Of a stretch of 64,000 nucleotides of DNA, positions 1 through 64,000 are shown in pieces; within the stretch, counting starts at the first letter, position 1, and every line of letters begins with the position of its first letter. A program made the position numbers and the translations under genes. Source of the stretch: Mobula hypostoma. Its lineage: Eukaryota. The stretch is from positions 39,930,001 to 39,994,000 of the forward strand of contig NC_086097.1 of assembly GCF_963921235.1 (NCBI RefSeq), written 5' to 3'. The notes below the pieces were generated by a model. The model searched no databases, had not been told where the DNA came from, and saw nothing but the letters and a program-made list of their open reading frames with translations.

Positions 1-2502
1 TGCTTTGAAGGTGAAACACTGCCAGAATATTAATACAAACCACCTTTAGGTAGACACTACAAAGATTTATTTATAAGAGGAAGTAGAATGAGAGATTTTC
101 GATGTGATGTTTAGAAGATTGGCTACAGTGTAAGTATAGTAAGGCATATTATATATACTTACCCCACTGAATAGATGAGAATCACATAGTTTCCGGCCAG
201 TTCTTTAAACTGCTTTGATCCCAATTGATAATTACAATAATCAGATAGAGATTATCGCTGTAAGCCTAAATTTTGGGAAACAAATGCAAAGCTGGTTGCT
301 GAACTTTAAATTGATTTCAAGATAATATAGTTATTCTATTCTAAACTTAGTTTCAAAAGATAAATTCTTCTCACAACTGATTTTTATTTTTATAAATGTA
401 AACATATAGATGCATCCATTGCCAGCTGGCCTGTTTTGACAAGAAAAATCATACATTTACATTGTTTTTAACTCTCAGCCTTATGTTGTCAAAGAAATAC
501 AATTACTACATCAGAAGCGTCTCTTTTTTATTATTAAGCCTGATTAATTAAAGAGTAGCAGTTATATGGAGAGTTTTCCATCTTTTGGATGTTTCAATGC
601 ACTTCACTAAGTATGAAATAGATGTGTATTATTTAGTTAGAATATTGATGGAAAACACTGCCGCAGAAATTTGTCTGTGGCCATTAGCACTGTTAGTCTA
701 TTGGCTTCCAGTTATACTCATTTCCAAAATCAAACACAATGTCTTTTGTAACTCTTTTGTGTTGTAACTTTGAACCGGGTCAATGTAAAGACAATGAGGC
801 TGGTTGGCATAAAAAATCTTCATTCATCATTGACAAGCAAGGATTCTCCTGAAGACTATCTATAGAGTCTCCCCAAACACAAATGATATCACATTTTGAT
901 ATTCCTTGGAACAAAATTACCAGCAGGTGATTTGACATAATTTCAAAAACTACACTTATTGTTCACTTCAATATTTTGTGTTTGACAAATGATTCCATTG
1001 TATTACATGTTTCTACAATGGGAGCACACGGTAAGTGACAATGCAGCTCTGAATGGTCAAACACCTTTACTGGGACAATACAATTTTGTATGGATGCTCT
1101 AAAAGTCTCTGAGGATAGAGAATGCAGGCACCCAAGATTAGCATTGTGAGGGCTGACTCTCTGGGTACAAAAATGCCTCTAATATTGATAGATAGATAGA
1201 GCGAATATGCCTATGAACATGATTGATGTGTTGAGCATTGAAATAGCTTCGCTGGTCTGGAAGCTGCCTTGAACTCGGTCACAATGGTGAAAAATAGCTT
1301 AGCCAGTATTCGCTGCCTGGTTTGATATAGGTCGGTTAACATGAACCCATTGGCCTTGCATTTGGTTGATACATACAAGAATGTTGCGTGCTTATGTCAT
1401 TTTGCAAACCATATCCTTTGAGCAGCCATCATCCTGTTATAGCCCCATACCCACTTGTCTGTAGACAGCAATGATCATCTAAAAAGCTGTCCTTTAAAAT
1501 TCAAAGGGATTACTTCTTACTTGGTTGAATTAATGCATGGTATTATTCCATCTCTCATGAAATCCTGATGAACACCACAACAAAGTACTGATTTATTAAG
1601 TCAATCATTTCTTCATTTCATTATAATTTCTTCTGCCTCAGCCTCCAAAGGAACCTAATTTACCTCCACTGCTTTCGTTTTTCATTCTTGCAGAGCCTCT
1701 CATAATATTTTGCATTTGCAAAACCTGCCCTGCAGATATTCTGTGAATTTTTCTTCAGTTATATTTTAAATATATGCCCTAATTACTACTTGGTGGAGGT
1801 GATCTATGCTTGTATTATGCTGCCTGGGAGTATCCAGAGTAAGGCCTGGTTGGTACTTATGTAGGAAATCTTTTGGGAATATCAGGTGTAGAAATCTTGT
1901 TGCATGAGGAAATGGGTGATCCAACCACAAGCAGACAAAATCTTCGTAAAATTACACTTGCCAAAAAAAATCCTGAAATGATACACTTTCAAACATTATC
2001 ATCAGCTGAGTTATTCTTTTAAATATTTTTTCTCCCTTTTAAAATCTGCCATATTAATTGTATTTTTGAATCTTCCAGTTGTTCCTGTGGCATCCATTAT
2101 TATCAGTGCTGACACCCACTTGCATTTCTTCATGCATTTTGTCAGTTCCTTCAAAACATCAAGTGCACTGGTATATTTTGTTCTTAATCTTGGTTGTAAT
2201 CACATTTCCAGAACAGGTATTAAATCAAACCATTAATCTCTTTCAGTGCTGTCAATTTATCAACTTTGTTATGTATTTTTGTGTGTTGAAATGAAATGCC
2301 TTTAGTTTTAGTTTTCACACACAAAATGCTGGAGGAACATTTCTCTTGCTAGTTTTAATTTTACCATTTTGCTGATTTGGCATTTATTTCTGCATTCTTT
2401 CTGTTAAACACTGTACTTTCTTGTTACATTATGCATATCCTTGTCTAAATCAAAATTGCTGGTGAACGCAGCAGGCCAGGCAGCATCTTTAGGAAGAGGT
2501 AC

Positions 2503-2538
2503 AGTCGACATTTCAGGCCGAGACCCTTCGTCAGGACT
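2503..2538 (-). ncRNA. Minimal type I hammerhead ribozyme motif in PLE terminal repeat
   Basis: Minus strand reads agtc-CTGACGA-agggtctcggcct-GAAA-tgtc-gact; stem III has one CpG-decay change. Confidence 0.75.
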
Positions 2539-2834
2539 AACTGAAGGAAGAGTTAGTAAGAGATTTGAAAGTGGGAGGGGGAGGGGGAGATCCAAAATGA
2601 TAGGAGAAGACAGGAGGGGGAGGGATGGAGCCAAGAGCTGGACAGGTGATTGGCAAAGGGGATATGAAAGAATCATGGGACAGGAGGTCCGGGGAGAAAG
2701 ACGGGGGGGTGGGTGGAGCCCAGAGGATGGGCAAGGGGTATATTCAGAGGGACAAAGGGAGAAAAAGGAGAGTGAGAGAAAGAATGTGTGTATAAAAGTA
2801 AGTAACAGATGGGGTACGAAGGGGAGGTGGGGCA

Positions 2835-4380
2835 TTAGCGGAAGTTAGAGAAGTCGATGTTCATGCCATCAGGTTGGAGGCTACCCAGACGGAATATAAG
2901 GTGTTGTTCCTCCAACCTGAGTGTGGCTTCATCTTTACAGTAGAGGAGGCCGTAGATAGACATGTCAGAATGGGAATGGGATGTGGAATTAAAATGTGTA
3001 GCCACTGGGAGATCCTGCTTTCTCTGGCAGACAGAGCGTAGGTGTTCAGCAAAGCGGTCTCCCAGTCTGCGTCGGGTCTCACCAATATATAGAAGGCCAC
3101 ATCGGGAGCACCGGACGCAGTATATCACCCCAACCGACTCACAGGTGAAGTGCTGCCTCACCTGGAAGGACTGTCTGGGGCCCTGAATGGTGGTAAGGGA
3201 GGAAGTGTAAGGGCATGTGTAGCACTTGTTCCGCTTACAAGGATAAGTGCCAGGAGGGAGATCAGTGGGGAGGGATGGGGGGGACGAATGGACAAGGGAG
3301 TCGCGTAGGGAGCGATCCCTGCGGAAAGCAGGGAGAGGGGGGAGGGAAAGATGTGCTTAGTGGTGGGATCCCGTTGGAGGTGGTGGAAGTTACGGAGAAT
3401 AATATGTTGGACCCGGAGGCTGGTAGGGTGGTAGGTGAGGACCAGGGGAACCCTATTCCTAGTGGGATGGCGGGAGGATGGAGTGAGAGCAGATGTGCGT
3501 GAAATGGGGGAGATGCGTTTGAGAGCAGAGTTGATGGTGGAGGAAGGGAAGCCCCTTTCTTTAAAAAAGGAAGACATCTCCCTCATCCTAGAATGAAAAG
3601 CCTCATCCTGAGAGCAGATGCGGCGGAGATGGAGGAATTGCGAGAAGGGAATGGCATTTTTGCAAGAGACAGGGTGAGAAGAGGAATAGTCCAGATAGCT
3701 GTGAGAGTCAGTAGGCTTATAGTAGACATCAGTGGATAAGCTGTCTCCAGAGATGGAGACAGGAAGATCTAGAAAGGGGAGGGAGGTGTCGGAAATGGAC
3801 CAGGTAAACTTGAGGGCGGGGTGAAAGTTGGAGGCAAAGTTAATAAAGTCAATGAGCTCAGCATGCGTGCAGGAAGCAGCACCAATGCAGTCATCGATGT
3901 AGCAAAGGAAAAGTGGGGGACAGATACCAGAATAGGCACGGAACATAGATTGTTCCACAAAGCCAACAAAAAGGCAGGCATAGCTCAGACCCATATGGGT
4001 GCCCATAGCTACACCTTTAGTTTGGAGGAAGTGGGAGGAGCCAAAGGAGAAATTGTTAAGAGTAAGGACTAATTCCGCTAGATGGAGCAGAGTGGTGGTA
4101 GAGGGGAACTGACTAGGTCTGGAATCCAAAAAGAAGCGGAGAGCTTTGACGCCTTCCTGATGGGGGATGGAAGTATATAGGGACTGGACATCCATGGTGA
4201 AAATAAAGCGGTGGGGGCCAGGGAACTTAAAATCATTGAAAAGTTTAAGAGCGTGAGAAGTGTCACGAACATAGGTAGGAAGGGATTGAACGGGGTGGGG
4301 GGAATAAAACCGTGTCGAGGTATGCAGAAACGAGTTCGGTGGGGCAGGAGCAAGCTGAGACAATAGGTCTGCCAGGACAG
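2835..4380 (-). pseudogene. 5'-truncated, frameshifted PLE RT + Cys-rich linker + GIY-YIG endonuclease
   Basis: RT motifs TMDVQSLYTSIP, QTKGVAMGT and YIDD, then DVYYKPTDSHSYL. The endonuclease reads VIYCVRCSRCGLLYIGETRRRLGDRFAEH. The Cys-rich linker (CKRNKCYTC...FTC in copy E2) is typical of the Neptune clade. The frame is broken near the G-runs at ~3330 and ~4295. Confidence 0.9.
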
Positions 4381-5453
4381 TATATCACCCCAGCCGACTC
4401 ATTCCAAGATGAGGGAGATGTCCTCCTTTTTTAAAGAAAGGGGCTTTCCTTCCTCCACCATCAACTCTGCTCTCAAACGCATCTCCCCCATTTCACGCAC
4501 ATCTGCTCTCACTCCATCCTCCCGCCACCCCACTAGGAATAGGGTTCCCCTGGTCCTCACCTACCACCCCACCAGCCTCCGGGTCCAAACATATTATTCT
4601 CTGTAACTTCCGCCGCCTCCAACGGGATCCCACCACTAAGCACATCTTTTCCTCCCCCCCCTCAGCTTTCTGCAGGGATCGCTCCCTAAGCGACGCCCTT
4701 GTCCATTCGTCGCTCCCCATCCCTCCCCACTGATCTCCCCCCGGCACTTATCCTTGTAAGTGGAACAAGTGCTACACATGCCCTCACACTTCCTCCCTTA
4801 CCACCATTCAGGGCCCCAGACAGTCCTTCCAGGTGAGGCAACACTTCACCTGTGAGTCGGCTGGGGTGATATACTGCGTCCGGTGCTCCCGATGTGGCCT
4901 TTTATATATTGGCGAGACCTGACGCAGACTGGGAGACCACTTTGCTGAACACCTACGCTCTGTCTGCCAGAGAAAGCAGGATCTCCCAGTGGCCACACAT
5001 TTTAGTTCCACATCCCATTCCCATTCTGACATGTCTATCCACGGCCTCCTCTACTGTAAAGATGAAGCCACACTCAGGTTGGAGGAACAACACCTTATAT
5101 TCCGTCTGGGTAGCCTCCAACCTGATGGCATGAACATCGACTTCTCTAACTTCCGCTAATGCCCCACCTCCCCCTTGTACCCCATCCGTTATTTATTTTT
5201 ATACACACATTCTTTCCCTCTTTCTCCTTTTTCTCCCTCTGTCCCTCTGACTATACCCCTTGCCCATCCTCTGGGTTCCCTCCCCCCCCGTCTTTCTCCC
5301 CAGACCTCCTGTCCCATGATCCTCTCATATTCCCTTTGCCAATCACCTGTCCAGCTCTTGGCTCCATCCCTCCCCCTCCTGTCTTCTCCTATCATTTTGG
5401 ATCTCCCCCTCCCCCTCCCACTTTCAAATCTCTTACTAACTCTTCCTTCAGTT

Positions 5454-5489
5454 AGTCCTGACGAAGGGTCTCGGCCTGAAACGTCAACT
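5454..5489 (+). ncRNA. Minimal type I hammerhead ribozyme motif
   Basis: agtc-CTGACGA-agggtctcggcct-GAAA-cgtc-aact: both conserved core boxes, stem II, palindromic ACGT stem III and a GUC cleavage triplet. Confidence 0.75.
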
Positions 5490-6429
5490 GTACCTCTTCC
5501 TGGAGATGCTGTCTGGCCTGCTGCGTTCACCAGCAACTTTGATGTGTTTTGCTTGAATTTCCAGCATCTGCAGAATTCCTGTTGTTTCCTTGTCTAAATC
5601 ATTAGTTTGCTCTGATGCCAAGCTTCCTTTTTAGATTTCTTACTTTACTTCTCTTCTGACACTATAGTTTTATACCCTATCTTCACAGTCAGTTATTTGA
5701 TTCACCAGTCCATTAAGTTTTGCTAAGTTTAAACGGAATCTGTCTGAAAAGAATAGCACCCATTTTTTACCATGCGCATAAACTAAAGCCATCTGTCACC
5801 CATACCCTTCTCTGAGACTTTCTGATCTGCATGAATAGATGCCAATTTGCATGTAACTCAGTTAGGAATTCAGAGATTATTGCAATGCTGCATTTTAATT
5901 TTTGCCTCAGGATCCCAAATTTCCCAACAGAATTTCAGCCCTGCTTTTTCTTTTGTGATTAGTTCACAAATGTGCCATGACAACTGTATCCTCCCATTTC
6001 ACTCCCATTGCTTCCCTAACCGTAAAGTGCTAGCCTTAACATTAGCACTGTCTCTTATTGCTAAATGTGCTTTTAACACAATCAAAGCAAATGCCTTGCA
6101 GCTAAATGTTGAAATGCTAATAAAGCTATAATTATCTTTTGTTGTTACTTTATTCTACCAGCCCGCCGGCATATTCCATTGCTCGTATTTTAAGAGAGTG
6201 AGATTCATCCATTCTTCTATTTGAAATAAACTACACTTCAAGCTCACTTTGAAAACAGACACAGGAACTTCACAAAAGTTTACAAGACTAGACTTCTTCA
6301 TCTTTCTGTAAAGTTGATGAACCTCAATAAATATAGTTATTAAAATATTTTTCCCTTAACAGCACAATAAATGGGTGTTCAAGATTTGATCTATGAGATA
6401 TTGGTACGTAGGTGATTAATAGTATAGGG

Positions 6430-6980
6430 TGCAGTCACGAGTCCTGATTGAGGGATCTGAAGTGGAAAGAATGAGCAGTTTTAAGTTCCTGGGAGTCAAC
6501 ATCTCTGCGGATTTATCCTGGGCCAACATGTTGAAGGAAGGCACGACGGTGGCTTTATTTAATTTTGAATTTGAGGAGAGTTGGTATATCACCAAAAGCT
6601 GCAGAAGTTGTTAACTCCACCAGCTCCATGAGTACTAGCCTCCCCTGCAATGAGGAAATCTTTCAAAGGCAATGCCTCTGAAAGGTGGCATCCATCTTTA
6701 AAGACCCCAGCACCCAAAACATTCACCCTTCTCATTTCTACCACCAAAGAGGAGGTATAGAGCCTGAAGACACACATCCAATGTTTCAGGAACGGTTTCT
6801 TCTCCTCCGCCATCAGATTTCTGAACAGACAATGAACACTCCCTCAGTGTGTTTTCCTTTCTTTTTGCACGACCTATTTAATTTTTATATATACTTATTA
6901 TAATTTATAGTTTTGTACTGCTGCTACAAAACAAAAAAATTCACGACATATGGCAGAGGTATTAAACCTGATTCTAACCC
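6430..6980 (+). mobile_element. Rex1/Babar-like LINE 3' fragment
   Basis: Encodes EVERMSSFKFLGVNISADLSW and ASIFKDP motifs; similar to other copies in the window. Confidence 0.7.
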
Positions 6981-7745
6981 TGGGACTTAATAACCCCTGA
7001 TAAGGAAAAGGAAAATAACTCTTTATCAGGCCAAATTAGTGATAAAGTGGCTTGACTAAATGTTGGGTGACAACAGGAGCCAATTTGGTTATGATGGTCA
7101 ACTCAAATCCTCTTAGTTTATTGATGAAAATTAACAACTTAGAAGGGTTATGGTAAGACTCGAAACACTGGTTGTGAATGATGGCCTTGCATTCATTGGT
7201 CTTCAGAGTTTGTAGAGTCCCTACTACTTGTATTTCCAATTGTGTTATGAATCTGGAAGGCTAAACCAAGCTGCCGAGAGCATCTATGACCTGCTGGTAC
7301 CAAGTCCTCTTGTGACGCCTTAGGGCCACATGATCAGCCAGAAGAATACCTGCCCGTGAATGGTTGAGCAAACCACTGACAGACGACAAAGGTACACTGC
7401 TGCTTGTCAAATCTGTGGCACTTTTTAAATGCCTTGGAAAGACCCTGACATCTGGAAACTTTCAAAAGCTGTTGAAAGTAAACAGCTAAATCTTTTAAAT
7501 TGACAGTTTTTAAGAATTAAAAGCTACATAAATATAATTTTAATGCATTAAAATACTGTAACAAATACAAGTAATTTTGAAAATGTAATTTATTCTTTCG
7601 TCCTCACTGCTATAAATCTAAGTGAAGTGAATGGGCAATGGAATCCTGTTTCAAGTTTAACCTGATGCAGGATCTGTCAGCAACACCCCTGGTGTCAGGG
7701 CATAGAAGTCTCAGTAATTTCCCACATCCTGCTGGAAGTACTCAG

Positions 7746-7876
7746 AACTGATGCAGGGTTTCGACCTGAAACATTGACAATACCTTTCCTCCCACAGGTG
7801 CCGCTCGATGTGCTGGGTTCCTCCAGCAGATTTACATTTTTGCTCCAAATTCTACCGTCTGTAGTCTCTTGTGTCT
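7746..7876 (+). mobile_element. Degenerate ribozyme-headed PLE mini-insertion
   Basis: ctgatgcagggtttcgacctgaaacattgac followed by a diverged PLE 3' end (gttcctccagcag...ctgtagtctcttgtgt). Confidence 0.55.
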
Positions 7877-8106
7877 CTCAGCAAGTTCACGCTCCACTGC
7901 TGGGCTCTGTGTAGGGCACAGTAGCCAGGTATAGGATGTATATATTCAAAGCCTGCCAGAATCTCTGAGGTACATTCTGTAAGTTCATCATGGAACTATT
8001 GACATCTTTTAGAAAGGGTTGGCCCAATATTACGGTATTTGTTGGTGTTAACACTTCAAAGGCTTATGCTTCCAACTACTCAAACTTATCCCACTCTTAA
8101 AATGAT

Positions 8107-8411
8107 ATAGACAATAGACAATAGGTGCAGGAGTAGGCCCTTCGGCCCTTCGAGCCAGCACCGCCATTCACTGTGATCATGGCTGATCATCCACAATCAG
8201 TATCCAGTTCCTGCCTTATCCCCATAACCTTTGATTCCACTATCTTTAAGAGCTCTATCCATCTCTTTTTTGAAAGCATCCAGAGACCTGGCCTCCACAG
8301 CCTTCTGGGGCAGAGCATTCCATACATCCACCACTCTCTGGGTGAAAAAGTTTTTCCTCAACTCTGTTCTAAATGGCCTACCCCTTATTCTTAAACTGTG
8401 GCCTCTGGTTC
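8107..8411 (-). mobile_element. CR1 LINE 3' end
   Basis: Tail of (atagaca) repeats and a CR1 3'UTR similar to 51560 and 60612. atgatat occurs at both flanks. Confidence 0.75.
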
Positions 8412-8455
8412 ATGATATGTAGTCTTATTTATTGATCATGATACATACTTTGAAA

Positions 8456-9307
8456 TGTTACGAGAATACACATAAAATTAAGATGTTTGCTGGCCTGGGC
8501 TAGCATCAGTGGCATCAGCAGTTGGTCTGCCACCTGCCCTCAGGGGAAGGAGAGATAAGGAACAATGGAGCAGCGTCTGGAGATGTGTAATGAAGGGATG
8601 TGGGAGGAAGAGCTGTCTGGAGCGGCTCCCCCCTTTGAACCCTGAACTGTTTGAAGTGATGGACAGGCGATACCCCAGCAGGGGGATAAAAAGGGACAGG
8701 TTCGCTAAGACAGACACACGCCACCCGAGGTAACGAGACCCTGGAAGCGGTACGCTTCTCACGAGTGGGTGGAAAGGTACGATCAGCGGGAACCCGGTGT
8801 GTGTCCGCCCTTGCCTGGGTGCCGGGTTCACTGCAGAGGATCGACTGCATCTGGAGGAGGGGTCACAGTCGGTGACCTCAGGTGACATCACCAAGGACCC
8901 GCCCAAAAGCTGTTTGTGAGCCATCTCGCTGGTCTGTGAGCCATCTTGCTGGTCTGTGAGTGAAGCCGTTCTGAATGATGAGTTGTTCCTATTCTATCTC
9001 TCTCTTCCCCCACGTTGTCCACCGCCATGGCAACGATTACTGCGAACTGAACTACTAAACTGGACTGAACTTTGAGTCATTTTGAAATTGGTCATTTACC
9101 CCTAGACAACGATAGAGCTTGATTGATGCTGTTATCTTAATTCTGTGCACATGTGTGTTTATCATCACTGAACTGTTGCATTTATTATCCTTTCGATTAC
9201 TGTGTTGCTTGTTTCTTTAATAAAACTTTCTTAGTTCTAGTACTCCAGACTCCAACTGAGTGATCCATTTCTGCTGGTTTGGCAACCCAGTTACGGGGTA
9301 CGTAACA
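8456..9307 (+). mobile_element. Solo LTR (Gypsy or ERV type), 852 bp
   Basis: Termini tgttacg...cgtaaca (TG..CA, 7-bp inverted), 4-bp TSD gaaa at 8452-8455 and 9308-9311, and AATAAA at 9219. Confidence 0.88.
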
Positions 9308-9739
9308 GAAAGAAAGAGTTAAGAGGGATATGGGTCAGGTCCTTTGGCCTAAAACGTACCACCTAGCTTGGTGGGCATCATGGTCAACATGGACAAGTTG
9401 GGTCAAAGGACCTGTTTCATATTCAGATTCATTTATCACCTATACATGTCAACAAACAGTGAAATATGTCGCTTGCATTAACAACCAACACACACAAGGA
9501 TGTGCTGGGGGCAGTCACAAGTGTTGCCTCACATTCTGTCGCCAACATAGCATACCCATAATGTTCATCAGAGCAACACAGATGATAACAAACAACAGAA
9601 CAACAGTTTTTCAACTCCAGGATCAGGACTCGTGTCTCCATTCTCCAGACTGTTGTCTGCTGTCATGCCATCCTGTTACCGTAAGACTCTAAAATAATGT
9701 TCAATCTTGACTGTATCAGGTTGGTGTCTTACCTGGACT

Positions 9740-12270
9740 CAAAGTTAAAAGTTCAAAGTAAATTTATTATCAAAGTTGATGTATGTCACCAGAGACAACC
9801 CTGAGATTCATTTTCTTGCAGGTATACTCAATAAATCCATAATGGAATAAAAACTATTATAGAAACAATGAAAGACCACACTGACTTGGGTGTTCAACCA
9901 GTGTGCAAAAGACAAACTGTGCAAATAAAAAAAAGAAATTATATTAATAAAAAAATAAATAAACAATAAATTTTGAGACGATGAGATGAAGAGTCCTTGA
10001 AAGTGAGTCCATAGGTTGTGGGAACATTTCAATGACAAGGCAAGAGAAGATGAGTGAAGTTACCCCCTTTGGTTCAAGGCCTTGATGGCTGAGGGGTAAG
10101 AAATGTTCCTGAACCTGGTGGTGTGAATCCTGAGGCTCCTGTACCTTCTTCCTCATTGCCGCAGTGAGAAGAGAGCATGGCCTGGGTGATGGGGGTCTCT
10201 GATGCTAATTGCAGCTTTTGGAAATGTGTTCAATGGTGGGGAGGGCTTTGCCCATGATGGCCTGGGCCAATCTGCTACTTTTTGTCGGATTTTCCATTCA
10301 AGGACTTTGGCGTTCCAATACCAGGCAGTGGTGCAGCCAGTCAATATTCCCTCCATCACTCATCTATAGAAGTTTGTCAAAGTTTTAGATGTCATGCCAA
10401 ATCTTCCCAAACTCCTAAGGACACAGAGGCATTGCTGTGCTTTCTTCATAATTGCACTGGTGGTAGGTGCAGGACAAGTCTCTGAAATGGTAGCACCGAG
10501 TTTAAATTTGCTGACCCTCTCCTCTGATGAGGACTGGCTTATGGATCTCTAGTTCCTTCCTCCTGAAGTCAATAATCAGCTTCTCGGTCTTGTTGACATT
10601 CAGTGAGAGGTTGTTGTGGCGCCATTCAACCAGAATTTAAATGTCCCTCCTAGATGCTGATTTGTCAACACCTTTGATCCGGCCAACAACAGTGGTGTCA
10701 TCAGCAAACTGAATATGACATTGGAGCTGTACTTAGCTACACAGTCGTAAGTGTAAAGTGAGTAGAGCGGGGGGCTAAGCACACTGCCTCGTGGTGCACC
10801 TGTGCTGATGGAGATTATGGAGGAGATGTTGTTGCCAAACTGACTGACTGGGGTCTCTAAGTGAGGAGATTGCTGATCTAATTGCACAAGGAGGCATTCA
10901 GGCTAAGGTGTTGGAGCTTATTGATTAGTTTAGAAGAGGTGATGGTACTGACTGCTGAGTCGTAGTCGATGAAGAACATCCTGATATATGCATCTTTGCT
11001 GTACAGATGTTCCAGGGGTTGAGTGAAGAGTCACTGAGATTCCATCTGCTGTGGACCTTTCGCTCCAGTAGGCAACTTGGAGTGGATGCGAGTTGCTTCT
11101 CAGGCAGAGTTGCTATGTTTCATCACCAACCTTTCAAAACACTTCATCATTGTGGATGTAAGTGCTACTGAGTGATAGTCAATGCAGCAGGTTACCATGT
11201 TCATCTTAGGCAACCGTAGAATGAAGCCTACTTGAAGCAGGTTGGTATGTCAGAATGCCAAAGTGAGAGGTTAAAGATATTAGTGAACACTCCAGCCAGT
11301 TGATTAGCGCCGGTCTTTAGTACTTGCCAGGTACCACATCTGGGCGGATTCTCTTTGTGGTTTCACACTCTTGAAGTTTGCTTGCATGTTGGCCTCAGAG
11401 ACTGAAATCACAGGATCATTGGGGGCTGTGGGAGTTTGTGATGGTTCCTCCATATTTCAATGATCAAAATGAGCACAGAAGGCATTGAAGTCATGTGGAA
11501 GTGAAGCTGTGTTTACTTTATGATAGGATTCAAGCCTTGCCAAAACTGTTGAACGTCCTTCGCTGATTTAAGTGTAGTCGGGAATGGCCACTTCGCTTGT
11601 GAGGTGGCTTTCCACAGATCGGACCTGGAACTCTTGTAACTTCTTTGGTTGCCAGACTTGAATGACTCTGACCTGACCCTCAGCAAGTTGTGGATCTTGG
11701 GGCTTTTGGTTGGGGGAGACTTTGAATGATATTGTGGCACACCACACTTCTCTACAACTGTTTTAAAAAAAATCTGTGACAACCATGGTGCATTCACTCA
11801 GATCCACAGGTGAGCCCAGTCTACTGACTTGAAGCAATCCCGTAGCTGATCCTCTGCCTCCTGCAACCAACTCTTTGTTATCCTCATCTCTGGAGCTCTA
11901 CCCTTTAGCCTCTTCTGTATGCAGGTGGCTGGACAGCCAAATGATCAGGTTTACCGAAAATGCGGTCTGGGCATGGTACGGTAGGTATTTCTTATCTTAG
12001 TGTAACAGTGGACAAGTATGTTGGGACCTCTGGTGCTACAGGTTATATGTTGATGGTAATTGGGCAGGGTGTTCTTCAAACAAGCCTGGTTGAAGTCCCC
12101 GACTATGATTTGAAATGCATCAAGATGATGTATTTCTTGTTTGGAAACAGCATCATGCAGTACCTCAAGTGCTTGATTATAGTCGGCCTCTGGCGGTAGG
12201 TAAACTGCGGTCAGGATGATGGAGGAGAACTCCCTAGGTAAATATAAGTTGTATTGGGGTTTTGTGGATG
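9740..12270 (-). mobile_element. Rex1/Babar-like LINE, decayed (APE endonuclease + RT + 3'UTR)
   Basis: Endonuclease PREFSSIILTAVYLPP...IVGDFNQ...TRGPNILVHCYT; RT STGAPRGSVLSPPLYSLYTYDC; tactttgaac-type tail at ~9750. Confidence 0.85.
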
Positions 12271-12879
12271 GCAACTTTATATTTTAAGAGGGTGGGAAAA
12301 CCTATGTATTGAATGACCAACGTTAAAAGGGAATTTGCATTTTTTTCCCTCTGGGAACCCAGCAGTTGAGTAAGGAGGAGTGAAGTTCCTGAAGCAATCA
12401 GAGCATGAATGCTGTGCAGATTTAGTCAAAGGGAAGATTTCCTGTGAGAGTAAGAGCTTGTGTGTGGCATCAAATGTGCTGGCTGCAGAGATTCTAGCTG
12501 ACATCAGGAATGGAGTTGGCAATTGTCCAGAAGATTCAAATGGATGTTGGGAACTGTTGTGACCCAAGATCTGCTGTGAGTACAATGGCTGAAAGCTTTT
12601 CCCACTGCCTCCTTTTAAGTAGTTGAATAGTCCTTGGGATGCAGTGACCTCACTTTTAATAAAGACCCTGCTTGCATATTTCCAGCACTTAGTGGTTCTA
12701 ATATTTCAGTTTTCCTAACTATTGAGAGGATTTGCTGTGTTTCTTCAGGACCACCCAGCTCTCACCTTCATCACAGCCTCATGTGAAACCTGGAGCAAGG
12801 AACTTAATTCCTGGATGTAACATGAGAGTTGCTGTCCTTGGCAGCAGGGTGTTCACCACTGTGACATTGAGAAAAAGTG

Positions 12880-15010
12880 AAATCAGGGGGCATGAAAAAA
12901 ATAATTCTCCAGCGACTGGAGTCATACCTTACACATAAGGGAGGTGAGGTGACTGTTGTTGGGGGTCAATCATTGAATCCCCAGATAATCAGTGCAGAAG
13001 CTCCTTAGGGTTGTGTCTGAGACCCAGCCATCTTCAGCTGCTTCCTCAATGATCTTCCTTCTATTAAAAGGTCAGAAGCTGCGATATTTTCTGATGATTA
13101 CTCATGTTTATTTCATTCAAAATTCTTCACCAAATGAAACAACTCCTTCTTGCACGCAGTGAGAGCCATCTCAATGGTCAAGCAGGGCCAATGGACTAAT
13201 TGGGAGAGCCTGGAAAAGAGGAAACTCAGCTGGCGTGACATCTGGGAGATGGAGGGATCTTGGCTATGTTTTGTCATCAGAGCCACTTATGACCTCCTAC
13301 TCACATCCCAGAACCTGAAAGACCCCACTTGCTCTCTTTGTCAAGCACCTGGATCACTAAGGCACATTTTAACAGGATGCACCATGAGCCTCACCCAGGG
13401 GCAGTACACTTGGCAGCATAACCAAGTTCTCAGGCAGCTGGCATCAATCTTGGAACAGAGGCGAATCACCACAAATGCTCTCCCACAAACATTGGCAGGA
13501 AATGTCCTCATCACACGATTTGTACCAGCAGGCCAACCTCCAGAACACCATATAACATCAAAAGATGTAAGCATTCTGCAGGTTGCATGCGATTGGAAAA
13601 TGGATGTGGACCTGGAAAAAAGCTTGTGTTTCCCCAAGACATTGCGGCTACAATACTCCGGCCAGACATAGTCCTGTGGTCCACAAAAGCCAAGCTGGCA
13701 TATGTTGTGGAATTGACAATAACATGGGAAGATGGTTTCAAAGAAGCTTGTGAGAGGAAAAAGACCAAGTACTCTGAACTGGCAATGGAAGCTGCCCAGA
13801 ATGGCTGGAAGACCAAGATTTTCCCTGTAGAATTGGGATGCAGGGGATTCGTTGCTACATCTACGACCAGTCTATTGAGGAAGATGGGGGTGAGGGGTCA
13901 CTCCCTCCAACAAGCAATCAAGTCCTTGTCAAATGCAGCAGAAGAAAGCAGCAATTGGATTTGGATTAAAAGGAACGACAACAACTGGGCTGCAGGAGGG
14001 TATGGAACTGAGGGGGGTGTATCTGGGACGCCAGGTAGCACCATTGAGCCCTCTGGAGATGTTGTGGGCTTGTCAACAAAACGTCAAAGAAGGAGGGTGT
14101 CCACCTGATGACCCTGATGACGTACCTACCCTCTCTCCTTGTCACGACTTCAAGCCCACTGCCAACATCGAGAGTGCCGACTTACCATAGGGATTGAAAC
14201 ATAAAGTCCTAGTAGCTCTACTGACACTGTTCAAGCATGGGGTGATATTTGACAAGCAATGCTAATGACACAAAGTGCTAGATAAAGACCAGGTTCAAAT
14301 CAGAAAGTCTAACCATTTTGACAATCAGAGACATTACTTCAGCAAATCCTGGGTTAACCTCTGACCAGAAACTCATCATAACTACCATGCAGAGTTCAGA
14401 GGCTAGGTGTCTGATTGTAACTCACCTCCTGATACACCCTCGTCTTTCCACTATCTACAAAATATCAAGAAGGGAGCATGATGGAATTCTCCTCATTTGC
14501 CTGGATAATGTACTTCTCAGGAATTTGACAACACCTGGAGTAAAGAAGTCAGCTTGCGTGGCAACCCTTTCACCATCCTAAGCATTCATTCCATTCAACA
14601 TTGGTGCACAGTTAATACCAGCTAGAAATTGCATGAATCACCTCCCAAATACACAATGTCTGCCATCAAGAGTATCAGCGGCAGCAGGCAACTAGGAACA
14701 CTATTGGCTGCAGATTTTCCATCGAGTTGCGTATGATCCTGACTTGGAAATGCAGTATATAACCAACCTCTCATCATCACTGGGTCCAATTCCTGGAACT
14801 CCTTCCACAACATGGGAGTTGCTTCTTTTAAACTCTCTCTCCCTCTATGCAATCCAATGTCTCCTCGGGAACTGTGGTGAGCAAAATGTGCCGACTGCCC
14901 CTGCCATGCAAGTGCCTTCACCAGAATAATGGCAGAGGTTCAAAATGGCTCACCACCATCTTCCCGTAGGTACTTGGGATGGAAAAGAAATGCTGACCTC
15001 AGCAGTAGCT
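12880..15010 (+). mobile_element. Old CR1-group LINE fragment interrupted by a Hero element
   Basis: A degenerate RT core (QG/PxIFSCFLNDLP/ADD-like) at ~13000-13105; LINE-like sequence resumes after 14225. Confidence 0.6.
13152..14222 (+). mobile_element. Hero-like (R2 superfamily, restriction-like endonuclease) LINE 3' fragment
   Basis: CSLC...HILTGC zinc knuckle, QHNQVL, RPDIVLWS...VVELTITWE...RKKTKY (PD-(D/E)xK-type RLE). One frameshift. Confidence 0.85.
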
Positions 15011-15611
15011 AGAATTTGCGGAGCCGCACAGCCAGAATGGGACACAATTCTAGGTGTGATTTCTGAAATAGTTTGTTTGTGAACCCTGCTGGGACATTTG
15101 GCAAGGAACCATGACAAAGTTTGCTTCATCCTCTGTTAAATCTTGATAAATACTTCCTATATTCATGAGATGATAAACAGTAGATGGCAACAGTTGTGGT
15201 GTTTAGTATGGTATTTGATAATCAAAATTACTTCTGTCTTTAGAGCAGCTGAAATCAATATCACAGAAAAAGTATGGATAACTTCTCCTTGAAGTTACAA
15301 ACAACAGCTGGACCAGAATAATGAGCAAAAACTGAGCATGGAATTGAAAATAAATTTTGATATTTTGATTATCTGTCATTGTCTGATGCACCAGCTTGTT
15401 GCTTAAAAGTGAAGTTGCACTCCCATTTTTTCAGCAATGTAGAGAAGTTTCAGAATGCATATCAATATGAGTATAACATTATCGATTGGATCTGGGGGCT
15501 GCTGTGGTCTTTGAACAGACCAAAGGCAAGTAGATGAAATTTTGTCCAGAGTACATCCCATTTTTAATCAGATGCAAAACCACATTCCACAGATGCCTCT
15601 CAACCCACAAG

Positions 15612-15830
15612 ACCATTTTGTGTGTCAGTTCCTGAGGAGATATTGGATTGTGCAGAGGGAAAGAGAGTTTAAAAGAAGCAGACGGGAGTAGTCAGCACAT
15701 TTTGTGTACCACAGTTCCCGAGGAGACATTGGATTGAAAAGAGGTTGAAACAGTTTAAAAGAAGCAAGCAGGGTCAGACAGTACATTTTACCCACTACAG
15801 TTCCTGAGGAGACATTAGATTGCATATAAT
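15612..15830 (+). repeat. 86-bp tandem monomers immediately upstream of CR1 ORF1
   Basis: cagttcc(t/c)gaggaga(t/c)att(g/a)gattg at 15626, 15712 and 15798. Confidence 0.85.
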
Positions 15831-16609
15831 TAGGCACTTGGCAAGATCTAATAAAAACAATTTAGCTTTAAGTGGAAAGGCCAATATGCTAGAGTGGGGA
15901 GTTGAGGCTTTGGCTCATTGAGGCTTCAGAGAGGAGAAGCATAGGCAGTAGGTAGATTTTCTTCTTCATTATTTATTTTTTCTTTCTTTCTTACTGGACT
16001 TTTAGAGCAGTGGGGATGCCAGGCAGGGTGGTCGAATGTTCCTGTTGTGGGATGTGGGAGGGGAGGGAGACCTCCAGTGTCCTTGACGACTACAACTGTG
16101 AGAAGTGTATCCAGCTGCAGCTTCTAACAGACAATGTTAAGCAGCTGAAGCTGGAACTGGATGAACTCCGGATTATTTGGGAGGCTGAGGGGTTGATAGA
16201 CAAGACATCAAGGAGAAGTTACACCCAAAGTGCAGGACACAGGTAACTGGGTGTCAAACAGAAGGGACAGAGCTGATATGCAACCAGTACTGAATACCCT
16301 TGTAACGGTTCCCATCAAATGCCAGGTCTACCATTTTGGACACTCTTGAGGGGATGATCTAGCAGAGGAAAGCCACAGTGGTCTGGTCTCTGGCACTGAG
16401 TCTGGCTCAGTGGCTCAGAAAGGAAAGGGGGAGAAGAGGTGAGACGTAGTGATGGGGGATTTATTGGTTAGGGGAACAGAAAGGAGGTTCTGTGGACAAG
16501 AGTGAGATTCTTGGATAATATGTTGCCTCCCAGATGCCAAGGTCAGAGACATCGTGGATTGAGTCCACAGCATGCTTAAGTGAGAAGATGAGCTGCCAGT
16601 GGTCATCTG

Positions 16610-17183
16610 TACCAGTACTAGGTAGCGGCAAACGGCCGGACCTACTTAGTAAACATGTGGACACAGAGACGGTTCCCAACACTAGGTAGCGGCAAACAGC
16701 CAGACCTACCTAGCGAAGGCGTAGACAAAGAAACAGTTCCAACTCAACAGTAGACAGTTCCTTAACTTGACACAGCAATGCTCTCGTCTCGCTCCAGTGG
16801 TAGAACTTGACAAGGTTGCAGGCAAGGCTCCACACATAGGTTGCAGAAGGAAGGGAAAGGGAAGGGACCAGTCCAGCCTCAGGGTAATGGCAAAGACAGC
16901 CTGGCTTACCCAGCGGAGGTAAGGACAGGAAGGGACAGATCCAACCACAGGGTAATGGCAAAGACATTCTGACTTACCCCACAGAGGCAAGGACGGGATA
17001 CTGACAAGACAAACCAGCACCCACACTCGATCCCAGGGACGCTTATATTCCCAGCCCCAAGACGAGCATCAGTTTCCTATGATTAAGCCCAACTGAAACA
17101 AGGGACAGCCGGAAGACCCAGGGTCCGGAGTCCACGTCTAGACCGTGAACTGGAGTGCGGACTTCATGGACTGGACCATGACA
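16610..17183 (-). mobile_element. Truncated LTR of the 43937/58842 family, inside CR1
   Basis: Ends in ggaccatgaca, matching the termini of the other two copies; shares the ctgacttacccc internal repeats. Confidence 0.8.
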
Positions 17184-19293
17184 GTTGTAAGAAACATCAG
17201 GTTGTGATAGAAGGTGATTTTTACCTTTTCACATATTGACTGGGACTCCCATACTGTAAAAGGGCTGGATGGGAAAGAGTTTGTCAAATGTGTTCAGGAA
17301 AGTTTTGTTAATCAGTACATAGAAGTCCCAATTAGAGAGAGTGCAATACTAGATCTCCTCTTAAGCAATGAGACAGGGCAGGTGACAGAAGTGTATGTTT
17401 GGGAGCACTTTGCATCTTGTGATCATAATGCCTTTGCTTTCAAGGTAATTATGGAAAAGGACTGGTCTGGTGTTCAGTTGCGATTCTGAATTGGAGAAAG
17501 GCCAATGTTGATGGTATCATTAAGGATCTGGCAAGTGTGGATTGGGACAGATTGTTTTCTGGCAAAGGTATACTTGGTAAATGGGAGGCCAAAAGTGAAA
17601 TTTTGAGAGTACAGAGTTTGTATGCTTCTGACAGAACAAAAGGCAAAGATTACAAGTTTAGGGAATCTTTGTTTTCAAGAGATATTGAGGCCCTGGTTAA
17701 GAAAAAGGAGGAGGTGCATTGCAGATATAGGCAGGTATGAACAAATGAGGTACTTGAGGCATATAAGTAAAGCAAGAGGACACAAGGAAATCAGAGTGCT
17801 AAGTGAAGGCATGAGGTTGCTCTAGCAGACAAGTTAAAGGGGAATTCTAATGGCTTCTACAGATGTACAGTATTCAGAGAAAAAGGATAACAGGGGACAA
17901 AATTGGTCCTCCAGAGGATAAGAGTGATCATCTAGGCGTGGAACTGAAAGAAATGGGAGGGATCTAAAATGGATTTTTTGCTTCTGGATTTACTTGGGAG
18001 ACGGAAACAGTCTATAGAAGTGAGGCAAAGCAACAGCAAGGTCAGAGACCCTCTACAGATTACAGAGGAGGTGTTTGCTGCCTTGAGGCAAATGGAGCAT
18101 TCTCCAGGGCCTGACAAGGTGATCCCTCGGACCCTGTGGAAAGCTAGTACAGAAATTGCAGGGACCCTAGAAGAAATACTTAAAACAACCTTGAATACAG
18201 GTGAGGTGCTGGAGAATTGGAGGATAGCTAATGTTGTTCTGTTGTTTATGAAAGGCTCTAAGAATAAGCCAGGAATTTATAGGCCAGTGAGCCTGACATC
18301 AGTAGTGGGAAGGTTATTGGAAGGTATTCCAAGGGATCGGATATATAAGTATGTGGATAGACTGATCTTATAAAGTTTTACAAGGAAGTTACCAGAAAAG
18401 GCAGTAGATGTTGTCTACATGGACCTTAGCAAGATGTTTGACAAAGGAGGTTAGTCAGGGAGATTCAGTCACTTGGCATTAAAAATGAGGTAGTAAATTG
18501 GATTAGACATTAGCTTTGTGGGAGAAGTCAGAAGGTGGTAGTAGATGGATGCCTCTCTGACTGGAGGCTTGTGACTAGTCACGTGCTGCAGGGATCGGTG
18601 CTGGGTCCATTGTTCTTTGTCATCTATATCAATGATCTGGAGTAGCAAATTTGTGGATGACATCAAGTCTGGTGGTGTACTGAACAGCAAGGAAGACTAT
18701 CAAAATTCACAATGGAATCTGGACCATCTGGAAAAATGGGCTGAAAAATGGCAGATGGAATTTAATACAGGTAAGTATGAGGTGTAGTATTTTGGGAGGA
18801 ACTTCCAGGGTACGTCCATAGTAAATGGTAGGGAACTGAGGAGTTGGGATGTTAAGTTAAAATTGTATAGGACATTGGTGTGGCCTAATTTGGAGTTTAG
18901 TGAGCAGTTCCAGTCACCTACCTGCAAGAAATAAGATTAAAAGAATGCAAAGAAAATTTACAAAAATGTAGCTGGGACTTGAAAACCTGAGTTATAGGGA
19001 AAGGTTGAAGAGGTTCTGACTTAATTCCTTGGAATATAGAAGTCTGAGGGGAGATTTGATAGAGGTATACAAAATTATGGGGGGTATCAATAGGGTAAAT
19101 GCCAACAGGCTTTTTCCACTGAGGTTGGTTGGGACTAGAACTAGAGGTCATGGGTTAAGGGTGAAAGGTTAAATGTTTAAAGGGAATAATGAGGAGGGAA
19201 CTTCTTCACAAAGGGTGGTGAGAGTGTGGAACAAGCAGCCAGCAGAAGTGGTGGATGTGGGTTCAATTTCAACAATTAAGGGAAATCTGGATA

Positions 19294-19949
19294 TATTTAT
19301 TTATAACGTTGTGTTTATTTATATTGGAGATATATATATATATATATATTTGAATAGGTTTCTGGTTCCTTAAGGTTGTCATAGTAGGGGGAGGTAGTGG
19401 GAATAACCTTCAAGTGGTGTGCCTCTCAAATAGTAAATAGCCTCTGACCAAGTCCAGCTCCTGGATTTCACTTGTGGCTTTGCTACTGAGCCCAGCGGAA
19501 TTGTTTCTACTGACAGGAGAATGGGCAAATGCAGTTTACTGGTGCCTTCAAATCAGTCACTTTGGGTAGAATGAGCTCATAGGCCATGGTTAGCAGCTCA
19601 TCTGGGAGAAGGGCCTCTCTGATCTCAAACCTCTGCTGCCTTGCAGCTGTCCACTCATGGGGGAAACTTTGGGAGTTAACCCTCATGGAAAATCCAGAGC
19701 TGTGGTCCCTAAGGCAGTTCTACGTTGAAAGCAGTGCTGACTAGCAACTCCTGAGATGTTGCTGGTGCCAAACCAGACCAGTTTCTGCCATTCCTTTGGA
19801 TTCATCAGCTGTACATCGAGGGGGCGCCTGCTATGCTGGTAACACGTTGCTCTCTGTATTGTACTGCCCTGGCTTGCAACTAGCCTGCATATCACATAGA
19901 CAGCTGTGGTACAATAGCCATGGTTGACCCCAGCAACAGAGGGCTTCAT
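19294..19949 (+). mobile_element. Non-coding ~0.6 kb retro-insertion, probably RTE 5'-derived
   Basis: Colinear with 33550-34148. It interrupts the CR1 3' end with tggata on both sides. The RTE assignment rests on motif resemblance only. Confidence 0.55.
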
Positions 19950-21454
19950 TGGATAGGTACATGGATGGGAGGGGTATGGAGAGTTGTGATCCAGCTACTG
20001 GTCGGTGGGACTAGGCAGATAAATGGTTTGGCACGGACTAAATGTGTCGAAGGACCGGTTTCTGTGCTGTAGTGTTACATGACTCTAACCATGCAGAGGT
20101 GATCCATTTGGCCTTTTGGTGATCATACCAAATGATACGTTCATGTCTTCAAGTCTATGAAATAGCGGAAGGTCCTTTACATAATTATCAAACATTTTAA
20201 GTTAGCTTTAGCTCATGAGATCCCATACACAAATGCATAGAACTTCAGTCACTCACTGAGGATAAGCCCTTGTGTGTTGATGAACAATGCATCACAGTTT
20301 TTGACTTAAGACTGATAACTGCAGGATAACTATACTCAATATTTTCAAATTCAGTAATTTTCTTCTTTTTTTATTCTTTAATAGTGAAGACGTACAGTAT
20401 GCAATACCTGAACTCCCCACCTCTCTCTGAGAAATCATAACATTTGTTCTTTGGGAGGTAGGAGAAGATTCACAATTAGACAATCAAACCTGTTCTTCAG
20501 AGATTACAGGGAGGTCTAGGGCATAGTCCTTCAGCAATTGTTCGGGTAACTCTTCCACATCAGAAGCAGTAAGGCTCTTCATTTGCTAGCTCTTCCATTT
20601 CTCACAGAGCTAAATATAAAACAAAATATAATTCTAAAAGTTCCCTTCTTGGAGAGTTGGTGTTGGACTGATTGAAACTCAGGCTGATACTCGAGGATCA
20701 GATTTATTTCCAAAACCAAGAGATTAATCAAACTGATGGCTTCTGAACTGAACAACACTAACGGTGGCCTTTTGTGGACACAGAAAATAAACCCATTATA
20801 AATAAAAGCACTTAAGCATAGATGTAATATGAACAATATGACAAGCAGCAGCACTAAGTGCAGTTAAAGTGTGAGATAGAAGTGCATTTAAAGAAAGTGG
20901 TTGGATTGAAGCAGAGGTCTTCAATTTAGAAGATAGATTTTATTGACTCTGGTGAGCATTGCAGTTGAGCTAATTATGGTGGTAGCAACAGACCTACTTA
21001 CTTGCAAGATGCAATTTAGTTGTGATTGTGTAAGCCTTCAACACAACAAACTCTTTTTGGTACAAATGATACACCTTTCTGCTTGTGTTTCTGTGGTTTT
21101 TAGATTGGTAGTTATAAATGAAGATCTGTTATGGAAAGTTCCTGGCTAAGGTGTTTGATTTGGTCCTAACAGTGAGATATACAATATCCCACAGTTCTAC
21201 ATAGTCTACATGTGCTCACTAAGTTATTAAAGCAGAGATACCATGGAAACCCAGTTTAAAAAAAAACAAACAGGCTTACCTTCTGAAATTGCTGAGAATG
21301 GCAACGTGAGACTCGTTTATATCCACAAGGAACAAATGGTGAGGCTTTGTGATGCGACATGTGTGATGCAAGCACGTCACAAACTGGGCTCGAAGAAGCA
21401 ATGCCCATAACACTGCTGAGAAAACTGTTCACAGTGAGTCTACCCATTCACATC

Positions 21455-21590
21455 CAGTCCTGAGGAAGGCTCTCGGCCTGAAATGTCGACGGTTTACTCT
21501 TTTCCATAGATGCTGCCTGGCCTGCTGAGTTCCTCCAGCATTTTGTGTGTGTTGCTTGCGTTTCCAGCATCTGCAGATTTTCTCTTGTTT
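21455..21590 (+). mobile_element. Ribozyme-headed PLE mini-insertion with tail
   Basis: cagtc-CTGAGGA-aggctctcggcct-GAAA-tgtc-gac, then the PLE 3' end and the tail ttccagcatctgcagattttctcttgttt. Confidence 0.8.
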
Positions 21591-22469
21591 GTGATCACAC
21601 TTCAGTTTTGTTGCCTGTCAAAACTGCCAAGTTCCTTCATTCCTTTAACAGGCAAGGACATTAAAAAACTTTTAAAATTAAGGAAACAATTAAGCAATGT
21701 GAAAACACACAGGAAATGGTTAAAACACAATTAACTAATTTAAAACACTACAGCAAACACAATGTTAAAATATATTTAATTTCTCAACTTTCTTCCTCAA
21801 ACTTCTATAGTCTTATGGTCTTAATGCTAAAAAATAGATTAGCAAGATTTTTAAACTTGTATCTTGCACTTTGCCTTGTACAATTTACCTTGCTCTTTGC
21901 CAAGTGCGTGATAACAATCGATTTTAAAGGGATTATTTGACATCTGATTAAATGATTTCTGCTTGACATAATGTTAATGTCATGTCATTTTTGAAATTTA
22001 ATTTTCACATTATGTTTCTAGGGTCAATTTTAATTTATTGTATGTTAATAATTATGTTCATAATTATGCTGTCTCTGCTTGAATTAATTCTGGAAGTTTG
22101 GAAGGAAATTTGACCTTAAAACTACAAAAAAAGCATTACAAAATCTGAAGGTGTTTTTTTCTTGAATAGTGGTGACCATTTTAATCTTGAGCTTGTTTCA
22201 GTACACTTTCCAGAGGAAAATTTCTTTCGTATTAAGCTGATTGACCTGCCAACAAATGACTTCCCACAGAAAGTGGGTGGTCAGTAGTTACCCATCAGAA
22301 GGAAGTCAGGTGGTCGAGATTGCCATGGGCCCTGAGCCTTGCATTAGGTGCTTAGCATAAGACAGGGAAAGATCCCTGTTCTTCAGTATAGGATCAACAA
22401 TGGACATTGTTAATTTGAACTAATTTAAACTCCCTTCAGACTTATTTTAGGCTGAGATTTCAAATATTT

Positions 22470-22995
22470 ACTGTTCAAAACTCAAAGTAAATTTATTATC
22501 AAAGTACACATATGTCAGTATATGCTACCCTGAGATTTGTTTTCTTGCGAGCATTCACATTAAGTACAAGAAACACAATAGAATCAGAGAAAGACTGCAT
22601 CCAGCAGGATGGGCAAGCAATCATGTGCAAACGACAACAAACAGCGCAAATGCAAAAAGAAAGAAAAAATATTAAATAAACAAACAATAAATATTGAGAA
22701 CATGAGATGAGGATGTCTTGAAAGTGAGTCCATAGATTGAGAGAACATTTCAGCGATGGTGCGAGTGAAGTTGAGCAAAGTTATCCCCACTGGTTCAAGA
22801 GCCTGATGGTCAGAGGGGTAATAATTTTCCCTGAACCTGGTGGAGGGGGTCCTGAGGCTCTTGAACCTTCCTCCTTTTGGCAGCAGCAAGAAGAGAGCAT
22901 GCCCTGGAAGTTGGGTCTTCTTGATAATAGATGTTGCTTTCGTACAACAACACTCCATGTAGACGTGCTCAATAGTGGAGAGGGCTTTACTGCTT
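22470..22995 (-). mobile_element. Rex1/Babar-like LINE 3' fragment
   Basis: KATSIIK...PGHALFLLLP.G.RF..LRT motif; same 3'UTR as 9740-10260. Confidence 0.8.
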
Positions 22996-24552
22996 GAGGG
23001 GACCCACCAGGGTCTGTAACTGATCAGTCTGATGATTAGGAAGCTTGAGTCTCAGTATCAGCGGGGAGTTTGGGTCTACCTGTTCTAGCATAGATGTCAT
23101 TCTCTATAGCTAGTTTGAGCTTGCCTACATTTCTGTATTATTTTAAATAGCAGAACCTTCTGATTAGCAAGGCAGTTAAGAGCAATATATTCTAAATGGT
23201 TATGGCAATATTTTCTAAGTGGTAAAGGACAGAGAAAGTAGGTATCTTTATCCAGGCTCAAATAGCTCTCAACTGTAATGAAGATAAAGAGAGATTTTTT
23301 CTTTATTCCTTCTTAACCCACCTCCATTCCCTAAACAAAATACAAAGCTACGGTATTGTAGCTCTAGGCAGAACATTGAAGTTGTAGCCATGACAAATGG
23401 GATTGGGTTTTATTGAGGATCACAGATACTTTATCATCTTGTCCACATCCTGGCATCATTAGGGCATTGCTATATACTTTGGGTGTAATCACCAAGCAGA
23501 ATATTTGTAGCTGAAATGAACTAGGAGACACACACAGACTGGAGATGGATGAGAACCTTTAGGGACAATGCTATTTGACTGTTATTGATTTTGGTTTGCT
23601 GTGAGCAACGTTTGCTGTCGAACCAAAGCTCTGACTGAACTCTAACAAGGAGCTCACAGCATCAAGCTGGTGAGTATCAATCACTTCCCCTGAATCTAGC
23701 ATTGGCAATTTAATGCATTGAGTGATCATTCTGCCCTTCGGACAGTTTAGACCAACAAGCATTTAGAGAGTCCAGGTAATTGGAAAAAAGTTGGTATCAG
23801 ACAAATGTCAAACAATTTTCATCTGTATTTATTCAAAGTAGAGGAGGTGGTGGAATCACATACAATAAATACATTTGGGAAATACACTATTTAGACAGGT
23901 ACTTGAATAGGGAAGAAGGGTACGGAAGTAATGTGGATTAGTATAGATGGTCAAAAAGGTTGCTATGGATGAGGTAGGCTGAAGAACTTGTTTCTGTGCT
24001 GCACAAGTCGAAGACTCTATGATACATTGTTTTTAAACATTGTAACATTACTTCTATGCTATTATATTCTGTGCCCTAACTAATGAAGATGTGCCCCCCG
24101 TTCCACAATAATCACGAGGCCCTAGCCTTCATTCTGTTTGGCTTGGCCTTATTAGTCCTCTTAAAATTCATCACCTCACATTTATCAGGATCAAATTCTG
24201 TCATTACTTCTGTCAATTTTACCAACTGATCGATACTTTCCTGTAGCATAAGATGAGCTTCCTCATAATTAACATGACTACTGATTTTTATGTCATCTGT
24301 AAATTTATTAACCATTACCTCCTACATTCACATCCAGGTCATTAATCTATACTTCAAATTCTGGTCACAGTCTCTGATTACAAAAACATCTCTTGACTAT
24401 AAGCATATAACTGAACTAGTTTCAGATCTGTTTACCCAACTTGACCTAAATTGCAAACAACAGGAATTCTGCAGATGCTGGAAATTCAAGCAACATACAT
24501 CAAAGTTGCTGGTGAACGCAGCAGGCCAAGCAGCATCTATAGGAAGAGGCGC

Positions 24553-24588
24553 AGTCGACGTTTCAGGCCGAGACCCTTCGTCAGGACT
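24553..24588 (-). ncRNA. Minimal type I hammerhead ribozyme motif (intact)
   Basis: Minus strand reads agtc-CTGACGA-agggtctcggcct-GAAA-cgtc-gact. Confidence 0.8.
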
Positions 24589-26422
24589 AACTGAAGGAAG
24601 AGTGAGTAAGGGATTTGAAAGCTGGAGGGGGAGGGGGAGATGCAAAATGATAGGAGAAGACAGGAGGGGGAGGGATAGAGCCGAGAGCTGGACAGGTGAT
24701 AGGCAAAAGGGGATACAAGAGGATCATGGGACAGGAGGTCCGGGAAGAAAGACGGGGGGGGGCGACCCAGAGGATGGGCAAGAGGTATATTCAGAGGGAC
24801 AGAGGGAGAAAAAGGAGAGTGAGAGAAAGAATGTGTGCATAAAAATGAGTAACAGATGGGGTACGAGGGGGAGGTGGGGCCTAGCGGAAGTTAGAGAAGT
24901 CAATGTTCATGCCATCAGGTTGGAGGCTACCCAGACGGAATATAAGGTGTTGTTCCTCCAACCTGAGTGTGGCTTCATCTTTACAGTAGAGGAGGCCGTG
25001 GATAGACATGTCAGAATGGGAATGGGATGTGGAATTAAAATGTGTGGCCACTGGGAGATCCTGCTTTCTCTGGCGGACAGAGCGTAGATGTTCAGCAAAG
25101 CGGTCTCCCGGTCTGCGTCGGGTCTCGCCAATATATAAAAGGCCACATCGGGAGCACCGGACACAGTATATCACCCCAGTCGACTCACAGGTGAAGTGAT
25201 GCCTCACCTGGAAGGACTGTTTGGGGCCCTGAATGGTGGTAAGGGAGGAAGTGTAAGGGCATGTGTAGCACTTGTTCCGCTTACACGGATAAGTGCCAGG
25301 AGGGAGATCAGTGGGGAGGGATGGGGGGGACGAATGGACAAGGGAGTTGTGTAGGGAGCGATCCCTGCGGAATGCAGAGAGAGGGGGGGAGGGAAAGATG
25401 TGCTTAGTGGTGGGATCCCGTTGGAGGTGGCGGAAGTTACGGAGAATAATATGTTGGACCCGGAGGCTGGTGGGGTGGTAGGTGAGGACCAGGGGAACCC
25501 TATTCCTAGTGGGGTGGTGGGAGGATGGAGTGAGAGCAGATGTGCGTGAAATGGGGGAGATGCGTTTAAGAGCAGAGTTGATAGTGGAGGAAGGGAAGCC
25601 CCTTTCTTTAAAAAATGAAGACATCTCCCTCGTCCTAGAATGAAAAGCCTCATCCTGAGAGCAGATGCGGCGGAGACGGAGGAATTGCGAGAAGGGGATG
25701 GCGTTTTTGCAAGAGACAGGGTGAGAAGAGGAATAGTCCAGATAGCTGTGAGAGTCAGTAGGCTTATAGTAGACATTCAGGGCCCCAAACAGTCCTTCCA
25801 GGTGAGGCAACACTTCACCTGTGAGTCGACTGGGGTGATATACTGTGTCCGGTGCTCCCGATGTGGCCTTTTATATATTGGCGAGACCCGACGCAGACTG
25901 GGAGACCGCTTTGCTGAACATCTACGCTCTGTCCGCCAGAGAAAGCAGGATCTCCCAGTGGCCACACATTTTAATTCCACATCCCATTCCCATTCTGATA
26001 TGTCTATCCACGGCCTCCTCTACTGTAAAGATGAAGCCACACTCAGGTTGGAGGAACAACACCTTATATTCCGTCTGGGTAGCCTCCAACCTGATGGCAT
26101 GAACATTGACTTCTCTAACTTCCGCTAGGCCCCACCTCCCCCTCGTACCCCATCTGTTACTCATTTTTATGCACACATTCTTTCTCTCACTCTCCTTTTT
26201 CTCCCTCTGTCCCTCTGAATATACCTCTTGCCCATCCTCTGGGTCCACCCCCCCCCCGTCTTTCTTCCCGGACCTCCTGTCCCATGATCCTCTCGTATCC
26301 CCTTTTGCCTATCACCTGTCCAGCTCTCGGCTCTATCCCTCCCCCTCCTGTCTTCTCCTATCATTTTGCATCTCCCCCTCCCCCTCCAGCTTTCAAATCC
26401 CTTACTCACTCTTCCTTCAGTT

Positions 26423-26458
26423 AGTCCTGACGAAGGGTCTTGGCCTGAAACGTCGACT
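26423..26458 (+). ncRNA. Minimal type I hammerhead ribozyme motif (intact)
   Basis: agtc-CTGACGA-agggtcttggcct-GAAA-cgtc-gact; predicted cut after C26454. Confidence 0.8.
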
Positions 26459-27624
26459 GCGCCTCTTCCTATAGATGCTGCTTGGCCTGCTGCGTTCACC
26501 AGCAACTTTGATGTATGTTGCTTGACCTAAATTGCAGTTCTTTTGGACCGTACTCCCATGTGGGAACCTATTAAAGGCCCTTATTGATATCCATGTAGAC
26601 TATTTCATCAAAAAATTTGTTTCTTCTTCAAACAATTCAATTTTACTTTCAGACTGGATCCTGCCCCGATAAAGATATGCTGAGTATCTACGATTAAACC
26701 TGCCTTTCCTAGTACGCATTAGTTCTGACCCTCAGAATTTTCCCAATAACTTATCTACTACTGTTATTAAATTCACGGATCTGCAAATAATGACTTTAAC
26801 CCTATTGCTCAGTTTCAACAAATATATTAGAATTGTTGTCCTTTCATCATCTGGCACCTCACCTGTGTAAAATGTAAAGATTTAACATATTTCAGTAAGG
26901 TCTCAGCAAATTCCTCCTTTCCTTTCTATACCAGCAGGGGCTACGTCTGTGACTAGAGTCCATGACAAAAGTGGTTTGGACCCAGCTACTGGAGTATCCG
27001 AAGCTAGGATGAAGACACAGAATAGAACTGGATTGAGAACTAAGCACAAAACAAAACGCTAGATGATATTTCTGGTTGGGCTTACAACTGAGCACTGAGA
27101 TTCCATTCAGGTGCTCTTTAAGTACTCAATTCTTGGTGCTCAAAACATGATTGCTAATTTGCGGGACATTTCTGAACCCTTAAAGGGACCACAACAGCTA
27201 TCCATATTCTGGAGAGTTAGAGTGTCTAACTCCAGAAGCTGGCATGTTTGGGTGTGCCTAGTAACATCTTATCTGAACTTCAGCACTAATCCACCTTTAA
27301 GCCTACTATGACATCTAATACCTCCTCCTTTTTAATGATAGCATATTCTACAACTGAAGTGTCCACCTACTGGATTCTCAAATTGCAATGTCTCTCTTCT
27401 TAGGCCAACTACAGATAAGAAATATCCATTTAAGACTCTCTCTACATCCTCTGACTCTATGCACTTATTACCACTTTGATGCTTACCTGGTTATGCTCTT
27501 GCTCTTAATATACTGTACATATAAGATACTCAAGGACTGTCCTTAGTCTCGTCCATCAGATATGACTCATGGATAATCTTTGCCCTTCTAATATAAGTAC
27601 CTTCCTACACTTTCTATATCCTTG

Positions 27625-28175
27625 TCATAGAGTCATAGGGTCTTACTGACTCGAATCAGGCCCTTCAGCCCAGCTTGTCTATGCCAATTGCGTCACTCAA
27701 CCAAGCTAGACCCATCTGCTTCCATTTGGTCCGTAGCCTTCTATATCTTTCTTATCCAGATACTTATCTAGATGGCTTTTAATTGTTGCTGATGCATTTG
27801 CCTCAATTGCTATTTCTGGCAGCTCCGCACCAGCATGAAGAAGCTGCTTCTGATGTCTCTTGAAAATCTTTCGTCTCTTATCTTAAAACCTATACCATCT
27901 TATTTTTGCACCTTCCTCCTGGGGAAAAGACTGCCTCTGGATTTCATGATTTTATATACCTGTGTCTGGTCAACCCTAAATCTCCTAGTTCTAGGGAATA
28001 AAGTCCTTGTCTATGGAACCTCACATTGTGATTCAGGCCCCCAAGCCCGGGAAACACCCTGGTAAATCCTTTCTCACTCTTTCTCGTTTAGAAACATTTT
28101 CCCTATAACAAGATGACCAAAACTGTACACAGTACACCAAACATGGCCTCACTAACATCTTATATAATAGCAATG
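27625..28175 (-). mobile_element. CR1 3' fragment
   Basis: [18 protein letters not shown] motif and a catagagtcatag tail. Confidence 0.75.
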
Positions 28176-28189
28176 GATGCTTCAAGCAG

Positions 28190-29275
28190 TCTTCAATTAC
28201 AGAAGTGCCCAAGAGCAACACGATTACCTCCATCAATGACTATCATCCAGTAGCACTTACACCCACAGTGCTGAAGTGCTTAGAGAGGTTGATGATGAAA
28301 CATATCAACTCCTGACTGAGGAGAAATCTGGACCCACTCCAATTTGCCTATCTTCACAGCAAGTCAACAGCAGATGCAATGTCATTGCTCTTCACTCAAC
28401 CCTGGAACATCGAACAGTGAAGAAGCATACTTCAGGATGCTATTCATTGACTTTGGCATTCAGTATTATCATCCACTCAAAAGTAATCAATGATCTCCAA
28501 GACCTTGGCCTCAATACCTCCTGGTGCAACTGGATCCTCGATTTCCTCACTTGCAGACCCTAATCAGTTCGGATTGGCAACAACACGGCCACAATCACCA
28601 TCTTCACAGGTGCACCACAAGGCTGCGTGCTTAACCCCCGCTCTACTTGCTTTACACTTACGTCTGTGTGGCTAAACACAGCTCCAACGCCATTTTTAAA
28701 TTTGCTGACAACACCACTGTTGTTGGCCGAATGAAAGGTGGCGATGAGTCGGGATAGAGGGTGATTGAAATTGTGTGCCACAACAGCATCCTCTCATTCA
28801 ATGTCAGCAAAACCAAAGAGCAGATCATTGGCTTCAGGATGAAGAAACCAGAGGTCTATGAGCATCGAGAGAGATCAGAAGTGGACAGAGTAAGCAACTT
28901 TATATTCCTCAGTGTTATCATTTCAGAGGATGTGTCCTGGGTCCAGCACATAACTGCCATTGCCTCTACTTTCTCAGAAGTTTGCGAAGATTTGGCATGT
29001 CATCTAAAATTCATTCTCACAGCCCATGGACTCACTTTTAAAGACTCTTCATCTCATATTCTCAATATTTATTGCTTATTTATTATTATTTTCTTTCTTT
29101 GTATTTTCACAGTTTTTTGTCTTTTGCACATTGGTTGTTTGTCTTGTTCTGTGTGATTTTTTTGTTGATTCTATTGTGATTTTTTGTATTTACTATGAAT
29201 GACTACAAGAAAACGAATATTTGGTGACGTATACAGCATTTACGTTGTTAATAAGTTTACTTTGAACTTTGAACA
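28190..29275 (+). mobile_element. Rex1/Babar-like LINE RT + 3'UTR fragment
   Basis: [25 protein letters not shown] and FADN motifs; ends in tttgaactttgaac. Confidence 0.8.
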
Positions 29276-29399
29276 AAACTTCCCAGCTACAATTCCTCAG
29301 GATCCTACCATTTATTGTCTAAGTCTTATCCTTTCTTCCATGCTCCACTGTCTTTTCATAATAGATAACTTGTCCTTCAGCTCTTTACTTGTTTTGCCT

Positions 29400-30760
29400 A
29401 TCACATCACAGCTTATCATTCGTCTATCCTCCAACCATCAACCTTCCCCTCACCTGGTCCCAGCTATCACCTGTCAGCTTGTACTCCTTCACTCCCCCAC
29501 CTTCATATTCTGCCTCCTGCCCCCATCCTTTCCTGTCCTGATGATGTCTCGGACTAAAACGCTGACTATTTATTCCCCTCCATCAATGCGGCCTAACATG
29601 TAGATTTCATCCAGCATTTTGTGCGTATTGCTTACCAGCATCTGCAGGTTTATACATTCTGCCCCGGTTTGATCTATAATACCTTGCACCTATCTGAATT
29701 GAAACCCTTTTGTCAATCCTCAGCCCACATATCCAGCCAGTGCTCCCGGTACAGCCTTCTCCACATCGGTGAGACCAGGCGCAGTTTGGGGATAATTTCA
29801 TCAAATAAATTTGCTCTGTTTGCCACAACAGCTAGGTGGCCAACCATGTTAATTCCACTTCCTATTCCCACACTGACATATCTATCCACAGTCTCCATCA
29901 CTGCCATGTTGAAGCTTGATGCAGCTTGGAGAAGAAACACCTCATATTTTGCCTTGGCAGTCTGCAACCTGACAGCATGAACATTGATTTTTCTAAATTC
30001 TAGTAAAGACTCCCTTCTGTTATCCCTCTTCCTGCACTCCACCCTGTTTTCTGTTATCCCTGTGGCCCTGCTTCCCCTTTCCTTTCCCCTTCCGATCCTC
30101 ATAACCTTAAAACCTGCCTTTCGCCTTTTGGCTCCTACCTCCTTCCTTTTGCTGTCCTCTCCTATAAGATTCCTTCTTCTTCAGCCCTTTGCTTTTCCCA
30201 TCTGTCACCTATCAGCTTCTCACATCATCCCAGCTTCCCTTCCTGACCCTCCCACACTCTCCTTCCTTCCCCCTCCAACCCAGACTAACGTATCATGGGC
30301 CATACCCCTCCCACCTTCTCCCACCTAACCTGAACTCACCTGGGTGCCCTGGTAGCAAGGCAGTGAGCATGATGCTATTTCATCTTAGAGCAGTAGAGTA
30401 GGGGGTTCAATTCTGGCATCATCCTGAAGGCTAATTGATCATTATAAATTGTTCCGTGATTAGGTTAAGGTTAAATCGGGGCTGTTGGGCGTTGCTGGGG
30501 CAGCAACTTTCGAAGAGCAGGTAAGGTCTATTCTGTGTTATATCACTAAATAATTAAATAAATAATAATCACCTGCCAGCTTGTGATTTCCCCTTCCCCT
30601 ACTCTTTCATTCTGGTGTCTGCCCCCTTCTTTTCCAGTTCTGCTGAAGGCTCTCAGACTGAAATGTTGACTGTTCATTTTCCTTCACAGATACTGCCTGA
30701 ACCACTGACTTTCTCCAGCATTTTGTGGGTGTTGAGTCAGATCCCCATGTCGTCTCTCAG
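29400..30760 (+). mobile_element. Old PLE in direct partial-tandem arrangement (pLTR, GIY-YIG, pLTR), interrupted by a SINE
   Basis: Degenerate hammerhead motifs at ~29535 and ~30635 flank a GIY-YIG remnant (QCSRYSLLHIGETRRSLG). Confidence 0.7.
30343..30568 (+). mobile_element. Internally deleted tRNA-derived SINE (same family as 47683)
   Basis: B-box-like ggttcaattc, 3' part matching 47683-47800, a (taaa) tail, and tcacctg on both sides. Confidence 0.6.
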
Positions 30761-31313
30761 TTCGGTATTATTCCCCATCGTAATCACCCGACCCAGAAAT
30801 AAGTCCTTCTCACGCCAAGTGAATAACCCGTGTCTCAGCCGAGGATTCCAGTCCTGGGGCGCTGCTTGCTGAAATCAAGGCTTTCCATGCACCAAAATGG
30901 AGTCCAAGAGCTTGCGTTGGTGCTCTGAATAAGCTGAACATTAAAGCTTCCAGGTGAGTTGTTGATGAGTATCTACCTGAAGGCTGACCTGAAGTACAAG
31001 GATAGTCATGAATTCACATTGTGAAATGAAGTCTTTCCCATCACACAACAATGAAAGCAGCATATTAATAAGGCATGTTTAAACCTGTGACACTGCTTGG
31101 AAATGTGTACTAATTACACTGTGTTGGACTTGTCTGGGAGCTTGAATAGAGACCCTGTAAATGGCTGAGGCTAAGTACATTAATTTTTAGATGCATTGAT
31201 AATGATAATATTCCAGGTCATGTTATGCCTTGCTAGTCGTCAGTTTGTATCTCTAATTCAATGCAAGAATCTGTATGCATGCTAAGGTTGGAAAAAAAAA
31301 CAGGATCCAATAC

Positions 31314-31483
31314 CAGGAGAAAATGTGCGGATGCTGGAAATCCAAAGCAACGCACACAAAATGCTGGAGGAACTCAGCAGGCCGGGCTGTATCTATGGAA
31401 AAATGTAAACAGTCAATGTTTCAGGCCACTGATTGTTCACTCTGTTCCATAGATGCTCCTGACTTACATTTTGGGTTTGTTGC
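31314..31483. mobile_element. Miniature inverted PLE-end insertion E3
   Basis: Minus arm with tail (31314-31428) plus a tail-less plus arm (~31430-31483). TSD acaggat(c/t)caatac at 31300-31313 and 31484-31497. Confidence 0.8.
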
Positions 31484-31604
31484 ACAGGATTCAATACTTT
31501 TATACCATTTATCAATTGAACTTATAGCTTCAGCTTTTCAAAATCTGAATATGAGAAGTGAAGATTCTTCTCCCTTTCTAGTTAAAACTAAGAAAGAAGA
31601 GGCA

Positions 31605-31945
31605 TTGATCGTGTGGATAATTAGAGGCTTTTTCCCAGGGCTGAAATGGCTAGCACAAGAGGACACAGGGTTAAGGTGCTTGGATGCAGGTACAGAGGAG
31701 ATATCAGGGGTAAGTTTTTTACGCAGGAAGGGGTGAGTGCATGGAATGGGCTGCCGGCAATGGTGGTAGAGGCGGATACAATAGGGTCTTTTAAGAGACT
31801 CCTGAATAGTACATGGTGCTTAGAAATATAGAGGGCTATGGGTAACCAGAGGTAATTTCTAAAGTAGGTACATGTATGGCACAGCATTGTGGGCCGAAGG
31901 GCCTGTAATGTGCTGTAGGTTTTCTATATTTTGATGTTTCTGTGT
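31605..31945 (+). mobile_element. CR1 3' end
   Basis: TRGH..K...FFTQ.GVSAWNGLP motif and 3'UTR. Confidence 0.8.
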
Positions 31946-32338
31946 TTCTAATTTCGGTGTGAATGGTGTGTAAGGCAATTGTAAAGAAAAGCTGATTGTC
32001 CACACAAAGGCCAGTGGTTCACCAATGTGGATGAAAAACCTGCAAATCAACTTGTTCTTTTCATGTATTTTCTACTTGGAAGCAGGTTATTTAAGCTTCA
32101 TAGAACATAGAATAGTACTCACAGTACAGGCCAATGATGTTGTGCTGACTTTTCACCTATTCTAATATTAATCTACTCCTTCCCTTCCACATAGCACTCC
32201 ATTTTTCTGTCATCCATGTGCCCATCTACATGTATCTTAATTATCCCTATTGTATCTGCAGCTACTACCACTTCTCACAGTGTGCTCCATACACCCATCA
32301 GATTCTGTGTGAAAAATCTACCTCTGATATCCCCTTAA

Positions 32339-32853
32339 AGGCTGATTTATACTTGTGCGTCAACTCGACGCCGTAACTGACGCAAGTGGCCTACGCGCGT
32401 TGTGAGCATTTATACTTTTGCATTGGTGTGTCTGTGTCGCTTTGCAATTCGCGCATGTCACGCATACGCACACACCTGCCCGCGCAAGGCTTCATGGTCA
32501 TGGTAGTCTTTCTCGGGGTAAACAAGTTTAAAGTGAGCGTCTTTTCTCGTAAAAGCCGAATGTGTCCTCCATAATTTTGAAGGTCTGTAAAGCTTTATGG
32601 AAAGCATTGCAGCCAGGGTTCCTTCCCTGCCCTTCAGTCGACCAATGGGAAGCTATTGCAGCCTAGGAGGAAATGCGATGCTACCAGGCGGACCAATCAC
32701 AGTTGTTGCGGTCTGCGTTGCTACGACGCGTAGTTACGTTTTGGGAAAGGTATGCATCGGGCTACGGTGTAGGGATCCGTGTAGGCTCTGCGTAGGGTTC
32801 GCGGCGACGCCGTACCTACGGCGTTGAGTTGATGCACAAATATAAATCAACCT
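32339..32853. mobile_element. PIF/Harbinger-type MITE, 515 bp
   Basis: ~37-bp imperfect TIRs (aggctgatttatacttgtgcgtcaactcgacgccgta / tacggcgttgagttgatgcacaaatataaatcaacct) and a TAA TSD at 32336-32338 and 32854-32856. Confidence 0.88.
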
Positions 32854-33549
32854 TAATACTTTCCTCCAATCAAGTTAAAATTATGTCCCCTTGTATTAGC
32901 TATTTCTACCGGTTGTCTACTCTATCTATGCCTCATATCCTCTTATGCACCTCTACCAAGTCACCTCTCATCCTCTTTTACTCCAAAGCTCGCTTAACCT
33001 TTCCTCATAAGACATGTTCTCCAATCCAGTCAGCATCCTATAAATCTCCTTTGCACCCTACCTAGTTTCCACTTCCTATGATGAGGGGACCGGGGCTGAA
33101 CACAATTCTCCAAGTGTGGTCCTTCTAGAGTTTTATCCAGCTGTGACATTATCTAATGGGTCTTGAACTCAATCCCCCAACTACTGAAGGCCAACACGCC
33201 ATATGCTTTCTTAACCACCCTATCAACTTGTGCGTCAACTTTGAGAGATCTATGGACATGCACCCAGATCCCTCTGTTCCACCACACTGCTAAGGATCCT
33301 ATCATTAACTTCATACTCTGCCTTCAAGTTTGATCTTCCAAAGTGAATTACTTCACACTTTTCGTGATTTTTTTCATCTGCTGCTTCTTAGCCCTGTTCT
33401 GCATCCTATTGATGTCCTGATATAACCCACAACAACCTCTACACCACCCACAACACTACCAACCTTTGTGTTATCTGCAAACTTACTCACCCACTTCTTC
33501 ATTTATAAGTCTTTGATAAACTTCACAAAGAGTAGGAGTCCCAGGAAAC

Positions 33550-34148
33550 CTTGGTTACTGAATGGTGTTATTGCTGGGGGTGACAGTGGGGATAAGCTCC
33601 CACTTCCTATTAAATGCTCCCAATGGCAGGCATCTCAAATAGCCTCTGACAACCAAGTCCAACTCCTGGCCTTCACGTGATTTAGCTAAGTCCGGCGGAC
33701 CCATTTCTACTGACAGGAGAGGGGCAAAGGTGGGTTACCAGTGTCTTAAAACCAGTCACTTTGGACAGATTGGGCTCATCAGCTGTGGTTGGCAGCTCAT
33801 CTAGGAGAAGGAAAACACTGATCTCAAAACTCTGCTGCCTTGTGCCTATACCCACTCATGAGGAAGTCTTCAGGAGTAAACCCCAAGGAAAACAGCAGGG
33901 CTGGAGTCCCTGTGGCAGTCCTGCATTGAGTTCAATGCTGACTGGCAACTCGTACGATGCTGCTGATGTCAAACTGTGTTGGTCTCGGCCATTCATTGGG
34001 ATTCGATAGCTGCATGGAGAAGAGGAGGATGCTACCTGGGCAACAGCTTGCTCTCCACGTCGTACTGCTCAGACTTGTGGACTGGCTTGCCTATCAGCTG
34101 GGACACAACATTCATGGTCAACCTGGACCAGCGAAGGGCCTCATCATC
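33550..34148 (+). mobile_element. Second copy of the RTE-like non-coding element
   Basis: Colinear with 19370-19949, with a (tca)3 tail and an imperfect flanking repeat aggagtcccagga/aggggtccccaga. Confidence 0.55.
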
Positions 34149-34351
34149 AGGGGTCCCCAGAATAGATCCCTGTCGAGCACTACCGGTCACAGACCTCCAG
34201 ACGGAATACTCTCCATCTGCTGCCACCCTCTATCTTCTGTGGGCAAGCCAATTCTGAATCCACGCAGCAAGGTTCTTCCTGGTCCCGTACCTCCTTACCT
34301 TCTGATCGAGCCTAGCAAGGGGAATCTTGTCATACGCCTTACTAAAATCAA

Positions 34352-34700
34352 CGTAACCCTCTCACCAGGGCTTGTATCCAGCCACGTGCCTCAGCGGTGA
34401 GAAGGCCACCGTTCGTAAACAATATACCTCTAGAGCTGGAATGATTTTGGGTTCAACCATCCAGGAATATTGTGATGTTCTGATGAAAGGAACCTCTATT
34501 TGAGTGAATACTGTGTACCTACTGCTCAAGCACACTGTCGGTAGCCTAGAAATGACAGATCATACATCAGCATACAATTAGAAAGAAAGTATATTTTCCA
34601 AATTTTCAACTGTAACAAACAGTTGCAGAAAAAGAAAAGAAAAATTAAAGGGACTATGTTAAACCGGTCCAATATGCACATAATGTTGGAGCTCATACTG
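34352..34700 (-). mobile_element. Gypsy LTR 3' portion (may continue at ~35580-35966)
   Basis: gtaaccctctcaccagggcttgtat is the reverse complement of the LTR-like end at 45596-45621. Confidence 0.55.
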
Positions 34701-34709
34701 AAAACTGGA

Positions 34710-35578
34710 GGCAGAGCAAAGTCAAGATGGCACTAAATGGCCACTCCTTTGCTTGCATCTTCGGAAACAGCTCTCTTTCCATCTTTGATATCTCTTTTTT
34801 CCCTTTTCGAGGTCCTTTTGAAGACCCTGACCTGGAGTTACACTCTGACTTCGGTTCTTTGCGGGAATGGGACCCGCTCTCAGGGCCTCACGACCGGCTG
34901 CTTTTTGATATCCCGAGGATGTGGCCTGGAAGCCTCAGAAAGGCGCAGCTCTCCGCACACACAACCCCCGGCAGCTAACCTGCTGCTCCTGATGTTCCGT
35001 GTTCTCCCACAATGCTTCAGTCAGGGGCAATGGCCTAGAATCAGCGCGACCCCAGAGCCATGAAAATCCAGAACCCTGAACCCTGCGCCTTTCTAAGGGT
35101 GGCTCTCTGGGCTCAGAGCTCAGACAAACTGACGCCACAGACTTTTAGCATCATAAATCAGCAGGTTGTTTGCTGTGTCTCCCCTCTCACTGTGAAACGG
35201 GGACATCTCCTTTACCCTTATTAGATAGAGAGTGAGAGAGAGCCTGTGGTATGTCAAATTACCGGGTGAATGAGTATTTTTTGGGGTACTGCAATTCTGT
35301 GACTTTTATTGATGCTTTTCTGCACGCTTGAGTGCTCGGTGGAGGGTGCTGACACTTTTTTGCTGGTGGGGGGGTGGGAGGAGGTTGTTGCCTTGTTGCT
35401 GCTTGTGCGTGGGAGGGGGAACTAGATGGGGGGAGCTTTGGGGTTCTAACATTTTAACTGTTATTCATTCTTTGGGGCACTCCTCTGTGTACGTGGATGT
35501 GTGCAAAGAAAAAGCATTTCAGGATGAATATTGCATTCATTTCACTGATATTAAATGTACCTATTGAAACCTATTGAA
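34710..35578 (+). mobile_element. Non-autonomous LINE-like element of uncertain family
   Basis: Starts with aagatggc, is GC-richer than its flanks and ends in (acctattgaa)2; no coding motif recognised. Confidence 0.45.
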
Positions 35579-35997
35579 GTATTCGGGGGTGTATCTCTTT
35601 ACTCATGTGCTGGACCCACAGTCTGTGTGAAATCACCCACCACATTCTGAACTCCCCTCAAAGACCATCTCGAACAAACTGGCTCTCTCCAGAGTATGGG
35701 CACTTCCTCCCTGGAGCCATCCATCTGCGGAAAGCACTTCTTGCAATGGGGACTCTCCTTCCAACTGCATTCTATGGCATTTTTCCTTGTGTCCCGCTCT
35801 GCAGATCCTGACAAAAGACCCCAAACCAAGCTACTGTCCTTTAGGAAACTCATCCCCACAGCTCTCTAGAATCTTCTCTCACATCACACAATCCTGATTG
35901 GCTGTCGCACTAAGTTGTACAACATAGTTACTTATCTTAGCCAAAGCCAAAACACATTTTCCAACATGGCACACTGTTTTTGCTAATATAAACTACC

Positions 35998-36852
35998 ACC
36001 CCATCAGCCTCCAGCATATAACACTCCAAAACTTCCACTAGCTCCAACTGGATCCCACCATCAACCACACCTTTCCCTCCCCCCACCCCCCACTTTCTGC
36101 TTTGCACAGGGATCACTCCCTACGTGACTCTTTTGTCCATTCATCCCTCCCCACTGATCTCCCTCCTGGCACTTATCCTTGCAAGTGAAACGAGTACTAC
36201 ACCTGCCCCTACACCTCCTCCCTCACTACCTTCCAGGACCCTAAACAGTCCTTCCAAGTGAGGTGACACTTCACCTGTGAGTCTGTTGGGGTTATTTACT
36301 GTGTTCATTGCTCCCAGTATGGCCTCCTGTACATTGGTGAGACCCGACGTAGATTGGGAGACCGCTTCGCCGATTATCTACGCTCCATCCTCCAGAACAA
36401 GTGGGATCTCCCAGTGGCCACCATTTAAATTCCACTTTCCATTCCCATTCCGATATGTCCATCCATGGCCTCCTCCAGTCGTGAAGGAGGAACGACACCT
36501 TGTGAACAAACTTCCGGTAATGTCCCCCAGCAACCCCCTTCCCCCCTTCTCCAATTTCCATCCTCCTTTCCCTCTCTCAGCTCATCTCACCAGTCAACTT
36601 TCCAGCTCTTTACTTCATCGCTCCCCCTCCAGGTTTCACCTATCACCTGGTGTTTCTCTCTCCCTTTCCCCCACCTTTTAAATCTACTCCTCAGCTTTTT
36701 TCTCTAGTACTGCCGAAGGGTTTCGGCCCGAAACGTTGACTGTACCTTCTTTCCAAAGACGCTGCCTGGCCTGCTGAGTTCCTCCAGCATTTTGTGTGTG
36801 TTGCTTTTGGGAGAAGAGCCCCAGCATCTGCAGATTTTCTCTTGTTTGTGAA
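35998..36852 (+). mobile_element. Single-arm 5'-truncated PLE with tail
   Basis: Linker and GIY-YIG remnant, hammerhead motif at 36706-36742, and a 10-bp TSD ataaactacc at 35988-35997 and 36853-36862. Confidence 0.85.
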
Positions 36853-36884
36853 ATAAACTACCTGTATAGTAGTAGAAATCTTAA

Positions 36885-37370
36885 CCATGACATTACATCC
36901 ATATATACCACATTTGCTGCTCTAACATCATCAGTGTGCTTTGTCCTTTCCTCAAAGCATTCAGGCTAGTGAGGCAAGACCTGCCCTTCAGAAAGTCATA
37001 CTGACTATCCTTAATCAGACTATGCTTCTCCAAATGCTGGTAAATCCCTCCTCTAAGAAACCACTCCAACAGTTTGCACACCATTGAGGTAGGACTCACT
37101 AGTCTATAATTTCCATGGTTATCCCTTTCAGTTTTCTTGAATGAAGGAATAACGTTCACCACTTCCAAAGATCATCACCAAAGGCTCAGCAATCTCTTCT
37201 CACTTCCTGTAGTAATCTGGTGTATATCTCATCTAGCCCCAGGGGTTGCTTATCCTAATGTTTTTCAAGAGTTCTGGCACATCCTTTTTCTTAACCTCGA
37301 CATGTTCCAGCTTATCGGCCTGCGTTAGACTGTCTTCATATTCCTCAAGCTTCCTTGCAGTGGTTGATAT
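36885..37370 (-). mobile_element. CR1 RT fragment
   Basis: GNYRLVSPTS...DSQYDFLKGRSCLT motif. Confidence 0.75.
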
Positions 37371-40300
37371 GAAGATTTTATATTAAGATTGGAGCAACAA
37401 TTTGCCTCATGTATACAGTTATAAAATTATTGAGCCATTCTATTGAACAAAGTGGGTTTTTATAACAGCTTGGGTTTTTCCATTGTCTATCTCTGTGCAA
37501 CTTAGCCAATTCAATGCAATTTTGCTGTTTATAATGGTAAATGACTTCTCTTTTTTTGTATTATGACCATATATGAACAGTATTGAAACACCATAAAGTA
37601 GTAAAATGCAAAATATTATAATGCTGCTCAGTGTATGGTGGTGATAGTGCCTTTGTGGTGGAGGGATAGGGGTGATGTCCAGTGATATATAGGTACAAAT
37701 TCCTCCACTGAGTACTGTGGGCTGCCTATGTGATAGAAATTCATCCCATTTCCACAGTAATAGGTTGCTGCACTTTACTTGCCTACTTGTTAAAGAGACC
37801 CACATTATCAGGGAATTCTCAGAGATACAAGGCTACATTTCTGAAAAGAAATGTAAACATAACCATCTGTTGACAGAGGGAAGCAAATGTTAGAACTGAT
37901 GATGGAACAAAGTGGTTAGGGAAAGAACAAAGAGCAAGATTGTGGTCTCTCCTCATGTGGTGATTGAAGTGCTGTTTATATCCAATGTTTTCTGTTTTAC
38001 ATCAGGTTTTTGCTTTCTGCAGAACGTTGCTTTTGGTTCACGAAACCTTTCTTGAGGATTAGTATGTTGCCTGTAGGTTAAACAGAAGGAATGTGCACCA
38101 AAGAGTAACTTATCAAGTCCACACTCAGGACTTAACAGATGAATTTTTGCACAGACAAATTAAGTCAGCTCACAGCAACTGCTTAAGCAGAAACCTGCAG
38201 CACATACCAAGTTCCAGTACATGGAGCTTCAAATGTATTCAAGTCTTCTTCTTAGCTGTTTTATTTAAATACAGCCTTTGAAAGCTCAAAAGCATCAGTT
38301 TGTCAATGAAATACAAGACCATTACAATGTCCAGAATGACATATTAGTGTACATTTGTTTGTAACCTGAAGGGATTTATTGAATTAAGATAAAGCTTGGT
38401 TGGACTTTGTGCAGGTTGAGTTCAGTGCTGTGTGGTCAAGATGCATTCACTTGGCCAAATCTTCATTTTTTAAATAGTGTCACATTGGTTACAGGTGAAT
38501 TATCATTTCTATTGAAGGAAATAAAAATGAGGAGAGATATAAAACTGGCTGCTGATTCATTTTTTATAATTACACAAGCTCCTGCTGGAAATGAAATACA
38601 AGACCACTACAATGTCCTAACCTGTTGGACTAATTTTTGGACCAGGCTTATTTAAGCACCAGGTATGGCACAAGAATGTTCTACCTGAGTGTAAAAAAAA
38701 GAGAAACCGGCCAACAACTTCAGAAAAAGTTTCAGTAACAAAATTTAGAACTCAAATTACCTTATTTTATCAACTGAAAGAATAACGTAGAATGCACCCT
38801 TTCACAGATAAACTCAATATTCTTGTCAAATTTACACAAGTTAAGCCCTTTGAGGATCAGAGTCTTCTCTCCTAGTACCTTTCCAAGTCAGATAACATTT
38901 AATTTATTCAGGATCAAATGGATACAATTACTCTTGTTGATCCTCAAAGAACTTAAAATATTCACAAAAATGCTTTGACTCAGCATGCATTGAAGGGATT
39001 TGACTGCTTCATTACATACAGCATGGGCTTTCAGTAAATGGCTTGTATACTTGAAGCATCATTTCCTGCTGCCACCATCTGCTTTTGTGTTGTGCATCTT
39101 GGTCCAGGGGAATGTTGTTTTGTTTGGCAGTACACATGTATATGATTGAAATGACAATAAACATTGAACTTTGACCTGAGCTCTTGCTAGTTTGATTTCC
39201 CTGAAGCAAAGTATTGTTTAAAATTCAACTGCAGAACATTAAGCAATGGAGAATTATTTTATTCAGACTGATATGCAGTAACAACCTTTTTGTGGGTTAT
39301 TTCACGTCTGTAAATTTCACCATACACTCCTGGGCGTGAGTCACCGTTGCAAGCTTGAAGTGATTTTCATGTGCTGGGGATATGGGATGGAATGGTTTCT
39401 CATTCAGAGTTACATTTGGAGTATTATGGGTGAAGTGGGACATGTAGTTCACATTGTTCTTTACTGCATCAATCCTCACATCACTGATCACTGTCGGTCA
39501 CGAACACCCACAGCCCCTGTATTTCAATCATGCCAACACCTGCCCCATAACACATTAGCACCTCCAACAGTCCCCTATCGCTCACTAGTGGTACCCATTC
39601 TATTCCTTACAGCCCCATCAACTCAAGGCAGAGGCTCTGTTTCAATCCTTTTGTATCCCAGCTTAAACCACATGCTCCGATTACTTGCCCTACTCTGAAA
39701 GTGTGCTTGTTCAGAGTCTGTGATGGTATTGGGTTCGCCAACTGCAAAGTTCCAAACTCTAACGATATAACCTTATCTGATATAAATAGCCGCAAGTAAT
39801 CTCACTAAAAATAGATTGCATTATAAATCTCCAATCTTCAAAAACTATTTCCCATCCCTGTTTATACTCCACGGCATGTTTAGCTACCAATAGCCAGTAT
39901 TCGAGCAGTGAGTCTCCTCTCCCTATCAAGTAAAAGAAACTTCCAGTTTAAAACACAGTTCTTTCATTTTGAGTGTCACATGTTTAAATAAAAATAACAT
40001 CCTTAAAACATGTTTAAAACTAACAGAGGATTTTATCTTAAATATTTCCAATTTGCAAACCAATTCTAAAACACAAAAGATTTCTAAATCACAAAGCACA
40101 AAGGACAAAGAATTTCCAAATCACAGGTACAATTCATATAAACTAAAAAGACATATCAATGAGTTCCAGATGAACAAATTGTCCTTCGCAGAAACCGAAG
40201 CCAGAAGAAAGGATTTTAGTTCACCTTGTGTTCCTTTCATGTTTCTTGATGTTCTTTTCACCATTCCTAATAAGCCTGAACTGCTCTCAGCATTTATACA

Positions 40301-42953
40301 CTTTCTTTCCCACTTGGATGACTTCACACACATATGATATTTCCTCAGATACCGTTTTTACGCAAACAGTCTTAAAGCATCTTGGGGTCATAGACCACAA
40401 TTAATGCTATGAAGCTAACTTCGAGTACATAAAACTCATATCATTAGTAGATCAGTTATTGATGTGGCAAATGATATTATCCATCTGGTCTGCAAGCTTC
40501 TTTGAATCAAGCAACTTAGTCAGCTTGTCTGTTTTGAAACAACCCATCCTGTTATACTGCATCCTAAATCAGCAATAAAGCAGGTATTGTGAGCGAGCAT
40601 CCGCTTCTCATAGAGAGGGTGTCTGCAAGCTGCTTTATAAATAATACTTGGTTTTAACTTCAAACTGATTACTGCTTTCTATTTACATTTTAAGAACTGA
40701 CTCCCATTTATGAACAGAAACGAAAGAAAGCAATATTAGTTGGAAGTTTACTTACATCTGTTTCATCTTACAAATGATAGCTATTGTGTTTAGAAAGTGA
40801 GTTTATCAAAGAACCAAGGAGTGAATATCCATCAGAGGTCCAGGTAGACAAATTAAATCTTTGTTTTTATGTACTAAACTACCCTCCTCTGAAAACTGCA
40901 TTTGATAATATCTTCACTGTGACAAAACTGAGCTTAATGAGAAGAATTTGGAATCTATTGCAATCCTACTGGACTAATATTATTCAACAGGGAGCGCTAT
41001 TTTTTGTCAGTTGAATTAATTAAAGATAGGGCCTCTCTTAAATTAAAATACCATTTGGCAGGTTGCTACCTTCTGAAGCAACATACTAATTAGTACTGAG
41101 TATTTCTGTAAAATACACAACAATCTCGCAATTGTGCAACATTCAAGCAAATTCTACTGAAGCTGGAAATCTGAAGTAGCAACAGTAAAAGCCTAAAATA
41201 TTGAGCAGGTCAGACAGAGAAGGAGGGTTTCAATTTGGGTTGATACTCATGCATCAGAACAGGGCTTTATTTAGCGAGTGGTCAAGTGACTGGCAAGACC
41301 AGCACATTACTCATCCCTAACTGCTCTTGAGAAGGTGGCAGTGAGCCACTTTTCTGTACTCCTAGTGAAGGTACTCCCTCAGGGTGGGGAGTTCCACTGG
41401 CAGCCCTCTCAGAGGTACAGAAGTCTGAAGTCCAGCGTCTCCAGGTTCAAGAACGGTTAATTCCCTTCAACCACTCAGTTCTTGAACCAACCAGCACAAC
41501 CCTTATCACCAGAATTTAGCAACACTACGACTTCTTTGGTTACTTTACACTAAAATGGGCTTCAGTGTTCTCATACTTTCTAGTAAAAATTGTGTTAAAT
41601 TTAAGTTCAATTTATTTTTATTGTGAATGCTGCATATATGATGCTTTGTCCTTGTGATGCCACTGCAAGTACGTTTCTCATTGAACCTGAGCACCATGCA
41701 CTTATGTATATGACAATTAACTCAACTTTGACTGGACTAACAATCCAGAGGGACACATAAGATCTCAAAATGGTTTTATTCAGAAAATTGTGCAATATGG
41801 AAATTTAAATGATAAGATTTTAAAAAAAAATTCAGCTAACCATGAAACTACTGGATTGCTGCTAAAATCCATCCACTTCACCAAAACAGTTCAGGGAATG
41901 AAAATGTTAAAAGAAGAATGGAAATTAGCTGCACAGGTTTCAAACAGTTCCAATTTAATACAGCAATTGGATCCTATTTACATCAGAGGACTCCATGGCC
42001 ATATTAAAAATGATCCATTGTCTGAAACAGAGAGGCACTTTCGTTCCCATCAGTAGACTTTTTCTTCTGAAAGAGGATTCATCACTAATATTAATAAGGC
42101 TACTAACCTGATTTTGAATCCATTACTACCCCATTAGCAGAGGACAAATGCAGCTGAGATCATTGCATAACAGGTGAGATTGAAATTAATTGCTCTTAGG
42201 AACAGATGGTCTGTCTTTTCAGGCCATTCTAGATTCGGTTCTCATTATCCGATTTAACAGTCATTTTCAAGATTCAAGATTCAAGATTCAAGTTTATTTT
42301 TTTGTATATACATCTAAATATATAGTGAAATGCATCAGTCTTGCTAGCAACCAGCACACCAACTCATTGACCTAGTTGGGGAAGGGTTTCGTTGTCCTCT
42401 CTCTGTAGATCTGATATCTGACATCTGACTGCAGATATCTCAAGTGCAGTCTTTGAACGTTGAGTCTGGCCTGACCTCTAGCTTCCCTCTCTTGTCTCAA
42501 CCATCCTTACAAACCTAAAAAAGCAAATAAAAATTAAACAACTAAACAATAGAAAAACAACTAGATCTGAGCTGTGTCTCAGTGGAAGTTGCAGTTCAGT
42601 GGCATCTTGAAAAATGATTAGCATTAGTGACGCAACATTCACAAGTAAAACATAAATTCAATATATGTTATACAAAATTCAAAAGACAAGATACAACACA
42701 ATCAGAACATAAAAAGAAACCCATTAGAATACAAAGCCATCAAACTATGTAGTTCAGTTTTGTTAAATTGAGGCAGTAATTTGAGTTGTGTAGGTTAGTT
42801 TAGGAACTGAATTGTTAAAGGTAAGTAGCTGTTCTTGAACTTGGTGTTATAAGTATCTCTTGGTGGTGTGGGACTTTGGGTTTCTGTACCTCCTGGCCAA
42901 CAGTACCTACAAGAAGACGGCATGGCCTGGATAGTAGGAATCTTAGGTAATAC

Positions 42954-43628
42954 AGACATCCCACCTCTCCTGGAACTTCCGGGAGTCTCCTGCTTATTAA
43001 TAGTGGCTCCCTGATGCCCGCAAATTATGTACAATATCACGGAAATCAATTTTTTTGAGAGCGAGTGAGAGAGAAGCAAGAGAGAGCGCGAGCGCGAGCG
43101 AGAAAGCAAGCGAGAGCGCTTGAGAGTGCGCGAGTGACCAAGAGAGAGAGAGAGCGACCATGAGAGAGAGAGAGCGACCATGAGAGAGCGCGCGAGCGAC
43201 CATGAGAGAGAGTGCGAGTGCGAGCGACCATGAGAGAGAGAGAGCGCGAGCAACCATGAGAGAGAGAGAGAGCGCGAGGGAGAGCGCGCCATGGCAGAGT
43301 GTTCCAAAAAAATATAAAACGTACGTCACCCCAGACTACACTGAAGTGCACCCCTGCCTAATAGGGGTCAAAAATAATGACAGCGTTGCTCGCTGCACTG
43401 TTTGCAACGGTGACTTTTCTATTGCCCATGGTGGGTTAAGACTGTAAAAGACATGTTGAGGTAAGTTTAACAAGTGTCATTCGTTCATTAGCATAGCTAA
43501 CGTTATTTAAACTAGCTGGCCAGCTGCTAAGGAGCTACTCTATTGCAGACATCCCACCTCTCCTGGAAGTCTCCCGCAAATTGATGGTGCTACCTCCCTG
43601 AGTTGAGTTTTTGCAGGGTGGGATGTCT
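42954..43628 (+). mobile_element. Non-autonomous hAT (Tip100-like) element
   Basis: TIRs agacatcccacc / ggtgggatgtct and an 8-bp TSD ggtaatac (42946-42953, 43629-43636). Retains the transposase N-terminal zinc-finger remnant ARCTVCNGDFSIAHGG. Inserted in a Rex1-like fragment (~42640-43920, minus). Confidence 0.85.
43057..43290. repeat. GA/GC-rich simple repeat (gagcgaccatgagagag units) within hAT
   Basis: Directly visible; it explains the Ser/Leu/Arg-rich spurious ORFs here. Confidence 0.9.
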
Positions 43629-43936
43629 GGTAATACATGTTGCCTTTTTGAGGTAAAGCCTCATATAAGTCAGTTCAATGATAGGGAGTGATGTGTCCCT
43701 GATGTATTGGGCTAAGTCCAGTACATTCTGCAGTTTCTTACATTCCTGCACATTTGAATTGCTCTACCAAGCCATGATGTAATCTGTGAAGATACTTTCA
43801 ACAGTACACCTGTAGGAGTTGGTTAGTGTATTCAGTGACATACCAAACATTCTTAACCTTCTAAGAAATTAGGAGGTTGGTATACCTTCCTAGTAATTGA
43901 TCCTTGGTAGGTTAATTGATATTCAATGTCCCGATG

Positions 43937-44818
43937 TGTCATGGTCCGGACCGTGAAGTCCACATTCCAGTTCACGGTCCTGTCCGTGGATTCTGGACTC
44001 TGGGTCTTCTGGCTGTCCCTTGTTTCATTTGGGCTTCATCATAGGCATCTGATGCTCGTCCTGGCACTGGGAATATAAGTGGCCCTGGGATCGAGTGTGG
44101 GTGCTGGTTTGTCTTGTCAGTATCCTCTTGGAGCAACCTGCTGGTGGAAGGCTAGAGCAGCCATACACCTGGTTGGAGGACCACCGCTTCATGGAGCCTT
44201 GTTGTCTCTAGTCGGAGCAGTCATCGTGGTACGGATTCGGCTGTTTCTGGGGCAAGCTGAGTGGTTGTCTGCCACTCCGAGCTGGATATGGATTCAGCTG
44301 TTTCCGTGGCCAGCCAAGGTTGCTGGCTGCCCCGAGACTCGGAGCCACCCCGGACTGAACTCCCTTCCTGTCCTTGCCTCTGTAGGCTACGTCAGGCCAT
44401 CTTTGCTGTTACCCTGTGGTTGGATCTATCCCTTCCTGTCCTTTGCCTCCATGGGGTAAGTCAGGCCGTACTTGCCATTTCCCTACGGTTGGATCTGTCC
44501 CTCCCTGTCCTGGCCTCTGTGGGAATCCAGGCCTGTAGCCGCGTCATGTCCTTGCCTAGTTCTGGGGTCCAAGCCTGAGTCAAGACCCAGGTTCTTTGTC
44601 CTTGTCCAATCTCTGGCTCAGAGTCCAAGCCCAGGCTCCTAGTTCCCATTTCCTTGTCCTGGTCCTGCTTTCCTAGACAAAGTCCTAGCCCAAGTCTGTG
44701 TTCCTGTCCCCCTCCTAGTCTTTGTCCAGTCCCATCCCTAACTCTAGTTCAGTCCAGTTCCCAGTACTTCAGTGTCTGTCTTGCATTTGGGTCCGTCCTC
44801 AACGCCCACTGTATGATA
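43937..44818 (+). mobile_element. Solo LTR (Gypsy-like)
   Basis: Starts tgtcatggtccgg and ends atgata (decayed CA), with a 5-bp TSD cgatg/tgatg. Colinear with 58842-60077. Strand is relative only. Confidence 0.8.
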
Positions 44819-44823
44819 TGATG

Positions 44824-45622
44824 AAGTCAAAGTGCTAAGTTCTGTTAAAGTGTTGAGGAATGTTACACTGATTGAACAGTGTTTTGACCAATTGGCTGGT
44901 AAGGATGTTGCGCCAGTCCGGACTAGCAGTGATGTGACTGAAGTTGCATTATCCAATATGTTAGGAGACCCTGGAGAGTTGGGGCCATGGGCAGTCCATG
45001 TTTTTATAGAAGGGGTGAAGGTAGCTGAGGGAAAAGACTTTAAAGACAAGTTGTTCTAGTTTCTGTGAAGTGAGGGAAAGGAGTTGTCTGATGTGAATGG
45101 TCTAATGGGTCCTTCAGCGGTTGATGTAAGTTCCGAGCTGGTTTCGGCTATTACATCAATAGTTGATGAATGCCAAAATGTAGCTGTGGAGAGCCAAAGT
45201 TATCGTAGGCTGGGAGTATTCTCTGGTGTCAAGCTCACACCCGATGGGAAAGAAGAATGAAGCTTGGGTGGAGCAGACATCTCAGTTAATGGATGAGTAG
45301 CAGTGCTCGGATAATATGAAAAACTTAGATAAAACTAAAATTGGTAAATATACTTTCTTTATAATTTATGCGGTCTACTATCTGTTATCTCTTGCTGACC
45401 GATAATTGTGTATGGGTAGTACTTACACAGCATTCGCTCCAATTGAGATTCATTGAATTGGAACATCATGATGTTCCTGTTTTGTTGAAACCCAAATCAT
45501 ACCGACCTAGACATGTATTGTTTATAAAAGGTGACCTTTCAGAGTCATGCAGAGTCACGTGGCTGTTAGCTGAGTTCACTAACGAGCCGAGTTTGTATAC
45601 AAGCCCTGGTGAGAGGGTTACA
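44824..45622 (+). mobile_element. Gypsy gag (PNMA-like) remnant followed by LTR 3' portion
   Basis: GELGPWAVHVF and SYRRLGVFSGVKLTPDGKEE..AWVEQTSQLMDE*QCSD motifs with stops; ends ggtgagagggttaca. Confidence 0.8.
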
Positions 45623-46279
45623 GGTAGGTCCACTCATTGATTTGGGACTAATGGCCTCTGTAGCCCTGACTCCAGGAGCAGTTATGCTGGAGTTGGAAGA
45701 TATTTCAATTTATTGGGACAACTTGGATGCAGGAAAAATCTGGCTTTGTATTCACCGCAGAGGTAAACTAATGTGTTTTGTTGTCAGGAAAATGGGATAT
45801 CCCAAATAAGAAAATAAGTAGTTCCACTTTGGCCATCTCAACTCATGCTAATTTGTATACCTTGCATCCTTTCTTGATTATGTTGTAATCAGAATCTTAA
45901 GGGCTGTTCATTCTGTGCTCATTTGGTACTAACTTGCACTTTGTGATGGTTTCCTAACATATTGGTTACACAGGAGCTTGTATTAGAATCCATCACCACC
46001 GTTAACAAAGTCTAATGGGGAAACATATCGTTGATGCAGATAAAAGTGAAGGGCACTGATTCATTAAATCCACTTTACATCATAATGCCTAATGCAAATC
46101 TCAGAAACTGTGGAAAATATCCAAGTTTAAGCTCATAGGTTCATGAAAGGTTAAATACTCTTGTTTTACACAACCTCCCAAAGACCAGATTATTAAATAT
46201 TCATATCTTGATTTGACTGCTAACTTTTAAAACATGCCTACGTGGTATTCTTCAGCTGTGCTGACATGTTGACACCCTG

Positions 46280-46950
46280 ACAGTGATGCCAGGATAACAA
46301 CCTCTCCCTCAATGTCCAAAAAACAAAAGAGCTGATTGTGGATTACAGGAGGAATGGAGACAGGTTCGACCTGATCAGCATTAATGGGTCTGCAGTTGAG
46401 AGGGTGAGTAGTTTCAAGTTCCTCAGTATGCTCATCACTGATGATCCCACCTGGACTGTACACACTGGCTTTGTGGCAAAAAAGCACAACAGCATCTCTT
46501 CCACCTCAGGCAACTGAAGAAGTTCGGCATTGGTCCCCAAATCCTCAAGACCTTCTACAGGGGCACCACTGAGAGCATACATCGACTGGTACACAAAGTG
46601 CACCGACCTTGATCACTGGGCACTGCAGAGAGTGGTACGGACAGCCCAGCACATCCGTGGATGTGAACTGCCCTCCATTGAGGATATTTATAGCAGCAGG
46701 TGCAGAAAGAAGGCCTGGAAGATCACCAGGGACACCTGTCACCCCAAGCATAGACTGTTTCAGCTGCTTCTGACTGGCAAGCAGTACCACAGCATTAAAG
46801 CCAGGACCAACAAGGCTACAGGACAGCTTCTTTCTACAAGCCATTAGACATTTAAATTCACATGTCTCTACATTGCAACAGAGACATAACACAAAGATAT
46901 TTATTCCCTCATGTTGTGGGATGAACGTAAGATTTAAATAAATTCTTATT
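46280..46950 (+). mobile_element. Rex1/Babar-like LINE 3' fragment
   Basis: ALQRVVRTAQHI.GCELPSIEDIYSSRC...HP.H.LFQLL motif. Confidence 0.8.
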
Positions 46951-47682
46951 TAAAATTCTTCATTTTCATAAGAGCTTTAAACATTCTGCTGTCAATTTTA
47001 TCAAATATGTTTATGCATTATTTAATGTCCTTTGACCACAACACAATTTTGAAAAGAATGAGAATTGTTACAACATAGGAAGAGGAAATTTCCTTCCTCA
47101 GCTTGTGCCAGCCTCCTGTAAAAGCGATCCGGTCACTACCATTCCCTGTACTTGCTTCTTTTCAACCGGTTGGTTTGACTTCTTTTTGAAAGCAACGACA
47201 GAATCTGTTGCCATCCTGTTTTCAGGAAATTAATTTCAAATCATGACTACTCATTGTATGACTACATTTTTTTTCAATAAATCCAGTTGCCTCTGCCCTA
47301 TCCTATTACTGTGTTCTGAATGCCCTGTTACTACTTCGTTAATAATAGATGCTTTTATTTTCCTTCTGCCCTTGTCAGACTAACTGGTCTATACTTTTTA
47401 GTTTTCTCTCTCCCAACTTTCTGAAACAGTGGGATTTCATTTCATATCTGTGGGAATCATTCCAAAACGAAGAGAACTTTGGAAGACCATGAAGCTCAGG
47501 GACAGCTTCTATGCCACAGTTAGAAGGCCATTGAATGAATCCCTTGTATGACAAGATATACTCTTGACCTTATCATCTACCTTGTCATGATTCTTGCACC
47601 TTATTGTCTACCTGCATTGCACTTTCTCTGTAACATTTTATTCTGCACTGCCTTCTGTTATTGTTTTTATCTACTTTGTACT

Positions 47683-47972
47683 TATTTATTGAGATACTGT
47701 GGAGAATAGACCCTTCCAGCCCTTCAAGCAGCACAGCCCAGCACCCCTCGATTTAACCCTAGCCTAATCACCGTAAGATTTACAATGACCAACTAACCTA
47801 TTTACCTATACCTGCACAGCTGGGTCTTTGGACTGTGAGAGGAAACCAGAGCATCTGGAGGAATTCCACGCAGTCACGGGGAGAACATGCAGACTTCTTA
47901 CAGCAGTGGGTATTGAACCAGGGTTGCTGGTACTGTAAAGCGTTGAGCTAACCACTCTCTACCGTGCCGCCC
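47683..47972 (-). mobile_element. tRNA-derived V-SINE (HE1-like)
   Basis: The minus strand begins gggcggcacggtag..gtggttagc (A box) and ggttcaatacc (B box), has the V-core gcgtggaattcctccagatgctctggtttcctctcacagtccaaagac, and ends in a (taaa) tail. Confidence 0.8.
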
Positions 47973-49902
47973 CATGCCCCGACCCTTTTGTCGCGTACTA
48001 CCTCAGTTGTGAAGTGATCTGTATGGATGGCATGCAAATTAAAGCTTTCCATTGTACCTCAGTAATAAAAATGATATACTAATTACCAAAATTATTATGA
48101 GGGCATTTGGTATCTTTGTCACCTCAAAGACCTGAAATGCAATTCATCCGGTCCTTGGGATTGGTCATCGGTCAATCCTGTTGATTTATTATATACAAAA
48201 TTTCACTAATTCAATTTCTTTCACAAAATCAGAAAACGCTGGAAACATTTACCATGGCTGACAGCAATTATGAAAGAAGAAACAATAAATGTGTGGGTAC
48301 TTTGTCGGAATTGGAAATGAGAGAAATGGAAGTTACTTATAGTAGAAGAGAAATTAGGGAATGGGTGGATAGAAGAAAGAGATTACCTCTGTAAGGGTGA
48401 ATCTAAATTGCTTATATGGGGCAGTTACAGGCACCTCGTCAGCTTCTTTGTCCATGTAATGTGTTGTAAATAGTGTGGCTGTGTAACAAGTCCTGCTGGC
48501 CAGATGATACCTGTAGTGTGAGGAAAACTGAGTCAACATGAAGATGAAAGTACGAGCAACTCCAATGTAGGAGGAATCAATATTAAGTTCACTCTTCTGT
48601 GTAGATCCCCAATCTGCTGATTTAAAGTGGTTTGCAGATCATTAATTTATATCCATTTACTGGTGTTGCTCCATTGTGTTGGATTTCTCACTTGTCTCCT
48701 GCCTACTCCTTCTTAGCACGAACCTTGATAGTGAAGGTGAAAACTCACAGCCTTTCTCTCTCCCCACCCCCGACAGAAGCCATAAAATGTGCTCTGTATT
48801 GATCCTTGTCCTTTGAAATTCTGCATGTTCTGCTTTAGTTCTTGTTTCTTGCATAATGCTGTTTCAGACCAGATTTTGTTCAATTTTGTAGTTTTTTTTT
48901 GCAGGGAAGTAATTTGGTATTGTCACTAGACACAATCATATTTATGCAACCAAAAATAGCCACAATCCAAATACTGGGCTTGTGTGATTTGTCAATAAGT
49001 TCACATCATGTTACACGTCCTAATTTCCAATATATCTTTCAAAGCCAATATGGCCTCACAACAATAAATTCTGCAAATCATATTGCCTAACAAATAAAGG
49101 GAATCCAGGTAAAGTGAATTTGCACTAAAAATAAAATTAGTGAGCACAAGATAAAAGTGCTGAGCTTTGAAGATGATGACAAACCTCTCTCCATTGTTGA
49201 GTAGATTTTGGGGTGACTTGAATGGGAATTATAAGGAAAGCAAGAGCTGTGTGCATTGCTGGGAGATTGTGGACGTGCCAGAGAATTAGCCAAGTTTTAT
49301 TAAATGGCAAATGAGAAAAATAGTACTAACTAGCAGTACATGTATACAACAAGGCAAAATATGGAATGGATAAAAAATTCCTTGTGAGAAGAATATAGCA
49401 GAAAGGATTTTCTCTGCAATTACTGAGTTTGTATGTTGGAAAGAGAAAATCGCCAGTTTGTCAGATCTGATATGAGCAACAGTATTGCAAATACAATAAC
49501 TACCCTCCACCCTGCAGATGGAAGCAGTACCCTATTGTCAGTGTCTGGAAGGGAAATGAATTAATAAGGGATTAGGGAAAATAACTCTTTTGCATGAAAT
49601 AAAAACAATTAAAGTGAAAGGAGAAGATTTGAAGACCTTGAGCTGTTGAGCATAAACTTTAATCAAGGCAACCTGGTTCCTGAAGTTATAGGCAAGAAAT
49701 TCTTTGTGTACTTAAGTATACTTTGTGAATGCAGCAGGGCTGTTACCTGTGTCTGTGGTTACAGCATGGCTTCAGACCGGTTGCAGATTTGGATTTCAGG
49801 ATAGCGCTGGATTGTTGCACAGTGCTGGTGTTGCTTCACGTATGTTTTTCAGTGTATCTGTGCATACATGTGCTTGTGCATATGACAATCAACTTGACTT
49901 CA

Positions 49903-50001
49903 ATCCTGATGAAGGGTCTTGGCCTGAAATTTCGACTGTTCATTCCCCTCCGTAGATACCACCAGATTTTCTGAGTTCCTCCAGCATTTTGTGTGTGTTG
50001 C
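49903..50001 (+). mobile_element. Ribozyme-headed PLE mini-insertion, tail-less
   Basis: CTGATGA-agggtcttggcct-GAAA. An 18-bp TSD with 2 mismatches lies at 49885-49902 and 50002-50019. Confidence 0.8.
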
Positions 50002-50959
50002 ACAATAAACTGGACTTCAGCTTTTAGACTTTGATAGAATACATAAAACCAGGCGGTATGATCTTTCTTATAATACATTCACCTCTAAGTTTTACCCTCA
50101 GGCAACTTTGACTGAAATTTGCATTGAATCTCTTGGAGATTTGAATATGTGAGACATTTGTTTTAAAATATTTATGAAATATATATACAATGCATGTTGG
50201 TAAAAGCAAAAGAAGCAGGAATATGAATAATATAGAATGCACCTGTGTCCATTAGAAATTCTCTAAATGTTTGAACACATTTTCTGTTAGTGCTGAATTT
50301 TCCTCTGTGTACAGAATTCAAATTATTTTAGATTTATGGTGCAGATTCAAATATTTAGAGCATTCTTCTTTAAAGAAGGTGGAACCCCCAAGTGGAAAAC
50401 TTGGCACATAGAAGCATATAGGATGACAAGAGCCCAGTGTGAAGATGTTGCTGAGCCCTACATATCCTGGCTCTTATCAGAGCAAGTCAAAACAGTAGCA
50501 GTATTCGCTTGGACGTAAATATCAACACCATAGAAAGTAAGAAGTATAGCAAAAAGCCTTATTTATTTTCAGAATCAAAATCAGAATCAGAATCAGAATC
50601 CTTTATTATCGCCAAGTATGTGGACACATACAGGGAATTTGATGCCAGTTTCCCTGAGCTCTCGCTGTACAGAATCAAAAAGCAAACAGAACAATAGTGC
50701 AAATAATCGTGAACTATATATAATGAGGTATCCCTGTGTATGTACAGGTGGACTTGGTTTATAATAGACTAAAACTCAAGTGTTCACAAGACTGATGGCA
50801 TACGGAAAGAAACTGTTCTTGTACCTATTTGTCCTGGCATACAGTGATCTAAAGCGCCTTGGTGGTATTTGATGTGTTTCAAGTACGTTTTAAATTTTGG
50901 TTTTCATTTGTTATAGAATTTTTAATTTTTTCAAAGTATTTAGGTTCATTTCAATAGTT

Positions 50960-51056
50960 CTGATGAAGGGTCTGGGCCTGAAATGTCAACTGTAATCTTT
51001 TCCATAGATGCTGTCAGGCCTGCTGAGTTCCTCCAGCATTTTGTGTGTGTTGCCTT
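50960..51056 (+). mobile_element. Ribozyme-headed PLE mini-insertion, tail-less
   Basis: Starts exactly at CTGATGA; 12-bp TSD atttcaatagtt at 50948-50959 and 51057-51068. Confidence 0.85.
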
Positions 51057-51559
51057 ATTTCAATAGTTGTAACATTTCTCTATTATTTACATACTTTTCT
51101 ATTTAGTGGTATGTAAAAGTGGTTGTAGACTTGGTCAGGGTGGTTTAGCAGTGAGACAACAATGAAACCAAAGGCCTTCCAGACATTCACAGCCTTTTCT
51201 GCTTCAGTGAACACCTTCAGGTGTGGAATAATAGCTTACTCAGAGTTCTACATCTGCAAATGATAAATTCGTTTATAATACATTCACCTCTAAGTTTTAC
51301 CCTCAAGCAACTTTGACTGAAATTTGCATCGAATCACTTGGGGATTTGAATATGAGAGACATTTGTTTTAAAATATTTATGAAATATATAAATATATATT
51401 TTTATATATACTGTCAAGGGGGCAGAGAGATTCATATGAATATTGCCTGCAGTGGCCTTGAATTAGAGGAGAGATTGGATAAGCTGGCACTGTTTTCCTC
51501 AGCAGTGAAGGAGACTGAGTGATAGAGATATACAAGATTATGAGGGATAGAGATAGAAT

Positions 51560-54500
51560 AAATAAGACAATAAGACATAGGAGTAGAATTAGGCTATTTG
51601 ATCCATTCGAGTCTGCTACACCATTCGATCATGGCTGATCCTTTTTCCCCTCCTCAACTCCACTTCCTGGACCTCACCGTGACCTTTGATGCCATGTCCA
51701 ATCAAGAACCTATCAAGCTCTGCCTTAAATACACCCAACAACCTGGCCTCCACTGCTGCCTGTGGTAATAACTTCCAGAAATTCACCACTCTCTGGCTAA
51801 AGAAATTTCCCTGCATCTCTGTTTTAAATGGACACCCCTCTATCCTGAGGCTGTGCCCTCTTGTCCTAGACTCCCCCACCATGGGAAACATCCTGTCCAT
51901 ATCTACACTGTCTTTTCAACGTTAAAAAGGTTTCAGTGAGATTCCCCCCTCATCCTTCCAAATTCGAGCGAGTACAGACCCAGAGCTACCAAACGTTCCT
52001 CATATGAAAACCCTTTCATACCCAGAATCATCCTTGTGAACCTCCTCTGAACCCTCTCCAATGCCAGCACATCTTTTCTTAGGTAAGGAGCCCAAAACTG
52101 TTCGCAATACTCAAGGTGAGGCCTCACCTGTGTCTCATAAAGCCTCAGCATCACATCCCTACTTTTTTATTCCAGACCTTTTGAAGTGAATGCTAACATT
52201 GCATTTGTCTTCCTCACCATTGACTCTACCTGCAAGTTAACCTTTGGGGTATTCTGCACAAGGACTCCCAAGTCCCTTTGCATCTCAGATTTTTGTATTT
52301 TATCCCCATTTAGAAAATAGTCTGCACATTTATTCCTTCTACCAAAGTGTATGACCATACATTTTCCAACATTTGTATTTCATTTACCACTTTTTTGCGC
52401 GTTCTCCTAATCTCTTCTGTAGCCTACCTGTTTCCTCAATACTACCTGCCCCTCCATCAATCTCCATATCATCTGCAAATTTGGCAGCAAACCCATCTAT
52501 TCCATCATCTAAATCATTTATATACAGCATAAAAAGAAGTGGTCCCAACACTGACCCCTGCGGAACACCAATAGTCACTGGCAGCCAACCAGAGAAGGAT
52601 CCTTTTATTTCCACTTGCTGCCTCCTACCAATCAGACAATGCTCTAACCACATCAGTAACTTTCCTGTAATACCATGGGCTCTTAATTTGATAAGCAGTG
52701 TCATGTGTGGTGCCTTGTCAAAGGCCTTCTCTAAGTCCAAATATTACAACATCCACAATATCTCCTTTATCTTTCCTACTTGTAATCTCCTCAAAGAATT
52801 TCAAGATTTTCCTTTAAAGAAACCGTGGTGACTTTGTCCTATCTTGTCCTGTGTCACCAAATGCCCCGTTACCTCATCCTTAACAATTGATCCAACATCT
52901 CCCTAACAACTGAGGTCAGGCTAACTGGTCTGTAACTTCCTTTCTGCTGCCTTCTTCCTTTCTTAAAGAGTGGAATAACATTTGCAATTTTCCAATCCTC
53001 TGGCACCATGCCAGAGTCCAATGATTTTTGAAAATCATTACTAAAGCTTCCACAATCACTACCTCTACCTCTTTCAGAACCCTAGGGTGCAGTTCATCTG
53101 GCCCGAGAGACTTATGTACCTTTAGGACTTTCAGCTTTTTGAGCACCTTCTCCCCTGTGATAGTAACTGCACTCACTTCTCCTCCCTCACACCCTTCAAC
53201 ATGTGGCACACTGCTAGTGTCTTCCACAGTGAAGACTGATGCAAAAAAACTCATTTAGTTTGTCTGCCATTTCCTTGTCCCCCATTATTATTTCTCCAGT
53301 CTCATTTTCTAGCAGTCCTGTATCCACTCTTATCTCTTTTATTTTTTTACATACTTGAAAAAGCTTTTACCATCTACTTTGATATTGTTTGCTAGTTTGC
53401 TTTTATACTTCATCTTTTCCCTCCTAATGATTCTTTTAGTTGCTCTCTAAGTTTTTAAAAGCTTCCCAATCCTCTGTTTTAACACTAATTTTTGCATTGT
53501 CCTATGTCCTTTCTTTTGCTCTTTCATTAGCTTTGACTTCCCTTGTCAGCCACAGTTGTATTATTTTGCCATTTGAGTATTTCGTTCTTTTTGGATACCT
53601 CTATACTGCACTTCCTTCATTTTTCCCAGAAACTCACACCATTGCTGCTATTACACGATTTGTACCAGCAGGCCAACCTCCAGAGCACCATATAACATCA
53701 AAAGATGTAAGCATTCTGCAGGTTGCTTGGGATTGGAAAAAGGACGTGGACTTGGAAAAAAAGCTTGTGTTTCCCCAAGACATTGCGGCTACAACACTCC
53801 GGCCAGACATGGTCCTGTGGTCCACAACAGCCAAGCTAGCATATGTTGTGGAATTGACAGTACCATGGGAAGATGGTATTGAAGAAGCTTATGAGAGGAA
53901 AAAGACCAAGTACTCTGAATTGGCAACTGAAACTGCCCAGAAGGGCTGGAAGACCAAGATTTTCCCTGTAGAATTGGGATGCAGGGGATTCGTTGCTACA
54001 TCAATGACCAGTCTACTGAAGAAGATGGGGGTGAGGGGTCACTCCCTCCAACAAGCAATCAAGTCCTTGTCAAATGCAGCAGAAGAAAGCAGCAACTGGA
54101 TTTGGATTAAAAGGAAAGACAACAACTGGGCTGCAAGATGAAGAGAGGAGGGTATGGAACTGAGGGGGGTGTATCTGGGATGCCAGGTAGTGCCGTTGAG
54201 CCCTCTGGAGAAGTCGTGGGCTTATCAACGAAATGTCAAAGAAGGAGGGTGCCCACCTGATGAGCCCGATGATGTAGCTACCCTCCCTCCTTGTCACCAC
54301 TCCAAACCCACTGCCAACATTGAGAGTACCAACTTACCATAGGGATTGAAACATCAAGTCCTAGTAGCTCTGCTGCTGTCATCCTGCCAGCAGATCCTTT
54401 CAATTTACTTTGGCCAACTCCTCTCTCATACCACTGTAATTTCCTTTACTCCACTGAAATACTACTACACCTGACTTTACTTTCTCCCTATCAAATTTCA

Positions 54501-54620
54501 AATTGAACTCAATCATATTGTGATCACTGTTTCCTAAGGTTTCTTTTACCTTAAACTCCCTAATTACCTCCAGTACATTATGTAACACACAATCCAGTAT
54601 AGCTGATCCCCTAGTCTGAT
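51560..54620 (-). mobile_element. CR1 ORF2 (EN-RT) decayed copy with nested Hero fragment
   Basis: TRGSAILD, LGNSDHNMIEF, GPDELHPRVLKE, KAFDKAPH, GVPQGSVLGPLLF and FADD motifs, then the 3'UTR. Confidence 0.9.
53651..54372 (+). mobile_element. Hero-like RLE LINE 3' fragment, second copy
   Basis: RPDMVLWS...VVELTVPWE...RKKTKY; colinear with 13510-14222. Confidence 0.88.
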
Positions 54621-56857
54621 ACAACGTGTAACCTTGGGTAATCCTCTATTGCTATGATGTGTGATGTTCTGGTTTTCCAATATTTGCAGAATCTCTTGTG
54701 TTTAGGGTAAATAATCATAGTATTTTTCCCCAGGGTACAGAGATCTAGAACTTAAGCATATAGGTTTAGGATGAGAGGGATTTAAAAGGGGACGGGGGAG
54801 CAATTTTTTCACATGAGATGTGGTAGGTATACCGAGATGGCAGAGCTGTGTGCAGTTCCAATGTTTAAAAGACATTTAGGCAGGTAAATGGAAAGGATAA
54901 GTTTAGAAGGGTATAGGCCAAACATGGGCAAGTGAGAGCAATGTAGATAGGCATGGATAGGGCTGGCATGGATGAGTTGGGCTGATGGGCTTGTTTCCTT
55001 GCTGTATTACTCTCTAACTCTAGATGGTGTGCAGCACGGATGGTGATTTCTATGTAATGAGGTGAAGCCAGCACAAACTGTCCTGGTGTCTTTGGTATCA
55101 CATAAATGTGGTTCCTTGAACTCTCCCTGACACCAGGTTGGGAGAAATGCCAAGAATATTTCCCAGCCTTACCTTCCAGCATCCACTGTTGCTCTCACAC
55201 AATTGCAGCACCCAGACTGCTGAACAGCAGAATTAACAAAGTTAGTGTCACTGATTCCCTTTTCTATTAAAATCATTAACATCTTTGGGCTATGCGGTAG
55301 GGAAATTCTAGGCAGCTTCTAGAGTAGGTTACATGGTCGGCACAACATTGTGGGCCGAAGGGCCTGTAATGTGCTATAGATTTTCTATGTTCTATGATCT
55401 AAACTTTCCCGATTCTGATATCACCAACAATTAGCTATCAGAGAAATCTTGCCATCATTTTGGAATGGTGGCTTTCTTGTCAGTAACTATTCCTGACGGA
55501 TGCAAACACATACGGACAAATTGAATTTAAAGGCAACAGAAGCAAAAGAGACCTGGAATACAGTAGAAAATACTGTAGATAGTGAATATGAACTATCCTT
55601 GTCATGTGTAAGGATTATGTTGAGCAACAGCATGGACAAGAAGTGAGACTCCGGTTAGACGCCTGGAGAGTGAGCAGCAGTGGAACTTTGTTCACTTCTC
55701 TGCAGCTAACTACTCAGCAGAGGGAAAAACAAGACCCCAGCAGATAACGGTCCTTACCCATTTTATCTCAATACTTTGCAGAACACTTCGTGCACATTCA
55801 GAAATGAAATACCTTTCAGTCCATTTACCTGTAAATTACATGTACTAAACCGACTGTATTATGGTATTGGTACCATTCCTAAATGGTGAGCATGCCAACC
55901 GTTCACAGTCTCCGCTGTTCCCAGAAGGATGTCCTTTCACGGAGAGATTAGTCAAATCAGAAATATGGATATGAGAAGTAATGATTCTTTTCAGAGGTAT
56001 TTCAAAAGAAATACTTTTTTAACTTTCATATTCTATCCCTCACAGTGGCTGTCGAGTGCCTCAGTCTATGGCAGCTCTCAGAGCATTTCCATTGGTTCCA
56101 TTCCACCATTTATCCCTTTCATCCCATCAGCTCCACCAAGTTGCGCCTACTGCTACCTAGTGTAAAGATAATTTACAGCAGCCAATTAACCGACCAACCT
56201 GCAGTTCCTTTGGTTACAGAGAGACTGTGCTAACTGCACATGTAGCGCCTGAGGTTATGATCAAAGGTGGGTCACTGGAACTGTGTGGCAGCTGATCCTT
56301 GTGCTGCTGAGTTGCATCAAAACTACTCTTCTAACTGGCAATGTTTTTATCTGATAATATGCTTCGCTTATTCAGAAAGTACATTTAACATTAGCCTGTG
56401 CTAGGACAACTTTGACTATTCAATAGTGATTCTCCTTCTCGTTCTAAGTGCATAGTAATTTCTTTTTGCGGAGGATGGTGAGTTTCTGGAATTCTCCGCC
56501 CTGGCGGGTGGTGGAAGCTGAATGATTCAAGGTATTTAAAGTGGAGGTGGATAAATAGTTGATAGTTCAAAGAATAAAAGGATTTAGAGAAAAAGGCACA
56601 GCAGAGGAGTTGAGCCATTTCATTGTCAATCTGTTCACAACAAAATATAGAGCCTTGAGAACGCAACTGCTCTGCCCTGCCGGTAGTGATCATTCGGCCT
56701 TCGAATGTTGCTGCAGTTCCTGCTCTGTGTCCTTCTCTCTTGGCCATTTGCCATCCTTTCATTTTGGAAAGTGGAGCCTTTAATACTGCAGCTGCTTTAG
56801 ATCCCCTCCATTTCCAACAGCCGACACACAGCCAAGATCGGGATTCATGTGCATTCA

Positions 56858-56926
56858 CAATTAGGCTGCTCCACAGAGACTTTTAGGCTGCTCCACAATT
56901 CAGCCACAATTAGGCTGCTCCACAGA
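56858..56926. repeat. Three copies of ttaggctgctccaca
   Basis: Directly visible short local tandem duplication. Confidence 0.85.
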
Positions 56927-58209
56927 CACAGTTAACTGTGCAGGAAGGTATGACAGGCAAAGTTCCAGCTGGATATCTTCTCAGCAATTTCAAAAGAATC
57001 CAGAACCATATTTCTTTTACAATGGCACAGTATAGTTTCAGCTGTCAGTACCTGAGAGTATCTATAGAATACTTTAAACAGCCAGCGTGTGCCAAATCCA
57101 CTGGAACCTCCAAACAGAGATGTGAAAGTGTTAGTGCCACATTGTCTAAAACAGATGTTGCAACTATACCAAATAACCATAAATCTGAAAATCCACATCT
57201 ATTGATTTTTGCATGTGCTACAGCAGGTTCTCTTAATGGGGAAAAAATGTAGTGCTAATGAAAAATTTATGTTTTTTTCCCACATGTTCTATCTCAAAGT
57301 TGAGTTTATTTCAGGTGCACAAGTGCAACGAAAAACTTACTTGCAGCAACATCACAGGAACAAAGCATCAGATACACAATATTCACAAGACAAACATAAA
57401 TTAAACACAAGTTTATAAAAGTTATACAAGAAAGAACTCAATTAGAACTGGAAAAAAAAGTGGTCACAGTGTTGCTATACTGTGGTAATTGTATAGGTTG
57501 TGTAGGATGGTTCAAGAATTGAATAGCTGAAGCAAAGTAAATGTTCTTGAACGTGGTAGTATGAGACTTCAGGCTTCTTTGCCCCTGTCCTGTGGTAGCC
57601 GTGAGAAGATGGCATGGACCAGATGATGGGGATCTTTGATGATCGATCTGATTTGTTTTGTGGTCACCTGCTTTTCCTTCTGTTCATGTGCTTCTTTAAG
57701 GCTGCTCGTGTAAAGAGAGTTGATATTATGTAAATGCTATGGGGGGACAAGGCATTAACCTTCCTTAAAGTGTGTGCTTTTATTCTCTGTGAATAAACAG
57801 AGCATGATGTTTACATAAAGGATGAGTAGAATTAAGAGTGCAAACTCTTTGCAGCTATGGAGCTGTCTATTCCCATTACCAATGATTCTTAGAGGATTTT
57901 AAGAGTGTTTTGGATGGTTTCCTGTCATTCCTGGAATATAATAAGATCAGAAAGGATCACATTCTCTGCAAATCTCGAAGTGTTAGTGCTGCCTGTTTGT
58001 CAGAGTCAGATCAGTGAGTTCATGCAGCTCCAGAACTTGTTAAAATATCCCTTATCTGGCAGTTTTGTGACAAGGAGAATACATCATGGGCCTGGAATCA
58101 AGAAGGAACCAACTTTTCAGTCCCAAACAGACAGTTTTGATTAAAAGATGAGCAAATAAAAGACACAAGTAATATGTAATACCTTATGTAATATATGTAG
58201 TATGTAATA

Positions 58210-58716
58210 TGAGCGACACCTCATCTTCCATCTGGGTAGCCTACAAATTGATGAGATGAGCTTCAACTTCCGGTAATTACCATCCCCCTTCTCTCTTCCA
58301 TTCCCTGTTGCCCATACACCTCTTCTCTTCTCCTCACCTTCCCATCTTCTCCCTCTGGTCCCCCTTCTCCTTCCCTTTCTTCAATGGTCCATTGCCCTCT
58401 CCAATTAGATTTCTTCTTCTTTGGCCCTTTACCACTTTCACCTATCACCTCCCAACTTCTGACTTCATCCCCCTCCCCCTCCTACTCACCTTCCCCTTGC
58501 CTGGTCTCACCTATCATCTGCCAGCTTGAGCTCCTGCCCTTCCCTCCACCTTCTTGTTCTGACTTCTGCCCCCTTCCTTCCCATTCCAGATGAAGGCCCT
58601 TGGCCAAAACATTAACTGTGGATTCTCCTCCATAGCTGCTGCCTGACTTGCTGAGTTCCTCCAGAATTTGTGGGTGTTTCTCAAGAGTTCCAGCATCTGC
58701 TGAAACCCTTGCATTT
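58210..58716 (+). mobile_element. Old PLE 3' fragment with degenerate hammerhead (58582-58618)
   Basis: HLIF.LGSLQ remnant, pyrimidine-rich UTR and PLE 3' end. Confidence 0.75.
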
Positions 58717-58841
58717 ACAGGTAATAAAATTTTGTTTTTATCAGGTCAAGGCACCACAAGAAATTAAATTGTGGTATGTTGGCATTTGAATAAGAAGAAT
58801 AAATAAATTTTGCCTCCACCATATAGGATGTCAGGTGTTAT

Positions 58842-60077
58842 TGTTACAGTGGTTGACGCTGGGAGCGGACCCAAGTGCAAGACACAGACACTGAAGTACT
58901 AGGTACAGGACTTGACTACAGTAGGGACGTGACAGGATACAGACAAGGAGCAGGGACAAGAACGCAGACTTGGGCTAGGACATGGACTAGACAGGGAACC
59001 CGGACAAGGAACTATGAACTAGGAGCCTGTGCTAGGGAAAGCAGGACCAGGACTAGAAACCATGGACTAGGAGCCTGTGCTTGGACTCCGAGCCAGAGAT
59101 TGGACAAGGACCCAAAACCTGGGTCTTGCCTCTGGCTCGGACCCCAGAACTAGGCAAAGACATTACATGGCTACAGAGCTGGGATCTAGAGGCTTGAAGC
59201 TGCAGGCTGCAGGCTGGGGGCTGGGGGCTGGAGCTTGGAAACAGACTAGGAACTCTACATCAACATAGGGCCGGGACTAATCCTTCAAAAAGCCGGGACT
59301 CATCTTTAACACGACACTAACATGAGACTGGACAGTACATAGACATAGAGCTGGGACTTATCCTTAGACAAGCCAGGACTCAACTTTATCTCCACACCAA
59401 GGTGGGACAGGTCCATCTGTCAGGTATTGGCAGAACAGCCTGACTTACCCAACAGAGGCAAAGACAAGACAAGACAGGTCGCCCTGCAGGGCAATGGCAG
59501 AACGGCCTGACTTACCCCACAGAGGCAAGGGGAAGACAAGATGGATCTCCCCGCAGGGCAACAGCAGAACGGCCTGACTTACCCCATGGAGGCGAGGACA
59601 AGCAGAGACAAACATCAAAGAACGACAGACTTTCTGTCCCATCTCTGCATTGGGGTTGCTCCAAGTCACAGTTATGGCTAGCAACCTCGGCTGGCTACAG
59701 AAACAGCCGGATCCCTACCTTGCTCGGAGTGGCTGGTAGCCACTCAGCTGGTCCAGAAATGGCTGAATCCATACTGCAAAGACAGCCCCGACTACCAATA
59801 GCAAGGCTGCATGAAGCAATGGTTCTCCAACGCGGCTTAAAGATGGCAAGTGGCCATTCTAGCCTTCCACTGGCAGGTTGCTCCCAGGGGATCTTGACAA
59901 GATGAACCAGCAGCCCACACTCGACCCCAAGGCTACTTATATTCCAAGCCCCAAGATGGGAGTCAGGTGCCTATGATTAACCCAACCGAAACAAGGGACA
60001 GCTGGAAGACCCGGAGTCCTAAGTCCACGGACCGGACCGTGAACCAGAATGCGGACTTCATGGACTGGACCGTGACA
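58842..60077 (-). mobile_element. Solo LTR (Gypsy-like), 1236 bp
   Basis: tgttaca...cgtgaca termini and a perfect 5-bp TSD gttat at 58837-58841 and 60078-60082. Confidence 0.88.
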
Positions 60078-60611
60078 GTTATAAAATGATGCTCAGTGTT
60101 TCTGGGCATGGAGTCACCTAGCTCTTCCCATTTCTGTGCAGTAAAAATGCAACCACATGAGAGCTAGATTTCAAATGAATGAGGGAACTCCCTGTAAAGT
60201 GATCCTGAGATATATATACACACTGAACAACCAGCTTAAATAGGAAGTGACCTCACATTCACTCATATTAAACTACCTGTTTCAAGTTTTGCCCAATCAC
60301 TAAATCTCTAGATATCTTGTCACAAAATCACAATGTCCTCATCACAACGTGTCCTTCCACCTAACGTCATACTGTTGGCAAATTAGGAAACCCTACATTT
60401 CATTCTCTCATTTAGTTCACTAATGTACTCTAGATAGAATGAGGGTTGAGAGAGAAAATAAATCAGCCTTCATCGAATGGTGGAACAGACTCAAGGAGCT
60501 GAAAGGCCTAATTCTGCTCCCACGTCTTATGGTCCAATAATGCAGAGCATGTAGCTATGAAGTAAATTGAGCTTACGTCCTTTGGCAGGAAGAAGGTAGG
60601 CAGAAAAAAGA

Positions 60612-60770
60612 CGTAGAAACATAGAAACATAGAAAATAGGTGCAGGAGTAGGCCATTTGGCCCATGGAACCTGCACCGCCATTCAGTATGATCGTGGCTG
60701 ATCATCCAACTCAGAACCCTGTACCAGCCTTCCCTCCGTACCCCCTGATCCCTTTAGCCACAAGGGCCAC
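60612..60770 (-). mobile_element. CR1 3' end
   Basis: (tagaaaca) tail and a 3'UTR similar to 8107. Confidence 0.7.
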
Positions 60771-61809
60771 ATACGGAATAATATAACATAACATCAAAAT
60801 ATAAGAAATAAAAGGGGGATTCAGCCCTTTGTAAATGCTTTGCCAGTCAGTAAGGTCACACATGTTCTTTTACCATTGCTGCTTTCTGCACAGACCCTAT
60901 AATCCCATGATTTCCTTGATTCAGTAAAAGCTTTGCTATCCTACATTATTGGATACTGGTTTGCAAAGGGTAAGTATGTTTACACAAAACTAATAATATC
61001 AAATGTTACACAATAAGGCAAAGGAAATACAGCACTGTAAAGCATTCACCAATGACACTGGCATTACCCAGCAGACAAGTAAACAAATATAACGATGGAT
61101 TTGTTACACTCATCACTTAAGGAGAAGAGTGGATGGTGTAGGCAAGGGAATGGTGGAAAGTATAAATCCTGTGTCTGAGATCAAAACTATGTGTAATGGA
61201 CTTTGTCAGTTATCATCCAATAATTGATGCAGACATTCAGAGATGACTATAGTTTCTAAAGTTTTGTGAGGGAAGAGGAACATGGTTCTGTGTCTCCTTT
61301 CTCCCCATACAGTAGTGAATGGGGATAGGAGAAGCAGAACAATGTTCTTCCTTCCAACACATAACTATAACATTTATGAACATTTACTGGGTGTTTGTGT
61401 ATCAATAGGAGTGTTTAACATACTCCTCCAAAAAAAATAGACAATTTACTTCCTACTGCTAATTTCTCACTGTAATTTCTCGTTCAGTATTCAGGCTACT
61501 CACCGTCCAGCACAGACACCAGGAGGAGGACCTGGCTCTAAGTATAGCACTTTCCGTCCCAGGTCTGCAATTGCTGTTAGTGGTAAAGGCAGTTACCCAC
61601 CACAATCATATTCTGGGAAAAAGCAGCCCTACCAGCACACTTACCCATTCAGTTTATCTTCTGACTACTCTTGCAGTTCATCATACAAATAGGCAGTTTA
61701 CAGCCTGTTGTTACTGCATGAAGCTCTGTGTGTCAGGAGAGCAAAGTATACCCTGCACCGATTTCTCTTCACTGTCAGCCTGTGTAGTTTGTGCTCCTGA
61801 TGTGTGAAG

Positions 61810-62274
61810 CTTTGCCTTTGGCGAGACTGCAGAAGAGGTTTACCAGGATGTTGCCTGGATTAGAGGGCATGTTGAACAAACTTGAGCCATTTTCTCTGAA
61901 GTGGCAGAGGTTTCTCTGGCAGGTTTATGTGATTATGGGAGGCATAGATAGACAGTGTCTTTTACCATGGTTGAAATATCTAATATCAGAGGGCATGCAT
62001 TTAAGGTGAGAGGGGCTAAGGTTAAAGCAGATGATATGCAGGGCAAGTTTTTTTTTTGTACAGAGTTGTGGGTGTTTGGAATGTGCTGCCTGGAGTGGTG
62101 TTGGAGGCAAAAATAATGGAGGCACTCTCAATTTCTTAGATAGGCCTGTAAATGTGCAGGATATGGAAGGATATGGACATTGTGTAGACAGAAGGGATTA
62201 GTTTAGTTGGGCATCTGATTACTGATCTAATTAACAGCTTGGGCCAAAGGATCTATTCTCATGCTGAGGTGTTC
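61810..62274 (+). mobile_element. CR1 3' fragment
   Basis: QKRFTRMLPGLE motif and 3'UTR. Confidence 0.7.
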
Positions 62275-62818
62275 TACAATTGGTGGCCACTTTATTAGGT
62301 ACGCCTGCTCGGTAATGCAAATATCTAATCAGCCGATCATGTGGCAGCAACTCCATGCATAAAGCATGCAGACATGGTCAAGAGACTCAGTTGCTGTTCA
62401 GACCCAATGTCAGAATGGGCCAAAAATATGATCTAAGTGACTTTGACAATGGAATTATTGTTGGTGCCAGATAAGGTGGTTTGAATGTCTTAGAATCTGT
62501 TGATCTCCTGGGATTTTCACACACAACATTCTCTAGAGTTTACAGAAAATGGTGTGAAAAACAAAAAGAAAATCCAATGAGTGGCATTTCTGTGGATGAA
62601 TACACCGTGTTAATGAAAGAGGTAAGAGGAGAAAGGCCAGACTGGCTCCAGCTAACAGGAAGGCGACAGTAACTCAAATAATCATGCATTATAGCAGTGG
62701 TGTGCAGAAGGGAATCTCTAAATGTACAACATATCGAACTTTGAATTGTATAGGCTACAGCAGCAAAGACCACAAACATACACTCAGTGGCTATTTTATG
62801 AGTTACTGGAGGTATATT
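62275..62818 (+). mobile_element. Tc1-like non-autonomous element
   Basis: Starts taca..gtggccactttattaggtac; contains a transposase N-terminal remnant (DLSDFD.G.IVGAR; LLGFSHTT.SRVYRKW). Confidence 0.75.
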
Positions 62819-62905
62819 GTTCTGAGTACATGTTCTATGTTCAAAGCCTCATTTGCTGGTTTGCAAGTTGTGTGTTTGTGAAGTTGGTATGACCTGTAAT
62901 TATAA

Positions 62906-63039
62906 ACAGATGATATTCTGCAGATACTTGAAATCCAGAGTAACACACACAAAAGGCTGGAGGGAACCAGCAGGCCAGGCAACATCTATGAAAAAGAATA
63001 AAGAGTTGACATTTTGGACTGAGACCCTTCATCAGGACT
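62906..63039 (-). mobile_element. Ribozyme-headed PLE mini-insertion with tail
   Basis: Minus strand starts agtc-CTGATGA-agggtctc. TSD tgtaattataa at 62895-62905 and 63040-63050. Confidence 0.8.
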
Positions 63040-63889
63040 TGTAATTATAACAGATTGTGCAAAATATTTATTGTTGAAACCTTATTTGTCAATAAAGATC
63101 TCTCTATTGAAATTTGCAGCATAAGCCTACCAGATATTGAGACATGTTGTGTGTGGACTGGTGACTAACTCCTCAGGTGTCTTCAATAACTAAATGATTC
63201 ATGATAGGGGAAGAGAGTGCATTTTACCACTCTGAGGGACCAGAAGTTCTTCACCATGATTTTCACCCTTATTAATTTTAAGAATAATTTCTCTTTTCCT
63301 GGTCTTCTTTGCCCTCCTCCTGTTTCCTATCCTCACGCACTGTAATGAACCTGCAGAAAAGGAGACAATAAAACAGAGGGAAAAGTGACAGGATTAAAGA
63401 GGCAGAGAAAGGAGAAGATTATGACCAGAAGCAGTTACATGATAAACACACAGCTGTGCAACTTTTAGACTCTTCCACCAACTTTGTACTTTCCTGTGTC
63501 AAGACTACCATGCCTCAGCAACCCCTCCACATCAGGAATAAGACAGCAGTGACAGAGAAGACTGCTCAATTGCTCTGTCTCCTGTGGGTTTTGTGGCGGT
63601 GAGATTAAGTGAATTAGGTGAAAGCTAGTAAATCTGCGCTGTCTCAGACATGAATCAGTGAAAAGATGAAAGATCTCTGAAAGTAAAACATTATTACTGT
63701 GGAAGGCTTTACTGCTTACAGGGGATGTTGTAAAACAGTGAGAAGGTTTTGTGGCACAGTTATTGTATGGTGCTGTGTGGAATGTTAGTTGGACTTCTCT
63801 AGGAAGAAAGATTAGAGTAAACCTTACTGCCTTTACTTTTAAGAAAGAAAAGAATAATGCTTGAAATACCAATACGGTCAGCCAATGTA

Positions 63890-64000
63890 TACCCTCAGTA
63901 GGCACGTTATTAGATACCTCCTGTACCTAATAAAGTGCCATTGAGTGTATATTTGTGGTCCTCTGTTGCCGTAGCTCATCCACTGCAAGTTTAATGTGTT
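63890..64000 (-). mobile_element. Second Tc1-like copy, running off the window
   Basis: Reverse complement of 62735-62815, with a terminal TIR hairpin. Confidence 0.65.

What the first reader, a model, noticed from the sequence alone, without database searches (positions are those of the whole stretch)
2438..31497. Recurrent symmetric insertion mode: three PLE insertions with two outward-facing 3' ends inside a single TSD
Seen: E1 (3.1 kb), E2 (2.1 kb) and E3 (170 bp) share one plan: TSD, 3' end, arm, junction, arm, 3' end, TSD. The TSDs are 15, 16 and 14 bp. In each, exactly one arm keeps the ~30-43 nt tail. Established: Penelope-like elements form inverted pseudo-LTRs and carry a short tail, and L1 twin priming copies non-overlapping parts of one RNA. 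Inference: here both arms copy the same 3' region, so both nicked target strands appear to have primed near the RNA 3' end. That needs two template copies (an RNA dimer or a tandem/circular RNA). The dimer-type hammerhead in every arm offers a way to hold two RNAs together.
Basis: partly seen in the sequence, partly recalled or inferred. Interest (0 to 1): 0.75.

Follow-up and report, generated by a model that had tools for sequence, protein, structure and literature searches.

The report
Head-to-head Penelope insertions, one-sided tail
These are real but already-described insertions of a Penelope-like jumping gene in a ray-type fish: two shortened copies sit head to head inside one target duplication with a short tail on one side only, and their uneven arms suggest that both cut DNA strands likely primed copying separately.

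Summary
E1, E2 and E3 are head-to-head pairs of 5'-truncated Penelope-like element (PLE) copies inside single target-site duplications (TSDs) of 15, 16 and 14 bp, each with one tailed arm. I found two more small, weaker pairs (E4, E5); 5 of 9 TSD-bounded copies are two-armed, and 5 of 5 pairs have one tail. This layout is published (Arkhipova 2013; Craig 2021), and this scan noted it before elsewhere in this genome. What the window adds is mechanistic. E1's arms are not nested either way and no junction is a palindrome, so simple fold-back fails; priming from both nicked strands fits (about 0.75) and agrees with in vitro work on a lizard PLE (Frangieh 2024). Two RNA molecules are not required: one transcript with two start sites about 35 nt apart would also explain the one-tail rule. 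A full hammerhead is in 4 of 6 arms, not all, and was dispensable in vitro. Template number is unresolved. No whole genome was available and no listed contig bridged an inversion junction. Interest 0.3.

The parts
2438..2452 (.). E1 left TSD (15 bp)
   Evidence: exact match to 5587-5601
2453..4380 (-). E1 left arm: 5'-truncated PLE (RT, thumb, CX4CXXC linker, GIY-YIG, 3' UTR, hammerhead), no tail; the longer arm; 4-nt microhomology with the TSD at its 3' end
   Evidence: collinear family sequence diverges at 4380 (loose ends)
4378..4401 (-). E1 junction: 24-nt exact copy of element-internal sequence (4853-4876, inverted); 18 nt net, with 3-nt microhomology at each side
4399..5586 (+). E1 right arm: 5'-truncated PLE with hammerhead and tail; the shorter arm
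5587..5601 (.). E1 right TSD
24440..24455 (.). E2 left TSD (16 bp)
24456..25776 (-). E2 left arm, tailed, the longer arm; open thumb-linker-EN frame of 297 aa
25774..26520 (+). E2 right arm, no tail, nested in the left arm; 3-nt microhomology at the junction, up to 5 nt with the TSD
26521..26536 (.). E2 right TSD
31300..31313 (.). E3 left TSD (14 bp, 1 mismatch)
31314..31428 (-). E3 left arm, tailed, older subfamily, begins inside hammerhead stem II
31429..31483 (+). E3 right arm, no tail, decayed, with a deletion of about 15 nt
   Evidence: nhmmer E=0.00066
31484..31497 (.). E3 right TSD
7709..7888 (.). E4 (not in the finding): TSD 13 bp with 2 mismatches; left arm 7722-7747 (-) without tail; right arm 7742-7875 (+) tailed
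   Evidence: TSD null 57 of 20000; left-arm score reached at 12 of 127952 positions
2303..2362 (.). E5 (candidate, not in the finding): TSD 13 bp with 1 mismatch (low complexity); left arm 2316-2338 (-) 23 nt without tail; right arm only about 10 nt of the tail end; arms do not overlap

Best explanation
These are head-to-head pairs of 5'-truncated copies of an endonuclease-bearing Penelope-like retroelement inside single target duplications, likely made by twin priming, in which each of the two nicked target strands would prime its own cDNA. Shown: TSDs, outward-facing 3' ends, one tail per pair, non-nested arms in E1, microhomology or a short templated piece at the junctions. Inferred: (1) the GIY-YIG nuclease cuts both strands 13-16 nt apart; (2) two RT subunits start at the element's two start sites about 35 nt apart, one giving the tailed arm and one the tail-less arm; (3) both sites likely lie on one transcript, which is either read twice (the trailing RT displacing the first cDNA from an RNA that no RNase H domain destroys) or carries tandem copies; (4) both cDNAs stop early and, being the same sense, are joined end to end by microhomology, sometimes with a short templated insert; (5) repair fills in. 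Single-armed copies would be the same event with one arm lost or never made. Twin priming of any kind: about 0.75; this one-transcript form: about 0.5.
For: E1 arms are mutually non-nested, which fold-back cannot give. Candidate E5 has non-overlapping arms, one at each start site, like classic L1 twin priming. 5 of 5 pairs have one tail. Tail-less ends also occur in single copies with TSDs (c50k, c51k), and TSD lengths are alike in pairs (13-16) and singles (10-18). Junction stems are 3-5 bp, within the random range. Arms group by insertion: 24 of 732 columns split E1 from E2 and 0 show cross patterns. 9 of 9 listed E1-right-only letters are rare in the family (other letter 93-99.8% in run X1), so most arm divergence is later decay. 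The tail-less arms of E1 and E2 share 4-5 nt with the TSD, as L1 secondary priming does. A lizard PLE nicks and extends both strands, starts RT at two sites flanking the tail, and is predicted to be a dimer on a multi-copy mRNA. Pfam shows no RNase H in two full-length relatives.
Against: n is small, and E4 and E5 are short and were found after the fact. E2, E3 and E4 are nested and fit fold-back equally. A few E1 sites hint at non-identical templates: at 4902 both letters are common in the family (45% in X1), and at two 3' UTR sites the right arm matches a relative's consensus while the left arm matches E2 (table 7, read by eye; one site is CpG-type). The sister pattern of arms also follows from two RNAs of one active subfamily. 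Displacement of cDNA from RNA by a PLE RT is untested. The in vitro element is Poseidon clade; this one has the Neptune/Nematis-type linker. Only 40 of 350 variant rows and 15 of 1870 joints were shown.
Confidence: 0.5

Rival explanations
1. Twin priming with two separate RNA molecules, held by a protein dimer or by the dimer-type hammerhead.
For: Fits non-nested arms. Hints of non-identical templates in E1 (site 4902 and two UTR sites). E3's arms are very unlike each other. L1 makes opposite-orientation insertions from two transcripts (PMC11702581). PLE hammerheads are built to work as dimers (PMC4209133), and cofolding pairs two copies through a short palindrome (-35.9 vs -29.2 kcal/mol). 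An earlier scan note (e1-7808845, unchecked) reports two templates in one pair.
Against: Needs an extra asymmetry to give one tail in 5 of 5. Most E1 arm differences are private: 9 of 9 listed right-arm letters are rare, and most of 17 amino-acid differences are rare among 13 relatives. E2 arms differ at only 6 of 748 sites. Hammerhead catalytic mutants did not affect insertion in vitro; the active dimer fold is unfavoured in this sequence.
Confidence: 0.25
2. Fold-back: one cDNA starts at the tail, turns on itself at a microhomology, copies itself backwards and is joined to the target short of the tail.
For: E2, E3 and E4 are nested with the tailed arm longer; E2 arms are 99.2% identical with a 3-nt junction microhomology. 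The 18-nt E1 junction piece shows that brief templated synthesis occurs at these ends.
Against: Cannot give E1 (the longer arm lacks the tail that the shorter arm has) or candidate E5 (no overlap). Tail-less ends coincide with an end also used by single copies.
Confidence: 0.12
3. The inverted structure forms before integration, by self-priming on an antisense template, and the nuclease resolves the intermediate unevenly, leaving the tail on one side (Arkhipova 2013; Craig 2021).
For: Published model; explains the one-sided tail; palindromes were seen at rotifer junctions.
Against: No palindrome at 6 of 6 junction points tested here. Later in vitro work maps the tail to RT start sites on sense RNA.
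Confidence: 0.1
4. Assembly artefact, or two successive insertions at one site.
For: Inverted repeats trouble assemblers; no listed contig bridges a central junction.
Against: Arms differ by 0.8% and 4.6% with transition bias. One outer TSD and no TSD remnant at the E1 or E2 junction (longest inner match 6-7 nt, elsewhere). A contig of a related organism runs from E1's tail into the right flank, though with only about 23 letters on the element side, under the tool's 31-letter bar.
Confidence: 0.03

Closest known systems
Canonical endonuclease-bearing PLE insertion unit, e.g. Pen2a_Av of Adineta vaga (PMC3846280; passages and Discussion read) and Fig. 2 of Craig et al. 2021 (PMC8557442; passages)
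   Same: Inverted 5'-truncated copy at the 5' end, head-to-head, one TSD around the whole unit, 30-40 bp tail at only one end.
   Different: TSDs 13-16 bp against 8-10 bp in the rotifer examples; no junction palindromes; both arms can exceed 0.7 kb; no direct upstream pLTR or full ORF in these copies.
PAc (Poseidon of Anolis carolinensis) in vitro system (PMC11167929; main text and part of methods read; held supplements searched)
   Same: RT plus C-terminal GIY-YIG, hammerhead near the end, two RT start sites bounding the tail, both strands nicked and extended.
   Different: The parts I read do not link both-strand extension to inverted insertions ('inverted' occurs once, for a blocked oligo). 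PAc is Penelope/Poseidon clade; this element has a CX4CXXC linker of the Neptune/Nematis type.
L1 twin priming and two-transcript opposite-orientation L1 insertions (PMC11702581; passages and one section)
   Same: Intact TSD, second primer helped by microhomology, junction closed by end-joining, occasional templated middle piece.
   Different: L1 arms from one RNA are nearly non-overlapping (1-10 bp deletions or duplications); here both arms repeat 0.05-1.15 kb of the same 3' region and start about 35 nt apart.
Minimal dimer-type hammerheads of PLE pLTRs (PMC4209133; passages)
   Same: CUGANGA core, stem II, GAAAC, palindromic minimal helix III.
   Different: No activity tested here; Rfam gives no hit at gathering score.

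Membership tests
Endonuclease-bearing Penelope-like elements | RT followed by C-terminal GIY-YIG endonuclease in one ORF | tested here: met
   GIY-YIG E=2.3e-05 (above cut-off); RVT_1 only E=0.001 (below cut-off) in E1 left arm; 48% identity over 328 aa to an 893-aa RT+GIY-YIG protein. The E1 frame is broken between the domains, and only the 3' part of the ORF is in the window.
Endonuclease-bearing Penelope-like elements | CCHH motif with two cysteines between GIY and YIG | tested here: met
   CxxC between the GVIY and LYIG motifs, followed by histidines, in the translations; definition
Endonuclease-bearing Penelope-like elements | Hammerhead motif in the pLTR region | tested here: met
   By eye: core, stem I, stem II and palindromic minimal stem III in 4 of 6 arms. 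Rfam: 0 hits at gathering score. Cleavage untested.
Endonuclease-bearing Penelope-like elements | Optional 30-40 bp tail, inverted truncated 5' copy, TSD | tested here: met
Endonuclease-bearing Penelope-like elements | Full-length source in partial tandem with direct pLTRs | not testable with these tools
   No full-length copy in the window; no whole genome held
Penelope/Poseidon clade | No CX2-5CxxC zinc finger in the RT-EN linker | tested here: not met
   CX4CXXC is present in the linker; definition
Neptune or Nematis clade | CX2-5CxxC linker plus C-terminal EN | tested here: met
Neptune or Nematis clade | RT phylogeny with named reference elements | not tested
   No named reference sequences were returned by the searches
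L1-type twin-primed insertion | Two arms copy non-overlapping parts of one RNA | tested here: not met
   Arms overlap by about 1150 bp (E1) and 750 bp (E2); only candidate E5 is non-overlapping
L1-type twin-primed insertion | Intact TSD, microhomology at second priming site and at the junction | tested here: met
   L1 data
Self-primed palindromic PLE junction (Arkhipova 2013) | Palindrome at the inverted junction | tested here: not met
   Best stems 3-5 bp at 6 junction points; random sites mostly give 4-5 bp

The most novel reading that the evidence does not exclude
The normal PLE integration route is symmetric: a dimeric protein primes both nicked strands at two start sites about 35 nt apart and reads the same RNA twice, the trailing RT stripping off the first cDNA. 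That one step would explain the inverted copy, the one-sided tail and single-armed copies together. It can be tested now in the existing lizard in vitro system.
Probability: 0.3. Interest if true: 0.6.

Novelty: new member of a known kind. Interest (0 to 1): 0.3.

Why it matters
How PLEs make their tandem/inverted insertions and one-sided tail is named as an open question in print. These copies are dead fragments of a known layout, so the discovery value is low. But non-nested arms exclude simple fold-back for E1 and point to both-strand priming, which links a 2024 in vitro result to the genomic pattern. I did not find that link stated in four searches aimed at it. [quoted passage not shown] For annotation, such pairs should be counted as one insertion.

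Tried and rejected
No whole genome is held, so the genome-wide tally could not be made. Pattern scans for family copies found 0 loci in viral contigs, metagenome contigs and prokaryote genomes. Rfam: 0 hits. No RNA holder on record was listed; this says nothing on expression. It showed 40 of 350 variant rows, 15 of 1870 joints and 32 of about 462,000 pieces; none of the pieces shown bridges the E1 junction, no empty site was seen, and the best holder may be the window's own source. The 3610/4399 opposite-strand joint there is the ordinary collinear element seen against an inverted reference, not an inversion. The amino-acid test of E1's arm differences against 13 relatives was inconclusive. 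TSD searches failed for 4 of 13 units (c21k, c29.6k, c30.7k, c58k). 13 nhmmer hits below the inclusion threshold were left out of the unit count; one is E4's left arm, and I looked at seven others and saw no convincing pair. Single-strand folds of the 3' ends were no more stable than shuffles (z -0.5 to 0.0). The supplements of PMC11167929 held as text had no hits for three terms; its supplementary figures were not visible and may bear on inverted copies. No complex prediction was run: the predicted dimer surface is mostly N-terminal and absent from the window.
Full report
OBSERVATION. Self-comparison of the window shows two large inverted pairs, 2449-3596 against 5543-4399 (95%) and 24486-25235 against 26525-25774 (99%). 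Exact direct repeats bound them: 15 bp at 2438/5587 and 16 bp at 24440/26521. E3 is bounded by 14 bp with one mismatch at 31300/31484. In 2984 random pairs of 40-nt zones no exact 15-mer and no 14-mer with one mismatch occurred. Insert lengths are 3134, 2065 and 170 bp. E3's right arm is weak by eye but scores E=0.00066 with a profile built from ten other 3' ends. One arm per element runs about 30-47 nt beyond the other. The description is right, except that a whole hammerhead motif is in 4 of 6 arms.

WHAT IT IS. The arms encode a decayed RT (Pfam E=0.001, below cut-off) and a GIY-YIG nuclease (E=2.3e-05), 48% identical over 328 aa to a full-length RT plus GIY-YIG protein. The closest named protein is from Mobula hypostoma (94%), then Hypanus sabinus, so this is a ray PLE family. 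It has the CCHH motif and a CX4CXXC linker, which by the definitions in Craig et al. points to Neptune or Nematis and away from Penelope/Poseidon; no tree was built. The family is very abundant: about 300,000 contig pieces of one run were laid on 2.8 kb.

CENSUS OF THE WINDOW. The profile gives 16 hits above the inclusion threshold (ten match by construction), which form 13 insertion units. Nine have a TSD; five of these are two-armed and four single-armed (c36k and c63k tailed, c50k and c51k tail-less). The two extra pairs are small. E4 (7709-7888) has a 13-bp TSD with two mismatches (null 57 of 20000), a 26-nt tail-less left arm and a tailed right arm. E5 (2303-2362) has a low-complexity 13-bp TSD, a 23-nt tail-less arm identical to c36k, and about 10 nt matching the tail end; that 9-mer occurs three times in the window, and the other two lie in the tails of c21k and c36k. 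E5 is a candidate only.

JUNCTIONS. E2 joins by a 3-nt microhomology. E1 has a 24-nt exact inverted copy of element-internal sequence (4378-4401 = 4853-4876), 18 nt net with 3 shared bases on each side; family contigs leave the reference at 4380 and 4399, which shows that the piece is foreign to the collinear element. This reads as short templated synthesis before end-joining (inference). No junction has a palindrome above background, and no TSD remnant lies at the E1 or E2 junction. The tail-less ends of E1 and E2 share 4 and up to 5 nt with the TSD; E3's shares none.

ARM RELATIONSHIPS. E1's tail-less arm reaches 784 columns further 5' than its tailed arm, so neither contains the other. E2, E3 and E4 are nested with the tailed arm longer. 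In 732 shared columns, 24 split E1 from E2, 30 are private to one E1 arm, 5 to one E2 arm, 2 are other patterns and none crosses. E1's arms differ by 4.6% (14 CpG-type, 38 other) and E2's by 0.8%. Nine listed E1-right-only letters are rare in the family (93-99.8% other letter in X1), so most of the difference arose after insertion. A related organism differs at 13 of 810 flank letters, and one of its contigs runs from the tail into the flank, with about 23 letters on the element side, below the tool's bar; E1 may predate that split. Against one template: at 4902 both letters are common (45% in X1), and at two UTR sites the right arm matches a relative's consensus while the left arm matches E2 (read by eye; one is CpG-type). 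These few sites could be recurrent mutation. Template number is unresolved.

MECHANISM. With a staggered cut, each 3' end points into the insertion; if each primes an antisense cDNA, the product is a head-to-head pair with outward 3' ends inside one TSD, and the two cDNAs, being the same sense, must be end-joined. This follows from geometry. Fold-back of one cDNA predicts a nested tail-less arm and fails for E1 and E5. In vitro, the lizard element PAc nicks and extends both strands, starts RT at two sites whose interval is the tail, is predicted to dimerise, is proposed to use a multi-copy mRNA, and does not need hammerhead cleavage (PMC11167929). I therefore put twin priming at about 0.75. 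It need not: two start sites 35 nt apart on one RNA can each be used once, which predicts one tail per pair. The trailing RT would have to displace the first cDNA. Pfam finds no RNase H in two full-length relatives, and R2 RT displaces annealed strands (passage in PMC13000458), but this is untested for PLEs. A tandem transcript is the other one-molecule route. Two separate RNAs remain possible (0.25) and have an L1 precedent. The hammerhead clamp is the weakest step: here the core is predicted to be sequestered in another hairpin (-14.6 against -5.4 kcal/mol), and the active dimer fold computes at -10.5 against -29.2 for two monomers, although a 4-bp palindromic contact is favourable. These energies ignore tertiary contacts and protein.

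COMPARISON WITH WHAT IS KNOWN. Arkhipova et al. 2013 describe an adjacent inverted pLTR, a 9-10 bp TSD around the whole unit and a 31-bp tail optionally on one inverted pLTR, call the arrangement typical, and propose antisense self-priming. Craig et al. 2021 describe an inverted 5'-truncated copy and a tail often at one end only, and call the mechanism open. So the plan is known. Earlier notes of this scan report it several times in this genome; these are unchecked AI notes and are not counted as support. Papers seen: PMC11167929 parts 1-2 of 4, term passages and held supplements; PMC3846280 passages and Discussion; PMC8557442, PMC4209133, PMC13000458 and 10.64898/2026.07.22.740005 passages; PMC11702581 passages and one section; all others as search listings only.

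VERDICT. Real and non-random; a new member of a known kind. Interest 0.3. The boldest open reading, one RNA read twice by a dimer as the normal PLE route, has probability about 0.3 and would merit about 0.6, since it can be tested directly in an existing in vitro system.

Noticed in passing
window 49903, 50960, 63035 (-), 7742-7747, 21456: Short copies end 5' at nearly the same place, within about 6 nt upstream of the hammerhead core: three TSD-bounded singles (c50k, c51k, c63k), E4's right arm, and probably c21k (no TSD). This may mark the transcript's 5' end (priming at the first start site would give a 100-145 nt cDNA) or an RT stop at the ribozyme; short matches to the TSD also lie there.
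   Followed up: partly
window 2303-2362: Candidate 34-bp two-armed insert (E5) with non-overlapping arms, 76 bp left of E1.
   Followed up: yes
window 7709-7888: Fourth two-armed insert (E4) of an older, different subfamily.
   Followed up: yes
window 29737-30734: Old PLE copy apparently split by another repeat at about 30400-30560 (match to 47729-47799); no TSD found.
   Followed up: no
window 13138-14223 and 53440-54375: Two 91% identical fragments with open frames that look like the restriction-like nuclease end of a HERO/NeSL-type non-LTR element (label recalled; Pfam gave no hit).
   Followed up: partly
proteins P0052 and P0056: NCBI gene models named 'divergent protein kinase domain 1C isoform X2' (Hypanus) and 'chitinase domain-containing protein 1 isoform X1' (Mobula) contain this PLE's protein sequence at 75-85% identity: exonised copies or annotation errors.
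   Followed up: no
window 14819-14904 and 15614-15826; 62728-62815 and 63914-64000: Inverted repeat pairs unrelated to the PLE 3' end, possibly ends of DNA transposons.
   Followed up: no
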